Of a stretch of DNA of 64,000 nucleotides, positions 1 to 64,000 are shown in pieces. The position numbers were made by a program, and so were the translations under genes. The DNA lies in contig CAWJTV010000009.1 of NCBI GenBank assembly GCA_963845755.1, forward strand, positions 1 to 64,000, given 5' to 3'. Source of the DNA: an uncultured Planctomycetota bacterium (GTDB taxonomy: Bacteria; Planctomycetota; Planctomycetia; Isosphaerales; Isosphaeraceae). The stretch's first letter is position 1. Every line of letters begins with the position of its first letter. The notes beneath the pieces are model-generated. The model saw only the letters and a program-made list of their open reading frames with translations, did not search any database and was not told where the DNA came from.

Positions 1-1
1 C

Positions 2-1395
2 CAGGGCTTACGCACCAGCCTGGGATATCTGAGTGTTCTGGGAAAGAGCATCTCGCCTCGATCCTACAGTCCGGCTGGTCGGGAAACGGACGTCTTTTGT
101 ACCATCGATCGCCAGGATAACTCGATCTTTTCAGGGACGTCCACACCATGACCGTCAGCTCGGATTCGGCCTCCGCTACTCCCGCCCAAGACCCGATCTC
201 ACTCCTCGATCATTTCGCCGACTTGCCCGATCCCCGCCGCGAACAGGGGCGAATCCACCGACTCGATGAGATCATTTTCATCGCCACCTTCGCCGTGTTC
301 TGCGGCGCCGACAACTGGGTGCAGATCGCCGATTATGCCCACTCCAAGAGCGACTGGCTCGAGACCTTCCTCGAATTGCCCGGCGGCATCCCCTCGCACG
401 ACACCTTTCGACGGGTCTTCTGCCTGCTCGACCCGCTGGCCTTTCAGAAGGGCTTCTCCTCCTGGATGACGGCGCTGATGGAGCGAACGGGATTGACCCC
501 CGTCGCCACCGATTCGCCCGAGCTGACGCCGATCGCCATCGACGGTAAGGCCCAACGCGGCGCGGCGCGGCGCACCGTCGGCCGCTCGGCCCTGCATGTC
601 GTCAGCGCCTGGGCGGTCGTGAACCATTTGACCTTGGGGCAAGTGGCCACCGACGCCAAATCCAACGAAATTACGGCCATTCCCGACTTGCTCGCGATGC
701 TGGACCTCAACGGGGCCGTGGTGACCATCGACGCCATGGGTTGTCAGAAAGACATCGCCGCCAAGATCATCGACGGGGGTGGCCATTACGAGCTCGCGGT
801 CAAGGAGAACCAGCCGCACCTCTACGAGGACATCGCGCGGGCGTTCGACGAGGCATTGGATCAGGGCGAGCCCGGGGTGGACTTCACTGAATGTCAGACG
901 GAAGAGATCCGCAGCGGTCGCCAGGAGACCCGGAGTTGCTGTGTGATCACCGAGCCGAAGGGGATCCGCAACCTGGGCCTTTGGGCCGGGCTGACGGCGA
1001 TCGTGATGGTGATCAGCCATCGGGTGATCCATGGTGAGGCCAGCAGTGAGACCCGCTACTTCATCAGCAGCGCGTCCCAGCCGGCGACAGAGCACCTGCG
1101 TTGGGTGCGGGGTCATTGGGGGATCGAGAACTCGCTGCACTGGGTTCTGGACGTCTGTTTCTCTGAGGATGATCAACGGCACTGGGCCGGGAACAGCGCG
1201 GAGAACTTGGGATGGCTCCGCAAGATGGCTTTGTGCTTGCTCAAGGCGGAGAAGAACAGCAAGGGCAAGAGTATCGCGACGCGCCGCCTGGTTGCGGGCT
1301 GGAAGAATGACTATCTCTTGGATGTACTGGCCCAAATCCCCGAGAAATCAACTGTACTGGCCGAAAACCCCGAGAAATCTGGTGCGTAAGCCCTG
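2..1395 (+). mobile_element. ISAs1-family insertion sequence, both ends present
   Basis: Perfect 17-bp terminal inverted repeats CAGGGCTTACGCACCAG (2-18) / CTGGTGCGTAAGCCCTG (1379-1395) enclosing an ISAs1 transposase. The left flank is cut by the window edge, so no target duplication can be checked. Confidence 0.93.
148..1389 (+). CDS. ISAs1-family DDE transposase
   Basis: 413 aa with ISAs1 motifs LPDPR, GIPSHDTF, IAIDGK, KSNEITAIP, VTIDAMGCQK, VKENQP, RGHWGIENSLHWVLDV. Confidence 0.95.
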   Translation: MTVSSDSASATPAQDPISLLDHFADLPDPRREQGRIHRLDEIIFIATFAVFCGADNWVQIADYAHSKSDWLETFLELPGGIPSHDTFRRVFCLLDPLAFQKGFSSWMTALMERTGLTPVATDSPELTPIAIDGKAQRGAARRTVGRSALHVVSAWAVVNHLTLGQVATDAKSNEITAIPDLLAMLDLNGAVVTIDAMGCQKDIAAKIIDGGGHYELAVKENQPHLYEDIARAFDEALDQGEPGVDFTECQTEEIRSGRQETRSCCVITEPKGIRNLGLWAGLTAIVMVISHRVIHGEASSETRYFISSASQPATEHLRWVRGHWGIENSLHWVLDVCFSEDDQRHWAGNSAENLGWLRKMALCLLKAEKNSKGKSIATRRLVAGWKNDYLLDVLAQIPEKSTVLAENPEKSGA

Positions 1396-2108
1396 ACGCC
1401 GGACCGCAGCGCCACCGGGCCCCGGGAGATCTTCAAGGACTTCCAGGGTTATCTCCAGGCCGACGCCTATTCGGCCTACGACGGCCTGTACAAGTCGGGC
1501 GAGATTATCGAGGTCGGCTGCATGATGCACGCGCGACGGAAGTTCTACGAGGCGCGGACCGTCAACCCGCAACGGTCCCATCAGGCGCTGGCATGGATCA
1601 GCCTGCTCTACGACGTCGAACGCGACGCCAAGAAGCGCGCGACCGCGGACTACGAGGCCTTCGTCGCGTTCCGGCACGAACTGCGAAACGAGCGATCGCG
1701 TTCGATCTTCGACAAGTTTCACGCCTGGCTGGAAGCCGAGCAGCCCAAGGTTCTGCCCAAGAGTCCGATCGGCGAAGCGATCCAGTATGCCTTGAACCAT
1801 TGGGAGGCCCTGAAGCGTCCGTTGGAGGCCGGGTTCCTCGAACTGGACAACGGTGCGTGCGCTGCGCGTTCAAGCCCGTGGCGCTGGGACGGAAGAACTG
1901 GTTATTCGCGGGGAGCGACCAGGGAGGCCAGACGGCGGCCGTGTTGATGAGCTTGTGCACGACCTGCAAGAATCTGGGGATCGACCCCCAGGCTTACCTC
2001 CGCGATGTGCTCGATCGGATCAGCACGCACCCGGCGAAGCGGATCGACGAACTGCTGCCGGACCGCTGGCAGGAGTTGCACCAGGCCGGCGCCGACGGGA
2101 CTGAGTGA
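1396..2108 (+). pseudogene. IS66-family transposase TnpC, 3' part (interrupted by ISAs1, frameshift ~1860)
   Basis: Reads TPDRSATGPREIFKDFQGYLQADAYSAYD directly after the ISAs1 right IR, then HARRKF and PKSPIGEAIQYALNHW, then in another frame ALGRKNWLFAGS...YLRDVL...ELLP. Confidence 0.9.
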
Positions 2109-2297
2109 CCGCACCCGAGCCCCGCGCTCCTCGTCACCCCGGACGAGCGCGGGGCGATTGCGCGCCGCCCTCAAGGTTTGTCCCGCCCCAAGTTCGTCTC
2201 GGCCCGGCGCGAGCGCGGGATGATCGCGTGCGCCGAGCACAGTGAAAGAATCAAGACGGTGCCCCGAACATCATCTCACGCCCGTGAACCGCTTTGA

Positions 2298-2345
2298 AGA
2301 TGTGGTTCACCGGACGCACTCAGATGTGGTTCACCGGACGCACTC
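2298..2345 (+). repeat. Perfect 24-bp tandem duplication resembling an IS66 right end
   Basis: AGATGTGGTTCACCGGACGCACTC x2. Its CCGGACGC matches the reverse complement of the IS66 end GTAGGCGTCCGG at 2624. Confidence 0.75.
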
Positions 2346-2367
2346 GCCAATACGGGATTTCGGGAAG

Positions 2368-2424
2368 GAAAAGCCTCCGCATCCGGCCCAGGATACCTGG
2401 GCCGGATGCGGAGGCTTTTCTTTT
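2368..2424. terminator. Long perfect hairpin, probable bidirectional intrinsic terminator
   Basis: 25-bp perfect arms GAAAAGCCTCCGCATCCGGCCCAGG-ata-CCTGGGCCGGATGCGGAGGCTTTTC followed by TTTT, lying between two convergent IS66 transposases. Confidence 0.7.
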
Positions 2425-2729
2425 GGGGGCGTTCGATAGCTGGTCCACCGCGGCGGTGCGACTGACCCCATGCACGTCCGCCAACTGGACGGCGAAAGCC
2501 CAGAGCGAGCGCGGAATCCGACCGCGCCCCGTTCGCAGCTGACGCCAGGCCTGAAACGGGCTCCGTCCCGAATGGCGTTAAGGCCTCCGAAGTCATTGTG
2601 CCGCATCGGGTTGTAAGCATTGTGTAGGCGTCCGGTCCTACCAGTCGCGCCGGCCGACGGACCGCACGCGGAGCGGACCGCCATGCCATCCGATTCGTGC
2701 GCCTTTCCCGACCTCGGCGTCGGTGGTCC

Positions 2730-4453
2730 TCATGCCTTCGGCCCGGCGATCGCACGACGTTCCTGCCGCGCTTCCTTCTGCCGGGTCGCCTTCCGCCGCG
2801 ACTCGTCGAGGCGGTGCTGCAGCACATGCTCCGGGTGGCTCGCGGCCCAACGGTCCGGAAGCAACGACTCCAGATCCGTCGCGCCGGCGCTCAGCTTCAG
2901 CACCACGTCGCGAAGGTACGCCCACGGCTCCAGGCGATGCCGCTTGGCACCCGCCAGGATCGTGAACAACACCGCCGCCCGCGGGCCCGCCTCGGCACTC
3001 CCCAGAAACTTCCAGTTGTTTCGTCCGATGGCCTGGAGTCGTAGCGTCCGCTCCGAGACATTGTTGTCGATCGTCAGCCGGCCATCGGTCGTGTACCGCC
3101 GCAACGCCGCCTACTGGTTGCGGGCGTAGTTCACCGCCTTGACCAGGGCCGACTTGGGCAGCATCCGCTCCTTGAGCGCGGCCAGGTAGTTCTCGATCCG
3201 ATCGAGGATCGGCACCGACTCCCGCTGGCGCAGCTCCAGCCGCGCCGCCGGCGTGAGATCCCGCGCACGATCCTCGATGTCGTAGAGCTGGCGAATCCAC
3301 TCCAGCATCTGGTTCGCCTCGCGCGGCGCATGGGACCGCGCGTCGAAGAACTTGCGGCGCGCGTGGGCCCAACACGCCACTTCGATGATCCGCCCCTGGG
3401 AGTCGAGGTAGATCCCGTCGTAGCCGCCGTAGGCATCGGCCTGGAGGAAACCGCGATAGCCCTTGAGGAACTCGGCCGGTCCGTCGCGTTCCCGGCTGGT
3501 GGTGAAGTCGTAGGCGCTGTAGGGGTGGTCGTCGTCGCCGATGTAGACCCAGAACCGGCCGGTGGAACTGCCGGGGGCCTCCCCGCCGAGGACGGTCACG
3601 GGCGTGTCGTCGGTCCAGATGATCGGCGACTGCAAGACCAGGGCCTTCTGCAGCTCGGCCAGGGGCTCGAGCAGTAAGGCGGCGTTGCGGACCCAGTCGC
3701 ACAAGGTGCTGCGGGCCAGATAAACACCGTGTCGCGTCAAGATATCTTCGAGTCGATAGAGCGGGAGATGATCGGCGAACTTGCTGACGACGACGAAGGC
3801 GACCAGGCCGGGCCCGGCGATGCCCCCCGGGACGGGCTTGGGCGGGACCGGCGGGCTGGCCACGCCGTCGCGGCAGGTGGGGCAGGCGTACTTGGGCAGG
3901 ATGTGGACGTTGACGTGGAGCTGAGCCGGGACGAACTCGAGCTCGCGGGACTCATCCTGTCCGATGCACCGCATCGGTTCGCCGCAGCAGGGGCAGGTCT
4001 TCTCCGCCTCGGACAGATCGTGCTCGACGCGGATGTGATCGAGATGGTCCAGCCGGGCCGTCGCGGCGGGCGTGCGGCCTCGGATCGCGGGGGTGCCGCG
4101 GCGTCGGCCGGGCCGGGCGAGGCCGGCTCGGGCTCGACGATGAACTCGGGGATGTCGAAGAGATGGCCTTGGCCCGGGTCCTCGAGGAAGCGTTCACGGC
4201 GCCGGCCGAAGAGGTAGCGGCGCAGCAGGGCCAAGGTCTCTTCCAACTCGGCGTGTTCTTGCTGCAACTGGTCGTATTGGGCCGCGGTCTGGTCGAGCAC
4301 GCGCTCGAGTTCGTCGGCACGGCGTTGGGCGTCGTCGGCACGCTGCCCGGCAGTCTCGGCCTGCTGCCGCAACGCGTCGTTGCGGCTCAGCAGGTCTTCG
4401 AGCAACCGCCGGCATTCCGCCGGATCGTCAGGGAGTTGCAGTGTGACGCCCAT
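2730..4453 (-). pseudogene. IS66 transposase TnpC (frameshift ~4050, TGG>TAG nonsense at 3111-3113)
   Basis: N-terminal coiled coil then LFGRRRER; zinc finger KYACPTC; SKFADHLPLYR, DDTPV, LQADAYGGY, CWAHARRKF, NQ*, IDNNVSERTLR..IGRNNW. Confidence 0.92.
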
Positions 4454-4523
4454 AACATGAATTATACTCGATCTTTCATGTTATGCAAATCCACTCCCGC
4501 CGATTTCAACCGTTTTTCTCCAC

Positions 4524-4814
4524 TCAGGCAGGTCGGCGGAACCGCCTGCGCTGGCGTGCCGTGTTCAGGTCGATACCGGACAGGAGCATGGCCAGTTGCG
4601 CCGGCTGGAGTTCGACGCCATCCCGGGTGACCGATTGGGGCATCTGGAAGCTTCCTTCCTCAAGACGCTTGTACCAGATCGCCAAACCGTCCCGGTCAAA
4701 ATAGAGGATCTTGATCCGATCCCTGCGCCGGTTGAGGAAGAGGAAGAGATGGCCGGTCAGGAGTCCCTGGTCGAAGCATTCCTGAACCAGGCCCGAAAGG
4801 CCGTCGAACGATGA
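4524..4814 (-). pseudogene. IS66 accessory protein TnpB (Orf2), 3' part
   Basis: Translation SFDGLSGLVQECF...GHLFLFLNRRRDRIKILYFDRDGLAIWYKRLEEGSF...LAMLLSGID. The N-terminus before the SFDGL motif is replaced by the end of the recombinase element. Confidence 0.9.
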
Positions 4815-4818
4815 CGCT

Positions 4819-6876
4819 TCATGATGACCTCCGTTCCAGGGTGAGTGAGAGCCGTTCGCCGCGCAACAACGCCTTCAATTGCTTGAGGACCCGCTTGTCG
4901 TCTCGGACCAGATACAACCCGATCTCCGGATCGCGATCGATGTGTAATCGCTTCTTTCGGATCATGTAGTAAGCTCATGATTTGTGTTCGCCGAGCCGCT
5001 CGACGGCTTGGCCCAGGGTGATCCACCCGGCCAGACCTTGGCGAAGGAACTCCGTCTTGCGGCTGTAGACGCCGTGTTGCTGCCGGATGCGCACGACCGA
5101 ATCGACGCTCAGACACTTCTTGAGCGGAGCATGATAGCCAGCGGCCGTCATCTCCGCGGCGATCTGCTCGTCGGATTGGCCGGCCCGCGCCCGCTGTAGC
5201 ACTTCGCACACCAACTGCTCACCGTTGGCCATCTCCCCGTACGTCACCACCGGCAGCTCGAGCATGGCCGTCGTCCAATCCCCTCCCTTCCAGACGATCC
5301 GGACCTCGCAACTGTCCCCAGCAGGCCGTTGAAGCACGACCTTGTCGATCAGGGTCCGGAGCAACTCTTTCTTGCGGATGTTGCTCAGGGCCCCCTCGTC
5401 CCACATCCGCCGCAACGTCGGGCGGACCTCGTCCAGTTGCTGGCGCAACTCATCAGTCAGAGGGTCGATCATCGCCTCGGGCGCTTGCGCCTCCTCCGCT
5501 TGGCGGAGCGCCTGTAACGCTTGCTCCCATCGCCGCTCCAGCTCGGCGGCGACGAGGCGGTTCTCGGGATCGACGAGCCGATACTGCTTCTCGGCCAGCC
5601 CGGCCTCGTACCGCAACCGCTTGAGCTGGAGGTCACGGGCCCGCCGGAGCTGCAGGCGTTGGTCCTCGAGGGCGGCGACGGCCGCGTCATAGCGGTCCAG
5701 CTCGGCGGGCGACAACGCCTCCCAAAAGCTCCGGACCACCCAGGCATCGACCGCCGGGATCGGGATCCGCTGGCACTCCGGACCACCCCCCTGTGCCTTG
5801 TGGCCGCTGCAGAGGTAGCGGGGGGCCGCGTGGTACTGCACGGTCATCTTCCTCCCGCAGTGGCCGCAGTAGGCCAGGCCTTGGAGCAAGGCGGTGCCCG
5901 ACCGAGCGACCCCGCGGCTTCGGCGATGGCTGTACTCCTGGTAGTTGTCGCGGAGCATCGCCTGGATCGTCGCGAAGGTGTCCCGGTCGATGTACGCGGG
6001 ATACTTGTCGGGGACCATGAATTGCCACTCCTCCGGAGGCAACGGGTGCTTGCGGGGCGGCCCGCCAGGGACACGCGGCAGGAACCGCGTTCGGCCGTAG
6101 ACGAAAGTCCCGGCGTAGGCCGGATTGCGGAGCAAGGCCGAGATCGCCGCGGCCGTCGGCCGTCGCCACACGATGGCACCATCGTCGCGGCCCCGCTCTC
6201 GGCGCGGTAAGAGCAGCCGAGCGGCCACCATCTCCCGGACCACGCCGTGGATCGATTTTACCCGCAAGAACGTGGCGAAGACGAAGGCGATGCGCTCACG
6301 AACTTCCTGGTCAGGATGCTGGACAACCCGCCCGGACAGGTCGCGCACCAGACCCACGGGTAGGCTCATGGCCAACTCGCCGCGGCTGGCCTTGCTGATC
6401 AGACCCGCATGCAGCCGCGTCTTGATCGTGTGAAGTTCCAGTTCCGCGATCAAGCCTTTCAGTCCCAAGATCAACCGGCCGTTGGGCGTGGCCGGGTCGT
6501 AGACCGCCTCTTGATCCCCGACGAGGCAACGGCGGTAACCGCACAGATCAAGGAGTTGATACCAATCGGTGCAGTTGCGTGCCAGGCGCGTGACATCATA
6601 GGCGAAGATGATGCCGACCTGCCCAAGATTGACGCGCGTCACAAGTTCCTGGAATCCGGGGCGACCCGCTGAGCTGCTCCCGGTGACTCCCAGGTCCGAA
6701 TCGATGATCTGGACGCTGGAAGCATCCCACCCGAAGGCGCGAGCCCGCTCGGTGAGAGCATATTGGAGTCTAAGACTCTCTTGATGATTGAGCACTTGTT
6801 GTGGGCTGGACTGGCGCGGGTAGACAACGGCCTGGCGTCGGAGATGGTCGGGCTGAATGTGCTCGGACGTAGTCAT
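4819..6876 (-). pseudogene. Large serine recombinase (resolvase + recombinase + Zn-ribbon + coiled coil + C-terminal HTH); in-frame TGA at 4975-4977
   Basis: AGGAGG RBS then MTTSEHI; Y-x-R-Q-S catalytic motif (YPRQSS), DSDLG, DVTRLARN, LRNPAYAG, LLQGLAYCGHCG, YRLVDPENRLVAAELERRWE. The frame stays open for ~50 codons past the TGA (S*AYYMIRKK...LERRSS*). Confidence 0.88.
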
Positions 6877-6973
6877 GGAGGACCTCCTGTTCAAGGATCA
6901 AGACTTCCCTGCGGATGGGCCGGCGGATCTCTTCGGAGAGGCGCCGCCACACCGACCGGGGCGCGAGACGCAT
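6770..6973 (-). CDS. Small accessory ORF overlapping the recombinase start
   Basis: 67 aa ORF (VWRRLSEEIRRPIRREVLILEQEVLHD) overlapping the recombinase RBS/ATG, an arrangement I recognise from this class of recombinase elements. Confidence 0.45.
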   Translation of the reverse strand: MRLAPRSVWRRLSEEIRRPIRREVLILEQEVLHDYVRAHSARPSPTPGRCLPAPVQPTTSAQSSRES

Positions 6974-7169
6974 CGATCACTCCCGTCGCTGAGAAGGGCG
7001 AGAAGCTGACGGAGAACGCCGGCCGTGATTCTGGTGCGTGGATTCGGGGAGGGGCAATCGGCGTAATCCGTGGAGGCGGCGGCGATGCGGAGGATAATGC
7101 CGTCTCGGTGCTCGACTTCGAAGGAGAGGGGTTCTCGTGGCGTGCGGTGTTGGACCGCCACCCGGAATG
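6898..7169 (-). pseudogene. Small accessory protein of the recombinase element (DUF5372/Y4bD-like), 5'-truncated by IS66
   Basis: FRVAVQHRTPREPLSFEVEHRDGIILRIAAASTDY...LRQLLALL resembles the small proteins found upstream of these recombinases. It is cut at the IS end at 7170. Confidence 0.45.
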
Positions 7170-8705
7170 GTACCGGTTCATAGGGCGGGATAGCTGAAAT
7201 CAAGCGGCTTTGAACTTTGGTGGAGTCGCTGGCGAGAGGGAGGGGATCGCTTGGCCGCTTCGAGCCGCCGCGAAACAGGATGTGAGGTAGTCCAGCACGT
7301 TCCGCCCCTGTTGGCGGCACGTGGCCACCACCGTCAACATTCGTTCCACGAACCGGCTTCCCTGCGCACTGTCGGTACCCCCGCTGATCCGACGCCAGAT
7401 CACCGCGTGCCGTACCGCCCGCTCCGCCGCATTGTTGGTCGGCGCCACTCCCGGAACCCGCGCGAAGGTCCACAGGCTCTCCTCGACGCGCAGGATCTCG
7501 GCGCAGGTCCCCCGCGTTCGCGGGCACTCGCAGCGCACTCCGTCTTCCAGCGCCGCTTTGACTTCGCGCCTCAACCGGACCATCGCCGTGCGGAACTGCC
7601 TCCAGTCCACTTTCTCGGCAGCGAGGCGATGCCACCACCGGAACAGCCGGTCCGACCGTCGCAACAGCGCCTTGCCGATCGCTTCGGCGTCGCCGCCTCG
7701 GTCGATCATCGCCTGGAAATCGCGGCGGAGATGACTCCAGCAGATCTGTCGGTTGGCCCCGACGATCCAGTCATAGGAGCCCAACCGGTCGGTCACCGCG
7801 ATCGAGCCCTCTTGGGTCCCCAGCACGGCCTGGGCCACCTGGGCATTACGGTTGCGGGCGATCGTGAAGACCGTGATCAGCCCGGCGACCGTCGCCCCCA
7901 GCCAGACCTTGCCCCGCTCCTGACGCCACGAGGTCTCATCGGCGTGGATCACCCCCGCCGTGTGGACCGCGGTGGCCAATTCGTTGTAGGGGGCCTCCAA
8001 CACCCCAGCCGACTGCCGCTCCAGCTTGCTGATCATCCCGGTGGAGATCGACAGCCCGAACAGGTCGCTGGCCAGTTGCTGGATCTGCCGCTTGCTCAGG
8101 CGGTAGGCCCCAGCCAAGGTGGCCAAGGTGGCCTGCAAGTCGGGGCCAAAGCTGACCGTGGGAACGCCCTCGGGCAGGGTGCCGCAGGTGGTCTCCCCAC
8201 AATCCGGGCACGCCAGGCGATGCAACCGGTATTCGTCGAACCAGGGGCTCGATCTTGGGCAGTTCGGCGACCTGATGAATCCGGGGATTGGGGTCCTCAC
8301 CGAGCAGCGCATGCCCACAGCGCCGACAGGCGCAGGGCTTGCAGTCCTGGGAGGAGCGGAGTTTCTCGGGAGGGACCAAGGCGCGAAACGCCTTGCGATG
8401 GCCGGGCTGCCCACCCCGTTTTCGCGGAGAGGGCGGAGTCGGTGGCTTTCGCTTCAGGCCGATCGGGTCGGACGAAGGCGGCTTGGACGAGTTGGTGGAA
8501 TTGAGTTGGAGCCGGGCTTGGAGATCGCGCACCGTGGCTTCCAACTCGGCAATCCGATCCTCCAGCGATTTCCAGGCAGCCCGAAGGGCAGCCTGGGCGT
8601 CCGCCGGTATGGTGTTCCAGAGGGGTTCAGGGATCGGAGGCTGCGGGTTCATATACAGTAATACGAACTGACTGTACAAAAGGTTCGAGGGGTGTGAACG
8701 GATAC
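7170..8705 (-). mobile_element. IS66-family single-ORF (ISBst12-like) element
   Basis: Imperfect IRs GTACCGGTTCA (7170) / TGAACGGATAC (ending 8705). The flanks CCGGAATG and ATCTGCGC do not match, so there is no target duplication. Confidence 0.82.
7200..8652 (-). pseudogene. IS66 transposase with DUF6444-like N-terminus (frameshift ~8240)
   Basis: LNSTNSSKPPSSD, RKRGGQPGH, CRRCG, HQVAELP; then EYRLHRLACPDCG, HADETSW, QICWSHLRRDF, PTNNAAERAVR..VIWRRIS.GT.S..G. Confidence 0.9.
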
Positions 8706-8932
8706 ATCTGCGCGTCTACGATCGGGACGTACCGATCGTGACCGGCACAGTGCGGTTCAACGACGGTTGGAGCCGGCGACTCTGGATCGATCCGGACGGC
8801 CTCTTCGAGGTGGAGCGCGATTTCGAAAAACCCGGGGAATACCAGGGCACCATCGAAGTTCAAGCCGATCCTCTCGAGCCGGTGTCCCGGAGGTTTCACA
8901 TCGTCTACCGGCCATCCGCCCTCGTTCGGTGA
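8706..8932 (+). pseudogene. 3' fragment of an unknown gene truncated by the IS66
   Basis: Open frame LRVYDRDVPIVTGTVRFNDGW...FEKPGEYQGTIEVQ...* starts at the IS end with no start codon or RBS, and has coding-like codon usage. Confidence 0.5.
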
Positions 8933-9158
8933 AGTCGCGGGAATCACGGAGTGACCGGAGTCTCCCGCGCCTTCGGCGTGGCACATCACCGCTAGGGCCT
9001 TCACGGAAGCGGCGTCCTCATCCGATGGGCTCGATCAAGTTCACAGACCGTTGGTCGTTCATCAGATCGTTCTGGGTAACCCTCCGGACTTTCCGGTAGA
9101 ATGAGGTCGGAAGCTCGACGGATGTGATCGCCACCATGACAGCCCGACCTCGGAATCT

Positions 9159-9307
9159 TAGAGCGCTCAACGGTTGGTCTGTACAAACAAGCATAATATT
9201 GATGGGATACAAGCCTGGAGCGCCAGCGAGTGAATTCCGGTGGGAATCCTCCATCTACTCGCTGGCGATTCGGGCTGGTATGCGCAATGCAAGAGTTAAG
9301 CGCTCTA
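9159..9307. mobile_element. Miniature inverted-repeat unit (TAGAGCG-end family) with REP-like hairpin interior
   Basis: Ends TAGAGCGCTCAAC / GTTAAGCGCTCTA (12/13 IR); internal inverted repeat CGCCAGCGAGT...ACTCGCTGGCG. Confidence 0.7.
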
Positions 9308-9560
9308 CAGCGGCAAACACTCGGGTTGCGCACGCGGTCGATATCGATCGGGAGACCCCCTCATCCGCCCTTCGGGCACCTTCTCCCCGGCGGGGAGAAG
9401 GGGAGGATCCGTCGCCCTCTCCCCCACGGTCCCCGTGGGAACGAGATCCAAATCCGCGGGATGTTCGAGACGTCGCGTGCCAGACCACCCCGGGTCCGGA
9501 CTCCCTCGTTCCCACGGTCCCCGTGGGAACGAGATCTCCCACCGATCGGCTGTGCGCACC
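9306..9560. repeat. Cluster of REP-like palindromes starting with a TAGAGCG-family B end
   Basis: TACAGCGGCAAACACTCGGGTTGCGCACGC at 9306; CCCTCATCCGCCCTTCGGGCACCTTCTCCCCGGCGGGGAGAAGGG; two copies of CCCACGGTCCCCGTGGGAACGAG (~9423, ~9511). Confidence 0.7.
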
Positions 9561-9569
9561 TTACATGGT

Positions 9570-10337
9570 TTACAGCTCGGCTCGAATCCGTCGCCGGCGG
9601 ACGCCCAGGATCAACCCTCCGCCTGCGCCCATCGTCATCAGGACCAGCGCCGATGGCTCGGGGACCGACTGTTGAGCGAAGAACCGCATATCGAAGTAAT
9701 TCGTGGCACCGCCGTCGTTGATGGCCCAGGTGTCGTTGGCCGTCCAGTTGCCCGGCGTGCCGTCGCCGTACCAGATCGTGTTGAGTGCGCTGCCGGTCAG
9801 CGGTGGAGTGACGGCGACGAACGGCCCCATGAATTGTCCGGGCGTCGTGGTGCTATAGCTGGAGCTCACCACGGCGGTCAGGCTGTCGGGGACGAGGGTC
9901 GGCGCGAAGAACCAGTCCACGCCGTAGGCGCCATTGCCGGGAAGCGGGACGTTCGATGCCTGAGTGGTGAATTCCGCGATCAAGGTGCCCGGTTCGTGCA
10001 GTCCACTATTGGGGTCGATCGGCCCGTCGTTCTTGTAGAGGTCCAGGGTATAGGTATCCACTTCCTTGGGACCGATTGAGGCGAACACGACCTGCACGTG
10101 GTCCAGGTAACGCTCGCTACCGGCAAACGTGATCTGGTTGCCCAGGTGATCGCCGTTGGGACGGTTCGGGGTCCCGTCGTTCTCGAACGGCACGAAGTCG
10201 TCGGAGTTGAGTCCGGTCACGTTGTAGATGGTGGAATCGGCTCTTGCAAAACCGAGAGACGCCGAAAACGCAACGCCGAGAACCAGAGACCGTGTGACGG
10301 CACCGATCCGGGATCGGCGCGAATCGGAGTACCTCAT
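9570..10337 (-). CDS. PEP-CTERM sorting-domain exported protein
   Basis: Signal peptide; C-terminal VPEPSALVLMTMGAGGGLILGVRRRR; GGAGG RBS. Confidence 0.88.
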   Translation of the reverse strand: MRYSDSRRSRIGAVTRSLVLGVAFSASLGFARADSTIYNVTGLNSDDFVPFENDGTPNRPNGDHLGNQITFAGSERYLDHVQVVFASIGPKEVDTYTLDLYKNDGPIDPNSGLHEPGTLIAEFTTQASNVPLPGNGAYGVDWFFAPTLVPDSLTAVVSSSYSTTTPGQFMGPFVAVTPPLTGSALNTIWYGDGTPGNWTANDTWAINDGGATNYFDMRFFAQQSVPEPSALVLMTMGAGGGLILGVRRRRIRAEL

Positions 10338-10521
10338 GATGGGGAACCTCCCAGGCAAACGGCCCCTGGTGTGAAGGAAGCGCACCGCGGGGCCGATCCC
10401 GGCGCGCTCCTCGGCGCAGCCTCGGCGTCACTCGCGCCGCGCGGATTCGGATCGCGCCGAGGAGGAGTCGCGAGTATTCGAGGCGCAGACTCGTCAGATT
10501 CGAGGGGAAGCGATATCCGGA

Positions 10522-12873
10522 TTATTTGATGGAAAGCGCGTCAGTTCCGGCAGGTGGATTCCGCGGATCGAGGACTCGTGCGGCCTCGTCACGGAATCGG
10601 AGGAGTTCTTCGCCGGATGCCGATCTTGCGGAGATCCAGGCGAGAGACCGGTCGTACCAGGACCGGGAGCCCGCGCGATCGCCGAGCTGATGGAGCGCCA
10701 TGGCCAGGAAGAGCCAATCGTAAGGGTCGCCGCCGGCGCGGAGCCGCATCGACTCCTCGAGCGCTGCGACGGCAGCCTTCGCGTCGCCGGCGCGGTACTG
10801 GGCCACGCCCAGGGTATTCCAGTAGTTCCCGGCCTTCGGGGCCAGCGTGACGGCTTCCCTGGCGATCCCGACGGCCAGTGCGGCGTCGGCGGGCGTTGAC
10901 CTGTCGGAGGTACCGGAGACCAGCATCCAGGCCAGGTTGTTGGGCACGACGGCGTCGCCGGGATCGCTGCGCACCACCTGGAGGAGGTTGTCCCGGAGCC
11001 GGAGGCGGACCTGTTCGGCCTCGCGGGCCTGGCCCAGGGACTCGAGCAAAGTAGCCAGCTCGGCCCGGAAATAGGTCAGGCAGATCAAGTAATCCCGCTC
11101 GTCGGGGAAATCGGCGACGAGACCTTCGCGCAGGGCGACCAGCCGTTCCAGGCAATCCTTTCGCGACGCCGGCGAACCGGTTTTCCGCAACGAGAGCAAC
11201 AGGTCGCCGTAAGTCAGGGCGAGCGCCACACGGAGGTCGCGGGCGTCGGGCGAGCCAGCGAGCAGCCCTCGGTAGAGATCGATGGACCGGCGGTAGGCGT
11301 CCTCGGCATGGGGCTCCTGGAGGATCATGCGGATGAATCCGATGCGATGATCGGCGGCGGCCACGATCACCTGCATCTCGGAATCGTCGCGATAGCGTCC
11401 AGCGATCGCTTCGTAGTAGCCGAGGGCCCTGCGGCAGAAGACCTGGTCGCGCAAGAGCTCGTCCTGGGCCGGCGCGGCGCCGGGCGTCGCGATTCGGGCC
11501 AGGGCCCGGTCGGCGATCTCGTCCCCGGCGAGGAAGCTGAAGCGGTGCGCCTGTCGCTCGCGCGATCGGGCCTCCTGCACCGCGTGCAAGGCCGAGCGTG
11601 TCCGCTGCTGCTCTTCCCAGAGGCGGACCATGCCGCCGGCCGCGACGAGGGTCGCCACGACCAGGATCCCCGCCCCGATCGCCGACGTCCGCCGGTGTCG
11701 TTGCGACCACCGCGCCAACCGCTCGGCAACGCTCGGTCGCCGGGCTCGGATCGGCCGCTGGTCGAGGAACCGCCCGAGATCGTCGGCCAGCTCTCGGGCC
11801 GTGGCATAGCGCCGCTCCGGCTCCTTGGCCATCGCCTTGCCGACGATCGTCTCCAGGTCGAGCGGGATTGTCGGATCGATCCTCCGCGGCGGCACCGGCT
11901 CGACGTGGGCGATCCGCCGGAGGAGGTCCTGACGGTCGACGCCATCGAACGACGGCCGCGCCGTGAGCAGCTCGTAAAGGGTCGCCCCGAGCGCGTAGAC
12001 GTCGGTGCGCGGGTCGAGGACACGGCCGCCGGCAGCCTGTTCGGGGCTCATGTAGCGGAGGGTCCCGAGCAGGTCGCCACTGTCCGTGAGGTCGCCCCGT
12101 CCCTGGAGGCGGGCCAGGCCGAAGTCGGTGACCCAGAGGTGGCCCAGGCCGTCAACCAGCAGGTTGCCGGGCTTGACATCGCGATGCAGCACGCCCAGCC
12201 CGTGCGCGTGCTCCAGCGCCTCGGCCGCCTGCATGGCGAGTCGGGCCGCCTCGCGCGGCGCGAACCGGCCGTACGTGCCGGCCCCGCCGCCGCGGTCCTC
12301 GCCTGGCTCGCGGAGCCGATCGGCCAGCGAGCGGCCCGCGATGAGCTGCATGGCATAGTAGTGTACGCCCCGGTCGCAGCCGACCGCGAAGATCGGCACG
12401 ATCTGGGGGTGGTGCAAGGCCGCCATGACCTGGGCCTCGATCCGGAACCGTGCGAGCTGCTTCGCGTCGAGTCCCGCCGTGACCGGGAGCACCTTCAAGG
12501 CGACGCGCCGGCCAAGCGAGACTTGCTCGGCCTCGTAGACGATCCCCATCCCGCCGCGGCCGATCTCGCGGACGATCCGGAACTCGCCCAGGGCCTCGAA
12601 CGCCTCTCCGGCCGACCCGATCAACCCCGGACTGGCCGGAGGGAGCGCGTGCAGCAATTGGAGCGCGGGGAGGACCTGGGGAAGGACTCCGCCGACCTGG
12701 GGATACCTCCGGACGAAGTCGTCGATGTCGGGAGCCTCACCACGCGACAGTTGCTCGAGGAACTCGTCGGCCGCCTGCGCCACCAGGGATGCGATCGATG
12801 CCGAGGGTGAGAGCGACATCGATCGGGAGAATAACGGCGGCAGCGGGGTGGCTGCGGTCAGGTGTCGATCCAC
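10522..12873 (-). CDS. Hanks-type Ser/Thr protein kinase with transmembrane helix and TPR region
   Basis: IGRGGMGIVY, VALKVL, HRDVKPGN, DFGLA, GTLRYMSPEQ, DVYALG; TM helix; TPR motifs NNLAWML and WNTLGVAQYRAG. Start is uncertain (GTG 12873 or ATG 12819). Confidence 0.92.
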   Translation of the reverse strand: MDRHLTAATPLPPLFSRSMSLSPSASIASLVAQAADEFLEQLSRGEAPDIDDFVRRYPQVGGVLPQVLPALQLLHALPPASPGLIGSAGEAFEALGEFRIVREIGRGGMGIVYEAEQVSLGRRVALKVLPVTAGLDAKQLARFRIEAQVMAALHHPQIVPIFAVGCDRGVHYYAMQLIAGRSLADRLREPGEDRGGGAGTYGRFAPREAARLAMQAAEALEHAHGLGVLHRDVKPGNLLVDGLGHLWVTDFGLARLQGRGDLTDSGDLLGTLRYMSPEQAAGGRVLDPRTDVYALGATLYELLTARPSFDGVDRQDLLRRIAHVEPVPPRRIDPTIPLDLETIVGKAMAKEPERRYATARELADDLGRFLDQRPIRARRPSVAERLARWSQRHRRTSAIGAGILVVATLVAAGGMVRLWEEQQRTRSALHAVQEARSRERQAHRFSFLAGDEIADRALARIATPGAAPAQDELLRDQVFCRRALGYYEAIAGRYRDDSEMQVIVAAADHRIGFIRMILQEPHAEDAYRRSIDLYRGLLAGSPDARDLRVALALTYGDLLLSLRKTGSPASRKDCLERLVALREGLVADFPDERDYLICLTYFRAELATLLESLGQAREAEQVRLRLRDNLLQVVRSDPGDAVVPNNLAWMLVSGTSDRSTPADAALAVGIAREAVTLAPKAGNYWNTLGVAQYRAGDAKAAVAALEESMRLRAGGDPYDWLFLAMALHQLGDRAGSRSWYDRSLAWISARSASGEELLRFRDEAARVLDPRNPPAGTDALSIK

Positions 12874-13520
12874 AGGTGAGACTCCGTCAAACCTTCGTCC
12901 AGGAGCAAGGCACGGAGATGCAGCAAGGCGCGCCCGTACCGCTTTCGCGCCGCGGCCGGCTCGATCCCGAGCCGGGCTCCGACCTCTTCGTATGACATCC
13001 CCTCGAACGTCCGCATTCCGAGGATGAGGCGGTCGGGCTCGGACAGCCGCTGGAGCACGGCATGCAGACGGTTCGCCGCGTCGCGCACCGCGGCCTGCTG
13101 GCTCGGCGTCGGCCCGGCCGCCGCGATCCGTCCGGCCGCGCCGGAAGTGCCGGACGAATAATCGCGATGGTTTGCCATCGACTGCTCGCGGCCGGGATCG
13201 CGACGGGCCGCCGACACGTGCCGGCGCAACTTCCCCACCCGCTGGATGGCCGTCCGGAATAGCCAGACTCGGAACGGCATCGGGCGGCGTCCCGCGAATT
13301 CGTCTAGCCGCTCCAGAACCTCCATCTGGGCGTCCTGGACCACGTCGGAGGGATCGATCCGGGCGCACAGCGACGGCCCGAGCCGCCGGGCAACTGCCCG
13401 ATGCAAGGCCGCACGGTGCCGACCAAAGAGCTCGTCGAAGGCGCGCGGATCACCCGCCCGAGCTCGCGAGACCAAGATGTGCGCCTCGTCGGTCGAGGCC
13501 GCGTTACGGTCTTCCGTCAT
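12858..13520 (-). CDS. ECF sigma-70 factor, planctomycete type, coupled to the kinase
   Basis: RARAGDPRAFDELF, RIDPSDVVQDA, FRVWL, TPSQQA, region 4 EGMSYEEVGARLGI..AARKRYGRAL; AGGAGG RBS. Confidence 0.9.
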   Translation of the reverse strand: MTEDRNAASTDEAHILVSRARAGDPRAFDELFGRHRAALHRAVARRLGPSLCARIDPSDVVQDAQMEVLERLDEFAGRRPMPFRVWLFRTAIQRVGKLRRHVSAARRDPGREQSMANHRDYSSGTSGAAGRIAAAGPTPSQQAAVRDAANRLHAVLQRLSEPDRLILGMRTFEGMSYEEVGARLGIEPAAARKRYGRALLHLRALLLDEGLTESHLWIDT

Positions 13521-13727
13521 CACGATCCTCCTGGAAGTATACCTCCCAAGACGATACGCGATGTGACATCCGAGCGTAAAGAATTCCAGAAGCAACCCGT
13601 GGGAGTGCGTCACGCGAACTGCGGGTCGGGAGAACCCGGTTGAATTCGTTCACGCGATGCTTCATGCTGATTCTCGTCGTCCCCTCGGATCACTTCCGCG
13701 CCCGGGGTCAATCGAAAGGAGCCATCC

Positions 13728-15290
13728 ATGAAGCGGAACCCCGCGTTCTCGGCTTGCCTGATTCTCGTGATCGCTGGTGGCCTCGCCGGGTTTCCCGATG
13801 TCGCCAGGGCCCAGAACCCCGCGCCGGGTCGAAAGTCACCGAACATCGTCTTCATCTTCAGCGACGATCATGCTTATCAGTCGATCAGCGCCTACAACGA
13901 CCCGCGACACTTGCTCGAGACACCGAACATCGATCGCCTGGCGAAGGAAGGGATGCGATTCGACCGCTGTATCGTGCCGAACTCGATTTGCGGGCCCAGC
14001 CGCGCCTCGATCCTGACCGGGAAATACTCCCACCTCAACGGCTTCTACAATAATACCAACAGCCGGTTCGACGGATCGCAGACCACATTTCCCAAGCGCC
14101 TGCAAGGCGCCGGATATCAGACGGCGATCATCGGCAAGTGGCACCTGGTCACCGACCCCACCGGATTCGACGAGTGGCACATCCTGCCGGGCCAGGGCGT
14201 CTACTACAACCCGCCGATGATCCATAACGGTCAGAAGGTCGAGCACCAGGGCTATACCACCGACATCATCACCGACCTGAGCCTCGACTGGCTGCGGCAT
14301 CGCGACAAGTCGAAGCCATTCCTGTTGATGTGCCAGCACAAGGCACCCCACCGCGAGTGGCTGCCGGCCCTCCGCCACCTGGGCCACAACGCGGATCGCA
14401 AGTTCCCCGAGCCGCCCACGCTCTTCGACGACTATACCGGGCGCGGCCTGGCCGAGCGCGACCAGGACATGACGATCGCGAAGACCATGAACGACGTCGA
14501 TGTCAAACTCACGCCTCCCAAGGTTTTCACGCCCGAGCAGCGGAAAGCCTGGGACGCCTATTACGAGCCGCGCAACGCCGAGTTCCGCAAGGCCCACCTC
14601 GAGGGCAAAGACCTGGTGAGATGGAAATATCAGCGCTACATGCACGACTACCTGGGCTGCGTCAAGGCGGTGGACGAATCCGTCGGCCGGCTGCTGAAAT
14701 TCCTCGACGACGAGAAGCTCGCTGAGGAGACGATCGTGGTCTACACGGCCGATCAGGGCTTCTACCTCGGCGAGCACGGCTGGTTCGACAAGCGCTGGAT
14801 CTTCGAGGAATCGCTACGGGCACCGCTGTTGGTCCGCTGGCCGGGCGTGACGAAAGCCGGGAGCACGAGCAAGCGCCTCGTCTCGAACATCGACTTCGCC
14901 GAGACCTTCCTGGAGGCGGCCGGCCTGCCGGTCCCGGGCGACATGCAAGGCCGGAGCCTCGTCCCGCTGCTCAAGGGACAGACGCCCGACGATTGGAGAA
15001 TCGCATTCTATTATCAGTACTACGAATATCCCGTGCCGCACCACGTCCGGCCGCATTATGGGGTGGTCACCGATCGCTACAAGCTCGTCCGCTTCGACCG
15101 GCCCGACATGGACGCCTGGGAACTCTTCGACCTCGAAAACGACCCGCACGAGCTGCGCAACGTGTACGGTGAGCCGGCATATCAAGCCGTCGTGGACGAC
15201 ATGAAGGTCAGGGTCGACCACCTGCGCACGGAGCTGAAAGTCCCGGCCGAGCCGCTCCGAGAGGCTTTTGGTAAACAGCCGTTGAAGTAA
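13728..15290 (+). CDS. Formylglycine-dependent sulfatase (S1), exported
   Basis: Signal peptide; [22 protein letters not shown] (CxPxR), [19 protein letters not shown]. Confidence 0.95.
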
Positions 15291-15307
15291 CCATCGCGGC
15301 GGAAAGC

Positions 15308-15490
15308 GAGATCGCCCCACAGTTGGGTGGCACACACTCGAAGCCTGCTCCCGAAGAACCCCCCCTTCGCTAAGGGGGGGACGGGAAACGGGCTTTTCCC
15401 GATCAATATCCCCCCCCTGCGAAGGGGGGGTTCGGGGGGGTGAATTCGCCGCGCCTCAGGGCGTGCGCAATGCGAAAGTTAATCGCTCTA
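15308..15490. mobile_element. Miniature unit (TAGAGCG-end family) with poly-C/poly-G REP doublet interior
   Basis: Right end GCGTGCGCAATGCGAAAGTTAATCGCTCTA; degenerate left end GAGATCGCCCCACAGTTGGGTGGCACACAC; interior has two CCCCCC(T)TG/CG..AAGGGGGGG palindromes. Confidence 0.65.
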
Positions 15491-17369
15491 CACGGCCGCG
15501 CCCGGCCCGTCAACCCCGGCCGGGACCGGCTCGGCAGGCGGGCGTGGTGAGCTTCGCCATCGAGAGCCGCGATTCCGGGGCTCGCGGAACGGAGGGACCC
15601 ACTCGACGAGACGGCAGAATGTGGGAAACGCCGCTTCATCCGGGGGGACAGCGGGATCTCCGGTCCTGCGGACAGCCGGCCCAGGCAGCGATTGAACGTC
15701 AACAGCGTTGCCGCGAACAGAACGGCGGCGAACCCGAGGTGGATCAGCCCCCAGACGATCGTCGCGAGCCGGGTATTCTCCACCACGGCGGACGGTCCGA
15801 TTCGCAGCTTCATGACGTCAACCGTCGCGAGCAAGGTCCCGTAAAACGGACTGCCGGCGATGAGGGGAATGGTCACCGGCCCCGGCGGCCCGAGCTGGGC
15901 GATGAGGACCGTCCAGCCGATCGTGAAGCCCAGGTAAATCGTGACGCAGAGCGCGACCGCCCGGCCCAGCCGGCTCACCCAGGTCGCCAGTGCCAGGCCC
16001 AGGCAGGCGATCGCCGCCACGTTCGCCACGATCGAGCCCAGTAACAGGGCATAACTCCCCCAGAACCCGCTGTCAAGGGCCAGTATGCTCGTCATCAGAG
16101 CGGGCCAGAACACCAAGGCCGGGAACCAACGGAAGCTTCCCCACCACTTTCCGACCAGGATCGAGCGCGTCGGGAGCGGAGTGGTGAGGAGCACGTCGAG
16201 GCTGCCGCGCACGCGCTCCTCGGCCAGGCTGGTTGCGGCACAGACGCTCAGCAGCAACAGCCCGATCGTGACGTGAAATGCGTTCATGATCTCGATCAAC
16301 TCTGGGTTGCCGGTCGGGTTGAGCGCATGTCGAAGCGCCAGCACGGACCAGAAGACACCGAGGGCCGCGTACAACAGCCAGGCGATGCGCAACATCCGCG
16401 ACGGCCGCATGCGGTGCCACTCTCGCCACAGGACTGGGTTGCCATCGAGCGATGGGCCGGGTAGGTGCGGCAGCCAGGCCGGATGGGGAATGCGCGGGAT
16501 ACTCAGACGGCGGCGTCTGGGCCGGGTCTCCGGCCGACCCGCCTGATCCAGAGCCACCCGGCGGATCCGCAGCGTCAACAGCCCCACGAGCCAGGCCGAG
16601 ATCGCCAGGCAGCCACCCAGGAAACCCAGATACGTCATCAAGTCGATCCGACCCGGGTTGGCATAGGGCGCGAAGTTGAGCTCAAACGGGTTCGTGTTCT
16701 GGATCCATTCCCAGAGCGACCCGTTGCTCGACCAGGGCAGAGGCCGTTGCAGCGACCACGCGACCAGCATCACGAGCAGCGGGAAGAGGATCCACAGCAG
16801 GATGATGAGATAGGTGAGCATCAAGACTTCATGGGTCTTGCGGCCCCAGACCGACAACGTCAAGGCCAGCGAGCAGCCCAGCACGGCGCAGCCGGTCGTC
16901 ACGAGGAACGAGCCGGCCAGCGCCATCGGGTCGATGCCGCCCAGCAGGCCCGAGATCGCCACGATCGGCAACACGCAGGCGACCAGGCCCAGTACCGGCA
17001 CCAGCCGCACGCCCAGCTTGCCCAGCACGATCTCGGCGTTGGAGAGGTCGGTCGCCAGCAGGTGATCGAGCGTGCACCGCGCCTTGTCCAGGCAGATGGC
17101 TCCGGCGGTGGCCGCGGGCGCGACCAGGAGCACCAGCGCCACCTCGATCGAGGAAATCGTCTTGTAAAGCGATTCGCCGAACCTCGCCAGCGCCTGGATC
17201 GTCGCCGTCTGGGTGGAACCGCCGAACCTCCGCTCGTTGTAATGGACGATCACCATCCCGACGAGGATCACGGCGACGAACCCGGCGCACGCGCATAGAG
17301 CTGCCAGCGCCGCGTGGTGATCAGCCACTCGTAGACGAAGACCGGTCCCGGTCCCACGCGTAATTGCAT
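15403..17369 (-). CDS. ABC-2-type permease with two permease repeats, paralogue 2 (frameshift ~17290; 3' end uncertain)
   Basis: MQLRVGPGPVFVYEWL..RRWQLY, then APAATAGAICLDKAR.TLDHLLATDLSNAEIVLGKL, NPVLWREW, LAEERVRGSLDVLLTTPL..RSILVGKW. Confidence 0.85.
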
Positions 17370-19219
17370 GCCAAGCTCCCCGCGGACGAGAATCGGGCAC
17401 TTCCCTCGTTGTTCGTTCCGTCGGGATCTTTCTTTCGCCGATGCGGTCCCTCAATAATCCGGCTCGAGCTCGTCGAATGGCGCCTTCCTCGCGCGCGGAT
17501 CGGGCGCATCGGCGTTTCCGAGATCCGGCCCAGGCAGTCGTCGAAGCTCCCGACCGTCACCGCGAACAGGGCCGCCGCGACGGCGCCGTGGATCACAATC
17601 CAGAGGAAGTTACCGCTCGAAACCGCCTCCGTGACGCCTAGCCCGACGTGTTGCTCCCGGGCGACGTTGACCGTGGCGAAGAACGGCCCGCAGAACGGAC
17701 TTCCCATCGAGAGTACCAGACTTGACGAGTCCCCTCTGCCAATAAAAGCGATCAGGATCAGCCAGCCGACCGAGAACCCGACATACGCGGTGACGCACAG
17801 GGCCACCGCTCGACCCAGCCGGCTTACCCAGGTCGCCAGCGCCAATCCCAGGCTGATGATCGCCGCGCCGTAGGCCGCGATCAGCGCCAGGAGCCCGAGA
17901 TACGCGAAGAAGTGACCGCTGCCCACGGCGAGCAAGCCGGCCGTGACGGCCGGCCAGATCAAGACATGACGGACCTGAAGGAAGGCGCCCAACCACTTGC
18001 CGGCCAGGATCGATCGAGTCGATAGCGGGGTGGACATCAGCACGTCCAGGCTGCCGCGCATGCGCTCCTCGGCCAGGCTGGTCGCGGCGCTGACGCTCAC
18101 GAGCAGCAGGCCCAGCCCGACCTGGAACAGGTTCATCGCCCCGATCGCTTCCGGCGCCATGCGTACCGGGAGCATGAGTCTCATCGTCAGCGCGATCCAT
18201 AGCACGCCGAGCGCCGAGTACAAGAACCACGCTACGCGCAGGAACCGCGACGGCCGCGACCGATGCCACTCCCGCCACAAGACCGGATTGCCGTCCAGCG
18301 ATGGGCCGGGTAGCACCGAGAACCGCAGCAGGCGGGGGAGACCGGGAACAGACCAGCCGCGCCGGGTCCTGGCCGCCGGCCGGCCGGCTTGCCGCAGCAC
18401 CACAGACCGAATCCGCAGCGTCGCCAGGCCCACGAGCAACCCGGAGATGCCCAGGCAGCCGCCCAGAAACCCCAGATAGTTCGTCCAGTCCACCTTGTTC
18501 GGGTCCGCATACGGTGCGTACGCGAGGTAGTAAGGGCTCGAGAACAAGGCGGATTCCCAGAGGGCCGGCATCGCCATCAGGGGAGGCGCGGATTGGAAGA
18601 TGAACGCGGCGATGGCCACCCACACCGGATTGAACAGCCAGAGGACCAGGATCAAATACGTGAGCATCAAAACTTCATGGGTCTTGCGGCCCCAGACCGA
18701 CAGGGTCATCGCCAGCGTGCAACCCAGCACCGCGCAGCCGATCACCACCAGGAACGAGCCGCCCATTGCCAGCGGGTCGATGCCCCCGAGCAGACTCGAG
18801 AGCGCCGTGATCGGTAGGACGCAGGCGATCAAGCCCAGCACCGGCGCCAGCCGCACGCTCAGTTTGCCCAGCACGATCTCGGCGTTCGAGAGGTCGGTGG
18901 CCAGCATGTGGTCGAGCGTGCCCCGCGCCTTGTCCAGGCAGACGGACCCGGCGGTGGCCGCCGGGGCCGCCAGCAGGACCAGCGTCAACTCGATGCTGAC
19001 GACGGTGATGTACAGGACCTCGCCGTACTCCGCCATCTGCTGGATCGAAACCCGCTGCTCCGGCAGGTTGGCGCGAACGGTGTTCTGCCAGACGATGATC
19101 ATTCCGATGAGCATCGCCCCGACGAACGCGGCACGCAGCGCGTAGAGCTGCCACCGTCGCGCGGCCGTGAGCCACTCGTAGACGAAGACCGGCCCCGGTC
19201 CGAATCGCAGCCGCACCAC
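17321..19219 (-). CDS. ABC-2-type permease with two permease repeats, paralogue 1
   Basis: GPGPVFVYEWLTAARRWQLY, DKARGTLDHMLATDLSNAEIVLGKL, EERMRGSLDVLMSTPL; many hydrophobic helices. Confidence 0.88.
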   Translation of the reverse strand: MVRLRFGPGPVFVYEWLTAARRWQLYALRAAFVGAMLIGMIIVWQNTVRANLPEQRVSIQQMAEYGEVLYITVVSIELTLVLLAAPAATAGSVCLDKARGTLDHMLATDLSNAEIVLGKLSVRLAPVLGLIACVLPITALSSLLGGIDPLAMGGSFLVVIGCAVLGCTLAMTLSVWGRKTHEVLMLTYLILVLWLFNPVWVAIAAFIFQSAPPLMAMPALWESALFSSPYYLAYAPYADPNKVDWTNYLGFLGGCLGISGLLVGLATLRIRSVVLRQAGRPAARTRRGWSVPGLPRLLRFSVLPGPSLDGNPVLWREWHRSRPSRFLRVAWFLYSALGVLWIALTMRLMLPVRMAPEAIGAMNLFQVGLGLLLVSVSAATSLAEERMRGSLDVLMSTPLSTRSILAGKWLGAFLQVRHVLIWPAVTAGLLAVGSGHFFAYLGLLALIAAYGAAIISLGLALATWVSRLGRAVALCVTAYVGFSVGWLILIAFIGRGDSSSLVLSMGSPFCGPFFATVNVAREQHVGLGVTEAVSSGNFLWIVIHGAVAAALFAVTVGSFDDCLGRISETPMRPIRARGRRHSTSSSRIIEGPHRRKKDPDGTNNEGSARFSSAGSLACNYAWDRDRSSSTSG

Positions 19220-19423
19220 GAAGCCTCCCGGGACGCGAGTCGCATGGCTCTCCGGCGCTCCATATCGATCTCCGGATTGTTTCAGACATTCCGACGGCTG
19301 TCAAACACCGGGTTCATCGATTTGAGTCCTGGGAGACCTTGCGTCGTGCGCCGGGGTGCTGCGGGCCCGGCGGCGTCGAATGGCCGGCATGGGCATCCCT
19401 CAGCGCCGAAGTCGGCGCGATAG
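19189..19423. repeat. ~230-bp direct repeat, copy A (copy B at 20563-20795)
   Basis: Shares CCGGTCCGAATCGCAGCCGCACCACGAAGCCTCCCGGGACGCGAGTCGC and GGATTGTTTCAGACATTCCGACGG with copy B. Confidence 0.85.
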
Positions 19424-20389
19424 GAGGGCCATGCCCAGAAGACCGGTTGCCATCAAGCTGACCGCCGCGGGTTCGGGGACGGAAAACGCTTCGAATCCGT
19501 GGAAGGCTCCGTTGGCGTCCATATACCACCCGACCAGGTCCCCTTGGTCGTTGATCGCCGTGATGTCCGTGCCGGTGGCGCCCGCAAACGGAACGTCGAT
19601 CGTGGTAAACTGGCCGTTGTACCAGAGATATCCATTGTTCGACCCTGAGGCATCGACGTAATAGCCGGTCACGTACCCCAGGTTGTTAATCCCTTGGGCG
19701 GAGGTGTATCCGTTGGCCCCCGGCGCATCCAGTGTCGTGAAGTTCGCGCCGTCCTTGAGATAGCCGTGGACGACGCCGCTGCTATCCTGGAAATAACCTA
19801 CGATCTGCCCGGCATCGTTGATGCTGTAGGTGGCCGTACCCAACTGCGTGGGATCCGCTCCGGGGGCGCTGAAGTACGAGTAACTGCTCCCGTTCCAGGT
19901 CCATCCGATACCGCCCTGAAAGCTGGAATTGAGGAATGGGTCGCCCAGAACAACGCCGTGGTTGTTGATGCCGCCGGCCAGGTTTTCCTGGTATCCGGCC
20001 ACGTCGGGAAGATTGGTCCAGGAGGAACTCACGCTGTTGTACACAGCCGCGTGGTAAATGCCGTCCGAACCGAAGTAAGAGGTGGCGATTTGACCGGCCG
20101 TGTTGACTTGATAGAACTCGGTGTCGACGGCACCGGGCGCGGTCACCAGCGTCGGAGAGCCGCCGTTGAAGATGACACCCGTGCCGTAATAATTGTTGCT
20201 CGGGTTGAGAGCGATGCCGGTCGCGACCCCGTTGTTGTTGATGCCGTAGAGCAACGTCTGGTACGGTCCTCCGGCGTCGAGGGTCACGAACTTGTAGGAT
20301 CCCCCCTGGGCCGCTGGTGAAACGGCAAGGCACAGCGCCAGAAACACACCAGAATAGTAGCCCATGTGGACGCGGAACGAGCGGTTCAT
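19400..20389 (-). CDS. PEP-CTERM protein with HAF-like extracellular (INNxG) repeats
   Basis: Signal peptide; repeats GINNNG/SINDAG/GINNLG/AINDQG; C-terminal VPEPAAVSLMATGLLGMALLSRRLRR. Confidence 0.9.
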   Translation of the reverse strand: MNRSFRVHMGYYSGVFLALCLAVSPAAQGGSYKFVTLDAGGPYQTLLYGINNNGVATGIALNPSNNYYGTGVIFNGGSPTLVTAPGAVDTEFYQVNTAGQIATSYFGSDGIYHAAVYNSVSSSWTNLPDVAGYQENLAGGINNHGVVLGDPFLNSSFQGGIGWTWNGSSYSYFSAPGADPTQLGTATYSINDAGQIVGYFQDSSGVVHGYLKDGANFTTLDAPGANGYTSAQGINNLGYVTGYYVDASGSNNGYLWYNGQFTTIDVPFAGATGTDITAINDQGDLVGWYMDANGAFHGFEAFSVPEPAAVSLMATGLLGMALLSRRLRR

Positions 20390-20562
20390 GAACAGGCCTC
20401 CCGATTTTCTGGATGTTGATTGAGACTGCGTCTTCGGCTCGAGGGACTGCAATGTCCCCGAAAGAATCCGGAAGCGAATCGGTGACGGCGATTCGGGAGA
20501 TGTTCCCTCTTCCGAGAGGGAGTAGCGATGCGGTCAACGTTGATGGAGGAGGCGAAGTTGAG

Positions 20563-20795
20563 CCGGTCCCGGTCCGAATCGCAGCCGCACCACGAAGCCT
20601 CCCGGGACGCGAGTCGCGTGGCCCTTCATCCCGCCACATCGATCTCGGGATTGTTTCAGACATTCCGACGGTTGTCAATCACCGGGGCATATCGATTTGA
20701 GCCCTGGGAAACTCTCGATCGCGCTCCGGGATGCCTCAGACCAAGCGGCGCCGCTGGCGGGCATCGGCATTCCTCGGCGCCGAAATCGGCGCGAT
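20563..20795. repeat. ~230-bp direct repeat, copy B
   Basis: Imperfect copy of 19189-19423, including the first ~10 codons of the permease. Confidence 0.85.
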
Positions 20796-20937
20796 TAGAG
20801 CGTTTCTGCGTAGGATCTCTGCGCCGTGCCGCGCATCTGGGGAGTTCTCGATTCGAGATTCGAGATTCCCGATGGAGGTGCGGTCGGACGACGCGGAGCG
20901 TCGAGGACGGCATTCCCACGGGGACCGTGGGAACGAG
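20796..20937. repeat. Partial heptamer-repeat MITE (inverted) followed by a REP-like element
   Basis: 20796-20872 is the reverse complement of the right half of 52748-52900; it is followed by GACGCGGAGCGTCGAGGACGGCATTCCCACGGGGACCGTGGGAACGAG. Confidence 0.7.
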
Positions 20938-20979
20938 GGAAACCGTGGTCGTTTCCGCCAGCGTCCCGGAATCGGGAAA

Positions 20980-22720
20980 GGGTGGAAGACGCGGTTCGTT
21001 TTTCTGACGAGTTACGCGGCTTCCCCAGTCTTCCTGGCTTTGTAGCTGCGGAACGGGCTGCTGGGCCGCTCCTTGAGGTGGCGGTCCAGGCGGCCATCTT
21101 CGGAAAGGAAGGCCGCACGGAGTTGGAGGATCGCTTCGGCACCGGCCTCGCTCCAGAACTTCTCCGACCCCTTCACCCGGCGGTTGAATATCTTCACCGT
21201 TGACTCCACGTGGCTGGTCGTCCACGGGAGGCCCTCGCGACGATAGCGCGGATAGTCCATCCGCTCCCGGTTGTCTTCCAGGTAGCCCAGCACCCGCGCG
21301 ACGATCCTCCGGGGGTCGTCGTCGGCTAGCCTTTCCAGCGGGCACCCGCACAAGGCGATCTGGGTATCACACCAGGTGCGAAGCTCCGCGATCACCCGAT
21401 CGACCCGCCCGTTCCAGCAGGCCTCCGCCCAGGCCTGGAATGACTCCCAGCGGCCCTCGGTGTCGGCGACCATGACCCGGGCCGCCGTGAAGAGGTGGGC
21501 CAGGGCGTGGAGGAAGTTGACGATCGCCACGAAGGTCGGGAAAGAGCGGCGGTGCAGCCCCCAGATCCAGGCCGAGCCGTCCCCCAAGAACGCCCGGGCG
21601 GCGGCCGCGGCGAAGTTCCGCCGTCGGGCCTCGGCGGCGACCATCGGCCCGAAGCGATCGACCGGGGCGGTCGTGGCCACGTAGGTGCGCACCGATAGCT
21701 CCGGCGTACCGCGCGGCTCGGCGGCCTCGGCGACGGCCGGGATCGGCAGCACGGCGGGCTCCTGGATCTCGGGGGCCGGCGGGCCCATCGGTCCGGTCCC
21801 GCCGATGGCCCCGATGACCTTCTCGACGTAGGCCCGATCGCGGAAACAGGCGGGCAATTCCGGCTCGGGGTCGCACTCGGAGACGACAGGGGCCATCGTC
21901 GCCAGGATCGCGATCTTGTCCTCGTGCCAGGCGGCCTGGTGGGCTCCCGGCCCCTGGCCCGCGCCGCGGATCTGGAGCCGGCCGCCATCGACCTCGACGA
22001 CCGCCAGGGCTGGCCGTGTCGCGACGCGCGGCTCGAGCGTGCCGGCCTGGAAGCGGTCCACCTGCTCATCCCGCTGGGACCGCAACTGCTCGCCGAGTTC
22101 GCGGGCGATGCGGTCGAGTTGCCGGCCGCTGATGTCCACCTCGGCCAATTCGGCGACGGCCTCGGCTGCCTCGCGGAAGGAGGGCTCGCGGGTGGCGGAA
22201 CGGACGATCTTGCGGACTACCGAGGGGCTGTAGTCATGGGACGTCAGCCGTAGCGCCGGGCGCTGAGGGAAAAAAATCCCGGCGGCAGGCCGGGCAGTGG
22301 CACTGGGGCTCGGCGTAGGTGACCGCGCCGCCCCAGAAGTCGATGGCCCGCGGCTCGCGCTGTACGGCGCAAGGCCGCTGACACGTCGGGCAGGGTTGCT
22401 CGGGCCCCAGCAGCGCGGCCTTCCGCTCCAGCAGATCGGCGATGGTGCCCCGAGCGACGGCGCGGGCGGCGGTGATGGCCATCTGCTCGATGTCGTCGGC
22501 GTCGAGATCCAACTCGGGCCCGACCTCATCGTGGACTGCGCCGGGCCACGACTTTCCCCCACCCTTCGGCGAGCCGCTCGACGCCGTCTCGATCCATCGA
22601 TGGTGACTTCTGGAAAGGCATCGGAGATCCCTCCTTGGACTTCGGGTGATAGACAATCTGGGAAACTCACCTTGACAGCTTACCAGGGATCGAACGCCGC
22701 GCGAACCGCGTCTTCCACCC
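20980..22720 (-). mobile_element. ISKra4-family insertion sequence with intact ends
   Basis: Perfect 19-bp IRs GGGTGGAAGACGCGGTTCG / CGAACCGCGTCTTCCACCC; 9-bp target duplication ATCGGGAAA (20971-20979 and 22721-22729). Confidence 0.92.
21012..22621 (-). CDS. ISKra4-family transposase (two-frame, slippery T7 site at 22270-22276; extra frameshift ~22537)
   Basis: AAGGAGG RBS then MPFQKSP; zinc finger CPTC...CPACRRDFFP; EVDGG, FLGDGSAWIW, NFLHALAHL, RMDYPRYRREGLP..SHVESTVK...RVKG..KFW. Confidence 0.85.
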
Positions 22721-22847
22721 ATCGGGAAACGGCTCGCTCACCTGGCCTTGCCGGAATCGGGCGACTCGATAAGATTGCGTGTCCTATCCAAGGCCCTTGC
22801 GATCGGGAAGCCCGTTCGCCATCATCCATTCGTGTGGAGGGCCAACC

Positions 22848-23348
22848 ATGGACCGGCATCTTTCGGCTCGACAACAGCTGGGTTGGCGGACGCGCGGAGC
22901 GTTGCTGGTCGCGGCGGCCGGATTGGCGGGGCTCTTGGGATTGGCGCGGTCGTTGGTGCCGGACCCGCGGGGTTACGGCACCCACCTCCAGCTTGGGCTC
23001 AGGCCTTGTGGGTTCGCCACGGTGACCGGCCGGCTCTGTCCGACCTGCGGCATGACCACGGCGTTCGCGTGGTTTAGCCGCGGTCGGGTCGACCGATCCT
23101 GGCGAGCCAACCCGGCGGGGTGTCTGTTCGCGATGTCCTCGATCCCCGTGATGGTCTGGTTGGTCGCGTGCGCGGTCCGAGGCGAGCCCGTCGGTTTCGC
23201 GTCCCTGACGGGGCCCGTGATGGGCCTGCTGCTGGCCGGTGTGGCCTTCAGCCTCATGTCCTGGTTGATCCGGTTGATCGTTTCGCCAGCCAGCCTGGCC
23301 GGCCCGGGACCCAGCCCGGGGGAACTGGCCAGACCGCTGGGCCTGTGA
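22848..23348 (+). CDS. DUF2752-family membrane protein
   Basis: GYGTHLQLGLRPC...CPTCGMTTAF...ANPAG motif; three hydrophobic segments. Confidence 0.82.
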   Translation: MDRHLSARQQLGWRTRGALLVAAAGLAGLLGLARSLVPDPRGYGTHLQLGLRPCGFATVTGRLCPTCGMTTAFAWFSRGRVDRSWRANPAGCLFAMSSIPVMVWLVACAVRGEPVGFASLTGPVMGLLLAGVAFSLMSWLIRLIVSPASLAGPGPSPGELARPLGL

Positions 23349-23353
23349 ATATT

Positions 23354-23412
23354 GTAGGTCAGGCTTTGCAGCCTGACGGTGCCCGTTCGTCAGGCTGGAA
23401 GGCCTGACCGAC
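23354..23412. repeat. GTAG-type REP doublet (REPIN-like)
   Basis: GTAGGTCAGGCTTTGCAGCCTGAC ... GTCAGGCTGGAAGGCCTGACC, two palindromes in inverted orientation. Confidence 0.75.
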
Positions 23413-23454
23413 GTTCTTGCCGGCGTAACATTCCAAGGAAGGAGGGGGTAAAGG

Positions 23455-24174
23455 ATGACCCCTCGTTTGCTCGCCAAAGTCCACGTGCGGCTCGCCATGG
23501 CCGCCGTCCTGGCCGGCGGGGTCCTGATCGCGATCAGCGGTTGTGATCCGCGGACCCTGGCCTATTTCCTCCAGCCCTTCGAACCGATGGTTCCACCGCC
23601 CTGTGACACCTCGCTCCAGGGCAAGAAGGTCGTGGTCCTGATTCAGGTCGCCAGCAACTCGATGGGAGAATATTCGTCGCTGGATCGCGACCTAAACCGG
23701 GAGTTCACCTCCATTCTCAAGAAGAAGATCAAGAAGATCACGGTCATCGATCCCGATAAGGTCATGACCTGGAAGGAAGCCCACCCCAAGTGGACGTCCC
23801 CGGCGGACATCGCCATCGACTTCAATGCCGACGTCGTCCTCTTCCTCGAAGTCGAGCAGTTCCAGATCCAGTCGCCGGGCGACCTGAACATGCTCCACGG
23901 CGAGTCCAAGGTACATATCCAGGGGTACGAGATGGAGTACCCCAAGAACAGCAAGGATAAACCGATCAAGGATCAGCCCAAGGAACCCGTCTCCTTCTGG
24001 GACGACTACGTCGAGACGAAGTTCCCCGATCGCGGGCCCATCCCCATCGATACCGGGGCGAGCCGCTCGAAGTTCCGGATCAAGTTCGTCAAGATCGTTG
24101 CCAAGGAAATCTCCTGGCAGTTCATCGAACACGCCGAGGACGACTCGATCCAGGATTCGCGGATCGAACGCTGA
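23455..24174 (+). CDS. Hypothetical lipoprotein
   Basis: Strong RBS; lipobox ISGC after a hydrophobic signal; 239 aa. Confidence 0.8.
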   Translation: MTPRLLAKVHVRLAMAAVLAGGVLIAISGCDPRTLAYFLQPFEPMVPPPCDTSLQGKKVVVLIQVASNSMGEYSSLDRDLNREFTSILKKKIKKITVIDPDKVMTWKEAHPKWTSPADIAIDFNADVVLFLEVEQFQIQSPGDLNMLHGESKVHIQGYEMEYPKNSKDKPIKDQPKEPVSFWDDYVETKFPDRGPIPIDTGASRSKFRIKFVKIVAKEISWQFIEHAEDDSIQDSRIER

Positions 24175-24292
24175 ACGAACCCATCAACATGGAGGGGCGG
24201 AGTCCCGGCATGCCGCGTGCTGGGATACCGCCCCCCTCCCCTTTCGCCCGGATCGCCGGAATCGGGGCGCCGCGGTGTTGGAACCCCTCGGA

Positions 24293-25082
24293 TCACGCTC
24301 CGAAGAGGTCCGACGGCTTGATCTTGGGGAGCTTGCCCCACATCTCCTGCTCGTCGGAGTAGGGATGAGCGGAGCACTCCCGGCGGGGCTTTTCGAGGAT
24401 CGGCAAGACGACGGCGGCGAGCTTCAGGTCGTCGCTCGTGGTGATCTTGATGTTCAGCGGCGAGCCGGCCACGATGGCGCAGGGATGCCCGATGGCCTCG
24501 ACGAGCTGGCAGTCGTCGGTCACCGTGGGGCCGACGCGGCAGCGGTGGGCGTACGCCTTGCAAAGGAGATCGCGGCGGAAGACCTGGGGAGTCTGGGCCA
24601 GGTAGAGACCTTCGCGAGGGATGGTGGCGGTGGTCATCCCCTGGTCGTTGGCCTGCTTGATCGTCTCGGCGACGGGGACGGCGAGCAAGGCGGCATCATG
24701 TTCGACGCGCGGCGTCGAACACGGCGTCGATGAGCTCGGCGCTCAAGCACGGCCGGGCCGCGTCGTGGATCGCCACGAACTCGCAACGAGGATCGACCAC
24801 CTCGAGCGCCTTGGCGACCGTGTCGCACCGCTGGGCCCCGCCCTCGATCACCTGGATGTTCATGAACGCCACGTTGGCGCGGTACCGCCGCTCGAACAGC
24901 TCGCGATCCTCCGGGGCAATGGCCAGGATCATCTGGCCGACGTCGTCCCGGTTCAGGAACGGCTGGATGGCCCGAAGCCAGACCGCGCGGCCGTCGAGCT
25001 CCGCGTAGATCTTCTTTTGCTTCGGGTCGCCAAATCGCGACGATTTTCCCGCGGCAGGCAGGATCACGGCGAATGGACCCAT
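24293..25082 (-). CDS. ispD: 2-C-methyl-D-erythritol 4-phosphate cytidylyltransferase (frameshift ~24705)
   Basis: VILPAAGKSSRFG..K, GGAQRCDTV, VAIHDAARP; second frame AVPVAETIK, AQTPQVF, TDDCQLVE, NIKITT. Confidence 0.9.
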
Positions 25083-25251
25083 GGTGACGACTCCCAACCT
25101 TGACCCCGACGCGGTCTCGCCGCAACCGAAGAGGGATTCTCAACTAAACGCTCTGCCCAGATTGTGATCCGGCCACACCGGGGTGTCAACTCATCGAAGA
25201 AACCGCGATCCCGCGGGCAGAAGGCGCTTGCCCGGCGCGGGGGCGTCGGCG

Positions 25252-26126
25252 ATGCTGGAACGACGGATGGATCGCCGGCTCGTTCGTATGAGGGAAACGC
25301 AGATGGAGTGCCTCGGGCCGCAGTGTGCCGAGATGCTGCTGGAATGGTTGAAAGCTCGTACGGCCGGTTCCTCCGGCGGCGAGTCGCCGGCCGGGGCCGT
25401 CCCGAAGCAAGGACTGCTCTGGACGGCCAGCCCGTACCGAGAAGAGGCTGCGTCGATCGCGACCCCCGGGGAGCTGGCGGCGCCCTCGAGCACCTGGAGT
25501 ACGCCGTATTCCGGCGCTATCATAACCAGGTGACCCGGGCCGAACGCGCGCGGCTGGATAACTCGATCGACAACGCGCTGTTCAAGGTCGATCGCTACCT
25601 GATCCGCCTCGACCCGTCGGACTCGGCGCGGTATGAGGCCGAGGTCCACGAGCTGCGCGCGGCCATTCGCGAGGGCCGCGAGCGCGTGGAGCGGCAGTAT
25701 CACCAGGCGCGCCGTGCCGACCTGAAGCTCGCCCAGTTGGCCTCGCTGACCCCCGAGTCCTTCGAAGAGTTCGTCGCCGAGATCTTCGAGGCCCTGGGCT
25801 ACGAAGTCGAACAGGTGGGAGGCTCCGGCGATGAAGGCGCCGACCTCCGCCTCCGTCGGGCCGACGGACTGCTCGCCGTCGTCCAGTGCAAGTATCACAA
25901 GCGCGGGGTGGTGGGATCTCCGGTGCTCCAGAAGTTCCTGGGCACCATCCATCACACCCTCAGCCACAAGGGTTTCTTCGTCACCACCAGCACGTTCTCG
26001 CTCTCGGCCGAGAAATTCGCCGCCGAACACCCGATCGAGCTGGTCAACGGCCCCAGGCTGGTCGAGCTCGTCAACCAGGCCCTCGGCACGAAAGGACGCC
26101 GCGAGAACGAGCCGGCCTGGTTCTGA
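25252..26126 (+). CDS. Mrr-like restriction endonuclease domain protein (frameshift ~25480)
   Basis: C-terminal Mrr_cat pattern FEEFVAEIFEALGY, GSGDEGADL, VQCKY, FVTTSTFS..A, IELVNG..L. Confidence 0.82.
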
Positions 26127-26386
26127 ACCGGCCCCGACCGACCGGAGCGCTCGGATCCAACGATCCGGGTCGCCATCGTCGTATTCTGGGATGAGGGAAG
26201 ACGCGCAGGCCCGTGTGCGATTCGCCCGGCCTAGGTCTCGACGACGTCCTTTGCGATCCCTGGAAAATCTAGCATCACGTAATCTTGGCCAGTGGCTTGA
26301 CCGAGTTCCCATCGCGGGTTACCTTTTCCGTCGCGGTCGGAACGGATCCGTCCTCCCGTCTCAACCTGGGCCAAGGAGGGTTCTGA

Positions 26387-26626
26387 ATGTTCACCTGCAC
26401 CCAAGAAGGTTCGCCTCGCACCCTGGACCTGCCCGACGCCTTCGAAGACCTGACCGGAGTGATCTCCGTGGATCTCAAGGTGATCGTCACCGCGCTGACC
26501 CAGCGCGCCGGCGAGCGGATGCTCCTCTCAAGCCGGCAACGTCAACAGTTCCAGCGCACCCTCTGGGACAACCTGACGCAGGTCCTCAACGAAACCCTGG
26601 AGCCGCTCCAGGTCGAGAGGCAATGA
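26387..26626 (+). CDS. Small hypothetical protein
   Basis: AAGGAGG RBS; 79 aa with coding-like codon usage. Confidence 0.65.
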   Translation: MFTCTQEGSPRTLDLPDAFEDLTGVISVDLKVIVTALTQRAGERMLLSSRQRQQFQRTLWDNLTQVLNETLEPLQVERQ

Positions 26627-26647
26627 GTCCGAGCGAGCGAAGCGACA

Positions 26648-27322
26648 ATGTCACGACTGATCCTCGGAGTGACCGGTTCGGTCGCGGCCATCAAGACGCC
26701 GGAGCTGCTCGGTGCGCTCCGTGAGACGAGGCATGACGTCCGCGTCGTGGCGACACGGCCGGCCCTGTATTTCTTCGATCCCGCGGCGATCGAGCCGGCC
26801 GATGCTAATCCGTCGGACCGCTGGCTCTTTCGCGATGAGGACGAGTGGCCGGGCACGCGCTACCGGCGCGGGGACGAAGTACTGCACATCGCGCTGCGGA
26901 ACTGGGCGGACCTGCTGATCGTCGCCCCGCTCGATGCGAACTCGCTCGCGAAATTCGCGATGGGGATCTCGGACAACTGCCTGAGCTGCCTCTTCCGCGC
27001 CTGGGACTTCTCCAAGCCGGTCGTGCTCGCCCCGGCGATGAATACGATGATGTGGGAAAGCCCGGTGACCCGGCGCCACCTGGCTCAGTTGCTCGAAGAC
27101 CGGGCAACGAGCCCGCCACCGGACGATTGGACGCTGGATCAGGCGCCGTTGATCTTCGCTCAGCAAGCGCCTCGAATCGTCCTGATCCCGCCCCAGGCGA
27201 AGCGCCTGGCCTGTGGGGATTTCGGAATGGGCGCCATGGCCGCGGTCACCGAAATCGCCGAGGTCGTCCGGCAATGGAGCGAGCAGGCCGTGGCCCATGA
27301 TCTCGAAACCCGGTCGAGCTGA
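26648..27322 (+). CDS. coaC: Phosphopantothenoylcysteine decarboxylase-type flavoprotein (stand-alone CoaC/HAL3-like)
   Basis: LILGVTGSVAAIK, LHIALRNWAD..VAPLDANSLAK.A.G.SDN, APAMNT.MW, KRLACGDFG.GAM. Confidence 0.8.
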   Translation: MSRLILGVTGSVAAIKTPELLGALRETRHDVRVVATRPALYFFDPAAIEPADANPSDRWLFRDEDEWPGTRYRRGDEVLHIALRNWADLLIVAPLDANSLAKFAMGISDNCLSCLFRAWDFSKPVVLAPAMNTMMWESPVTRRHLAQLLEDRATSPPPDDWTLDQAPLIFAQQAPRIVLIPPQAKRLACGDFGMGAMAAVTEIAEVVRQWSEQAVAHDLETRSS

Positions 27323-27346
27323 CGGCGAGTTCCATCCCACGCCGGT

Positions 27347-27874
27347 TCACACGAGATCGTCCGCTCCGTGTGACTTCTTGGACTTCCGGAACCGACCGGC
27401 GTTCGCAATCCGAAAGTCGGTGAGCACCCAAGCCGCAACCATCGGCGCACCAACGATGACGACCAGGTCGGGGAGCCCGTTCACCATGGACTCCCTGCCC
27501 TTGAGCCCGTAGCGGGGAGGGAGCACAACGGTGATCATGATGAACCACAGTAGCAGGCTGATCGAAAAAATGATCGCGAGCGATCGTGCAAAACGATACG
27601 TCTCGAGGGGCGCGTAGGCAGCCCATCCCGCGCAGGCAAACACTGTCGCGCAACCGATCGCCACATCGAGCATCGAATTCGGAAGCTCTTGCAGGTCGGC
27701 TTGCCGATCCCATTCCGACGTTCCCGAAACGAGCCATCCGCAAACCGTGCCTCCCAGTACCAGGGCCACGGGAGCGACTGCGCCGAGGAGGCCGCTCAGG
27801 ATCGCGCAGCGCAGGCCTCGCGAGACGTTTAGCGGGGAGGGTTGGGCTTTCGTCATGGCTTGCACCTGCGACAT
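27347..27874 (-). CDS. Hypothetical membrane protein
   Basis: About four hydrophobic segments; start uncertain. Confidence 0.55.
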   Translation of the reverse strand: MSQVQAMTKAQPSPLNVSRGLRCAILSGLLGAVAPVALVLGGTVCGWLVSGTSEWDRQADLQELPNSMLDVAIGCATVFACAGWAAYAPLETYRFARSLAIIFSISLLLWFIMITVVLPPRYGLKGRESMVNGLPDLVVIVGAPMVAAWVLTDFRIANAGRFRKSKKSHGADDLV

Positions 27875-28077
27875 GACGCCAGGTTGTGGCGATCGATCCA
27901 CCACTGACAAGTGTCAATTGTACCCGTCAACGCGAGGGCGTGCCAGGGATTCTGTGCGCGAGAATCTGGCAGAGGGGAGACGGTTGCAACCCCGGCCTTT
28001 GAGCCGACCTGAGTCGCCTCGCTGATTGAGACGATCTCCCGATCGCGTGCAGTCCGCTGGAGCCGGCACAGTTCGGA

Positions 28078-29055
28078 TCAAAGATCCGAGAGATCGAGCC
28101 GGCCTTGATCGCGGAGGGCCACGAAGCGGTGGTAGGTTTCGGCGATGCCGTCGCGGAGCAGAGTCCTCGGGATCGGTCCCAGGCAGCTCTGGAGCCGGGC
28201 TTCGTCGAGGTCCGAGGCGATCGGGAGCTGGCGGTCACCGTGCGTGACGAGTCCGCGGGCCGCCGGGACCACCTCGCTCAGCGCGACGACGAACGACTCG
28301 ATCGGCTCGACATCACCCCTGAGGTTGAAGGCATCGGCTCCCTCGAACGGTTGATCGAGCGCCCGGACGAAGGTCGCGGCGACGTCGCCGACGTACTGGA
28401 AATCCTGCTTGCCGCCGTAACTGATCGGATAGGGCCTCCCGACCGCGACCGCCTTGATCGCCTTGGTCGGCTCGCTGGTCATGCCGAAGTCCCGCCCGAC
28501 GCCGTAGACCGTCCAGGGCCGAAGCCCGATGCTGCTGATCCCGTGATCGAGCCAGTAGACCCGGGCGTTGAGCTCGTTGCAGACCTTGTAGGCCCCGTAG
28601 TGGGTCAGGGGCGCCAGCCGGACCGCGTCGCCGAGCGGGCTCTCCACGCCCGGATCGGCCGGACCGTGGACCGCCGCGGAGCTGGCATAGACGACCCGCC
28701 GCACCTGGTCCTTCAGGGCCAGGGCCGCCTCGAAGACGGCCAGCGTGCCGATCACGTTGACCTTCGCTCCCAGGATGGGATGGGCGCGACACGTGGGCGT
28801 CTGCAAGCCGGCGAGGTGCAAGAGATGCGTCGCCCCGACCTCTTCCACGGCCGATCGCACCGCCTCGGGGTCCGAGACATCGCCGGCGATGAAGTGGACC
28901 GACGTCCGCTGACCCGGCTCCAGGATCAGGTCGAGCCGATGCGTGTCCTCCTTCAGATCATAGATCCAGACCTCGCGCCCGCTTTCCACCAACTGCTTGG
29001 CGACCCAGGAACCGATGCACCCGTAGCCGCCGGTCATGAATACGCGCGATTCCAC
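28078..29055 (-). CDS. NAD-dependent epimerase/dehydratase (extended SDR)
   Basis: TGGYGCIG, HLAG, YASSAAV, YGAYK, LRPWTVYG. Confidence 0.92.
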   Translation of the reverse strand: MESRVFMTGGYGCIGSWVAKQLVESGREVWIYDLKEDTHRLDLILEPGQRTSVHFIAGDVSDPEAVRSAVEEVGATHLLHLAGLQTPTCRAHPILGAKVNVIGTLAVFEAALALKDQVRRVVYASSAAVHGPADPGVESPLGDAVRLAPLTHYGAYKVCNELNARVYWLDHGISSIGLRPWTVYGVGRDFGMTSEPTKAIKAVAVGRPYPISYGGKQDFQYVGDVAATFVRALDQPFEGADAFNLRGDVEPIESFVVALSEVVPAARGLVTHGDRQLPIASDLDEARLQSCLGPIPRTLLRDGIAETYHRFVALRDQGRLDLSDL

Positions 29056-29213
29056 TTGTATTGGTCCTTAAATCCTTACGTCATTAGGTCCTTAAGTCGC
29101 TGCGCGCAGCCGCCTCAAATCATTTCGTTATGGGTGGCCGCGCCCGGAAGTGGGAAGAAGGCGGCGCTCCCCTACCGAGGGCGCAAGAACTCAAGGACTT
29201 AAGGACCAAAAAG

Positions 29214-29624
29214 TCACCAGCCTGAGGGCAGTCCCCACACTCCCGGCGTGATCAACTCGACGGAGTTCCCGGCAGGATCGCGGAAATAGAAGGAATGGCC
29301 GCCGCGCTCCCAGGTTTCTTCGTGCTCGATCGCCACCCCATGCTCGTGGAGTCGTTTTCTCCAGGCATCGCGGTCTGCCGCGGCGACGCCGAGGGCGAAA
29401 TGGCCGGGACCGCGCGCGCCATGGGCGGGAAGATGGTCGGCCCGTAGGGTCGTCTCCGCCCGGAACACCAGGAGCATGGAACGGTCCCCAACCCGGAAGA
29501 AGACGTGCCGGCCGTCTTCCTTGCCCAGGACTGTCAGGCCGAGCACGTCCCGATAGAACCGCTCGGCCTGCTCGAGGTCGTCGGCGTAAATCCCCATTTC
29601 CACAAGGCACTCGATCGGTCTCAT
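29214..29624 (-). CDS. VOC/glyoxalase family protein
   Basis: YADDLEQAERFYRDVLGL, GHFAL, SFYFRDPAGNSVEL. Confidence 0.9.
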   Translation of the reverse strand: MRPIECLVEMGIYADDLEQAERFYRDVLGLTVLGKEDGRHVFFRVGDRSMLLVFRAETTLRADHLPAHGARGPGHFALGVAAADRDAWRKRLHEHGVAIEHEETWERGGHSFYFRDPAGNSVELITPGVWGLPSGW

Positions 29625-30137
29625 GCACGGCTGATCCGGAATCCGGGGGACCGATCGGCGCGCCGAGCCCCTGGGCTCGGTCCGTCCGGCTTCTTTCGAG
29701 GAGGGCCCGGCTGGCCCGCGAACCTGCGGCAATACTCCGAATATGCCCGGAGAAACGGCGGCAATGCAAGGGCCTGGCTCGCGGCGCGCCGGATTCCGGA
29801 GGGCCGGAATGCAGGCCGCACCGGGGCGTTGGCCGGAGAATTCGACGACGAGACGTCTGGACCGAACCCCGACAATCGCTTTGAACGGAGAAAGGCCGCG
29901 CTGACGGGTTTGTTCGTCATTTTGCGGGGTTTTCGCGTTTCATCCCCGAAACCAGGCCTTGACAACGCGATGAGCGGAACGTAAAGGATAAGATTTGACT
30001 CGCGACGACCCAGGACTGCCGCGGGGGCAGATTCTGACGATCGTTCGGGAGGGACGGTTCCGGGCCGTCAGGCGCCTACGACCGGCTCCCGCCCTGCCGA
30101 GTCGTTCCTCTCTTTCTTTGTCCCCGAGGAGGACCCT

Positions 30138-30650
30138 ATCGGACCGATTGACCGAGGTTTAAGGGTTAACGAACAGATCCGTATCTCCCCGGTGCGGGTC
30201 ATCAATGCCGAGGGTGTGATGCTCGGCGTCATGCCGACAAGCAAAGCCCTGGAAGCGGCTCGCGAGGCGGGTCTGGACCTGGTGGAGGTGGCTCCCAACG
30301 AGCGGCCCCCGGTCTGCAAGATCATCGACTTCGGCAAGTTCAAGTATACCCAGAAGAAGAAACTCTCCAAACAGAAGCAGCACCAGGTCCACATCAAGGA
30401 GATCCGCGTGCGGCCCAAGACCGGCGACCACGACATCGAGGTCAAGGTCAAGCGTGCCCGGGAATTCCTCGAGAACAAGGACAAGGTGCTGGTCAACGTC
30501 CTGTTTCGTGGCCGGGAATTGGCCCATATCGATGAGGGTCGCCGGGTCATGCAGGAGGTCCTGGCCGCTTTGGACGAAATCGGCAAGGTGGAGAAAAACC
30601 CATCGATGGAGGGAAAGCGCATGACGGCGATCGTCGCGCCCCGCGTTTAG
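30138..30650 (+). CDS. infC: Translation initiation factor IF-3 (non-AUG start, probably ATC)
   Basis: [53 protein letters not shown] at 30126-30132 lies 5 nt before an in-frame ATC. Confidence 0.93.
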
Positions 30651-30681
30651 AGGGCTGATCGTTTGCGTGGGATCCGGCAAA

Positions 30682-30764
30682 GGAAAAAGGGGACTGGCTC
30701 CCGGCCAAGAGGGGCCCTTCGATCTCGGACTTAGCGCCCGGGCCGGGTGCCTGTCCCTTTTTTC
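30682..30764. repeat. REP-like inverted repeat / terminator-like hairpin between infC and rpmI
   Basis: GAAAAAGGGGACTGGCTCCCGGCC ... GGCCGGGTGCCTGTCCCTTTTTTCC. Confidence 0.6.
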
Positions 30765-31096
30765 CGCGCGCTCAACGCCAGTGCGCTGTGCTCTAACCCC
30801 GCCCAAAACCCGAGCGAAGGTCCCATCACTGCGTTTGCCGGCCCGATTGGCGTCAACGGCTGGGCTATGCCTGGACGGGAGTCGAGACGTTCTGATACAC
30901 TGAGGAACTCGACGCATCCCGGGCCGGCCGATCGTGCTCGGGATCGCTCGCGCGGGTCACGATTTCCGGCCCTCGCAACGTACTCGTCCGGCAAGCCTCC
31001 ATCCGGCTGGCGGTGCGGCTTACCCTTTGAGCGGAGGTCGGCACGACCCCTGCCGCATGGCATCGCGACGAAATTCGTAAGAGGAATGCGCCAAAA

Positions 31097-31399
31097 ATGC
31101 CCAAGATGAAGACCCACAAGGGGATGAAGAAACGGTTCAAGATCTCGGCGAACGGCAAAGTCCGCCATAAGCGCGCGGGCTCTTCTCACCTGATGAGCCA
31201 CAAGAGCGGGAAGCAGGTGCGTCGTTTGCGGAAGAAAACGACTTTGACCGTCGCGGCCGAGGCCAAGCGGATCCGGTACGCCTTGCTCGAAAAGCAGGGT
31301 GTGAACTCGGACGACGTTCATGCCCAGAAGATGGCCGCAATCGCCCATGCCACCGCCGGCAGTCCCGATGGACAGACCGGCGGCCCGGGGACTTCGTGA
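31097..31399 (+). CDS. rpmI: 50S ribosomal protein L35 with C-terminal extension
   Basis: MPKMKTHKGMKKRFKISANGKV..KRAGSSHL; located between infC and rplT. Confidence 0.95.
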   Translation: MPKMKTHKGMKKRFKISANGKVRHKRAGSSHLMSHKSGKQVRRLRKKTTLTVAAEAKRIRYALLEKQGVNSDDVHAQKMAAIAHATAGSPDGQTGGPGTS

Positions 31400-31522
31400 A
31401 TCCGTAGTCCGGGTATGGCAATGGATACGGGCCCCCGATCGGTCGGGCCCACGGGTGTGAGAGTCAATCGACCCCAAGATGCTGGCGGTGCCTATCGCGC
31501 ACCCCTGAGAGAGAGTTGATCG

Positions 31523-31921
31523 ATGCGTTCCAAAAGTGGTGCAGCGCGGAATCAGCGGAAGAAGCGGATCTTCCATGCCTCTAAAGGGTTCGTGGGAGGG
31601 CGTCGTCGCCTGCTGAAATCGGCCAAGGAGACCCTCCTCCGCGCCGGGATGTTCGCCTTCCGCGACCGTCGGGCCCGCAAGCGGGAATTCCGCAAGTTGT
31701 TCATCGTCCGGGTGAGTGCCGCCGCCGAGATGCGAGGTCTCCGCTATAGCCGGTTGATCCACGGGCTCCGCCTGGCCCGAATCGGGCTCGATCGGAAGAG
31801 CCTCTCGGAGCTGGCCATCCACGATCCCCAGACGTTCGATGCGATCGTCGCCAGGGTCCGTAGCGAGCTGGACCGGCATGACGCGGAGGTCCGCGCTCGC
31901 CAGAAGAGCAAGACCGCCTGA
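31523..31921 (+). CDS. rplT: 50S ribosomal protein L20
   Basis: [44 protein letters not shown]. Confidence 0.95.
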
Positions 31922-31995
31922 GAACCAAAGTCTTCGCCCGCGCGGCCAGACTCCACCCCGATCCACGGACCGCATCGCCCGAAGCCCTCGATTCC

Positions 31996-33036
31996 ATGAA
32001 CTCGAACGGATCGCTCTCCGACGCGCTGGCGGATCTGGACGCGATGCGGACCGCCGGGTTGGCCGCGTTCGGGAAGGCGGCCACGCCCGAGGCGGTCGAG
32101 GCGGCGCGCGTCGAATACCTCGGCCAGAAGAATGGGCGGGTCAAGGTCGCCCAGGAGCGACTGAAATCGCTTGAGCCCGCCTCGCGGAAGGAATACGGCC
32201 AGCGATTCAACGCCGCCAAGGGCGAGCTGGAAGCCGCCCTGGAGGCCGCCCGGTCGCGCATGGAACGGAAGGCGGTCGTCGCGGCTGGGCTCGACGTGAC
32301 GCTGCCGGGAATCCTGCCCCGCCTGGGACACCGTCATCCCCTGACCCAGACCGCCGACGAGCTGATCGACCTGTTCGGACGGTTCGGGTTCGCCGTGGCA
32401 CGGGGGCCGGAGGTCGAGGACACCTACCACAATTTCGATGCCCTGAACATCCCGCCCAGCCATCCGGCCCGCGATCCACTCGACAACTTCTACCTGGCCG
32501 TCGGCCGACGGGCCGAAGTCCATGCCGTCTCACGGAGCTCCATGCTCCGCAGCCAGACCAGTACGGTGCAGATCCGGGTGATGGAAGCCCAGGCACCCCC
32601 GGTGCGAGTGATTGCGATCGGGCGCGTCTATCGGCCCGATACCGTGGACGCGACCCACTCGTTCATGTTCCACCAGGTCGAAGGGTTGATGGTCGACCGG
32701 GGTGTGACCATGGCCGACCTCAAGTCGGTCCTCCGCCTCTTCGCCCGGAGTTACCTGGGCCGGGACGTCAAGATCCGCTTCCGCCCCTCGTTCTTTCCGT
32801 TCACCGAGCCGAGCGTCGAGGTCGATATGCTCTGGCATGGCGGCGCCCGTTGGGTTGAAATGGGGGGAGCGGGCATGGTCAACCCCAATGTCCTCCGCGC
32901 CGTCGGTTATGATCCGGAGGAGGTGACGGGCTTCGCGTTCGGACTGGGCATCGAGCGGCTCTGCATGCGGCGCCACGGGATCGATGATATCCGCCTGCTG
33001 TACCAGAATGATGTGCGTTTCTTGCGGCAGTTCTGA
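31996..33036 (+). CDS. pheS: Phenylalanine-tRNA ligase alpha subunit
   Basis: NFDALNIPPSHPARD, LRSQTS.VQIR, THSFMFHQVEGL, FRPSFFPFTEPS, GFAFGLGIERL. Confidence 0.97.
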   Translation: MNSNGSLSDALADLDAMRTAGLAAFGKAATPEAVEAARVEYLGQKNGRVKVAQERLKSLEPASRKEYGQRFNAAKGELEAALEAARSRMERKAVVAAGLDVTLPGILPRLGHRHPLTQTADELIDLFGRFGFAVARGPEVEDTYHNFDALNIPPSHPARDPLDNFYLAVGRRAEVHAVSRSSMLRSQTSTVQIRVMEAQAPPVRVIAIGRVYRPDTVDATHSFMFHQVEGLMVDRGVTMADLKSVLRLFARSYLGRDVKIRFRPSFFPFTEPSVEVDMLWHGGARWVEMGGAGMVNPNVLRAVGYDPEEVTGFAFGLGIERLCMRRHGIDDIRLLYQNDVRFLRQF

Positions 33037-33208
33037 TGCGATTCCCCGGGCCTTCACCGGATCTGAGTCGCACCAGCCCGCTTCGCCGCATCGAGGATGG
33101 ACAGTCCCCGGACCTCGAGAAAAGGAAGTCGTCGCCGTGTCGAGACGCGACCGCGGTTCGCGTCGTTCAACCGCCCGAAATCATCGTCTTGTCGTCGAGG
33201 TCCCAGCC

Positions 33209-33445
33209 ATGGACACCGAATTGAGCCGAGTGATTGTGACGATCAGCGGGAGCTCTTCGACCGCTAGCGTTCATCACCGAGATTTCCCCGAAATCCGGGC
33301 GGAAGGCGGTTCGCCCCAGGAGGCGGCCTCCTATCTGATCAACCAGTTGACTCGAGCCCTGGATTCGGCACTGACCGACTGGCGGCGCGATCGAGTGAAC
33401 GAGGCGATCGCGGACGTGAAGGCGTTCGTCGATCAGCAATCCTAA
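33209..33445 (+). CDS. Small hypothetical protein (HicB-like alpha/beta pattern)
   Basis: 78 aa; VHHRDFPEIRAEGGSPQEAA; GAGG RBS. Confidence 0.6.
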   Translation: MDTELSRVIVTISGSSSTASVHHRDFPEIRAEGGSPQEAASYLINQLTRALDSALTDWRRDRVNEAIADVKAFVDQQS

Positions 33446-33471
33446 CTCATCAGGAGAGTCATCGCGCTGCG

Positions 33472-35037
33472 ATGTCGCTGCCCATGACCACCGAAACCGC
33501 CGAATCTCGGCCCGCATCCGGCCCGAAGGGGTTGGTGCGCGAGCTGGGCACGATCGACGCCACCATGATCGTCATGGGGGCGATGATCGGCTCGGGGATC
33601 TTCATCACCTCGGCCGAATCGGCCCGGCTGGTCGGAACGCCCGGCTTGCTGCTGGGGGTGTGGGCCGTCTCCGGGTTGATGACGATTCTGGGATCGCTCT
33701 GCGCCGCCGAGATCGCGGCGATGATGCCTCGCGCCGGGGGTCAGTACGTCTTCCTCCGCGAGGCATACAGTCCCCTGTTCGGTTTCCTGTTCGGCTGGGC
33801 CATGTTCCTGGTCGTGCAGACCGGGACGATCGCGGCGGTCTCGGTCGCGTTCGCCAAGTTCCTCGGCGTCTTCTTTCCCGCGATCACGGCCGATCTCTAT
33901 GTCGTGGAACCGATCCACCTGGGCATTCTGGCCGTCAGCCTCTCGAGACAACAGCTCGTTGCCGTCGTCCTGATCGCCTTCCTGACGGCCGTGAACATGC
34001 TGGGCCTGAAACTCGGCAAGTGGATCCAGAACACGTTCACCTTCACCAAGACGGCCGCATTGCTGGGCCTGATCGTGGTCGGGCTCTGGGTGGGTAGCAA
34101 CCGCGAGAGCGCGGCCTGGACATCGTCGTGGTGGAACCCGGCGGCCAACGGTTGGGATTCGAAGACGGCACTCCCGGGCATGCCCTTGGAGGGTCCGACC
34201 GCTCTGCTCCTCTTGTTCGGGCTGGCCATGATCGGGCCGCTGTTCTCCCAGTCGGCATGGAACAACGTGACGTTCACCGGCTCGGAAACCCGCGACCCGG
34301 GCCGCACGTTTCCCCGCGCGATGATCCTCGGCTGTTCCACCGTGGTCCTGCTTTACTTCCTGGCGAACATCGCCTACATCGTGACTCTTCCCCTGGGCGG
34401 AATCCAGGGGGCGAAGAACGACCGGGTCGGCACGGCCACGCTCGAGGCCATCATGGGCCCGCGCGGCGAAGCGATCATGGCCGGCGCGATCATGATCTCG
34501 ACGTTCGGCTGCGTCAACGGCCTGATCCTGGCCGGGGCGCGCGTCTATTATGCCATGGCCCGCGACGCCCTCTTCTTCCGTAGTGTCGCCACGACGAATC
34601 GCTTCCATGTGCCGGCGGTTGCGCTGCTCGCGCAGGGGCTCTGGGCGGCGCTGCTGGCCCTCCCCGTGACGGTCTCGCACAAGCCCGTGCCGGGGATGAT
34701 CAAGTACGGCGACCACTACTACGGGAACCTCTACAATGAGCTCCTGGATTATGTGGTCCCCGTCGATGTTTGCTTCTACGCACTGTTTGTCGGCGGCGTG
34801 ATCGCCCTGCGGCGGAAACTGCCCGATTTGCCCCGACCGTACCGGGCGGTCGGTTACCCGATCCCCGTCCTGATCTACCTGGGCCTGGCGCTCCTGCTGG
34901 TGCTCGATTTCATCTACCTGAAGCCCTTGCGGGCCGGGATGGGCTATCTCATCGTCCTGGCGGGCATCCCGGTTTACCTGGTCTGGTCGCGGCGGTCGGC
35001 CGCGAGATCGGCCGCTCTCGAGACGATAGCGAGTTGA
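33472..35037 (+). CDS. APC-family amino acid permease
   Basis: MIGSGIF, AEIAAMMPRAGGQYVFLREAY, GARVYYAMARD, RPYRAVGYP; ~12 TM segments. Confidence 0.93.
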   Translation: MSLPMTTETAESRPASGPKGLVRELGTIDATMIVMGAMIGSGIFITSAESARLVGTPGLLLGVWAVSGLMTILGSLCAAEIAAMMPRAGGQYVFLREAYSPLFGFLFGWAMFLVVQTGTIAAVSVAFAKFLGVFFPAITADLYVVEPIHLGILAVSLSRQQLVAVVLIAFLTAVNMLGLKLGKWIQNTFTFTKTAALLGLIVVGLWVGSNRESAAWTSSWWNPAANGWDSKTALPGMPLEGPTALLLLFGLAMIGPLFSQSAWNNVTFTGSETRDPGRTFPRAMILGCSTVVLLYFLANIAYIVTLPLGGIQGAKNDRVGTATLEAIMGPRGEAIMAGAIMISTFGCVNGLILAGARVYYAMARDALFFRSVATTNRFHVPAVALLAQGLWAALLALPVTVSHKPVPGMIKYGDHYYGNLYNELLDYVVPVDVCFYALFVGGVIALRRKLPDLPRPYRAVGYPIPVLIYLGLALLLVLDFIYLKPLRAGMGYLIVLAGIPVYLVWSRRSAARSAALETIAS

Positions 35038-35046
35038 GCATCCCCG

Positions 35047-37064
35047 ATGATCGTAAGTTGGAACTGGCTGACCGACTACCTCCGGCTCGACATGGCGGTC
35101 GAGGTCTTGACCGAGCGATTGGCCCTCACGGGCCTGAACCTCGAATCGATCGAGGACGTCGGCGGCGACATCGCCATCGACCTGGAGGTCACGAGCAACC
35201 GCCCGGATTGCCTGGGTCACCTGGGCGTCGCCCGGGAGATCTCCGTCCTGTTCGACAAGAATCTCTGCGTCTCCGACCCGCGGCCGGCGACGATGGAGAC
35301 GCCGGTCGAGACCCAGACCGGGGTCACCATCGAAGACGGCGACCTGTGCCCGAGGTTCACCGCGCGGGTGGTCTCGGGCGTGACCGTGGGCGAGAGTCCC
35401 TGGTGGCTCCGCAAGCGGCTGGAGACGATCGGCGTCAAGGCGATCAGCAACATCGTCAACGTGACCAACTACGTCATGTTCGAGTGTGGTCAGCCCTTGC
35501 ACGCCTACGACCTCGACCGGCTTGCCGACCGCCGGCTGATCGTCCGACCGCGCGATCCGGCGAGAAGCTCACGGCGATCAATAACAAGATCTATGATCTC
35601 CAGACCGAGATGCTCGTGATCGCGGATGCCGAGCGTCCCGTGGGGCTCGCGGGCGTCATGGGCGGGCTCGAGACCGAGATTGCCCACGACACGACCAACG
35701 TCCTGATCGAGGCCGCTCAGTTCGATGCCATGTCGGTGCGGCGGACCTCGCGGGCGCTGGGCCTGTTCAGTCCGTCGAGCTTCCGGTTCGAGCGGCCATT
35801 GGATCCCGAGGGCACCGAGTGGGCCAGTCGTCGTTGCGCCGAGCTGATCCGGGAAGTCGGCGGCGGGACGCTCCATCCCGGAGTGATCGATGTCGGCCGG
35901 CGCCCGGCGGAACGAACGACGATCACGTTGCGGCTCGGCCAGATCGAGCGAATCCTGGGGATCCGCATCGACCGGGCGGCGGCCGCGCGGATCCTCAAAG
36001 CGCTGGGATTGGAGTCCCTCGGTGAGGACGAGCGGTCGCTGACCGTCCGTCCGCCGAGCTGGCGGAGCGACCTGGAGCGCGAGATCGACCTGATCGAGGA
36101 GGTCGCGCGGATCCACGGTTACGAACACATCCCCGAGGACCGGGCGGTCCCGCTGACGAGCGCCCGCGCGGCCAGCACGAGCGGGTCGAGTCGGTCGTCC
36201 GCGATTTCCTGACCGGCGCCGGCTTCGACGAAGCCGTGACATTCAGCCTGGTCGAAGAGCGGCTTGGTGCCCCCCTCCAGCCCGGTCCCGCTTCGCCGCC
36301 GTTGCGCGTGGACCATTCCAGCCGCAAGCGCGAGAGTGCCCTGCGCCAGAGCCTGGTGCCCAGCCTGCTGTCGGTCCGTCTCCACAACGAGTCGCACGGT
36401 CAGTTCGACGCCGAGCTCTTCGAGATCGCCGACGTCTACCTCCCCAGGAACGACCGGAAACTTCCCGACGAACCGACGCGGCTGGCGATCCTCGGCAATC
36501 GCGATTTCCGGGCCCTCAAGGGGGTCGTCGAGGGCCTGTTGCGACGACTGCACGCCGGCAGCGCATTGATCGCACGTCCGGCCGAGATCGCGCTGTTTGC
36601 CCCCGGGCGGGCCGCCGAGTTACTCCTGGGAGACACCCACCTGGGTTACCTGGGCGAGATCGACCCCAGCCAGCTCCAGGCGTTCGAGCTTCGCGAAGCG
36701 TGCGCGGCGGCCGAGCTGGAGTTCGGTGTCCTATTACAAGAGGCGCGACTGGTGGCGCAGCATCATCCTCTGCCACCATTCCCCGCCGTCGTGCGCGATC
36801 TCTCGCTGGAACTGGCGCAAGATTTGCCCTGGGGGGAGTTGTCGGAAACCGTCGTGCGAGCCGCCGGCCCGAGCTTCGAAATCGGTCCAGTACCTGGATA
36901 CGTTTCGAGGGGGAAACCTGCCGGAGGGCCAGCAGAGCGTCCATTTCAGCATGGTGTTTCGGCACCCGGAGCGGACCCTGACCAGCGAGGAAGTCGAAGA
37001 TGCCGTCCGGTCGGTCGTGGCGGGATGTGAGGCTCGGTTCCGGGCGAAGCTGCGTTCTCGCTGA
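35047..37064 (+). CDS. pheT: Phenylalanine-tRNA ligase beta subunit, short form (frameshifts ~35550, ~36165, ~36880)
   Basis: DLEVTSNRPDCLGHLGVARE, NYVMFECGQPLHAYD, GLAGVMGG, PPSWRSDLEREIDLIEEVARIHGY, LRQSLVPSLL, PAVVRDLS, ERTLTSEEV, across four reading-frame segments. Confidence 0.93.
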
Positions 37065-37298
37065 GGCGCTTCACGAATCAGATGCGTACCCCCCGGCGCC
37101 GGCGCGGCGCAGTGCCCAACCCGAGCGTGGAGGCGCTCCAGGGCCGTTCACCAGATAACAGGTGGAATAGCAGGTGTAGCAACCGTACACTACATTCATC
37201 AACGTCAATTCAATAAATAAAATATTCCAATATTTTCATTATATTAGTTCTGTAATGCAATCCGTCCGTGAAGCACTCTAGCCCTCGAGGACCAACCT

Positions 37299-38867
37299 GT
37301 GAACCCGCTCAAAGAATGGCGATCGTGGGTCCTGGTGCTGCTCCTGGTCGGGCCGGTGCTCGTGTACATGGGCCTGGGGATGCTCTGGCTCTGGGAGCAC
37401 GGCTGGGTCATCTTGAGCGTCGCCACGGGACTGTGGGTGATCACGGGGATTGTATTCTCGGTGCTGGCGGCCCGGTGGACGCGGTCGACCCACCCGATGA
37501 TGCCCCCGCTGGACTGGGAAGCGCCCAGACCTTCGGGCCGCTCGATCGCGATGCCTGGAAGCTCGTGCAGGATGCGGCCGATCAAGGGGAGAGCCAGACG
37601 TTCGAGGCCCTGCTGGAGGCCGATGCCTACATCAATTCGGGCCGGCAACTCTTCCAGCGCCTGGCCGTACATTATCATCCCCTGGCGGCCAATCCGATCG
37701 ACGACGTCCCGCTCGTCGAGCTCTTGGCCGCACTGGAGCTCGCCGCGGAGGACCTCACGCGGCTCTGCCGTCAGATCCCTGGCGGCGACCTGGTCACGCT
37801 TGCCCATTACCGGAAGGCCGTCCAGGTTGCCGGCTACATTTCCCGGGCCAACGACCTCTACTCGTATCTCCTGCCGTTCCTCAGTCCCGTCGGCGGCCTG
37901 GCCCGGTGGGGCTCCCGGGAGTGGATCGTGAAGCCGGCCTGGAAGTCGATGCAGCAGAACATGTTGCGCTGGTTCTATCGGGCCTACCTCAACCGGCTGG
38001 GAGCCCACCTGATCGAGTTGTTGAGCGGACGGCTGGCCATCGGCGCCGAGAGGTACCGGCGATTGACCCGCAAGGCGGCACGTGGCGTCCGAGGCGGAGA
38101 CGGAAGGCACGCAGCCGTTGACCATCAGCGTGGCCGGGAGCCATGAGTCGGGGAAGTCGCCGCTGGTGGCCCGGATCCGGGAGGTCTGTGCCGGCGATCT
38201 GACGCTACTCAAGGCGCGCCTGGCCGGTCTCGCGGTCGAGCCGGAACTGCTCGACCAGCTCCGCGATGCGAAATGGGTCGAGGCGCCCGACTACACGACC
38301 TGGACCGATTCCGAGGGCCGCCGGGACCGCGCCAAACGCCAGGCCGCCGTCGAGGCGGCCGTCGACGGAGACTTGCTCGTCCTGGTGATCGACGGCCGAC
38401 AGAAGAGCGATCAGGCCGACGTGGCGTTCGCCCAGGCGTGGGACCGCTGGTTCATCGAGCACCCACGCGTCGAGGCCCCGCCGAGCCTGGTCGTGATCAC
38501 CGGCGTGGAGGGCGCCGAGTTCGGCAACGGCTGGCAACCCCCCTATGACTGGACCGCCGGTACGGGCGCCCGCGAGATCGCCGTCCGCGCCCGCATCGAC
38601 GCCCTGCGTGCGATCCTGCCGCCGTCGTTCGCCGAGTTCGTCGCCGTCGGGCTCTCCGATCAACACCTTCACGGCGTGTTCGAGTACGTCCTGCCGGCGC
38701 TGGTGACCCAGTTGCATCGCGCCGAGCGGACGGCCCTGCTCCGCCGGCTCCACGAGTTGGGCGAACGGTCGAAAGTCGGACGTCTTGTCCGCCAGCTCGG
38801 CAAGCAAGGCCGGGCTGTCTGGAGCGGCCTCAGGGCCCGGCGCAAGACGCCGTCCGCATCGCCCTGA
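37299..38867 (+). CDS. Membrane-anchored P-loop GTPase-like protein (frameshifts ~37530, ~38085)
   Basis: Two N-terminal TM helices; Walker-A-like VAGSHESGKS; DLLVLVIDGR. Confidence 0.6.
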
Positions 38868-39171
38868 ACCCGCCGGCGCGACCTGGCGGGCGAACGGGTC
38901 GCGAGAACTCATCCTGGTTTGGATTACACGTCCCCGATGTCCTCGGTCGAACCCCCCTACCCTCACTGGGGTCGGTTTCTTTCTTTGGATGGAGACCTGG
39001 CCTGGGAGCTGATGAACGCCGTTCTGGGCCGAGTCATCACGGCTCGTTGATTGTGACGCGCTTTCTTTCAAACCGGCAAGCGATTTGCTGATATCTCGAA
39101 TCAAAGCAATCCGACCGGCGACTTCCGCCGGACGATTGATCTCAATTGGGCTCTTGCCAGGAGGACGCATC

Positions 39172-39714
39172 GTGGATATCGACAAGCGCGAGAAGAAAGT
39201 CGACCTGCCGCCCAAGGGCAGCCGCAATCCCGACCCCATCACCGACGCGCCGGGCTCGCATCCCATCGAAACCGGCATCGGGGCCGCTGTGGCCGGGGCC
39301 GCCAGCGGAGTGGCTGTCGGCGCGGTCACGGGCCCCGTCGGTGCCGCTGTCGGTGCGGCCGTGGGCGCCGTCGCCGGTGGCTATGCCGGCAAGGGGGTCG
39401 GCGAGCTGATCGACCCGACGACCGAGGACAACTGGCTCCGCGACAATTTTAGTTCGCGTCCCTACGTGCATCCGGGGGATACGTTCGAGACGTATGAGCC
39501 CGCCTATCGCTATGGAGCCGAGGGCGAGCTGAATTTCCCGGAGATGGACTTCGACGCGATCGACGATAAGCTCGAGAACAAGTGGTACGACAAGGGAGCC
39601 GTGATTCCGTGGGAGCACGCCCGCGGGGCCGTCAAGGACTCCTACGAGCGTGCTCGTCAGATCCGCAGGGAACGGGCGGAAGCGGCCCTCGCTGAGCCGG
39701 TCCTGGAAGACTGA
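39172..39714 (+). CDS. Glycine-zipper hypothetical protein, copy 1
   Basis: AGGAGG RBS + GTG; NPDPITDAPGSHP.ETGIGA...GPVGAAVGAAVGAVAGGYAGK; YEPAYRYG. Confidence 0.85.
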   Translation: MDIDKREKKVDLPPKGSRNPDPITDAPGSHPIETGIGAAVAGAASGVAVGAVTGPVGAAVGAAVGAVAGGYAGKGVGELIDPTTEDNWLRDNFSSRPYVHPGDTFETYEPAYRYGAEGELNFPEMDFDAIDDKLENKWYDKGAVIPWEHARGAVKDSYERARQIRRERAEAALAEPVLED

Positions 39715-39737
39715 AGAACGACGACGAAGACGCAAAG

Positions 39738-39782
39738 AGCCGCCCTCCCGGGTCATCCCGGGTGGCGCGGCTTTTTTCGTTT
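39738..39782 (+). terminator. Intrinsic terminator (duplicated at ~54155-54200)
   Basis: GAGCCGCCCTCCCGGG-TCAT-CCCGGGTGGCGCGGC followed by TTTTTTCGTTT. Confidence 0.7.
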
Positions 39783-40166
39783 GACGGGGCGAGACGCCGT
39801 CTTATGCCTTGACGATGGAACCATTAGCCCTACGCCCGCCCCTGGAGTCTCCTCAGTGCATGGCGAGCCGCTACATCCTTGCACGGGGTGGGGACACAGG
39901 GACACAGGATGGGGAAACACAATGCGCCCTCGTTTGCCGCCCCATGCCAAGAAACAAGAAACGAAGTTTGACCCCAGGTCCTCCTATAACCGTGCTCACC
40001 CGGCCCATCGCCACGGTACCTGCTGTCCCGGCAAAAGCACCGAGCCTCAACTCCGCCGCCACGCCTCGGCGATGACCGTCCACGATTCCTCTCCGGACTC
40101 TAAATCGAGGAAGAAAGCCTTCGAGATTGCCGATTCGATGCCCCGGAGCCATCCCCTGATTGCCGA

Positions 40167-40355
40167 TCAATCCTCAGCCGGCGTCGCGGGCGGGCTGGTG
40201 GGCGCCTGACCGGGAGTCGGCTCGGGGTGGGCCGGGAACGGTGATTGCGGCGGCTTCGGCTTCGGAATCTCCGGGAAGTCCGTCGGAGGTGTCGAAGGCA
40301 TCTCCGGCTTGTCGGGCACCGGGATCGCGTCCGGTGCGGGTTTGTCGGGCATCAT
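40167..40355 (-). CDS. Small proline-rich protein
   Basis: GAGGAGG RBS; 62 aa MMPDKPAPDAIPVPDKPEMP... Confidence 0.55.
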   Translation of the reverse strand: MMPDKPAPDAIPVPDKPEMPSTPPTDFPEIPKPKPPQSPFPAHPEPTPGQAPTSPPATPAED

Positions 40356-40435
40356 TCGTCCCTCCTCAAACACCGCGGGCCGGGTGTGGCCCCGGCCCGC
40401 TGCGTCGAACTGATATCGGTAATCGGTTGGTCGTA

Positions 40436-40633
40436 TCACTCGGTGGCGTCGTGGATCTTCCTCTTCGCCGCGTCGCCCGCCTGCTCGATCTTGTCGCCGG
40501 CCTGCTGGGCCTTGTCCTTCATCCAGTCCGCCGCCTTTCCGGCTTCCTGGCCGACCTTCCGCCCGGCCTCGTCGGCCTTCTCGGCGACCTTGTGACCGGC
40601 GTCCTTGATCTTCTGCTCGATGGTCTCAGCCAT
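40436..40633 (-). CDS. Small LEA/CsbD-like hydrophilic stress protein
   Basis: AAGAGG-like RBS region; A/K/D/E-rich 11-mer periodicity (KIKDAGHKVAE, KADEAGRKVGQ, KAQQAGDKIEQ). Confidence 0.75.
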   Translation of the reverse strand: MAETIEQKIKDAGHKVAEKADEAGRKVGQEAGKAADWMKDKAQQAGDKIEQAGDAAKRKIHDATE

Positions 40634-40890
40634 GGGAAATCTCCTTGATATGGGTCCTCTCCGAAGCGGAGGACGATGAGTGGAATAAACCGCAAACCCC
40701 GTGCCATCCGATCGTCGAGACGAAACCACCTTGTTGGAGGGTGCTGACAGGGCATGGCGCGGTTGCCACTTGCCGCGATGACCCGGGCACGCTCACGGTT
40801 CGAACTCCGCCTTCAGAACGGAACGTGGCATCAAATTTACAGAAAAATGATCATATGTAGATATTTAAGTATTGCAACTCGTCTTGGAGC

Positions 40891-41411
40891 TAGAGCGCGT
40901 AACGATTGCATTGCGCACGCGCCCGCCGCAGCTAGGGGGAACGATGTCCGGCGGCGGCCCGAAGGGTCGCAGGAACGGCCCCGACAGACGGTAACATGCC
41001 ACACTGTTGGGGCCGTTCCCGCGGCCCTTCAGGCCGCAGAAAATCGGCTGACAGAGTGTGCGCAACCCATCTGTTATGCGCTCTAGACCGGCAAAATCAC
41101 TAATAGAGCATCATCAGAAGGACCGATTGATCCGGGTTATCATTTGGCCGAAGGGTCTCCTGGGTCTGACCTGCCAATATCCACCCACCAATGCAGTTGC
41201 CTGGGCGACTGTGCAAACTGGGTGATTTGCAGCCCAGGACCCTAACGGTCTCATGGCCAATCAATTGAGATTTGTCGGTCTAGAGCGCTTAACGCTTGAA
41301 TGAAGATCGCCGGACGGAGCCGGCTCCCACAAAATGACGTTGGTCCGGCCGGAAGTCCGGGTGTAGGAGTCTGTCCCCCAACCGTCAGCCACCCAAGCGT
41401 TAATCGCTCTA
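40891..41411. mobile_element. Tandem array of three miniature inverted-repeat units sharing TA junctions
   Basis: 40891-41085 (TAGAGCGCGTAAC/GTTATGCGCTCTA), 41084-41282 (TAGACCGGCAAAATC/GATTTGTCGGTCTA), 41281-41411 (TAGAGCGCTTAACGCTTG/CAAGCGTTAATCGCTCTA, 17/18). Confidence 0.75.
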
Positions 41412-41435
41412 ACGGATCGCCTTCCGGACCAGGTT

Positions 41436-42989
41436 TCAGAGGGCCCTCAGGAATGCGACGAGATCCGCCTTTTCCTCCCTGGATAGGTTCAGCTCCTGCA
41501 CCAAGTTGAAGAACTCGACGGTGTCTTCCAGGGTCAGGCAGCGGCCGTCGTGCAGGTAGGGCGGACTCTCCTTGATCCCTCGCAGCGTGAAACTCTTGAT
41601 CGGGCCGTCGCCCGACTCGCCTTGCAGGAACCGCTCGAGGTGCAGGTCGTGCATCTTGTCGTCGAGATAGAACGGGGCGGGGTGGCAGACCGCACACTCG
41701 GCCTTGCCAAAGAACAGCTTCTCACCGCGAAGTTCTTGCTCGGTCGCCTTCTTCGGGTTGAGGCGACCCGTCACCGACAGTTTCGGAGCCGGCGGGAAGT
41801 CGAACATGTTCTGTGCCTGGGCCATGTGAGGGATGGCGCTCCGCGGCAACTCCTGGAATCCCTTCTTCGCCGCCCGGATCGGGTCCCCATTGAAATAGGC
41901 TGTTCGTGGCTCGAACTCGGTGAAGTCCTCGACCGACCGCAAACTCCTCTTCGATCCGTGGATCTGCTGGTTGAACAGGCCCCGCAGACTGGTAGTGTCG
42001 ATCCGGAATCGCCGTTCTTGCGGTCGGATGTCCGGGCTGAGGTGGAATTGCCCGGTAGTGTGGCCGTTGATGTGGCAGTCCAGACACGCCACCCCGAGCT
42101 GGGGCTGCGGACTCTTCCGATCGTCGGTGAGATTGAATTCCTCCTCGGGCAGTAGTGTCAATAGGAGGCGCATTCCCTCCAGTTGGACCGGCGTCATGAT
42201 CTCCTTGAACAGCGCGCGGAAGTTAGCCAAAGACACCACCTGGCCGCGGGATACGTCCCCCAGCTCCGGGCGGTTTTGTAGGAAAATCGCCGGTGGAAAC
42301 TCGGGCAGGAATTCATTCGGCAGGTCGAACTCGACGTCAAATCGTTCCAACCGAGGAAACATGGCCGTCTGCACCTGGGGGAAAACCTGCCCCCCGTTGG
42401 TCTGGAGCGGATGCGGCAGTGACGGATACGGAAACAACCCCCGCGCTCTGATCTCCTCGGGAGTCAGATTCGCCAGGTTTTCGAAGGTTATGCCTTCCGG
42501 CAGCCGCGCCGTCGGCCCCACGCACAGCGGCTTGCCACGAGTCATCTTCGCTTGCGGATCAAGCTTGGGGATGAGATTGCACCGGCTCTCCAGCAGCTTC
42601 CGGTGGGCGGCCATGACCGCCGCTTTCTGGGCGGACTCTTTGGCCATCACCGCTTCGAACGTGGTAAACGGCTGATCGGCATTGAGAGGGTCACGCGAGA
42701 AGTCGAAGCCAGAGATCCGTCCCTCCTTGGGCTGGCCCTTGAAAGCCGGTGTCAGCGGGGCCGGCTTCTTCGGGTCGAACGCGTCGGACCGGTCGTGATC
42801 GGTCAGGCGCAGCTCGGGTCGGTCGCCGGGTACCTGCCGAACGGCCGTCGCCGCAGCAGCCGGATCCGGGGCCCTCCCGGCCGGCGTGCCCCTTTCCCGT
42901 TCCGGCGCATCCTGGGCCGCCGCGGACAGAGGAGCGTGCAGAACGACTAATATCACAAGAGCGACAATGCATTTGTATTGACGCCGCAT
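41436..42989 (-). CDS. Exported di-heme cytochrome c (peroxidase/MauG-like)
   Basis: Signal peptide; two CxxCH motifs (CLDCH, CAVCH); RGEKLFFGKA, TLRGIKESPPYLHDGR. Confidence 0.85.
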   Translation of the reverse strand: MRRQYKCIVALVILVVLHAPLSAAAQDAPERERGTPAGRAPDPAAAATAVRQVPGDRPELRLTDHDRSDAFDPKKPAPLTPAFKGQPKEGRISGFDFSRDPLNADQPFTTFEAVMAKESAQKAAVMAAHRKLLESRCNLIPKLDPQAKMTRGKPLCVGPTARLPEGITFENLANLTPEEIRARGLFPYPSLPHPLQTNGGQVFPQVQTAMFPRLERFDVEFDLPNEFLPEFPPAIFLQNRPELGDVSRGQVVSLANFRALFKEIMTPVQLEGMRLLLTLLPEEEFNLTDDRKSPQPQLGVACLDCHINGHTTGQFHLSPDIRPQERRFRIDTTSLRGLFNQQIHGSKRSLRSVEDFTEFEPRTAYFNGDPIRAAKKGFQELPRSAIPHMAQAQNMFDFPPAPKLSVTGRLNPKKATEQELRGEKLFFGKAECAVCHPAPFYLDDKMHDLHLERFLQGESGDGPIKSFTLRGIKESPPYLHDGRCLTLEDTVEFFNLVQELNLSREEKADLVAFLRAL

Positions 42990-43138
42990 GGAACACCTCG
43001 TATGGGATTTGGATGAGATGAAAATACAACGTGCGGAATCCATCGATCCCGCACGCGCCAGCGACTCGCACCGGGCCATGGCGGCCCTCAGCCCGATACC
43101 GTCGTGGAACACACCGGAATCGGGCCGGAGTTTTCGGG

Positions 43139-44308
43139 TCAGGGCTTCAAGACCACCTTGATGCAGTGATCCTTCTTGTCACGGAACATCTTGTAGGCCG
43201 CCGGCGCCTCCTCCAGCGGGATCCGATGGGTGATCACGAACGATGGGTCGATCTCCCCGAACTGGATCTTCTCGAGCAACGGCCCGGTGTAGCGCTGCAC
43301 GTGCGTCTGTCCCATCTTGAAGGTCAGCCCTTTGTTCATCGCCGCGCCCAGGGGAATCTTGTCGGGGTAGCCGATATAAACGCCTGGGATCGACACCGTG
43401 CCCCCCTTGCGGCAACACAGGATCGCTTCGCGGAGAGCGTGCGGACGGTCGGTCGCCAGCCCAACGGCGGCTTTCGCCTTGTCGAAGATGGCATCGACGC
43501 TCCCACCGGCGTGGGCTTCGGCCCCGACCGCGTCGATGCAACTGTCCGGCCCGCGTCCCTGGGTCATCTCCATCAGAGTTTCGTAGACGTCCTGTTTCTT
43601 GAAGTCGATCGTCTCGGCCTTGCCCTGGCGGGCCATCTCCAGACGCTCTGGAACCGTGTCGATCGCGACGACTCGACCAGCACCGAGCATCCAGGCGCTA
43701 CGGATGGTGAACTGGGCGACTGGGCCGCATCCCCAGATCGCCACGGTGTCGCCGGGCTGGATCTGCGCGTTCTCGGCGCCCATGTAGCCGGTGGGGAAGA
43801 TGTCGGAGAGGAAGACGACCTTCTCGTCAGGCAGGCCGTCGGGGATCACCACCGGTCCGACGTCGGCGTAGGGGACGCGGAGGTACTCAGCCTGACCGCC
43901 GGGGAAGGCCCCCAGCATGTGGGAATACCCGAAGAGCCCGGCGGGCGACTGGCCCATCGCCTTTCGGGCGAGCTCGGAGTTGGGATTGGACCGATCGCAC
44001 ATCGCGAACTCGGACCGCTTGCAGTACCAGCATTCGCCGCAGGAAATCGTGAACGGCACGACGACGCGATCGCCCTTCTTGAGCTTTCTAACATCCTTGC
44101 CGACCTCGACGACCTCGCCCATCGGCTCGTGCCCCAGGATGTCGCCGGCCTCCATCGTGGGCATGTAGCCGTCATAAAGGTGCAGGTCGGAACCGCAAAT
44201 GCAGGTCGACGTGATTCGAATGATCACGTCGCGCGGATCCTCAATCGTCGGGTCGGGGACCGTGTCCACTCGGACATCGCTCTTCCCGTGCCAGCAGAGA
44301 GCTCTCAT
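43139..44308 (-). CDS. Zinc-dependent alcohol/formaldehyde dehydrogenase (YbdR-like)
   Basis: [46 protein letters not shown]. Confidence 0.93.
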
Positions 44309-44355
44309 TGGGCGTCCTCTCGTGTTTGGGTGCAAATCCGTTGATTGGGCTTTGC

Positions 44356-44802
44356 TCAGACGATTGCGAAGGGTTGATGGCGGTTTCGGTAATGCGGCGC
44401 GGACCCATCGGCCACATTGGCGCGGTGGCTGGCGATGGAACCGTGGGGCCGGCCGCTGTGGAGTCGCCGTGCACACCAATAATCCAGGGCGGTGACCCCG
44501 GCGACGGCTACAATCGCCGCGGCCAGGTTCGCTCTGCGGGGATTGTCCTCCGTGAACCCCGATCCGAGTGCGGTCAAGTCGAGCGCGTCACCGGCCACCC
44601 GCGCCCAGACCCCGGCACCCGGCTGCGGCATAGCGAGAATCGCGGCTCCCGTGGCAACCTCGCGGATGCCGAAGACGCGGAACGGCCAGTTCTTGTCTTC
44701 CATCCCCAGAACGCGTCCGACCTGACGTCCTGCGAAGACCTCTGTGAGACCCAGGCCGATGCTGAACCATCCTAACGCCCGGGCGACTTTCCTCTCATTC
44801 AT
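44356..44802 (-). CDS. Hypothetical membrane protein ([12 protein letters not shown] type)
   Basis: [33 protein letters not shown]; commonly adjacent to this dehydrogenase type. Confidence 0.75.
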
Positions 44803-44897
44803 CTTTCCTCCCGCGCTGGAACCCACTCTGAACGCACGGATTAGCAGTGCCTCAGGCCGCTCATCGAACGCCTGCAAACGAATTGAGAAGGACGGCG

Positions 44898-46502
44898 CTA
44901 AACGATGATCACAACGGTGCCTGTACCAGTCCCTGTGCCTGTACCGGTGCCTGTCCCTGTGCCGGTGCCAGTCCCCGTCCCGACGCCGACTGTCCCAGTC
45001 CCCGTGCCAGATGACCCGATGACCGTGATTCCCGTGGAGCTGGTGTCTGTGGTGCCACTGGTTCCTGTGGCGCCGATGGTCCCGGTGCCGCCTGAGGGAC
45101 CACTAACGGTGATCCCCGAGGCGCCGGCGCCGATCGTCCCACTGGTCCCTGTGGCGCCGGCGCCGATCGTCCCTTCCGTCCCCGTGGTGTTGAATTGGCC
45201 GAGGCCAAGGTTCTGGTTAAACGTCGAGACAAGGCCGTTGAATCCCGTTCCGAAGTTCGTGTTGAAGGTGGAAGGGGCCATGCCGAAGCCGATGAACCCG
45301 GTATTCGTGCCGTTGACGAACCCGTTGTTGAATCCATTGTTGAAGGTGCTGCTCGTGAACGCGGATCCGAAAGGATTGGTCAACCCGCTGGTGGGAAGTG
45401 TCAGGTTCGTCGGACTCGTCAGCCCGAGGAAGGCGTTCAGGGGCGTCACGAGGTTCTGGAGGGCGTTGCCGAAAGCCGTCGATACGGCCGTGTTCAACGT
45501 GGAAGTCCCGAACGGGAGGTTTTGCAGGGAGGAGGCGAGACTGGTGGCGCCACTGGGATTGTTGACGGTACCGAAGAGCACCGGCTGGAGTTGCCCGACC
45601 GTGTTCGAATTGCCGGGAAAGAGAGAAAGGCCACTGCCAAGCTCGAATGCGGCGGTGGACAGCGCATTGTTAAACTCGGTCCCAAAGGCGCTCATGGCGG
45701 TCTGGGTCGGAGTACCGGTCACGCCGTTCGGGAACAGCATCGCGTTGGCGACGGTTGGGAAACTCTGGGCGAGCGACCCGAGCGTATTGCTGACCTGGTT
45801 GATGAGCTGACCGCCCAGGAACTGCGCGAGCGGGATCCGTTGCCCACTGCTGTTGACCGAGAGTTGATTGACCGGCGTCGTGTTGAAGAAGTTGTTGATT
45901 TGGGAAATTGTCTGCTGACCGGCGTTCTGGAGGACCCTGGAGAGCGCCGGGGTCGTCCCGCTGAGTCGGCCCGACTGGGCGAGCGCCATCACGCGATTGG
46001 TGAGGCTCCTGGGGCTGGAGCCCAGGATCGCATTCTGGATCGCCGGTACGAGTCGGGTGCCGGAATGCGGCAGGAGCGCCGCCTCCGTGGAGAGCCGTAA
46101 GGCCGTCGCGTTCAGCGCGCCCGCCACGCTGGCCTGTAAGTCCGCCATCTGCTGCGCCGTGGGGACGGTACCCTCGGCCTTGAGTTGGGCAACATCGGCG
46201 TTGATCGCCGCTTTGAGGTCCCTCGTCGCGGTGTGGACCTGTCGGTCATAGTCGGCTCGCAGGCGGGTAACGGTCAAGTGATGCGACTCCCTGGCCCGGG
46301 CCACGCGGACACTGACCGGTGGTGCCGCCGGCGGGGGCGTGATGTCCAGCTCCGCGTAGATGGGCGACGGTATCGAATAAACCACCGCCGCCGTCGCGAC
46401 CGACGCTCCCCCCGTGCCGCTGGCCAGCACCAATCGCTGCTCCAGACCGGCTTCGGTTACCGATGGACGAATAGAGAGTCGGTTTTTATTGTATGTGTTC
46501 AT
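44898..46502 (-). CDS. Planctomycete extracellular low-complexity (T/G/N/S-rich) protein
   Basis: N-terminal LEQRLVLAS motif resembling the planctomycete extracellular signal; FNNGFNNGF repeats; C-terminal (GT)n tail. Confidence 0.75.
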   Translation of the reverse strand: MNTYNKNRLSIRPSVTEAGLEQRLVLASGTGGASVATAAVVYSIPSPIYAELDITPPPAAPPVSVRVARARESHHLTVTRLRADYDRQVHTATRDLKAAINADVAQLKAEGTVPTAQQMADLQASVAGALNATALRLSTEAALLPHSGTRLVPAIQNAILGSSPRSLTNRVMALAQSGRLSGTTPALSRVLQNAGQQTISQINNFFNTTPVNQLSVNSSGQRIPLAQFLGGQLINQVSNTLGSLAQSFPTVANAMLFPNGVTGTPTQTAMSAFGTEFNNALSTAAFELGSGLSLFPGNSNTVGQLQPVLFGTVNNPSGATSLASSLQNLPFGTSTLNTAVSTAFGNALQNLVTPLNAFLGLTSPTNLTLPTSGLTNPFGSAFTSSTFNNGFNNGFVNGTNTGFIGFGMAPSTFNTNFGTGFNGLVSTFNQNLGLGQFNTTGTEGTIGAGATGTSGTIGAGASGITVSGPSGGTGTIGATGTSGTTDTSSTGITVIGSSGTGTGTVGVGTGTGTGTGTGTGTGTGTGTGTVVIIV

Positions 46503-46777
46503 GTGATGATTCTGAATGCGTATCTCGATCGGTGCGCCGACGTCGATCCGAAGGTTCGGTCGGACCCGCCGCGGCGTACCTGGTGTTTTTTCTTCCTGAG
46601 ACGTTGAGGAGGGTGAGCCGGAGGGATCCCTCACAATCGCCAGTCCTTGTAGATGGGCACTGCCGCACAACTCGTGCCATTTGATGTTCGGCTTGACGAA
46701 AGCCACTGCTGGGATCACTCAAACCACTCGCTCAAGGCCCCCTTGATGGGGCTTAGTCAAGGTCGATACTCTTCGCC

Positions 46778-46930
46778 TAACGCGGCCTTCGGCCGCAACC
46801 CAATCGGGATTCCCGATTCGAGATTCCGGATTCCCGAAGGGGAATGATCCGGGAATCGGGAATCGCGAATCCGGAATTCGGAATCCCCAGAGGCGCGCAC
46901 GGCCCAGGGATCCTACGGAGGACGACTCTA
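46778..46930 (+). mobile_element. 153-bp heptamer-repeat MITE-like element, copy 1
   Basis: TAACGCGGCCTTCGGCCGCAACC...GATTCCC/GGGAATC heptamer hairpin...GACTCTA; near-identical to 52748-52900; TA at both ends. Confidence 0.8.
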
Positions 46931-47320
46931 AGACTACGCGATTCAGGGACGCAGGAGCGGGATTGCGTGGAATCCCTTACGCCGAAGGTCTTGCACACCA
47001 TTAAGGCTGTCGCGTTGTTCCCCGCGCCAACCTGCGCGTCGGGTTGGGGAGACCCCGTTGGGTGCGCCGGAGGATGGGGGGGGACGGGGATTGTTATTAA
47101 ATGCGAGAGCCCTTCCGCCGCGCAACTCATCCGCGACGAAAGGGCTCTCCTGAGCATTGCAGTGAGAAGTTCCGGTCTCGGCGGGCGTCCGAAGATCGCC
47201 GGACCGAACCCGCTCCTCTCCGACTTGGGGCGGGCCGGCTGCACTTCGACAGTCAGCCCGGTGGCCAGGCGCCAGCCTTTGGAAATCTCGTCAGGCTCTC
47301 CCTGGCCTCAGTGACGATGT

Positions 47321-47833
47321 TTATGCGCGCGCCGCCCCGACATTGACCGACGATTCCGCGATCTTGGTCAGCTTCTTATCGCAGGCGGCCTCCTCATCCA
47401 GAGTTCGTTGAAGAGTCTTGGCGACCTCCTGATGTCCCAGGTGTTCGGCGAGAGTACGAACGGTCCCGTAACCGGCGATCTCGTAGTGCTCGACGCGTTG
47501 CGCCGCGGCGATGAGGGCCGCGTCCTTGACGTGCGCATCCCCACTGGCTCCCACTGCCTCCTCGCCCTCGGCGATCAATCCCTTCATCGCCTCACAGGTC
47601 TCCCGCTCTGGCGTCAGGCCCATCGACCCGAAGATCTTCTCCAACCTCGCCACGTGTTGCTCGGTCTCGCGAAGATGAGTCGTGAAGGCCGTTTTCAGTT
47701 GCTGGCTCGAGGCCGCCTCAGCCATCTTGGGAAGGGCTTTGGTCAGCCTCTGCTCCGCGTCGTAAAGATCCTGGATCTGAGCGACGAACAGGTCATCGAG
47801 GGAATTCAGGGTCATGCTCGAGAACAGGCCCAT
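47321..47833 (-). CDS. Ferritin-like DUF892 (YciE/YciF) stress protein
   Basis: DLYDAEQRLTKALPKM, HLRETEQHVARLE, CEAMKGLIAEG, AAQRVEHYEIAGYGT. Confidence 0.93.
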   Translation of the reverse strand: MGLFSSMTLNSLDDLFVAQIQDLYDAEQRLTKALPKMAEAASSQQLKTAFTTHLRETEQHVARLEKIFGSMGLTPERETCEAMKGLIAEGEEAVGASGDAHVKDAALIAAAQRVEHYEIAGYGTVRTLAEHLGHQEVAKTLQRTLDEEAACDKKLTKIAESSVNVGAARA

Positions 47834-48150
47834 AAGGTCCTCCTGCAGAAAGCCCGGTACCATGAACCGCCGGCATGGACATCCGGGTCCGATTGGGTGC
47901 GGCCGGCGCCGCGACAAAGGACGATCCATCGATCGACTGAGAGCATCCATCCGTTGGTCGAGAGTAACCGCTGGTCGAACTCGGGAACAGAGTGTGATCT
48001 AAGCGTGCAAAAAGAGTGCCCTGGATATTCATCAATATTTGCTCAATAAGGAGTTGGGTTGGCCCGTTGTTTGCATTTTGCGGATTTCCCGAGGAAAACG
48101 AGAATTGTGCGATTTCGATCCAACAGGAATCGACGCTTGAGGAAACGACT

Positions 48151-49062
48151 ATGGCGACGATCGTGATCACGCGGGACCAATCGATCGAGCGGGCGATCGA
48201 TGACGCGCTCGGGAGAATCCCCGACCTGGCGCGGCTTGTCCATGACCGATTGGTGGCGGTCAAGCCGAATGAGACATACGCCGATGAGAACGACAAGACC
48301 GGAGTTACGCAGCCCGACACGCTCCGAGCGGTGTTGCGATACGTCAAGCGGTTCGCACCACGCCGGCTGGTGGTCACTGGCGGCTCGGGCGCCGGCGAGA
48401 CTGACGCTATCTTTCGCGTTGCCGGCTTGATGGAGGTCGTCGAGCAAGAGGGGGTCGAGTTCTTCGACCACAATCGTCCGCCATTTCAGGAGGTCAAGTT
48501 GGAGTATGGTGCGGACGAAGAGGTCCGGGGCCCTCAGGCGTCGGTGATGGTCAATCCCCGCGTCCTTGAGTACGAGACCCTGATCGTGCTCAGCCAGCTC
48601 AAGCTCCACCAGACGGCCACGGTCACCATGGCTCTGAAGAACGTTGCCATGAGTTACCCGGCGGCCGATTACTACGGCCACCCGCGCAGTAAGCAGAAAC
48701 ACGAACACCATTTCATGGATGACATGCACTCATTCATCGCAGCGATGGCCAAACGATTCAAGATCGACCTGGCGATCACGGTGGGACACCCGGCGATGAT
48801 CGCGACCGGTCCTCTGGGAGGCCACGCGGTCGAGACGGGGCTGGTCCTCGCCAGCACCGATGCGCTGGCGGCTGACGTCGTCGGCGCCAAGCTACTGGGC
48901 TTCGGTCCCCAGGCCGTCCGGCACCTCTGGGAGGCGGGGAAGCTCGGTCTGGGCGAGATCACGACCGACGAAATGAAGTTCCCGGCACTGAGCTTGAAGC
49001 AGGCGATTGAGGCATTTACCGAGGCTGCCTACGGTGAGCGACTCACTTTCGAGCATCCGTGA
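48151..49062 (+). CDS. DUF362 domain protein
   Basis: VAVKPN, LKLH..ATVTMALKN, ASTDALAADVVGAKLLG. Confidence 0.85.
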   Translation: MATIVITRDQSIERAIDDALGRIPDLARLVHDRLVAVKPNETYADENDKTGVTQPDTLRAVLRYVKRFAPRRLVVTGGSGAGETDAIFRVAGLMEVVEQEGVEFFDHNRPPFQEVKLEYGADEEVRGPQASVMVNPRVLEYETLIVLSQLKLHQTATVTMALKNVAMSYPAADYYGHPRSKQKHEHHFMDDMHSFIAAMAKRFKIDLAITVGHPAMIATGPLGGHAVETGLVLASTDALAADVVGAKLLGFGPQAVRHLWEAGKLGLGEITTDEMKFPALSLKQAIEAFTEAAYGERLTFEHP

Positions 49063-49337
49063 GGCCGGGATTCCTCTGGAAACCTTCAGGCCGGGGGCGC
49101 CTGAGTTGGCGATCGAGAAACCAGGATACTGGGAATCCTTCAACTTCCGGAATATGCCGAGCAGATGTATGGTCGAGAATCAATTGCGCTGCTCGATATT
49201 GTGAACCTTCGCGGTCTTGCCATCAGCACGTGGCCGGGCCCGTTCGACCGTCGAGCCATTTCTGCCTTACTTCGGATCGCGACGAGGGCAACGAATCGGC
49301 TAGGGGTCAGAACGCGCCTGTCAATCCCTGACCCGCA

Positions 49338-50003
49338 TCACGACCTCCGGCGGTCCCCCGTGTCGTGTCGGCATCGTGGCGCCCCCGCCCTGCCGATATC
49401 TTCTTGATGGGTTGTAGCGAATACCAATTCGGTTGAAGGGCGAATGTCTGCCTTGAGAATCTTCCTCATCTGCTCCAGGGCGTTGGCGTTCTCTTGCTCG
49501 GTGTTGGACGCTACGCCGTCACAAGGAACTATCAGCGAGAAGTCACGCATATAGGCGTCATTCGCCGTGAATAACACGCAGTTATTCCCGGCAATGCCCG
49601 TGAGGATCACCGTCTTCGTACCCAGATGTTCGAGCAAGAGGTCGAGGGTCGTGGAGAAGAACCCGGAATGTTTGGGTTTCAGCACGAAGTAATCGTCGGG
49701 ATCGGGGATCAACAATTCCGCGATCGGTCGGCCTCGCACTCCGTCATTCAAGCAGTGCTCGACCTGGCTAGTGAAGTTCGAACGCCAGCGCCCGAAGTTG
49801 TCGTTGACGTAAACTACGGGGATGCCGGCCGCCTTCATGCGGAGTTTCAGGCGCAAGAGGCGTTCGGCCATTGGTAAGGCGTGCCGCAACAAATGCTCCC
49901 CTTCCGGAAAGTCCAGGTCGTTGATCACATCGATCAGGAGCAAGGCAATATCGGCCTTATCCGGAGCATTACCGTGCAGGCTCTCGTTGTCGGAAGTCAT
50001 CAT
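49338..50003 (-). CDS. Isochorismatase-family cysteine hydrolase
   Basis: ALLLIDVIND, KPKHSGFFST.L, LTGIAGNNCVLFTA.DAYMRD. Confidence 0.92.
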   Translation of the reverse strand: MMTSDNESLHGNAPDKADIALLLIDVINDLDFPEGEHLLRHALPMAERLLRLKLRMKAAGIPVVYVNDNFGRWRSNFTSQVEHCLNDGVRGRPIAELLIPDPDDYFVLKPKHSGFFSTTLDLLLEHLGTKTVILTGIAGNNCVLFTANDAYMRDFSLIVPCDGVASNTEQENANALEQMRKILKADIRPSTELVFATTHQEDIGRAGAPRCRHDTGDRRRS

Positions 50004-50117
50004 GTCCCCTCCAGGGCATCCTCGATCGAACCGTAACTCACCGGCAGGCGGGAAAACGCGCTCACGCCCGGTGTCGACGATGGATGAAGTCTGGATAGAT
50101 GGGCACCGTCTACAAGG

Positions 50118-50702
50118 CTAGAGCGATAGATCGTCGGACGTTTCGGTTTCCTCGACGGCATGTCCCTCCAGGACTTGCAAGGTCTCCACGGCCAGCTCTT
50201 CGATCTTCCCCTGGATCTGCCGGACGATCTCGGCGTGCTTCGTGTCTTCCTCGAGGGCCCGGCCGTTGTCATCCTTGTCGAGACGGATGCCGGTATGCTC
50301 ACAGAGGAGTCGCAAGAGATGAAGGATCTGAGTGGTCTCCTGCTCGGCCAGCATGTTGATCTGCAAGTCGAGGTGATTGCGGCGCTCGCTGAGTCTCGCC
50401 TGGCGGTTCTGGCTGATCATGAGGATCGGTGCGGCATACGCCGCCTGGAATGAAAGAGCCAGATTTAAGAGGATGAATGGATAAGGATCCCAATGGTTCA
50501 CCCAAGCGGCCAGGTTCAACGCGATCCAGATCAGTAGGATCGTCGTCTGGATGATGATGAACGTCCAACTGCCGACCCACGCCGAGATCCGATCGGCCAT
50601 CCGATCCCCGCGCGTACGGAGGTTGGTCGCCGCCTTCTCCATCTCTGCGATAATCGCGACATTACGTCGCGTCAGCTCTTCGATGGAGCGGATTGGCCTC
50701 AT
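50118..50702 (-). CDS. DUF1003 membrane protein
   Basis: ADRISAWVGSW.FI, DPYPFILLNL.LSFQAAYAAPILMISQNRQ; start uncertain. Confidence 0.9.
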   Translation of the reverse strand: MRPIRSIEELTRRNVAIIAEMEKAATNLRTRGDRMADRISAWVGSWTFIIIQTTILLIWIALNLAAWVNHWDPYPFILLNLALSFQAAYAAPILMISQNRQARLSERRNHLDLQINMLAEQETTQILHLLRLLCEHTGIRLDKDDNGRALEEDTKHAEIVRQIQGKIEELAVETLQVLEGHAVEETETSDDLSL

Positions 50703-50942
50703 CTGTCTGACCTCGTCATCAGTGCATCCAGCCGATTGTTGTACGTTCACGGCACGCTCGCCAGCCCGAGGAGGATGAGTCTGCGTAACCGGGAGACGAT
50801 CGTTCAGTGCGGCTCGGCCCTGGCGTATCACAGCATTCGGCCCCCAATCAGCCGTCGTTTTGCATTCTCAGAACACGGTCCTGGCAGGACGATTGGCTTC
50901 GTGGTCAGCTAACAGGTTCGCCGCGACTATTAAGACGGATCA

Positions 50943-52028
50943 TCACGCAGTTCCAACCGGGATTTGAACGCGCCTGCGCCCTGCCATGGCCCGAGCTCGA
51001 TCCGGTGACTGCAATTGTGTTTCGGCACCCCGAGATCGACCGAGAGCCTGCCCGGCCGCCTCCGTGGCGGCCGCCGCTCCATCCCACAGGCCGCGGGCCA
51101 TGGCGTTGTCCATCGGCCGGAACAGCGAGGCGGCGATCCAAACCGGAAATGTCAGCCCGAAACCCATGTAGTAGGCCCCTGCGTAGGTGGCCCGCCCCAA
51201 CGCCCCAGGCCAACCGCTCGCGAGTTGCCGCGCCGGGACCTCGGCCGGTGCAACTTCTTGGATCTTCCCTAGGTCGCGGAGCCAACGCTCCTGGAAGATC
51301 CGCCGCGCCGTGACGTCAACCCGATGCATGAAAGTCAGGTTCAGGAGGGCGCCCGATATGGCGCCGACCCCGGGTATTTCCTCGAAGACCTCGAGCTGAA
51401 AGAGAAAGGCCAGGGCTTCCTGGGCTAGGACCTCCATCTGCGTTTCTTCGAGGAGCAGATCCTCGAGCTCGCGGAGTTGGCCGAGCCGCTGACGCCGGAT
51501 CTCCAGTGAGCCGGAACTTGCGGCGATGAGCACGCCCACGACGAAGGGACGGTCCTTCCGCCGATTGAGCGGATATCCGTAGCAATGACCGATCTTGAGG
51601 ATCGTCCGGAGCGCTACGACGAACAATATGGGGACATCAACCAAGGTGGTCAAGACGCCACCGGCACCCGTGGCTGCACCCTCGGCCGTGGCTAACGCCT
51701 GCATCGCTAGACCGACCTGTTTGGCCAGGTGGTCGCACTCCTCCAGCGACTTCTCCCGCAACGCCGTGAGGCTCTTCACGCCGGCCTGATTCTGGATGTC
51801 CTTGCGTCCGGCGAGTAGCTCAGAGGCGTCGTAGGATCGTTCCATCGCCAAGCGGACGACTGCGTCGGGGATCACCGTTTCCACGGCCTTGGCGACGGGG
51901 AGGGTGATCATTTTCCACAATTCGGAAAGGGGGTTGGTGGGCTCCGACTTCCAGGCGGCAATCTGCCGAACTTGCTCGGCCTCGTAGGCCGTCAATCCTC
52001 GTTGCGCGGGTATAGCGTGCTGGCTCAT
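50943..52028 (-). CDS. EcsC-family protein
   Basis: EGAATGAGG..LVDVP, IGHCYGY, IPGVGAISGA.LN. Confidence 0.85.
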   Translation of the reverse strand: MSQHAIPAQRGLTAYEAEQVRQIAAWKSEPTNPLSELWKMITLPVAKAVETVIPDAVVRLAMERSYDASELLAGRKDIQNQAGVKSLTALREKSLEECDHLAKQVGLAMQALATAEGAATGAGGVLTTLVDVPILFVVALRTILKIGHCYGYPLNRRKDRPFVVGVLIAASSGSLEIRRQRLGQLRELEDLLLEETQMEVLAQEALAFLFQLEVFEEIPGVGAISGALLNLTFMHRVDVTARRIFQERWLRDLGKIQEVAPAEVPARQLASGWPGALGRATYAGAYYMGFGLTFPVWIAASLFRPMDNAMARGLWDGAAAATEAAGQALGRSRGAETQLQSPDRARAMAGRRRVQIPVGTA

Positions 52029-52231
52029 GAAGGTTCCCGACTCGCGAATGGCTGAAATCGTGAGTGAAGAGACTCCCTTCGGCCGATCTGGACGTCGCAT
52101 GGCACCGGACTTACGCCGATCGCCGACTGATGATCCGAGGGGGTGCGTAGCCCCCTCAGCGTGGATATCGGTGGAATGTATGCAACCGGCGCGCCGACCT
52201 GCCCGCAAGCATCCCTGATTACTGTACGACC

Positions 52232-52522
52232 TTGAATATCCTCCACGTTGACCCCGAGATGGCGAACTGCCTCCGCACTTGCCGCGACTGTGCGGAACTG
52301 TGCTGGATCTGCTCGGGTTATACCAGCCGCGGCACGCAACTCGCGACGGACCTCTGCCGGGCGTGTGATCTCTGTGCGGCTGGGTGCGGAAAGCACCAGG
52401 CCGATCGCTGCCGCCAGTGTGCGGAGACGTGCCGACGCTGTGCCGAGGAATGCCGGTTGCGGGAGCGAGATACTGACATACCTACCGCGTTTCAGGTCAA
52501 CCGCCCATCGCTTGTGGGATGA
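52232..52522 (+). pseudogene. Cys-rich four-helix-bundle copper-binding protein (DUF326/Csp-like), 5' degraded
   Basis: Repeated CxxxC/CxxC (CLRTCRDCAELC, CRQCAETCRRCAEEC); no clear start codon or RBS. Confidence 0.7.
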
Positions 52523-52749
52523 GCCGAGTCGAGGAGCGCGTTCGACTGAAGCAGCATGGCTGGCATCGAATTGGCCGGTGGCTGCCCCACCAGGACGCGC
52601 TGGAAGACTGGCTCGAGGGCCTCACGAAGCAAGTACGTTCGAAGTCCGGCGTCGCCCTTCTCTATCCCGCAGTCGAGGAGTTTTGTGAGATGCTCAGCGG
52701 CGACCCGATCGTCCGCCTGCTCATCACGCAGTTGATTGAGCAGGTCCTA
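52519..52749 (+). pseudogene. N-terminal fragment resembling a phosphatidylserine decarboxylase-associated (PSDC) protein, truncated at a MITE
   Basis: HRIGRWLP..ALEDWL...LYPAVEEF..L..DPIVRLLITQLIEQV runs directly into the 153-bp element; no continuation after it. Confidence 0.6.
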
Positions 52750-52900
52750 ACGCGGCCTTCGGCCGCAACCCCATCGGGATTCCCGATTCGCGATTCCGGA
52801 TTCCCGAGGGGAATGATCCGGGAATCGGGAATCGCGAATCCGGAATTCGGAATCCCCAGAGGCGCGGCACGGCGCAGGGATCCTACGGAGGAAGACTCTA
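52748..52900 (+). mobile_element. 153-bp heptamer-repeat MITE-like element, copy 2
   Basis: Near-identical to 46778-46930. Confidence 0.8.
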
Positions 52901-53050
52901 CGCTTGTTCCGGGACTGCGCCCGGAACAAGTGGCCCCTGCGGGGTAGTTGAATTAAAAGTCAACCATCGACAACAAATTGTCGATGCGCGGCCCATAAGG
53001 GCCTAAACACCAAACCTTATACCAAGCGGCACCCGGAGAGCGTTGACCAC

Positions 53051-53414
53051 TGACCATCAGCGTGGCCGGGAGTCATGAGTCGGGGAAGTTGCCGCTGGTG
53101 GCCCGGATCCGGGAGGCCTGCGCCGGCGATCTGACGCTGCTCAAGGCGCGCCTGGCCGGTCTCGCGGTCGAGCCGGAACTGCTCGACCAGCTCCTCGACG
53201 CGAAATGGGTCGAGGCGCCCGACTACGCGACCTGGACCGATTCCGAGGGTCGCCGGGACCACGCCAAACGCCAGGCGGCCGTCGACAGAGACTTGCTCGT
53301 CCTGGTCACCGACGGCCGACAGAAGAGCGGCCAGGCCGACGTGGCGTTCGCCCAGGCGTGGGACCGCTGGTTCATCGAGCACCCGCGCGTCGAGGTCCTG
53401 CCGAGCCTGGTCGT
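53051..53414 (+). pseudogene. Internal fragment of the GTPase-like gene (duplicate)
   Basis: VAGSHESGKLPLV...WFIEHPRVE matches 38119-38494, with substitutions and a 12-bp deletion. Confidence 0.85.
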
Positions 53415-53589
53415 TTGGCCTGGGACTTGATGATCGCCGTCCTGGGCCGAGTCATCACGGCTCGTTGAATCTGACGCGCTTTCTTTCAAACCGGCAAGCG
53501 ATTTGCTGATATCTCGAATCAAAGCAATCCGACCGGCGACTTCCGCCGGACGATTGATCTCAATTGGGCTCTTGCCAGGAGGACACATC

Positions 53590-54132
53590 GTGGATATCGA
53601 CAAGCGCGAGAAGAAAGTCGACCTGCCGCCCAAGGGCAGCCGCAATCCCGACCCCATCACCGACGCGCCGGGCTCGCATCCCATCGAAACCGGCATCGGG
53701 GCCGCTGTGGCCGGGGCCGCCAGCGGAGTGGCTGTCGGCGCGGTCACGGGCCCCGTCGGTGCCGCTGTCGGTGCGGCCGTGGGCGCCGTCGCCGGTGGCT
53801 ATGCCGGCAAGGGGGTCGGCGAGCTGATCGACCCGACGACCGAGGACAACTGGCTCCGCGACAATTTTAGTTCGCGTCCCTACGTGCATCCGGGGGATAC
53901 GTTCGAGACGTATGAGCCCGCCTATCGCTATGGAGCCGAGGGCGAGCTGAATTTCCCGGAGATGGACTTCGACGCGATCGACGATAAGCTCGAGAACAAG
54001 TGGTACGACAAGGGAGCCGTGATTCCGTGGGAGCACGCCCGCGGGGCCGTCAAGGATTCCTACGAGCGTGCTCGCCAGATCCGCAGAGAACGGGCGGATG
54101 CTGCCCTCGCTGAGCCGGTCCTGGAAGACTGA
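53590..54132 (+). CDS. Glycine-zipper hypothetical protein, copy 2
   Basis: Identical to 39172-39714 except E>D near the C-terminus. Confidence 0.85.
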   Translation: MDIDKREKKVDLPPKGSRNPDPITDAPGSHPIETGIGAAVAGAASGVAVGAVTGPVGAAVGAAVGAVAGGYAGKGVGELIDPTTEDNWLRDNFSSRPYVHPGDTFETYEPAYRYGAEGELNFPEMDFDAIDDKLENKWYDKGAVIPWEHARGAVKDSYERARQIRRERADAALAEPVLED

Positions 54133-54520
54133 AAAACGACGACGAAAACGCAAGAAGCCGCCCTCCCGGGTCATCCCGGGTGGCGCGGCTTTTTTCGTTT
54201 GACGGGGCGATACGCCGTCTTATGCCTTGACGATGGAACCATCAGCCCTGCGCCCGCCCCTGGAGTCTTCTCAGTGCACGGCGAGCCGCTTCATTTTGCA
54301 CGGGGTGGGGAAACAGGGACGCAGGGTGGGGAAACAAGGACGTCGCTGGCGTCCTGATTCTTCCACCCGCCGAGTACTCGCCCATGTGACCAGAGTGTGA
54401 GTGCCGTAGGCGATTCGATATGCGATAATCCACCCGGTGAAGCGTGCGGCGCGGCCAGAAGCTCCCGTCGTCGGGGACACAGTGCCAACGGCTCGCGCCC
54501 GATGTCGGGAGACCCATCTC

Positions 54521-57500
54521 ATGGCCGCCGTCTACGCGGAACGCAACCTCCTCTTCGGATTGCTGGCACTCCAGAACGGCCTGATCGATCAGGACCAGCT
54601 CGTCGCCGCGTTCCGGGCTTGGAGTCGCGATAAGGGCCGCCCGATCGCGGAATATCTGGTCGACCGCGGCGACCTGAATGCCAACCAGTGCGGTGTGGTC
54701 CAGGCGATGGTCGGGCTCCATGAGGAGAAACATGGCGGGATCATCGAGAAGAGCCTGGCCGCCATCCCCGCCGGACGATCCACACGCGAAAGTCTCGCCG
54801 CACTCGGCGACAGTCAAATCGAGAGAACTCTCGCCCACGTCGGCTCCGGTCCGGCATCGAGCCAGTCCGATGCCGACGACGACCGCACCGCCAGCTACTC
54901 CGTCGGTTCGGCGACCTCCGACGGGCAGCGGTTCCGCGTCCTGCGGCCCCATGCGCGGGGCGGCCTCGGCGCCGTCTTCGTCGCGCTGGACACGGAGTTG
55001 CATCGCGAGGTGGCTCTGAAGCAGATCCTCGACCATCACGCCGACGATCCTACCAGCCGCTCGCGCTTCCTCCTGGAGGCGGAGGTGACCGGTGGGCTGG
55101 AGCACCCCGGCATCGTCCCGGTCTACGGCCTGGGGACCTACGGCGACGGCCGGCCCTATTACGCCATGCGGTTCATCCGCGGCGACTCGCTCAAGGAGGC
55201 CATCGATCACTTCCACGCCGATGACGCTCTGAAAAAGGAGCCCGGCCGCCGCTCGCTGGACCTGCGGAACCTCCTGCGTCGTTTTACGGATGTCTGCAAT
55301 GCCATCGAATACGCGCACAGCCGTGGCGTCCTGCATCGCGACATCAAGCCGGGCAACATCATCGTGGGCAAGCACGGTGAGACACTCGTCGTCGACTGGG
55401 GACTGGCCAAGCCCCTGGGACGGGTCGAGCCGGGGTCCGCATCGGGCGAGCGGACGCTGATGCCGAGCTCGGCTAGCGGCAGTGCCGACACGCTGCCGGG
55501 CAGCGCCCTGGGGACCCCGGCTTATATGAGTCCCGAGCAGGCCGAGGGCGACCTCGAGCACCTGGGGCCGCGCTCGGACGTCTACAGCCTGGGCGCGACG
55601 CTCTACTGCTTGCTCACCGGCAAGCCGCCGTTCGAAGGGGAAGTCGCCCAAGTGATCCGCGGCGTGCAGAAAGGGGGATTCCGGCCGCCTCGGGCGGTCG
55701 ATCCGACGATCGACCGGGCCTTGGAGGCGGTCTGCCTCAAAGCGATGGCTCTCAAGCCGGATGATCGCCATGCCTCGCCCAAGGCGCTGGCCGAGGACGT
55801 GGAGCGGTGGATGGCTGACGAGTCGGTCACCGCCTGGCGCGAGCCGTGGGTGAGGAGGGCGCGGCGGTGGGCCCGGCGCAACCGAACGGCGGTGGCGGCC
55901 GCGGGCGCCACAGTGCTCGTGGCGCTGGTCGGGACGGCTGCCGTGCTGGCGGTCCAGACCCGGGCGAATGCGAACCTGAAGGCAGCCAACACGGCGCTCG
56001 CGGCCTCCAACCAGCGCGAGCGGGCAAGGTTCGAGCTGGCCCAGGAGGCGGTCCGGATGTTCCACACGGGAGTCAGCGAGGATCTGCTGCTCAAACAGAA
56101 GGAGTTCGGCGCGCTGCGCACCAAGCTGCTGCGCGGGGCACAGGAGTTCTATCGCAAGCTCGAGGGACTGCTGGTGGGGCAGACGGATCGGGACTCCCGC
56201 CGGGCGCTGGGACGCGCCTACCACGAGGTGGGCGAGCTCACGATGCAACTCGACTCGATGAAGGATTCGCTGGCGATGCATCGGCGTGCCCTGGCCCTGT
56301 TCGAGGACCTGGCGAGCGAGGCCCTAGCCGACGCGGAGCTCCAAAACGACGTCGCACAGAGCAACGTTGCCGTCGCACTCCGGCTCTTGAGCGTCGGACA
56401 GAAGGACAAGGCCCTGGCCGCCATCGGCCGGGCACGCGCGATCGCCCAGGCTCTGGTCGACGCCGACCCCGCCGATCTCGGTCGTCGGAGCGAGCTGGCC
56501 CGGATCGAACATCTTCATGGAGAGCTTCTCGTGGAGAACTCGCGCACGGCCGAGGGCCTGAACACGCTCGAGCAAGCCAGTGCGATCCTGGAAGAGCTGG
56601 TCAGGAGTAGCCCTTCGGTCGAGCAGCTCCGATTCGCGCTCGCCCAGACGTGCGACTCGCTGGCCTCGCGCCTTGACAATGCGGGCCGAAGGGATGAGGC
56701 TCTGGCTGTCTACGGCCGGGCACGTGACCTGGGCGAGACGCTCTTCCGCCCCGACCCGACCAATGCAAAGATTGCCCATGAGCTGGTCCGGACCCTCGGC
56801 AACATGGCGATCGCCCTGGAGGGCGCCGGCCGCCAGAACGAGGCGCTCGCGGCCTCCGACCGGGCTCGCGAGGTGCTCGGAGCGATGGGGGACGCCAACC
56901 CGACTCTCCTCTCCGTCACCCGCGATCGCGCCTGGATCGACGTGACGACCGCAGAAATCCTGATGGGGTCTGCTAGACCTGCCGAGGCCCTGCCGGTGTT
57001 CGAGCGGGCCAGGAAGGCCCGGGAGATCCTGGTGAAGGCGGACAGTTCCGTCATCCGGGACCAGATGCAGCTCGTCAGGATCCACTGGCAGATCGCGCGG
57101 ATTCACGCCCAGGCCGGACGGGTGTCCGAGACACGGGCATCGTACGAATCGGCGGCGACGGTCGCGTCGAGGCTGGCCGAGGCTCACCCAGGCGACCTCG
57201 CCCTCCAGTCTCAGCCCGTCGGGGTCTACGAAGAACTCGCTGATTTCCACTGCGCGACTGGCAAGCCTTCGGAGGCGCTGCCGTGGTCAGACAAGGCCAT
57301 GGCGATGCATCGCAAATTGTTCGAGGCCGATCCATCTCAGCAGAGGAACCTGGTCGGCGGCCTCAGGCACCACGGGATCGTCCTCCAGAAGTGCGGCCGA
57401 CTCACCCAGGCGGTCTCGGCCTTCCAGGAGGGGATCACCGTCCTCGAAGGTCTGACGAGCCCGAGACCTGTCGACGTCTACGACATCGCCTGCCTCCAAT

Positions 57501-57715
57501 CGCTGATCTCCGGCGCCGCCGATGAGGCCGCCGATGGCCGGGCCGAGGCGGACAAGGCGATGGAGCTGCTGCGCCGGGCCGTCACCGCCGGCTGGACTCG
57601 GGCCGACCACATGCGGATCGACACCGACCTCGACCCGATCCGCTCGCGACCTGACTTCCAGCTCCTGATTATGGACCTGGTCTGGCCGGTCGATCCGTTC
57701 GCTCGCCCTGACTGA
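54521..57715 (+). CDS. Hanks-type Ser/Thr protein kinase with TM helix and TPR repeats
   Basis: NLLFGLLALQNG N-terminus; HARGGLGAV, VALKQI, HRDIKPGN, DWGLAK, GTPAYMSPEQ; C-terminal YDIAC...DTDLDPIRSRPDF. Confidence 0.95.
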   Translation: MAAVYAERNLLFGLLALQNGLIDQDQLVAAFRAWSRDKGRPIAEYLVDRGDLNANQCGVVQAMVGLHEEKHGGIIEKSLAAIPAGRSTRESLAALGDSQIERTLAHVGSGPASSQSDADDDRTASYSVGSATSDGQRFRVLRPHARGGLGAVFVALDTELHREVALKQILDHHADDPTSRSRFLLEAEVTGGLEHPGIVPVYGLGTYGDGRPYYAMRFIRGDSLKEAIDHFHADDALKKEPGRRSLDLRNLLRRFTDVCNAIEYAHSRGVLHRDIKPGNIIVGKHGETLVVDWGLAKPLGRVEPGSASGERTLMPSSASGSADTLPGSALGTPAYMSPEQAEGDLEHLGPRSDVYSLGATLYCLLTGKPPFEGEVAQVIRGVQKGGFRPPRAVDPTIDRALEAVCLKAMALKPDDRHASPKALAEDVERWMADESVTAWREPWVRRARRWARRNRTAVAAAGATVLVALVGTAAVLAVQTRANANLKAANTALAASNQRERARFELAQEAVRMFHTGVSEDLLLKQKEFGALRTKLLRGAQEFYRKLEGLLVGQTDRDSRRALGRAYHEVGELTMQLDSMKDSLAMHRRALALFEDLASEALADAELQNDVAQSNVAVALRLLSVGQKDKALAAIGRARAIAQALVDADPADLGRRSELARIEHLHGELLVENSRTAEGLNTLEQASAILEELVRSSPSVEQLRFALAQTCDSLASRLDNAGRRDEALAVYGRARDLGETLFRPDPTNAKIAHELVRTLGNMAIALEGAGRQNEALAASDRAREVLGAMGDANPTLLSVTRDRAWIDVTTAEILMGSARPAEALPVFERARKAREILVKADSSVIRDQMQLVRIHWQIARIHAQAGRVSETRASYESAATVASRLAEAHPGDLALQSQPVGVYEELADFHCATGKPSEALPWSDKAMAMHRKLFEADPSQQRNLVGGLRHHGIVLQKCGRLTQAVSAFQEGITVLEGLTSPRPVDVYDIACLQSLISGAADEAADGRAEADKAMELLRRAVTAGWTRADHMRIDTDLDPIRSRPDFQLLIMDLVWPVDPFARPD

Positions 57716-57733
57716 GTCGGGTACGCTTTCCGT

Positions 57734-57870
57734 TTGTCGATATGCGCGATGTCCCCGTTTTTCCTTCTTCTTGTCGATATGCGCGATGTCCCCGTTTTTC
57801 CTTCTTGTCCCCGTTTTTCCTTCTCGTGCCATTCGGGTCAGGAGCCAAAACGCGAAATCGGCTCCTGACC
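57734..57870. repeat. 37-bp tandem repeat (2 full + 1 partial) plus hairpin
   Basis: TTGTCGATATGCGCGATGTCCCCGTTTTTCCTTCTT(C) x2 plus TGTCCCCGTTTTTCCTTCT; then GGTCAGGAGCC-N13-GGCTCCTGACC. Confidence 0.85.
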
Positions 57871-57882
57871 TCTTTGATTCCC

Positions 57883-58167
57883 TCAGTCCCGATCCTGATA
57901 GATATCGCGGCGATGCCCGACACGGACAATCAGAACGATCAGCTCTTCATCTCGCACCGCGTAAATGACACGGTAGTCCCCTACACGGATCCGATAGAGA
58001 TCGTCCTCTCCCTCAAGCTTGATCGAGCCGCGGGGCCGCGGCTCAGCCGCAAGGTCATCGATGCGTCGGACCAGCCGCTCTTGCAAGGAGTTCGGAAGCT
58101 TCCTGACCTGACGGGCAGCCGAGGGTGCGAACTGGACTCGATATCCATCGGACGGATCAGTTGCCAT
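57883..58167 (-). CDS. RelE/ParE-family toxin (RelE/StbE-like)
   Basis: YRVQFAPSAARQVRKL, PRPRGSIKLEG, YRIRVGDYRVIY, VRVGHRRDIY. Confidence 0.93.
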   Translation of the reverse strand: MATDPSDGYRVQFAPSAARQVRKLPNSLQERLVRRIDDLAAEPRPRGSIKLEGEDDLYRIRVGDYRVIYAVRDEELIVLIVRVGHRRDIYQDRD

Positions 58168-58207
58168 GCTGTGTGTAACCGGGTTTTCTCGGATTTCTTC
58201 TGCCTAG

Positions 58208-59855
58208 GAGCCTGTCCGAGAATTCGCCCGTGTCTCGCCTTGGCCCCTGGGTTCCCACCGGGCCTTGGCCATTTCGGCCTCGGCCGCGCCCTCGGCGCGC
58301 ACTATCCCACTCAACTCTCGGCGGCGGCGCAGGTGTGGCGCCAAATCTTCAGTAGATTGTGGGTCAGGCAGATCAGTTGCCACTCGGCGGAGACTTTCTC
58401 CAAGCCACGGAGCAGAAACTGGCGAATCCCCCGCGCGAATTTGATCTGGCCGAAGACCGGTTCGACGATCTGCTTCCGCGCCGCGTACAGGGCTTTGCCG
58501 GCCGCCGTACGCAGTTTGTGCTGCATCTTCTCGTTCACACTCGCTTCCGGTGCGGGAGCCGTCGTCGCCGACGTCACCGCAGCCACGTGGTGCTTCTGAC
58601 GCTCAACAGCCACATACGGGTCCATGCCGAGCTGCTCCAGTCCCGCCACCGCTTTCGCGCTGAAATAGCCCGTGTCCGCCGTGTTCGGAATCGGCGTCGG
58701 GGTCCCGTCGCTGGCCATCGGCCGCGGGATCCCAGCCGCCTCCAGATTGTTTAAGGCTGCTTGCGCCATCGGCACCGCCTGTTCCTTGTCGTTGGGCGCT
58801 GAGGTCACGTCCGGGGCGACGATGATCTGGTGCGCGCCATCCACCACCGCCTGGGCGTTGTACGAATAATCGAACCCCTTGTTGCTCTGCTTCATGATCT
58901 TCGCTTCGGGGTCGGTGAAGTTCATTTGCGCCTTCTCCTCGGGACTCGGATCGATCGGAGCCGGTGGCTTGCCCCGGCGTTTGCGGCCGTCCGCTTCCCG
59001 CTGGGCTTGGGCCTGATCCCGGCGGCGTTGTTCTTCGTCCGCCCGGGCAGCCGCCTCGGCTTCCAGCCGCGCTTTCGCCTCGCGAATCTTGGCCAACCGA
59101 TCGTCACGCCGCTTCAATTCCGCCGGCAGTTCGTCGCCGCGACGGCTCCCCAACGCCGCATCTTGCTCGGCGTCGAGCTGCTCAGCTTCCTGGAGCATTT
59201 GCTCGATCTCGGCCTTCAGCCGTTCGATTTCCTTCCCCATGTAGCCGTAGCTCATCGCCTTGTGCCGCGAGGCGTTGGCCCCCATCTTGGTCCCGTCGGT
59301 GGACAGGTTCCCCAACTTGACCATCCCCAACTCGCCCGCGATGCGCAGCACCTCAAGGAACAGGGGCCGCAGTGCCGCCAGGTGGATCTTGCGAAAATCG
59401 CTGATAGTGCGGAAGTCGGGCCGATCGATACCGACAATGGCTCGGAACGCCAGATTGCGCTCACAGGCGGCGGCGATCTTCCGGCTGGAGCGGACACCGA
59501 TGCAGTAGGCATAGACCAGCAGCGTCACCATCATGGTCACGTCGAAGGGGGGTTGGCCGCGCAGTTCCTGGGCATAATGCTTGTGGAACGGAGTGAGGTC
59601 AAGCTGCGGGATGAGATCGATGAGGAAGAACACCAGATCGTCTTCGGGGAGCGCCTCCCGCGGCGAGATGGCGTCGTGACCATTCTGTCGAGGGTCCCAG
59701 GCTCGGTAGGTCTTGCGTCGGCCCTCCATGATTCGGCTCCCCGATCAGGCACCAAGGTAGAGGAAAGGTCGGAAACCCGCATTGTGCCCGAACCGACTCC
59801 GTCCGTACACCTGGCTCATCCGCGACAATGCGGGTCAGAGTTCTCAGACAGGCTC
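58208..59855 (-). mobile_element. IS1182-family insertion sequence
   Basis: IRs GAGCCTGTCCGAGAATTC / GAGTTCTCAGACAGGCTC (16/18); CTAG on both flanks (58204-58207, 59856-59859). Confidence 0.9.
58311..59729 (-). CDS. IS1182-family transposase
   Basis: GVRSSRKI, PDFRTISDFRK, DGTKMGANASRHKAMSY, FTDPEAKIMK, YNAQAVVD, ADTGY, YAARKQIVEPVFGQIK. Confidence 0.95.
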   Translation of the reverse strand: MEGRRKTYRAWDPRQNGHDAISPREALPEDDLVFFLIDLIPQLDLTPFHKHYAQELRGQPPFDVTMMVTLLVYAYCIGVRSSRKIAAACERNLAFRAIVGIDRPDFRTISDFRKIHLAALRPLFLEVLRIAGELGMVKLGNLSTDGTKMGANASRHKAMSYGYMGKEIERLKAEIEQMLQEAEQLDAEQDAALGSRRGDELPAELKRRDDRLAKIREAKARLEAEAAARADEEQRRRDQAQAQREADGRKRRGKPPAPIDPSPEEKAQMNFTDPEAKIMKQSNKGFDYSYNAQAVVDGAHQIIVAPDVTSAPNDKEQAVPMAQAALNNLEAAGIPRPMASDGTPTPIPNTADTGYFSAKAVAGLEQLGMDPYVAVERQKHHVAAVTSATTAPAPEASVNEKMQHKLRTAAGKALYAARKQIVEPVFGQIKFARGIRQFLLRGLEKVSAEWQLICLTHNLLKIWRHTCAAAES

Positions 59856-60111
59856 CTAGAGGCTTGGGTTTCTCTTCGTGGCAATCGCTCCACGTGGAGA
59901 GTGAATTGTACAAACTTGGTCCGCACGCGCCAATGGAATCATTCGCCATACGGACTAGGTCTAGTCTAGACACGCCATTCGTGGACGGTTTACACTAGAC
60001 ACTCTAGGCGATACCACGCATAATATACGTACCGTTCAAATGGCTCAACACTGCCGACCATCGAGAATCGATTCTCCGGTGTTTGTACAAAATTCGACTG
60101 CGGGAGTGGAC

Positions 60112-60399
60112 ATGATCAAGATAACGACCAGCAAAGCGCGGCAGGAATTTGCCCGCGTGCTCAGAAAAATCAAGAACGGTAAGAGGTTCCTCTTGGAGCG
60201 ACACAACAAGGGAGTAGCCGCTATCGTTTCGGTCGAAGACTTAGCCTTGCTGGAAGCGATCGAGAACCGGCACGATCTTGAGGAGGCGCGCCGCGCTTTG
60301 GCGGAAGTCGCCGAGAAGGGCGCCATTCCCTGGGAGCAAGTCAAGGCCGAACTCGGCTTTAAAGATGTGCGCACAAACGACCAGGCGCCCGATTCCTGA
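60112..60399 (+). CDS. Phd/YefM-family antitoxin
   Basis: ITTSKARQEFARVL, LLERHNKGVAAIVSVEDL, IPWEQVKAELG; GGAG RBS; TTGTACAA palindrome upstream. Confidence 0.88.
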   Translation: MIKITTSKARQEFARVLRKIKNGKRFLLERHNKGVAAIVSVEDLALLEAIENRHDLEEARRALAEVAEKGAIPWEQVKAELGFKDVRTNDQAPDS

Positions 60400-60417
60400 T
60401 CATTCGGTTTTCCTCTC

Positions 60418-60508
60418 GGAGTCGAAATCGGTGTCGCTTTTCTTTTCAGCCGAAATGGAGTCGAAATCGATGTCGCTTTTCTTTTCAGCCGAAATGTGTC
60501 GCTTCTCT
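60418..60508. repeat. 39-bp tandem repeat (2 full + 1 partial)
   Basis: GGAGTCGAAATCG(G/A)TGTCGCTTTTCTTTTCAGCCGAAAT x2, then GTGTCGCTTCTCT. Confidence 0.85.
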
Positions 60509-60613
60509 CATCGAGCTTCAGCAGCGGATGTAGCGGTGCTCGGGAAGATTCATTGCCAGGAACCCAATACCACCATCGCTATCCGCCCGGCAGCGGTTCT
60601 GCCATCACCCCTG

Positions 60614-61174
60614 CTAAACGAATTGCTCTTTTTTCATATCTAACTCATTCTGAAAAACGATCGAACTTCGCGCGTCAAGCTTGTCTGGGAAGATCGCCAG
60701 GTTGCGACTTCCCACCTTGGAGGAAGGGAAGATAAAGCCCTCCAAAAAGGGGAGCGCGTGAAGCGCAGCGCCGAGCTGATGGGTCGGTGCCGCTACTGAA
60801 CTGTTCGCCCAGGCGCCGGTTAACACCTGGTCGTTGGTTGAGATTAGTCTTTGCTGGGTGATATTGCAGAGATCGGCGACGTGATAGAGAGTGACTTGCA
60901 AGCTCATGAGCACCCAGGAACCCTTCGGGCTGGACAGGGGTGCGTTCGGGTCTCCGAGGAGCGCCCCGACCTCATAGATGGCGACCTGATGGTTTTCCCC
61001 CAGATAGAGGATTCGGTAGAGCGGGGTAGCGACCGAAGCATCGCTGAATCGGCTTCGAGATGTCCTCGAATGATCGGTGTTGAGTCGAGACCTCCAGTGC
61101 CTCAGGTTCAGTGCGCGGAACCAGGTCCCCGTTTGCGGCTGGAGGGAGAGCTTGGCGCAGCCGCCTGTCTTCAT
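60614..61174 (-). CDS. RES-domain toxin (NAD+ phosphorylase family)
   Basis: R (SRSRF), LYLGE..VAIYE (E), GFIFPSS (S), NLAIFP; TGATG overlap with the upstream antitoxin. Confidence 0.82.
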   Translation of the reverse strand: MKTGGCAKLSLQPQTGTWFRALNLRHWRSRLNTDHSRTSRSRFSDASVATPLYRILYLGENHQVAIYEVGALLGDPNAPLSSPKGSWVLMSLQVTLYHVADLCNITQQRLISTNDQVLTGAWANSSVAAPTHQLGAALHALPFLEGFIFPSSKVGSRNLAIFPDKLDARSSIVFQNELDMKKEQFV

Positions 61175-61608
61175 CAGAAAAGACCCTGGTCGACGGCCTG
61201 GAGGAGGGATACGACCTTGGCTTCCTCATGAGTCCCGATCAAGTCACCGGGCTTCCTCCCCCCCAGTTGTGCGCTTGGGGTCGATAACCAGGTCTCGGGG
61301 TCATCCACGACCACCGCCAGGAGCTCGTCGAGGGAATCCGGCCGAATCGGCGGGGACGTCTCGAGAGCGTTCGGTTTTTCGGAGAGTTCAGGCATGATCT
61401 CGCCCTTGAGATCGCGTTGAAGCGCCCGCTCAGCGGCGTCTGGCTCAGCGAGTCGCCTTTCGGCCAATTCCTTGAGTTCCAGGTAGCACTTGCGAGGGTC
61501 CTTGCACCGGAACTCAACGAAACTCACGATCGAGCCCAGAAACTCGGCCCATTCCTGAGAATCCGACTGAGGGGACGTTCCTGCCGCAGACTTTTCGATG
61601 TCCAACAT
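61174..61608 (-). CDS. Xre/MbcA/ParS-type antitoxin
   Basis: C-terminal WLSTPSAQLGGRKPGDLI...V..LL.AVDQGLF; coupled to the RES gene; start uncertain. Confidence 0.8.
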   Translation of the reverse strand: MLDIEKSAAGTSPQSDSQEWAEFLGSIVSFVEFRCKDPRKCYLELKELAERRLAEPDAAERALQRDLKGEIMPELSEKPNALETSPPIRPDSLDELLAVVVDDPETWLSTPSAQLGGRKPGDLIGTHEEAKVVSLLQAVDQGLF

Positions 61609-61801
61609 GACCGGCTCGTTGTAGCAAGTCGCCCGAGATTGGTAAAGACGTAGAACGGTTCCTGCCTCTATCTCAATCCTCCCCAAGTGCTCCGGATTTC
61701 ACAATGGGGGCGCTCATGGAACGCGAAGGACAAGGCCAGGCATCACTTCCATCTTTTCTCCGGTATGATTCAACGCGATCGATCCCTGCCCACCCTGCCT
61801 A

Positions 61802-62142
61802 TCACGCCCAGACGCTCCGATCGAGCGAACGGTAGCCGACGGCCTCGGCGATGTGCTGGGGCTTGATGTCGTCCTGGCCTTCCAGGTCGGTGATCGTGCG
61901 GGCTACGCGCAAGACCTTATCGTGAGCCCGCGCCGACAGCCCCATGTCCTCCATCACCGCCTTGAGGAACGCCCGCGACTCGGGCACCAAGGCGCAGAAC
62001 TTCCGCACCTGCGCACCGGCGTCCAGCCGTTGACTTGCAGGCCGAACCGCTTCGAGTGCCGCGCCCGCGCCTCCAGCACCTGCTCCCGCAGCTCGGCCGA
62101 GGTCGGGCCGCGGGCCATCCCGGCCAGTTGGGTGAACTCTAC
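61802..62142 (-). pseudogene. comM: YifB/ComM Mg-chelatase-like ATPase, 3' fragment only
   Basis: FTQLAGMARGPTSAELREQVLEARAR..KRF, frameshift, then QVRKFC...GLSARAHDKVLRVARTITDLEG...HIAEAVGYRSLDR. Confidence 0.8.
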
Positions 62143-64000
62143 CTCGAAGCAGGTTCGCGCCGAAAGCCGGGGAGAGCCTTGGGAGATGAGTCTCCTTCAC
62201 GGAGTCGGTAGCCTCGTCCCGGCTCGAGTCCTTTGTAACGATCAACCCGGCCGGATGGCCACGTCACTTCAACCGGGTCGACGCGATCGGCCGTTCCCAG
62301 TCCGATATGGAGGCGGGGATCCGAGGCGGACTGGTAGCTTCCCCCGCCTGTTCGCCAGGCGATCTGGCGACGCTTACCGGACTCGACGACGACCCGCGCT
62401 CCGACGGCGTCTCGGTTCGAAGACGTACCTTCGAGCAGGAGGGTGAGGGAACGGCCGCCCCCAGTCCGATTGTGGAAGTAAACCGCGGGTCGGTTCTGTG
62501 GAAGGATCACCAGGTCGACCCGTCCATCATTGTCCAGGTCTCCCGCAGCCAGGCCGCGTCCCAGGAGCTCGAGCTGGAAGGCAGGGCCGGCGCGGTCGGT
62601 CACGTCGACCAGTTTATGCCCCTTTTCTGCGCCTGCGAAGAGCTGCGCCTGCATCTGTTGCGGAACATCGGTTCGACCTTCATCGACGTGGCCGTTGGCT
62701 GTCACCAGATCGAGCCGGCCGTCGTTGTTGAAATCGACAAAGGCCATCCCAAACCCAAGCCGGTAGCGGCTGGCCACCGTGAGGCCGTACTCCGCGGAAT
62801 GGTCGCTGAACACGCCGTCACCCAGGTTCAGGTATAGGGCTGTGTATTCGTTGTAGAAGTTGGTGACGGCGAGGTCCGGCAATCCGTCGCCGTTGACATC
62901 GCCGCAGGCGACACCCATGCTCGCCTGGTACAAACCGCTTGCGTTGCTGGCGACGCCGGCGATATGGCCGACCTCCTCAAAGCGGTGGTTTCCGCGATTC
63001 AAGAAGAGGAACTTGGCCGATTGGTCGTTGGCCACGAAGAGATCGATGCGTCCGTCACCATTAAGGTCGCTCGCGACAACCCCAAGCCCCTGCCCATCAC
63101 CGTCGACGATTCCTGCCTCGGTCGAGATATCGACGAAGCGCCCCCCGTCGTTGCGGAACAGGTGATCGGGCTGGGCGTGAAATTCAGGCGGTCCACAAAA
63201 GGTGAAGGTATTGCGAGCCTTGTCCCAGCACTCACGTGGGTGTTTGCTGTCCCAGGCGAGATAGTGACAAACATAAAGATCGAGGTCGCCGTCGCCGTCG
63301 ATGTCCGCGAAGGCCGCCGACGTTGGCCAATCGCGGTCGCCCGCCAAGCCGGCCTTGCTGGTAACGTCTTCGAACGTGCCGTCTCCCTTGTTCCGGAAGA
63401 GGGCGTAGGCTTGCCATCGAGTCAGGAACAGATCCGGGTGGCCGTCGTTGTCGATGTCGCCGACCGCGACGCCGTGGCCATATCCGTGAGGCAGCTCGGT
63501 GATGCGCGATCGTACGCTGACGTCCTCGAACGTGCCGTCGCCCTTGTTGCGGAAAAGGCGATCGCCGGTGTTCGGCGCCTCTCGGCTGGGGGGGAACTTG
63601 CCTCCCTGGACGAGATAGACATCGAGCCAGCCATCGCCGTCGTAATCGAGCAGGCCGAGCCCTCCGCTCATCGTTTCCGGCATCTGGTGGAGGGTTTCCA
63701 GTCCGTTGTCGAACGTGAAGCGCAGACCAGCCGGCTCGGCGTCATCGACGAACCACGGGCTTGCGCCGCAGGATGAGGCACGCGGCGCATGGCCCTCTGG
63801 TGTGGCATGCCGCATTCAGCTCGGCCAGCAGGCCAGCGGGCGTCAACGGCGAGGGAGCTGGGCCGGCAGACATCGCCTCGCGGTCCAGGCGAGCTAGCTC
63901 CGTCCTTGCCAATGCGGCATGGGCGGGTTGTTCGGCCGCGAGTTCCCACCAACAATGGGCTTCGAACCGGCGGCCGACTGCTTCGGCGGCTCGAGCTAGC
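62139..64000 (-). CDS. CRTAC1-like FG-GAP repeat / ASPIC-UnbV protein (5' end uncertain, probably beyond the window)
   Basis: Repeated DYDGDGWLD/DIDNDGHPD/DLNGDGRID/DFNNDGRLD; C-terminal NRDAVGARV, GGGSYQSASDPRLHIGLG, VTWPSG. The ORF is open to 63815. Confidence 0.88.

Follow-up and report, generated by a model that had tools for sequence, protein, structure and literature searches.

Units within the window

The window, that is, the whole stretch of 64,000 nucleotides considered here, contains several small units bounded by inverted ends. The first of these is a MITE of 149 bp (9159–9307; interior cluster 4 of the classification given below) with TA + GAGCG... inverted ends. Its left end is degenerate and B-like and its right end is A-like, A and B being the two end types named in the initial annotation of this DNA. 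The paralog at C29:170490-170638 is 85% identical to it, and the family is plentiful in the sister genome (G001), where both ends were found at a spacing of 149–155 bp in 16 of the 20 fetched loci. Inside this unit lies a nested hairpin mini-element of 73 bp flanked by TA (9208–9280; TA CAAGCC...GCCAGCGAGTG / CACTCGCTGGC...GGCTGG TA). Position 9307 is adjoined by another unit in a decayed state, of which the left part (9306–9430) is recognizable, the TA being common to both. This second unit gave a weak match to the end profile (E 1.3); the segment 9305–9429 shows 78–80% identity to units of G001, and units abut in the same manner at locus L072 of G001, where ends lie at 168, 323 and 503. A low-confidence candidate for its right end, below profile detection, is located near 9578.

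The next MITE (15308–15490, 183 bp, interior cluster 0) belongs to a family of ~192 bp and carries poly-C/poly-G inverted hairpins between a B-like left end, in which TA has decayed to GA, and an A-like right end. Three further units follow one another at 40891–41411. The first (40891–41085, 195 bp, interior cluster 1) has end A on the left and end B on the right. In an alignment with 8 other members of its family the arms are common and the centre is replaced, and on this comparison it is evidently a deletion derivative of a family of ~321 bp. By motif match and alignments, the segment 40976–41014 is what remains of the right end of a large-serine-recombinase element of ~2.0 kb; the hairpin pointed out in the initial annotation owes its loop and inner stem to this segment. 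The same motif has 7 copies in the genome, 6 of them at right ends of recombinase elements and the seventh in the window. The second unit (41086–41280, 195 bp) is a MITE of a second IS630-family IS, with ends GACCGRCAAA..., inserted in the TA that separates two GAGCG-type units. Similar ends are borne by a 1417-bp IS, of which there are 8 copies with 98.6–100% identity, and this IS in full length occupies junctions of like kind at C20:5242-6660 and C20:208198. The third (41281–41411, 131 bp, interior cluster 3) matches the superfamily end over the first ~20 nt only and has paralogs of 88–92% identity at C15:63070-63205 and C34:716477-716612. A possible solo decayed end on the minus strand (37247–37280) gave a weak profile match only (E 0.4).

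No Rfam family reached its gathering score in the window. As the initial annotation had stated, there is no cognate enzyme beside the units: no DDE_3 transposase match lies within the window, and those on its contig (C9) are at 242–320 kb.

Conserved ends and target site

The conserved end of ~30 nt in the window consists of TA + GAGCGCTTAACGGTTGGGTTGCGCAC, and small palindromes, AGCGCT and TGCGCA, lie within the conserved 30-mers. The window has 7 occurrences of its core, TAGAGCGNTNAAC, when up to one mismatch is allowed, where 0.31 would be expected; at least 7 occurrences were obtained in none of 100 shuffles. Genome-wide, the same core gave 169 matches, 24 of them exact, with ~70 to be expected by chance (0.31 per 64 kb, scaled); it was dropped as a census tool, since many of these matches are probably fortuitous, and a 38-nt profile built from 105 seed ends was used instead at a cut-off of E ≤ 1. 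In the 14.3-Mb genome this profile found 264 ends, mostly in convergent pairs with a spacing of 119–528 bp. Neighbouring ends less than 3 kb apart were convergent in 77 cases, divergent in 11 and tandem in 7; 110 of the 264 lack a convergent partner at such a distance. The information content is high at positions 1–30 and ~0 outside. Of 183 ends, 130 have TA at positions 1–2 and 171 have a pyrimidine just before these positions. IS630 itself prefers a CTAG target.

Recalculation confirmed all the coordinates and the identities reported earlier for the two end types, namely 25/30 between A and each of two reverse complements, one with its end at 15490 and the other at 9307, and 21/30, 22/30 and 22/30 between B and positions 9159, 9306 and 15308. 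Direct comparison of A with B gave 23 identical positions out of 30, and because of this similarity the two are best regarded, on their sequences, as variants of one imperfect terminal inverted repeat. The proposed pairing of one A with one B holds for 41 of the 67 short units; 17 others combine B with B, 2 combine A with A and 7 are unclassified. These 67 units of 119–528 bp are non-coding and dispersed over many contigs, and together with TA at 130 of the 183 ends they agree with the earlier description of non-autonomous, inverted-repeat-bounded, TA-flanked elements.

Among other genomes of the same family, 8 of 18 contain the end pattern, compared with 0 of 12 from other families; its reversed form, used as a control, was found in none of the genomes. 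This genus is represented by two genomes, each with ~140 strict matches, and copy numbers among related genomes spread widely, from 0 to 143.

The search for empty sites, advised in the initial annotation, yielded two, in both of which the flanks are separated by 2 nt. One is a paralog in C20 of the filled site C42:22664-22857, and its two nucleotides read CA. The other, in G001 (C13), has the form flank-TG-flank and is orthologous to the filled site C11:994602-994793 of this genome (G000), which is bounded by TA...TA. Neither dinucleotide is TA and each is one substitution from it. To judge by these two alignments, one paralogous and one orthologous, insertion is accompanied by a 2-bp (TA) target duplication. 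Of three further loci tried for empty sites in G001, L087 gave the orthologous site just described and L083 and L085 were uninformative; for the units of the window itself no orthologous empty site was obtained in G001, the flanks there being non-collinear or not conserved.

Such sites also bear on the possibility that the conserved 30-mers are binding sites of a host protein or other regulatory sites and that the units are not mobile DNA. The units are intergenic and fold into very stable hairpins (z-scores from −3.4 to −11.7), which speaks for this possibility. However, presence/absence polymorphism with a 2-bp duplication, the same ends on both sides of a transposase gene and the widely differing copy numbers of related genomes all speak against this explanation, and it is in our opinion hardly credible. 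It would be favoured by units that keep their orthologous positions from genus to genus, and the data point the other way.

The IS630-family insertion sequence and comparable systems

Ends A and B match, respectively, the right and left ends of an IS630-family IS of ~1013 bp, so that B corresponds to the end 5' of the transposase gene and A to the end 3' of it. When 36 of the 41 DDE_3 places in the genome were checked for enclosing profile ends, convergent ends around a transposase match were found only at C6:56031-57043 and C6:39238-40250. Both copies are bounded by TA and have different flanks; the IS at C6:56026-57044 has TA + GAGCG... ends. The C6 products match DDE_3 (E 3e-25) and HTH_Tnp_IS630 (E 2e-8). 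A frameshift at the junction of the DNA-binding and catalytic parts is common to both copies, and one of them has two more frame-breaking indels; the 49-contig, 88%-complete assembly yielded no cognate transposase whose frame is unbroken. The right end of the C6 IS matches the MITE-end profile weakly (E 1.3–2.3), and IS ends and MITE ends differ at several positions.

Relatives with 54–80% identity, situated in ISs of 1011–1022 bp, are present in Singulisphaera sp. GP187 and in MAGs of Planctomycetes, and ISs with TA + GAGCG... ends were also found in genome G006. Most of the relatives have a single open full-length transposase frame. Both profile ends were recognized in 10 of 11 related ISs, with E values down to 3.5e-8; the 7 closest have a B-like left and an A-like right end, and the remaining 4 have B-like ends on both sides. 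An entry for the IS may already exist in ISfinder. Among the papers listed by literature searches, none dealt with MITEs of Isosphaeraceae or Singulisphaera.

The initial annotation had named IS5 (IS427 group) and IS630 as the two families whose MITEs typically have such ends, and the IS ends bear out the second of these. Derivation from an IS5 (IS427-group) or PIF/Harbinger-like element might be suggested by ends that begin with GAG beside TA/CTAG and by the unit C34:774308-775777, which encloses a DDE_Tnp_1 transposase. However, this unit is a MITE of the 193-bp type split by nesting, its arms matching uninterrupted MITEs, and both types of DDE_Tnp_1 elements found between such ends are nested insertions. 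Moreover, the target duplication is 2 bp, and it is IS630-family ISs of several genomes that bear these ends. This origin is already contradicted, and we attach almost no weight to it.

The proposed course of events is as follows. Each unit carries terminal inverted repeats of ~28–30 nt of the ~1013-bp IS, and the transposase of this IS would bind the ends of the unit, excise it and paste it into a TA, favouring a pyrimidine just before it, and the TA would thereby be duplicated. Several non-coding families with unlike interiors have the same ends, and from these common ends we infer that one and the same enzyme would have mobilized all of them in trans.

The units resemble known kinds of elements, namely RUP/IS630-Spn1 and Stowaway/mariner-like systems. 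RUP of Streptococcus pneumoniae is, according to PMC2229807, a small non-coding repeat with the inverted ends of an IS630-family IS that inserts at TA and, as here, often lands in or beside other mobile elements. RUP is a single family of 107 bp with contiguous inverted repeats of 9 bp, whereas the elements considered here comprise at least six multi-copy families of 119–528 bp with a common end of ~30 nt, occur in Planctomycetes and form nested composites. Stowaway MITEs of rice and their mariner-like (Osmar) elements are described in PMC3660474 as many TA-inserting families that have little beyond their termini in common with the transposase source and are cross-mobilized by mariner-like transposase. 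These are eukaryotic and their mobilization was demonstrated experimentally, in contrast to the predicted mobilization of the present units.

For ISY100, PMC2170065 describes a single transposase, which has helix-turn-helix motifs in its N-terminal part as well as a DDE domain, together with imperfect inverted repeats and TA duplication; IS630-family elements insert at TA with its duplication, and their inverted repeats are bound by an N-terminal domain with two helix-turn-helix motifs. The IS of this genome resembles these elements in its matches to DDE_3 and HTH_Tnp_IS630, but it belongs to a different clade from ISY100 and IS630 and its two copies are frameshifted.

REP and REPIN sequences, which are moved by RAYT (Y1) transposases, are likewise short GC-rich intergenic palindromes and doublets. 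Unlike the present units, they are without such terminal inverted repeats or TA duplication; the palindromes found here are situated inside the bounded units, mostly not free, and the one free hairpin is flanked by TA. Contig C9, to which the window belongs, has no Y1_Tnp match, the total for the genome being 10.

Interior families, nesting and long copies

The interiors of 75 units were grouped into 13 clusters, containing 33, 24, 4, 3, 2 and 2 units, plus 7 singletons. The four units of the window fall into four different clusters, each a multi-copy MITE family with its own conserved interior, in agreement with the earlier remark that these interiors are mutually unrelated. Interiors of the 15308, 40891 and 41281 types are located within a pair of ends or close to an end at 48 of 55, 29 of 30 and 8 of 9 loci, respectively, and of the 75 poly-C/G hairpins 62 are so located. 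The view that these hairpins make up an independent REP family throughout the genome was considered and rejected, just 13 of the 75 lying away from the ends. In the youngest MITE subfamily, pairwise identity has a median of 94.8% and a maximum of 98.4%; no two MITE copies are identical, and there is thus no sign of current activity.

The 73-bp hairpin core of 9208–9280 is not confined to GAGCG-type units. With TA on both sides and without GAGCG ends, it was found in G001 (L066, L067) and in this genome (C2, C3, C22, C25), and it also occurs inside another inverted-repeat type, GGCTCATGGGCC (C5:33471, C11:1085975, C42:37631).

Eight long units of 1.4–2.3 kb contain an IS4-like element (three), a serine-recombinase element (three), an IS5-like element (one) or an IS3-like element (one). 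Taking them for autonomous forms was rejected, each of the 8 inserts splitting an otherwise ordinary MITE. A particular case is presented by three units of 2225–2293 bp, between the profile ends of which a protein of 527 aa is encoded, its domains being Resolvase, Recombinase and Zn_ribbon_recom, as if this recombinase belonged to the autonomous element and moved the small units. However, the recombinase element has inverted ends of its own, CCCCAACAGNGTGGCAT, and occupies one internal site of the MITE that is empty in uninterrupted MITEs. Its six copies are 99.3–99.8% identical, compared with a median of 62–67% for the surrounding MITE arms, and for this reason they are to be regarded as recent independent insertions into old MITEs. 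Furthermore, a DDE enzyme is indicated by the TA duplication and by the match of the ends to IS630-family ISs. A recombinase-driven origin of the small units is therefore already contradicted and scarcely tenable. This minimal serine-recombinase element with a target inside MITEs possibly deserves more attention than the MITEs themselves.

The initial annotation proposed an undescribed modular vehicle with conserved ends, by which REP or hairpin cargos would be captured, exchanged and dispersed as a matter of routine. Several observations could be understood in this way: the 13 interior clusters within the same ends, the 9208–9280 hairpin found bare and in another inverted-repeat type, the hairpin-bearing composite with both ends multiplied in G001, the fragment of a recombinase element in unit 40891–41085 and the Y1 transposase matches of the genome, which could include REP-associated enzymes. 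On the other side, the large interior families are stable, multi-copy and tied to the ends in the proportions given above, which contradicts REP-like dispersal of the interiors; the recombinase fragment is single-copy, and no swap of interiors between two GAGCG-type families was seen. The composite 9159–9307 does contain a captured module, but since this module is itself flanked by TA, its presence is explained by the usual nesting among TA-targeting elements; in plant MITEs, according to PMC5172404, both nesting and multimers are of common occurrence. Families alike only in their ends correspond to the Stowaway pattern of PMC3660474. A vehicle of this kind seems to us improbable.

Summarizing the data considered, it is very probable that the units are several small non-coding MITE families with the ends of one IS630-type IS, which insert at TA and the interiors of which were shaped by nesting and deletion. 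Interiors would have diverged by deletion or duplication between internal hairpins, by nesting of other TA-targeting mini-elements, such as that at 9208–9280, and by insertion of another mobile element followed by deletion, an order of events suggested by the serine-recombinase remnant at 40976–41014. Apparent modularity would then result from nesting and deletion and not from a new principle of transposition. This explanation accounts for a conspicuous class of repeats in the very large genomes of Isosphaeraceae-type planctomycetes and names the likely enzyme. In annotation, the profile and the target rule (YTAR, TA duplicated) can be used for masking such elements.

A more tentative suggestion, which we consider possible but rather doubtful, is that the MITEs serve first as landing pads and then as vehicles. 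Every insertion would give rise to a YTAG junction that draws further TA-targeting elements, for example those of the second IS630 family or the hairpin mini-element of 73 bp, and their internal hairpins would be a specific target of the recently active 2.0-kb serine-recombinase-only element and a frequent target of the IS4-like element. At least one composite, consisting of outer ends and a nested hairpin, would later have been amplified in the sister genome, the interiors being built by serial capture. If so, the ends do disperse captured modules in a limited sense. The junctions of MITEs appear as hot spots of insertion, and these, too, are possibly of greater interest than the MITEs themselves.

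Inverted ends and target duplication

The initial annotation paired two ~30-nt ends, A and B, in four short units of the window (9159-9307, 15308-15490, 40891-41085 and 41281-41411), and the window sequence at these coordinates agrees with its description. Its counts were exact: end A agrees at 25/30 positions with both reverse complements, which end at 15490 and 9307, and end B matches 9159, 9306 and 15308 at 21/30, 22/30 and 22/30, respectively. Both ends recur, but they are not unrelated types, since A and B are identical at 23/30 positions and thus represent two variants of one imperfect inverted repeat. The core TAGAGCGNTNAAC (≤1 mismatch) was found 7 times in the 64-kb window versus 0.31 expected, and none of 100 shuffles reached 7.

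In the whole assembly (14.27 Mb, 64% G+C, 49 contigs, designated C below), in which the window is C9:1-64000, this core gave 169 matches, 24 of them exact; about 70 of the 169 are expected by chance, as scaled from the window expectation. It was dropped as too weak for a census, and a 38-nt profile was built instead, the seeds being 105 ends that also bear a TTGCGCAC-like second block. The profile detects 320 ends at E ≤ 10, 264 at E ≤ 1 and 183 at E ≤ 0.01. The 264 ends (129 on the plus and 135 on the minus strand) include 110 without a partner. Neighbours separated by under 3 kb form 77 convergent, 11 divergent and 7 tandem pairs. Two of the 77 convergent pairs are abutting units with a common TA, and their removal leaves 75 units of 119-2293 bp. 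Among 67 short units there are 41 A+B, 17 B+B, 2 A+A and 7 unclassified, counts that are not independent because family members have common ancestry. Convergent pairs predominate among neighbouring ends, and A+B, the arrangement noted for the window units, is the commonest (41/67). Information content is high over the first ~30 positions of the end and drops to nearly zero outside them; TA fills positions 1-2 in 130 of 183 ends, with a pyrimidine just before it in 171.

Two empty sites were found, one paralogous and one orthologous. The unit at C42:22664-22857 has an unoccupied paralog on C20, where the flanks are exactly two bases (CA) apart. The orthologous site is filled at C11:994602-994793, reading ...GGTCCATCC TA [unit] TA GGAGAGGGTCGTTCGA..., and empty at the collinear place in a sister genome of the same genus (G001), reading ...GGTCCATCC TG GGAGGCAGTCGTTCGA... 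As 2 nt separate the flanks in both empty sites, insertion was precise and duplicated 2 bp. The consensus duplication is TA, and both CA and TG are one substitution from it. No usable G001 orthologs were found for the three loci of the window, and two of three further comparison loci were uninformative.

Distribution was studied with a 28-nt end pattern (≤2 mismatches) and a reversed control, which gave 0 in every genome. The pattern occurs 143 times in this genome and 129 times in the sister genome; three other genera of the family have 44, 19 and 12 matches and four more have 1-3 each, so that, with the sister genome included, 8 of the 18 other family genomes have a match. It was found in none of the 12 genomes taken from other families of this class. 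Many of the genomes surveyed are incomplete, and a count of zero does not establish absence.

A candidate IS630-family source

Searched with Pfam DDE_3, the genome yielded 41 matches, of which 36 were examined for enclosing ends, the other five being second fragments of genes already counted. For Y1 transposases (IS200/IS605 or RAYT type) there are 10 genome matches, none on contig C9, which carries the window. Among the 36 places, convergent profile ends surround a transposase only at C6:56031-57043 and C6:39238-40250. Both are copies of a TA-bounded element of ~1019 bp with different outer flanks; its end 5' of the gene, TAGAGCGCCGAACGGTTGGATGGCATACG, is B-like and the other, TAGAGCCGCCTTACGTTTGCATTGCATACG, is A-like. 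The products match HTH_Tnp_IS630 (E 2e-8), HTH_32 and DDE_3 (E 3e-25). Both copies carry one shared frameshift, located between the DNA-binding part and the catalytic part, and the second has two additional frame-breaking indels.

Relatives at 54-80% identity were found in Singulisphaera sp. GP187, an Isosphaeraceae MAG and other Planctomycetes MAGs; one, locus L027 (78%), comes from a record labelled as a Solirubrobacteraceae MAG. Their transposases sit within elements of 1011-1022 bp, and both profile ends are present in 10 of 11 (E 3.5e-8 to 0.07), L028 having one end only. A single open frame of 314-333 codons is retained in six (L026, L027 and L029-L032); in L028 the frame spans 322 codons but its C-terminus is altered, and the frame of L035 is broken. 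In the seven closest elements, the end lying 5' of the gene resembles B (..TTGGATGGC..) and the one lying 3' resembles A (..TTGCATAGC..), so the A/B asymmetry of the units is accounted for by the left and right ends of the insertion sequence (IS). A more distant clade (54-57%) is B-like at both ends, and the MITE profile fits its 3' end, TAGAGCGGTTCACGATTGGGTTGCGCACAAG, best. In IS630-family transposases, according to PMC2170065, two helix-turn-helix motifs bind the inverted repeats, and the enzyme excises the element and inserts it at TA, which is then duplicated.

Of the origins suggested initially, IS5(IS427) or IS630, the second stands, and the ends are not those of an IS5-family element. 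The units also behave unlike REPs dispersed by RAYT transposases, the other route invoked. In the features examined they conform to an IS630-derived MITE: the ends match, TA is duplicated, and the units are small, non-coding and multi-copy. They are predicted to be mobilised in trans; in this genome, the two copies of the cognate IS both carry a frameshift. The units are the bacterial counterpart of Stowaway/mariner (PMC3660474) and, compared with RUP/IS630-Spn1 (PMC2229807), a larger, multi-family analogue. No paper on such elements in Isosphaeraceae was found in a literature search at the level of listings, with ISfinder outside its scope.

Interior families

Single-linkage BLAST clustering of the 75 interiors gave 13 clusters (sizes 33, 24, 4, 3, 2, 2 and seven singletons). 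The window units, in order, belong to clusters 4, 0, 1 and 3, which confirms that their interiors are mutually unrelated. The further idea of exchangeable cargo on a common chassis is not supported, each interior being a multi-copy family that stays with GAGCG ends (TA followed by GAGCG...) genome-wide. The 15308 type has 55 loci (32 inside a pair, 16 near an end, 7 without an end), the 40891 type 30 (20, 9 and 1), the 41281 type 9 (3, 5 and 1) and the 9159 type 12 (2, 4 and 6). Poly-C/poly-G hairpins (n = 75) lie in pairs in 39 cases, within 200 bp of an end in 23 and elsewhere in 13. Median pairwise identity within subfamilies is 85-95%; the youngest, of 192 bp, has a median of 94.8% and a maximum of 98.4%. 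Every unit folds into a long hairpin; z-scores range from -3.4 to -11.7 with RNA parameters and from -2.5 to -6.8 with DNA parameters.

One source of interior diversity is deletion and duplication: the ~321-bp (cluster-1) family has length variants of 146, 195, 250, 279 and 396 bp that differ in this way between short internal GC hairpins. In 9159-9307, a 73-bp hairpin element, itself TA-flanked, lies at 9208-9280. A strict pattern finds its core in 11 copies in this genome: three have profile ends nearby, a fourth (C15) is beside a core-motif end, three are inside a different inverted repeat (GGCTCATGGGCC...), and the remaining ones are in other contexts, with TA on both sides in every case. 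Among 20 core loci fetched from the sister genome, GAGCG-type ends are present as a pair, 149-155 bp apart, at 16, singly at two and not at all at two. On the most parsimonious interpretation, a TA-targeting mini-element landed in a GAGCG-type MITE, and the resulting composite later multiplied; in plants, nesting and multimers of MITEs are well documented, as stated in PMC5172404. The GGCTCATGGGCC... repeat has 7 end copies in the genome, and a small family of ~170 bp bounded by it encloses the TA-flanked core at C5:33471, C11:1085975 and C42:37631.

MITEs and their junctions as insertion sites

All eight units longer than 1 kb, examined as possible long copies enclosing their own enzyme, were rejected as autonomous forms: they are ordinary MITEs split by foreign elements (three IS4-like and one IS5-like, both DDE_Tnp_1, one IS3-like, and three with a large serine recombinase). 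The recombinase (527 aa; Resolvase, Recombinase and Zn_ribbon_recom) is the sole protein encoded by an element that is bounded by ~17-nt inverted ends distinct from those of the MITEs, CCCCAACAGNGTGGCAT. The six copies of this element (C42:185482-187479, C11:819395-821391, C11:827485-829482, C13:234430-236430, C18:9669-11667 and C20:3141-5136) are 1996-2001 bp long and 99.3-99.8% identical, and each is inserted at one and the same hairpin motif of a cluster-1 MITE; the arms of these MITEs show median identities of 62-67%. Near-identical copies in diverged arms indicate independent, recent, site-specific insertions into old MITEs. Judged by its sequence, this ~2.0-kb element has the appearance of a minimal mobile element that is site-specific and was active in the recent past. 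In our opinion, the more unusual part of the system is MITEs as landing pads, together with a minimal serine-recombinase element having a MITE-internal target.

The unit 40891-41085 has both arms in common with the ~321-bp family, its centre being swapped for ~38 bp (remnant 40976-41014) identical to the right end of the recombinase element. This motif has 7 genomic copies, and only the one in 40891-41085 is detached from a recombinase gene; insertion of the element followed by deletion probably produced the unit.

The IS4-like element (DDE_Tnp_1) has 7 copies at 97-100% identity (C11:1005523-1007062, C11:1359032, C3:8694, C34:124485, C9:226017, C37:134466 and C6:76474); five are within 300 bp of a MITE end and three split a recognisable MITE, which suggests a preference for the palindromic MITE interior.

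Three abutting elements with single TAs between them make up 40891-41411. The middle one, 41086-41280, is a 195-bp MITE of a second IS630-family IS, of 1417 bp, with ends GACCGACAATCC... (GACCGACAATCCTCAATTGAG) and 8 copies at 98.6-100% identity, which is apparently young. This IS occupies the same kind of junction at C20:5242-6660 and beside C20:208199; two of its copies and the derived MITE sit in a TA adjoining GAGCG-type MITE ends. IS630 itself prefers CTAG. Since a GAGCG-type element starts with G, its insertion after C yields CTAG at the border, and two abutting units form the palindrome GCGCTC-TA-GAGCGC. We infer that MITE junctions are preferred insertion targets.

A decayed further unit starts at 9306, its TA common with 9307; a candidate right end near 9578 escapes the profile. 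Beside it, 9340-9560 contains further short GC-rich hairpin repeats, e.g., CGTTCCCACGGTCCCCGTGGGAACGAG (twice) and CCTTCTCCCCGGCGGGGAGAAGG, which match many places in the sister genome. Directly upstream of the MITE cluster, the 60 bp at 40830-40890 are strikingly A+T-rich.
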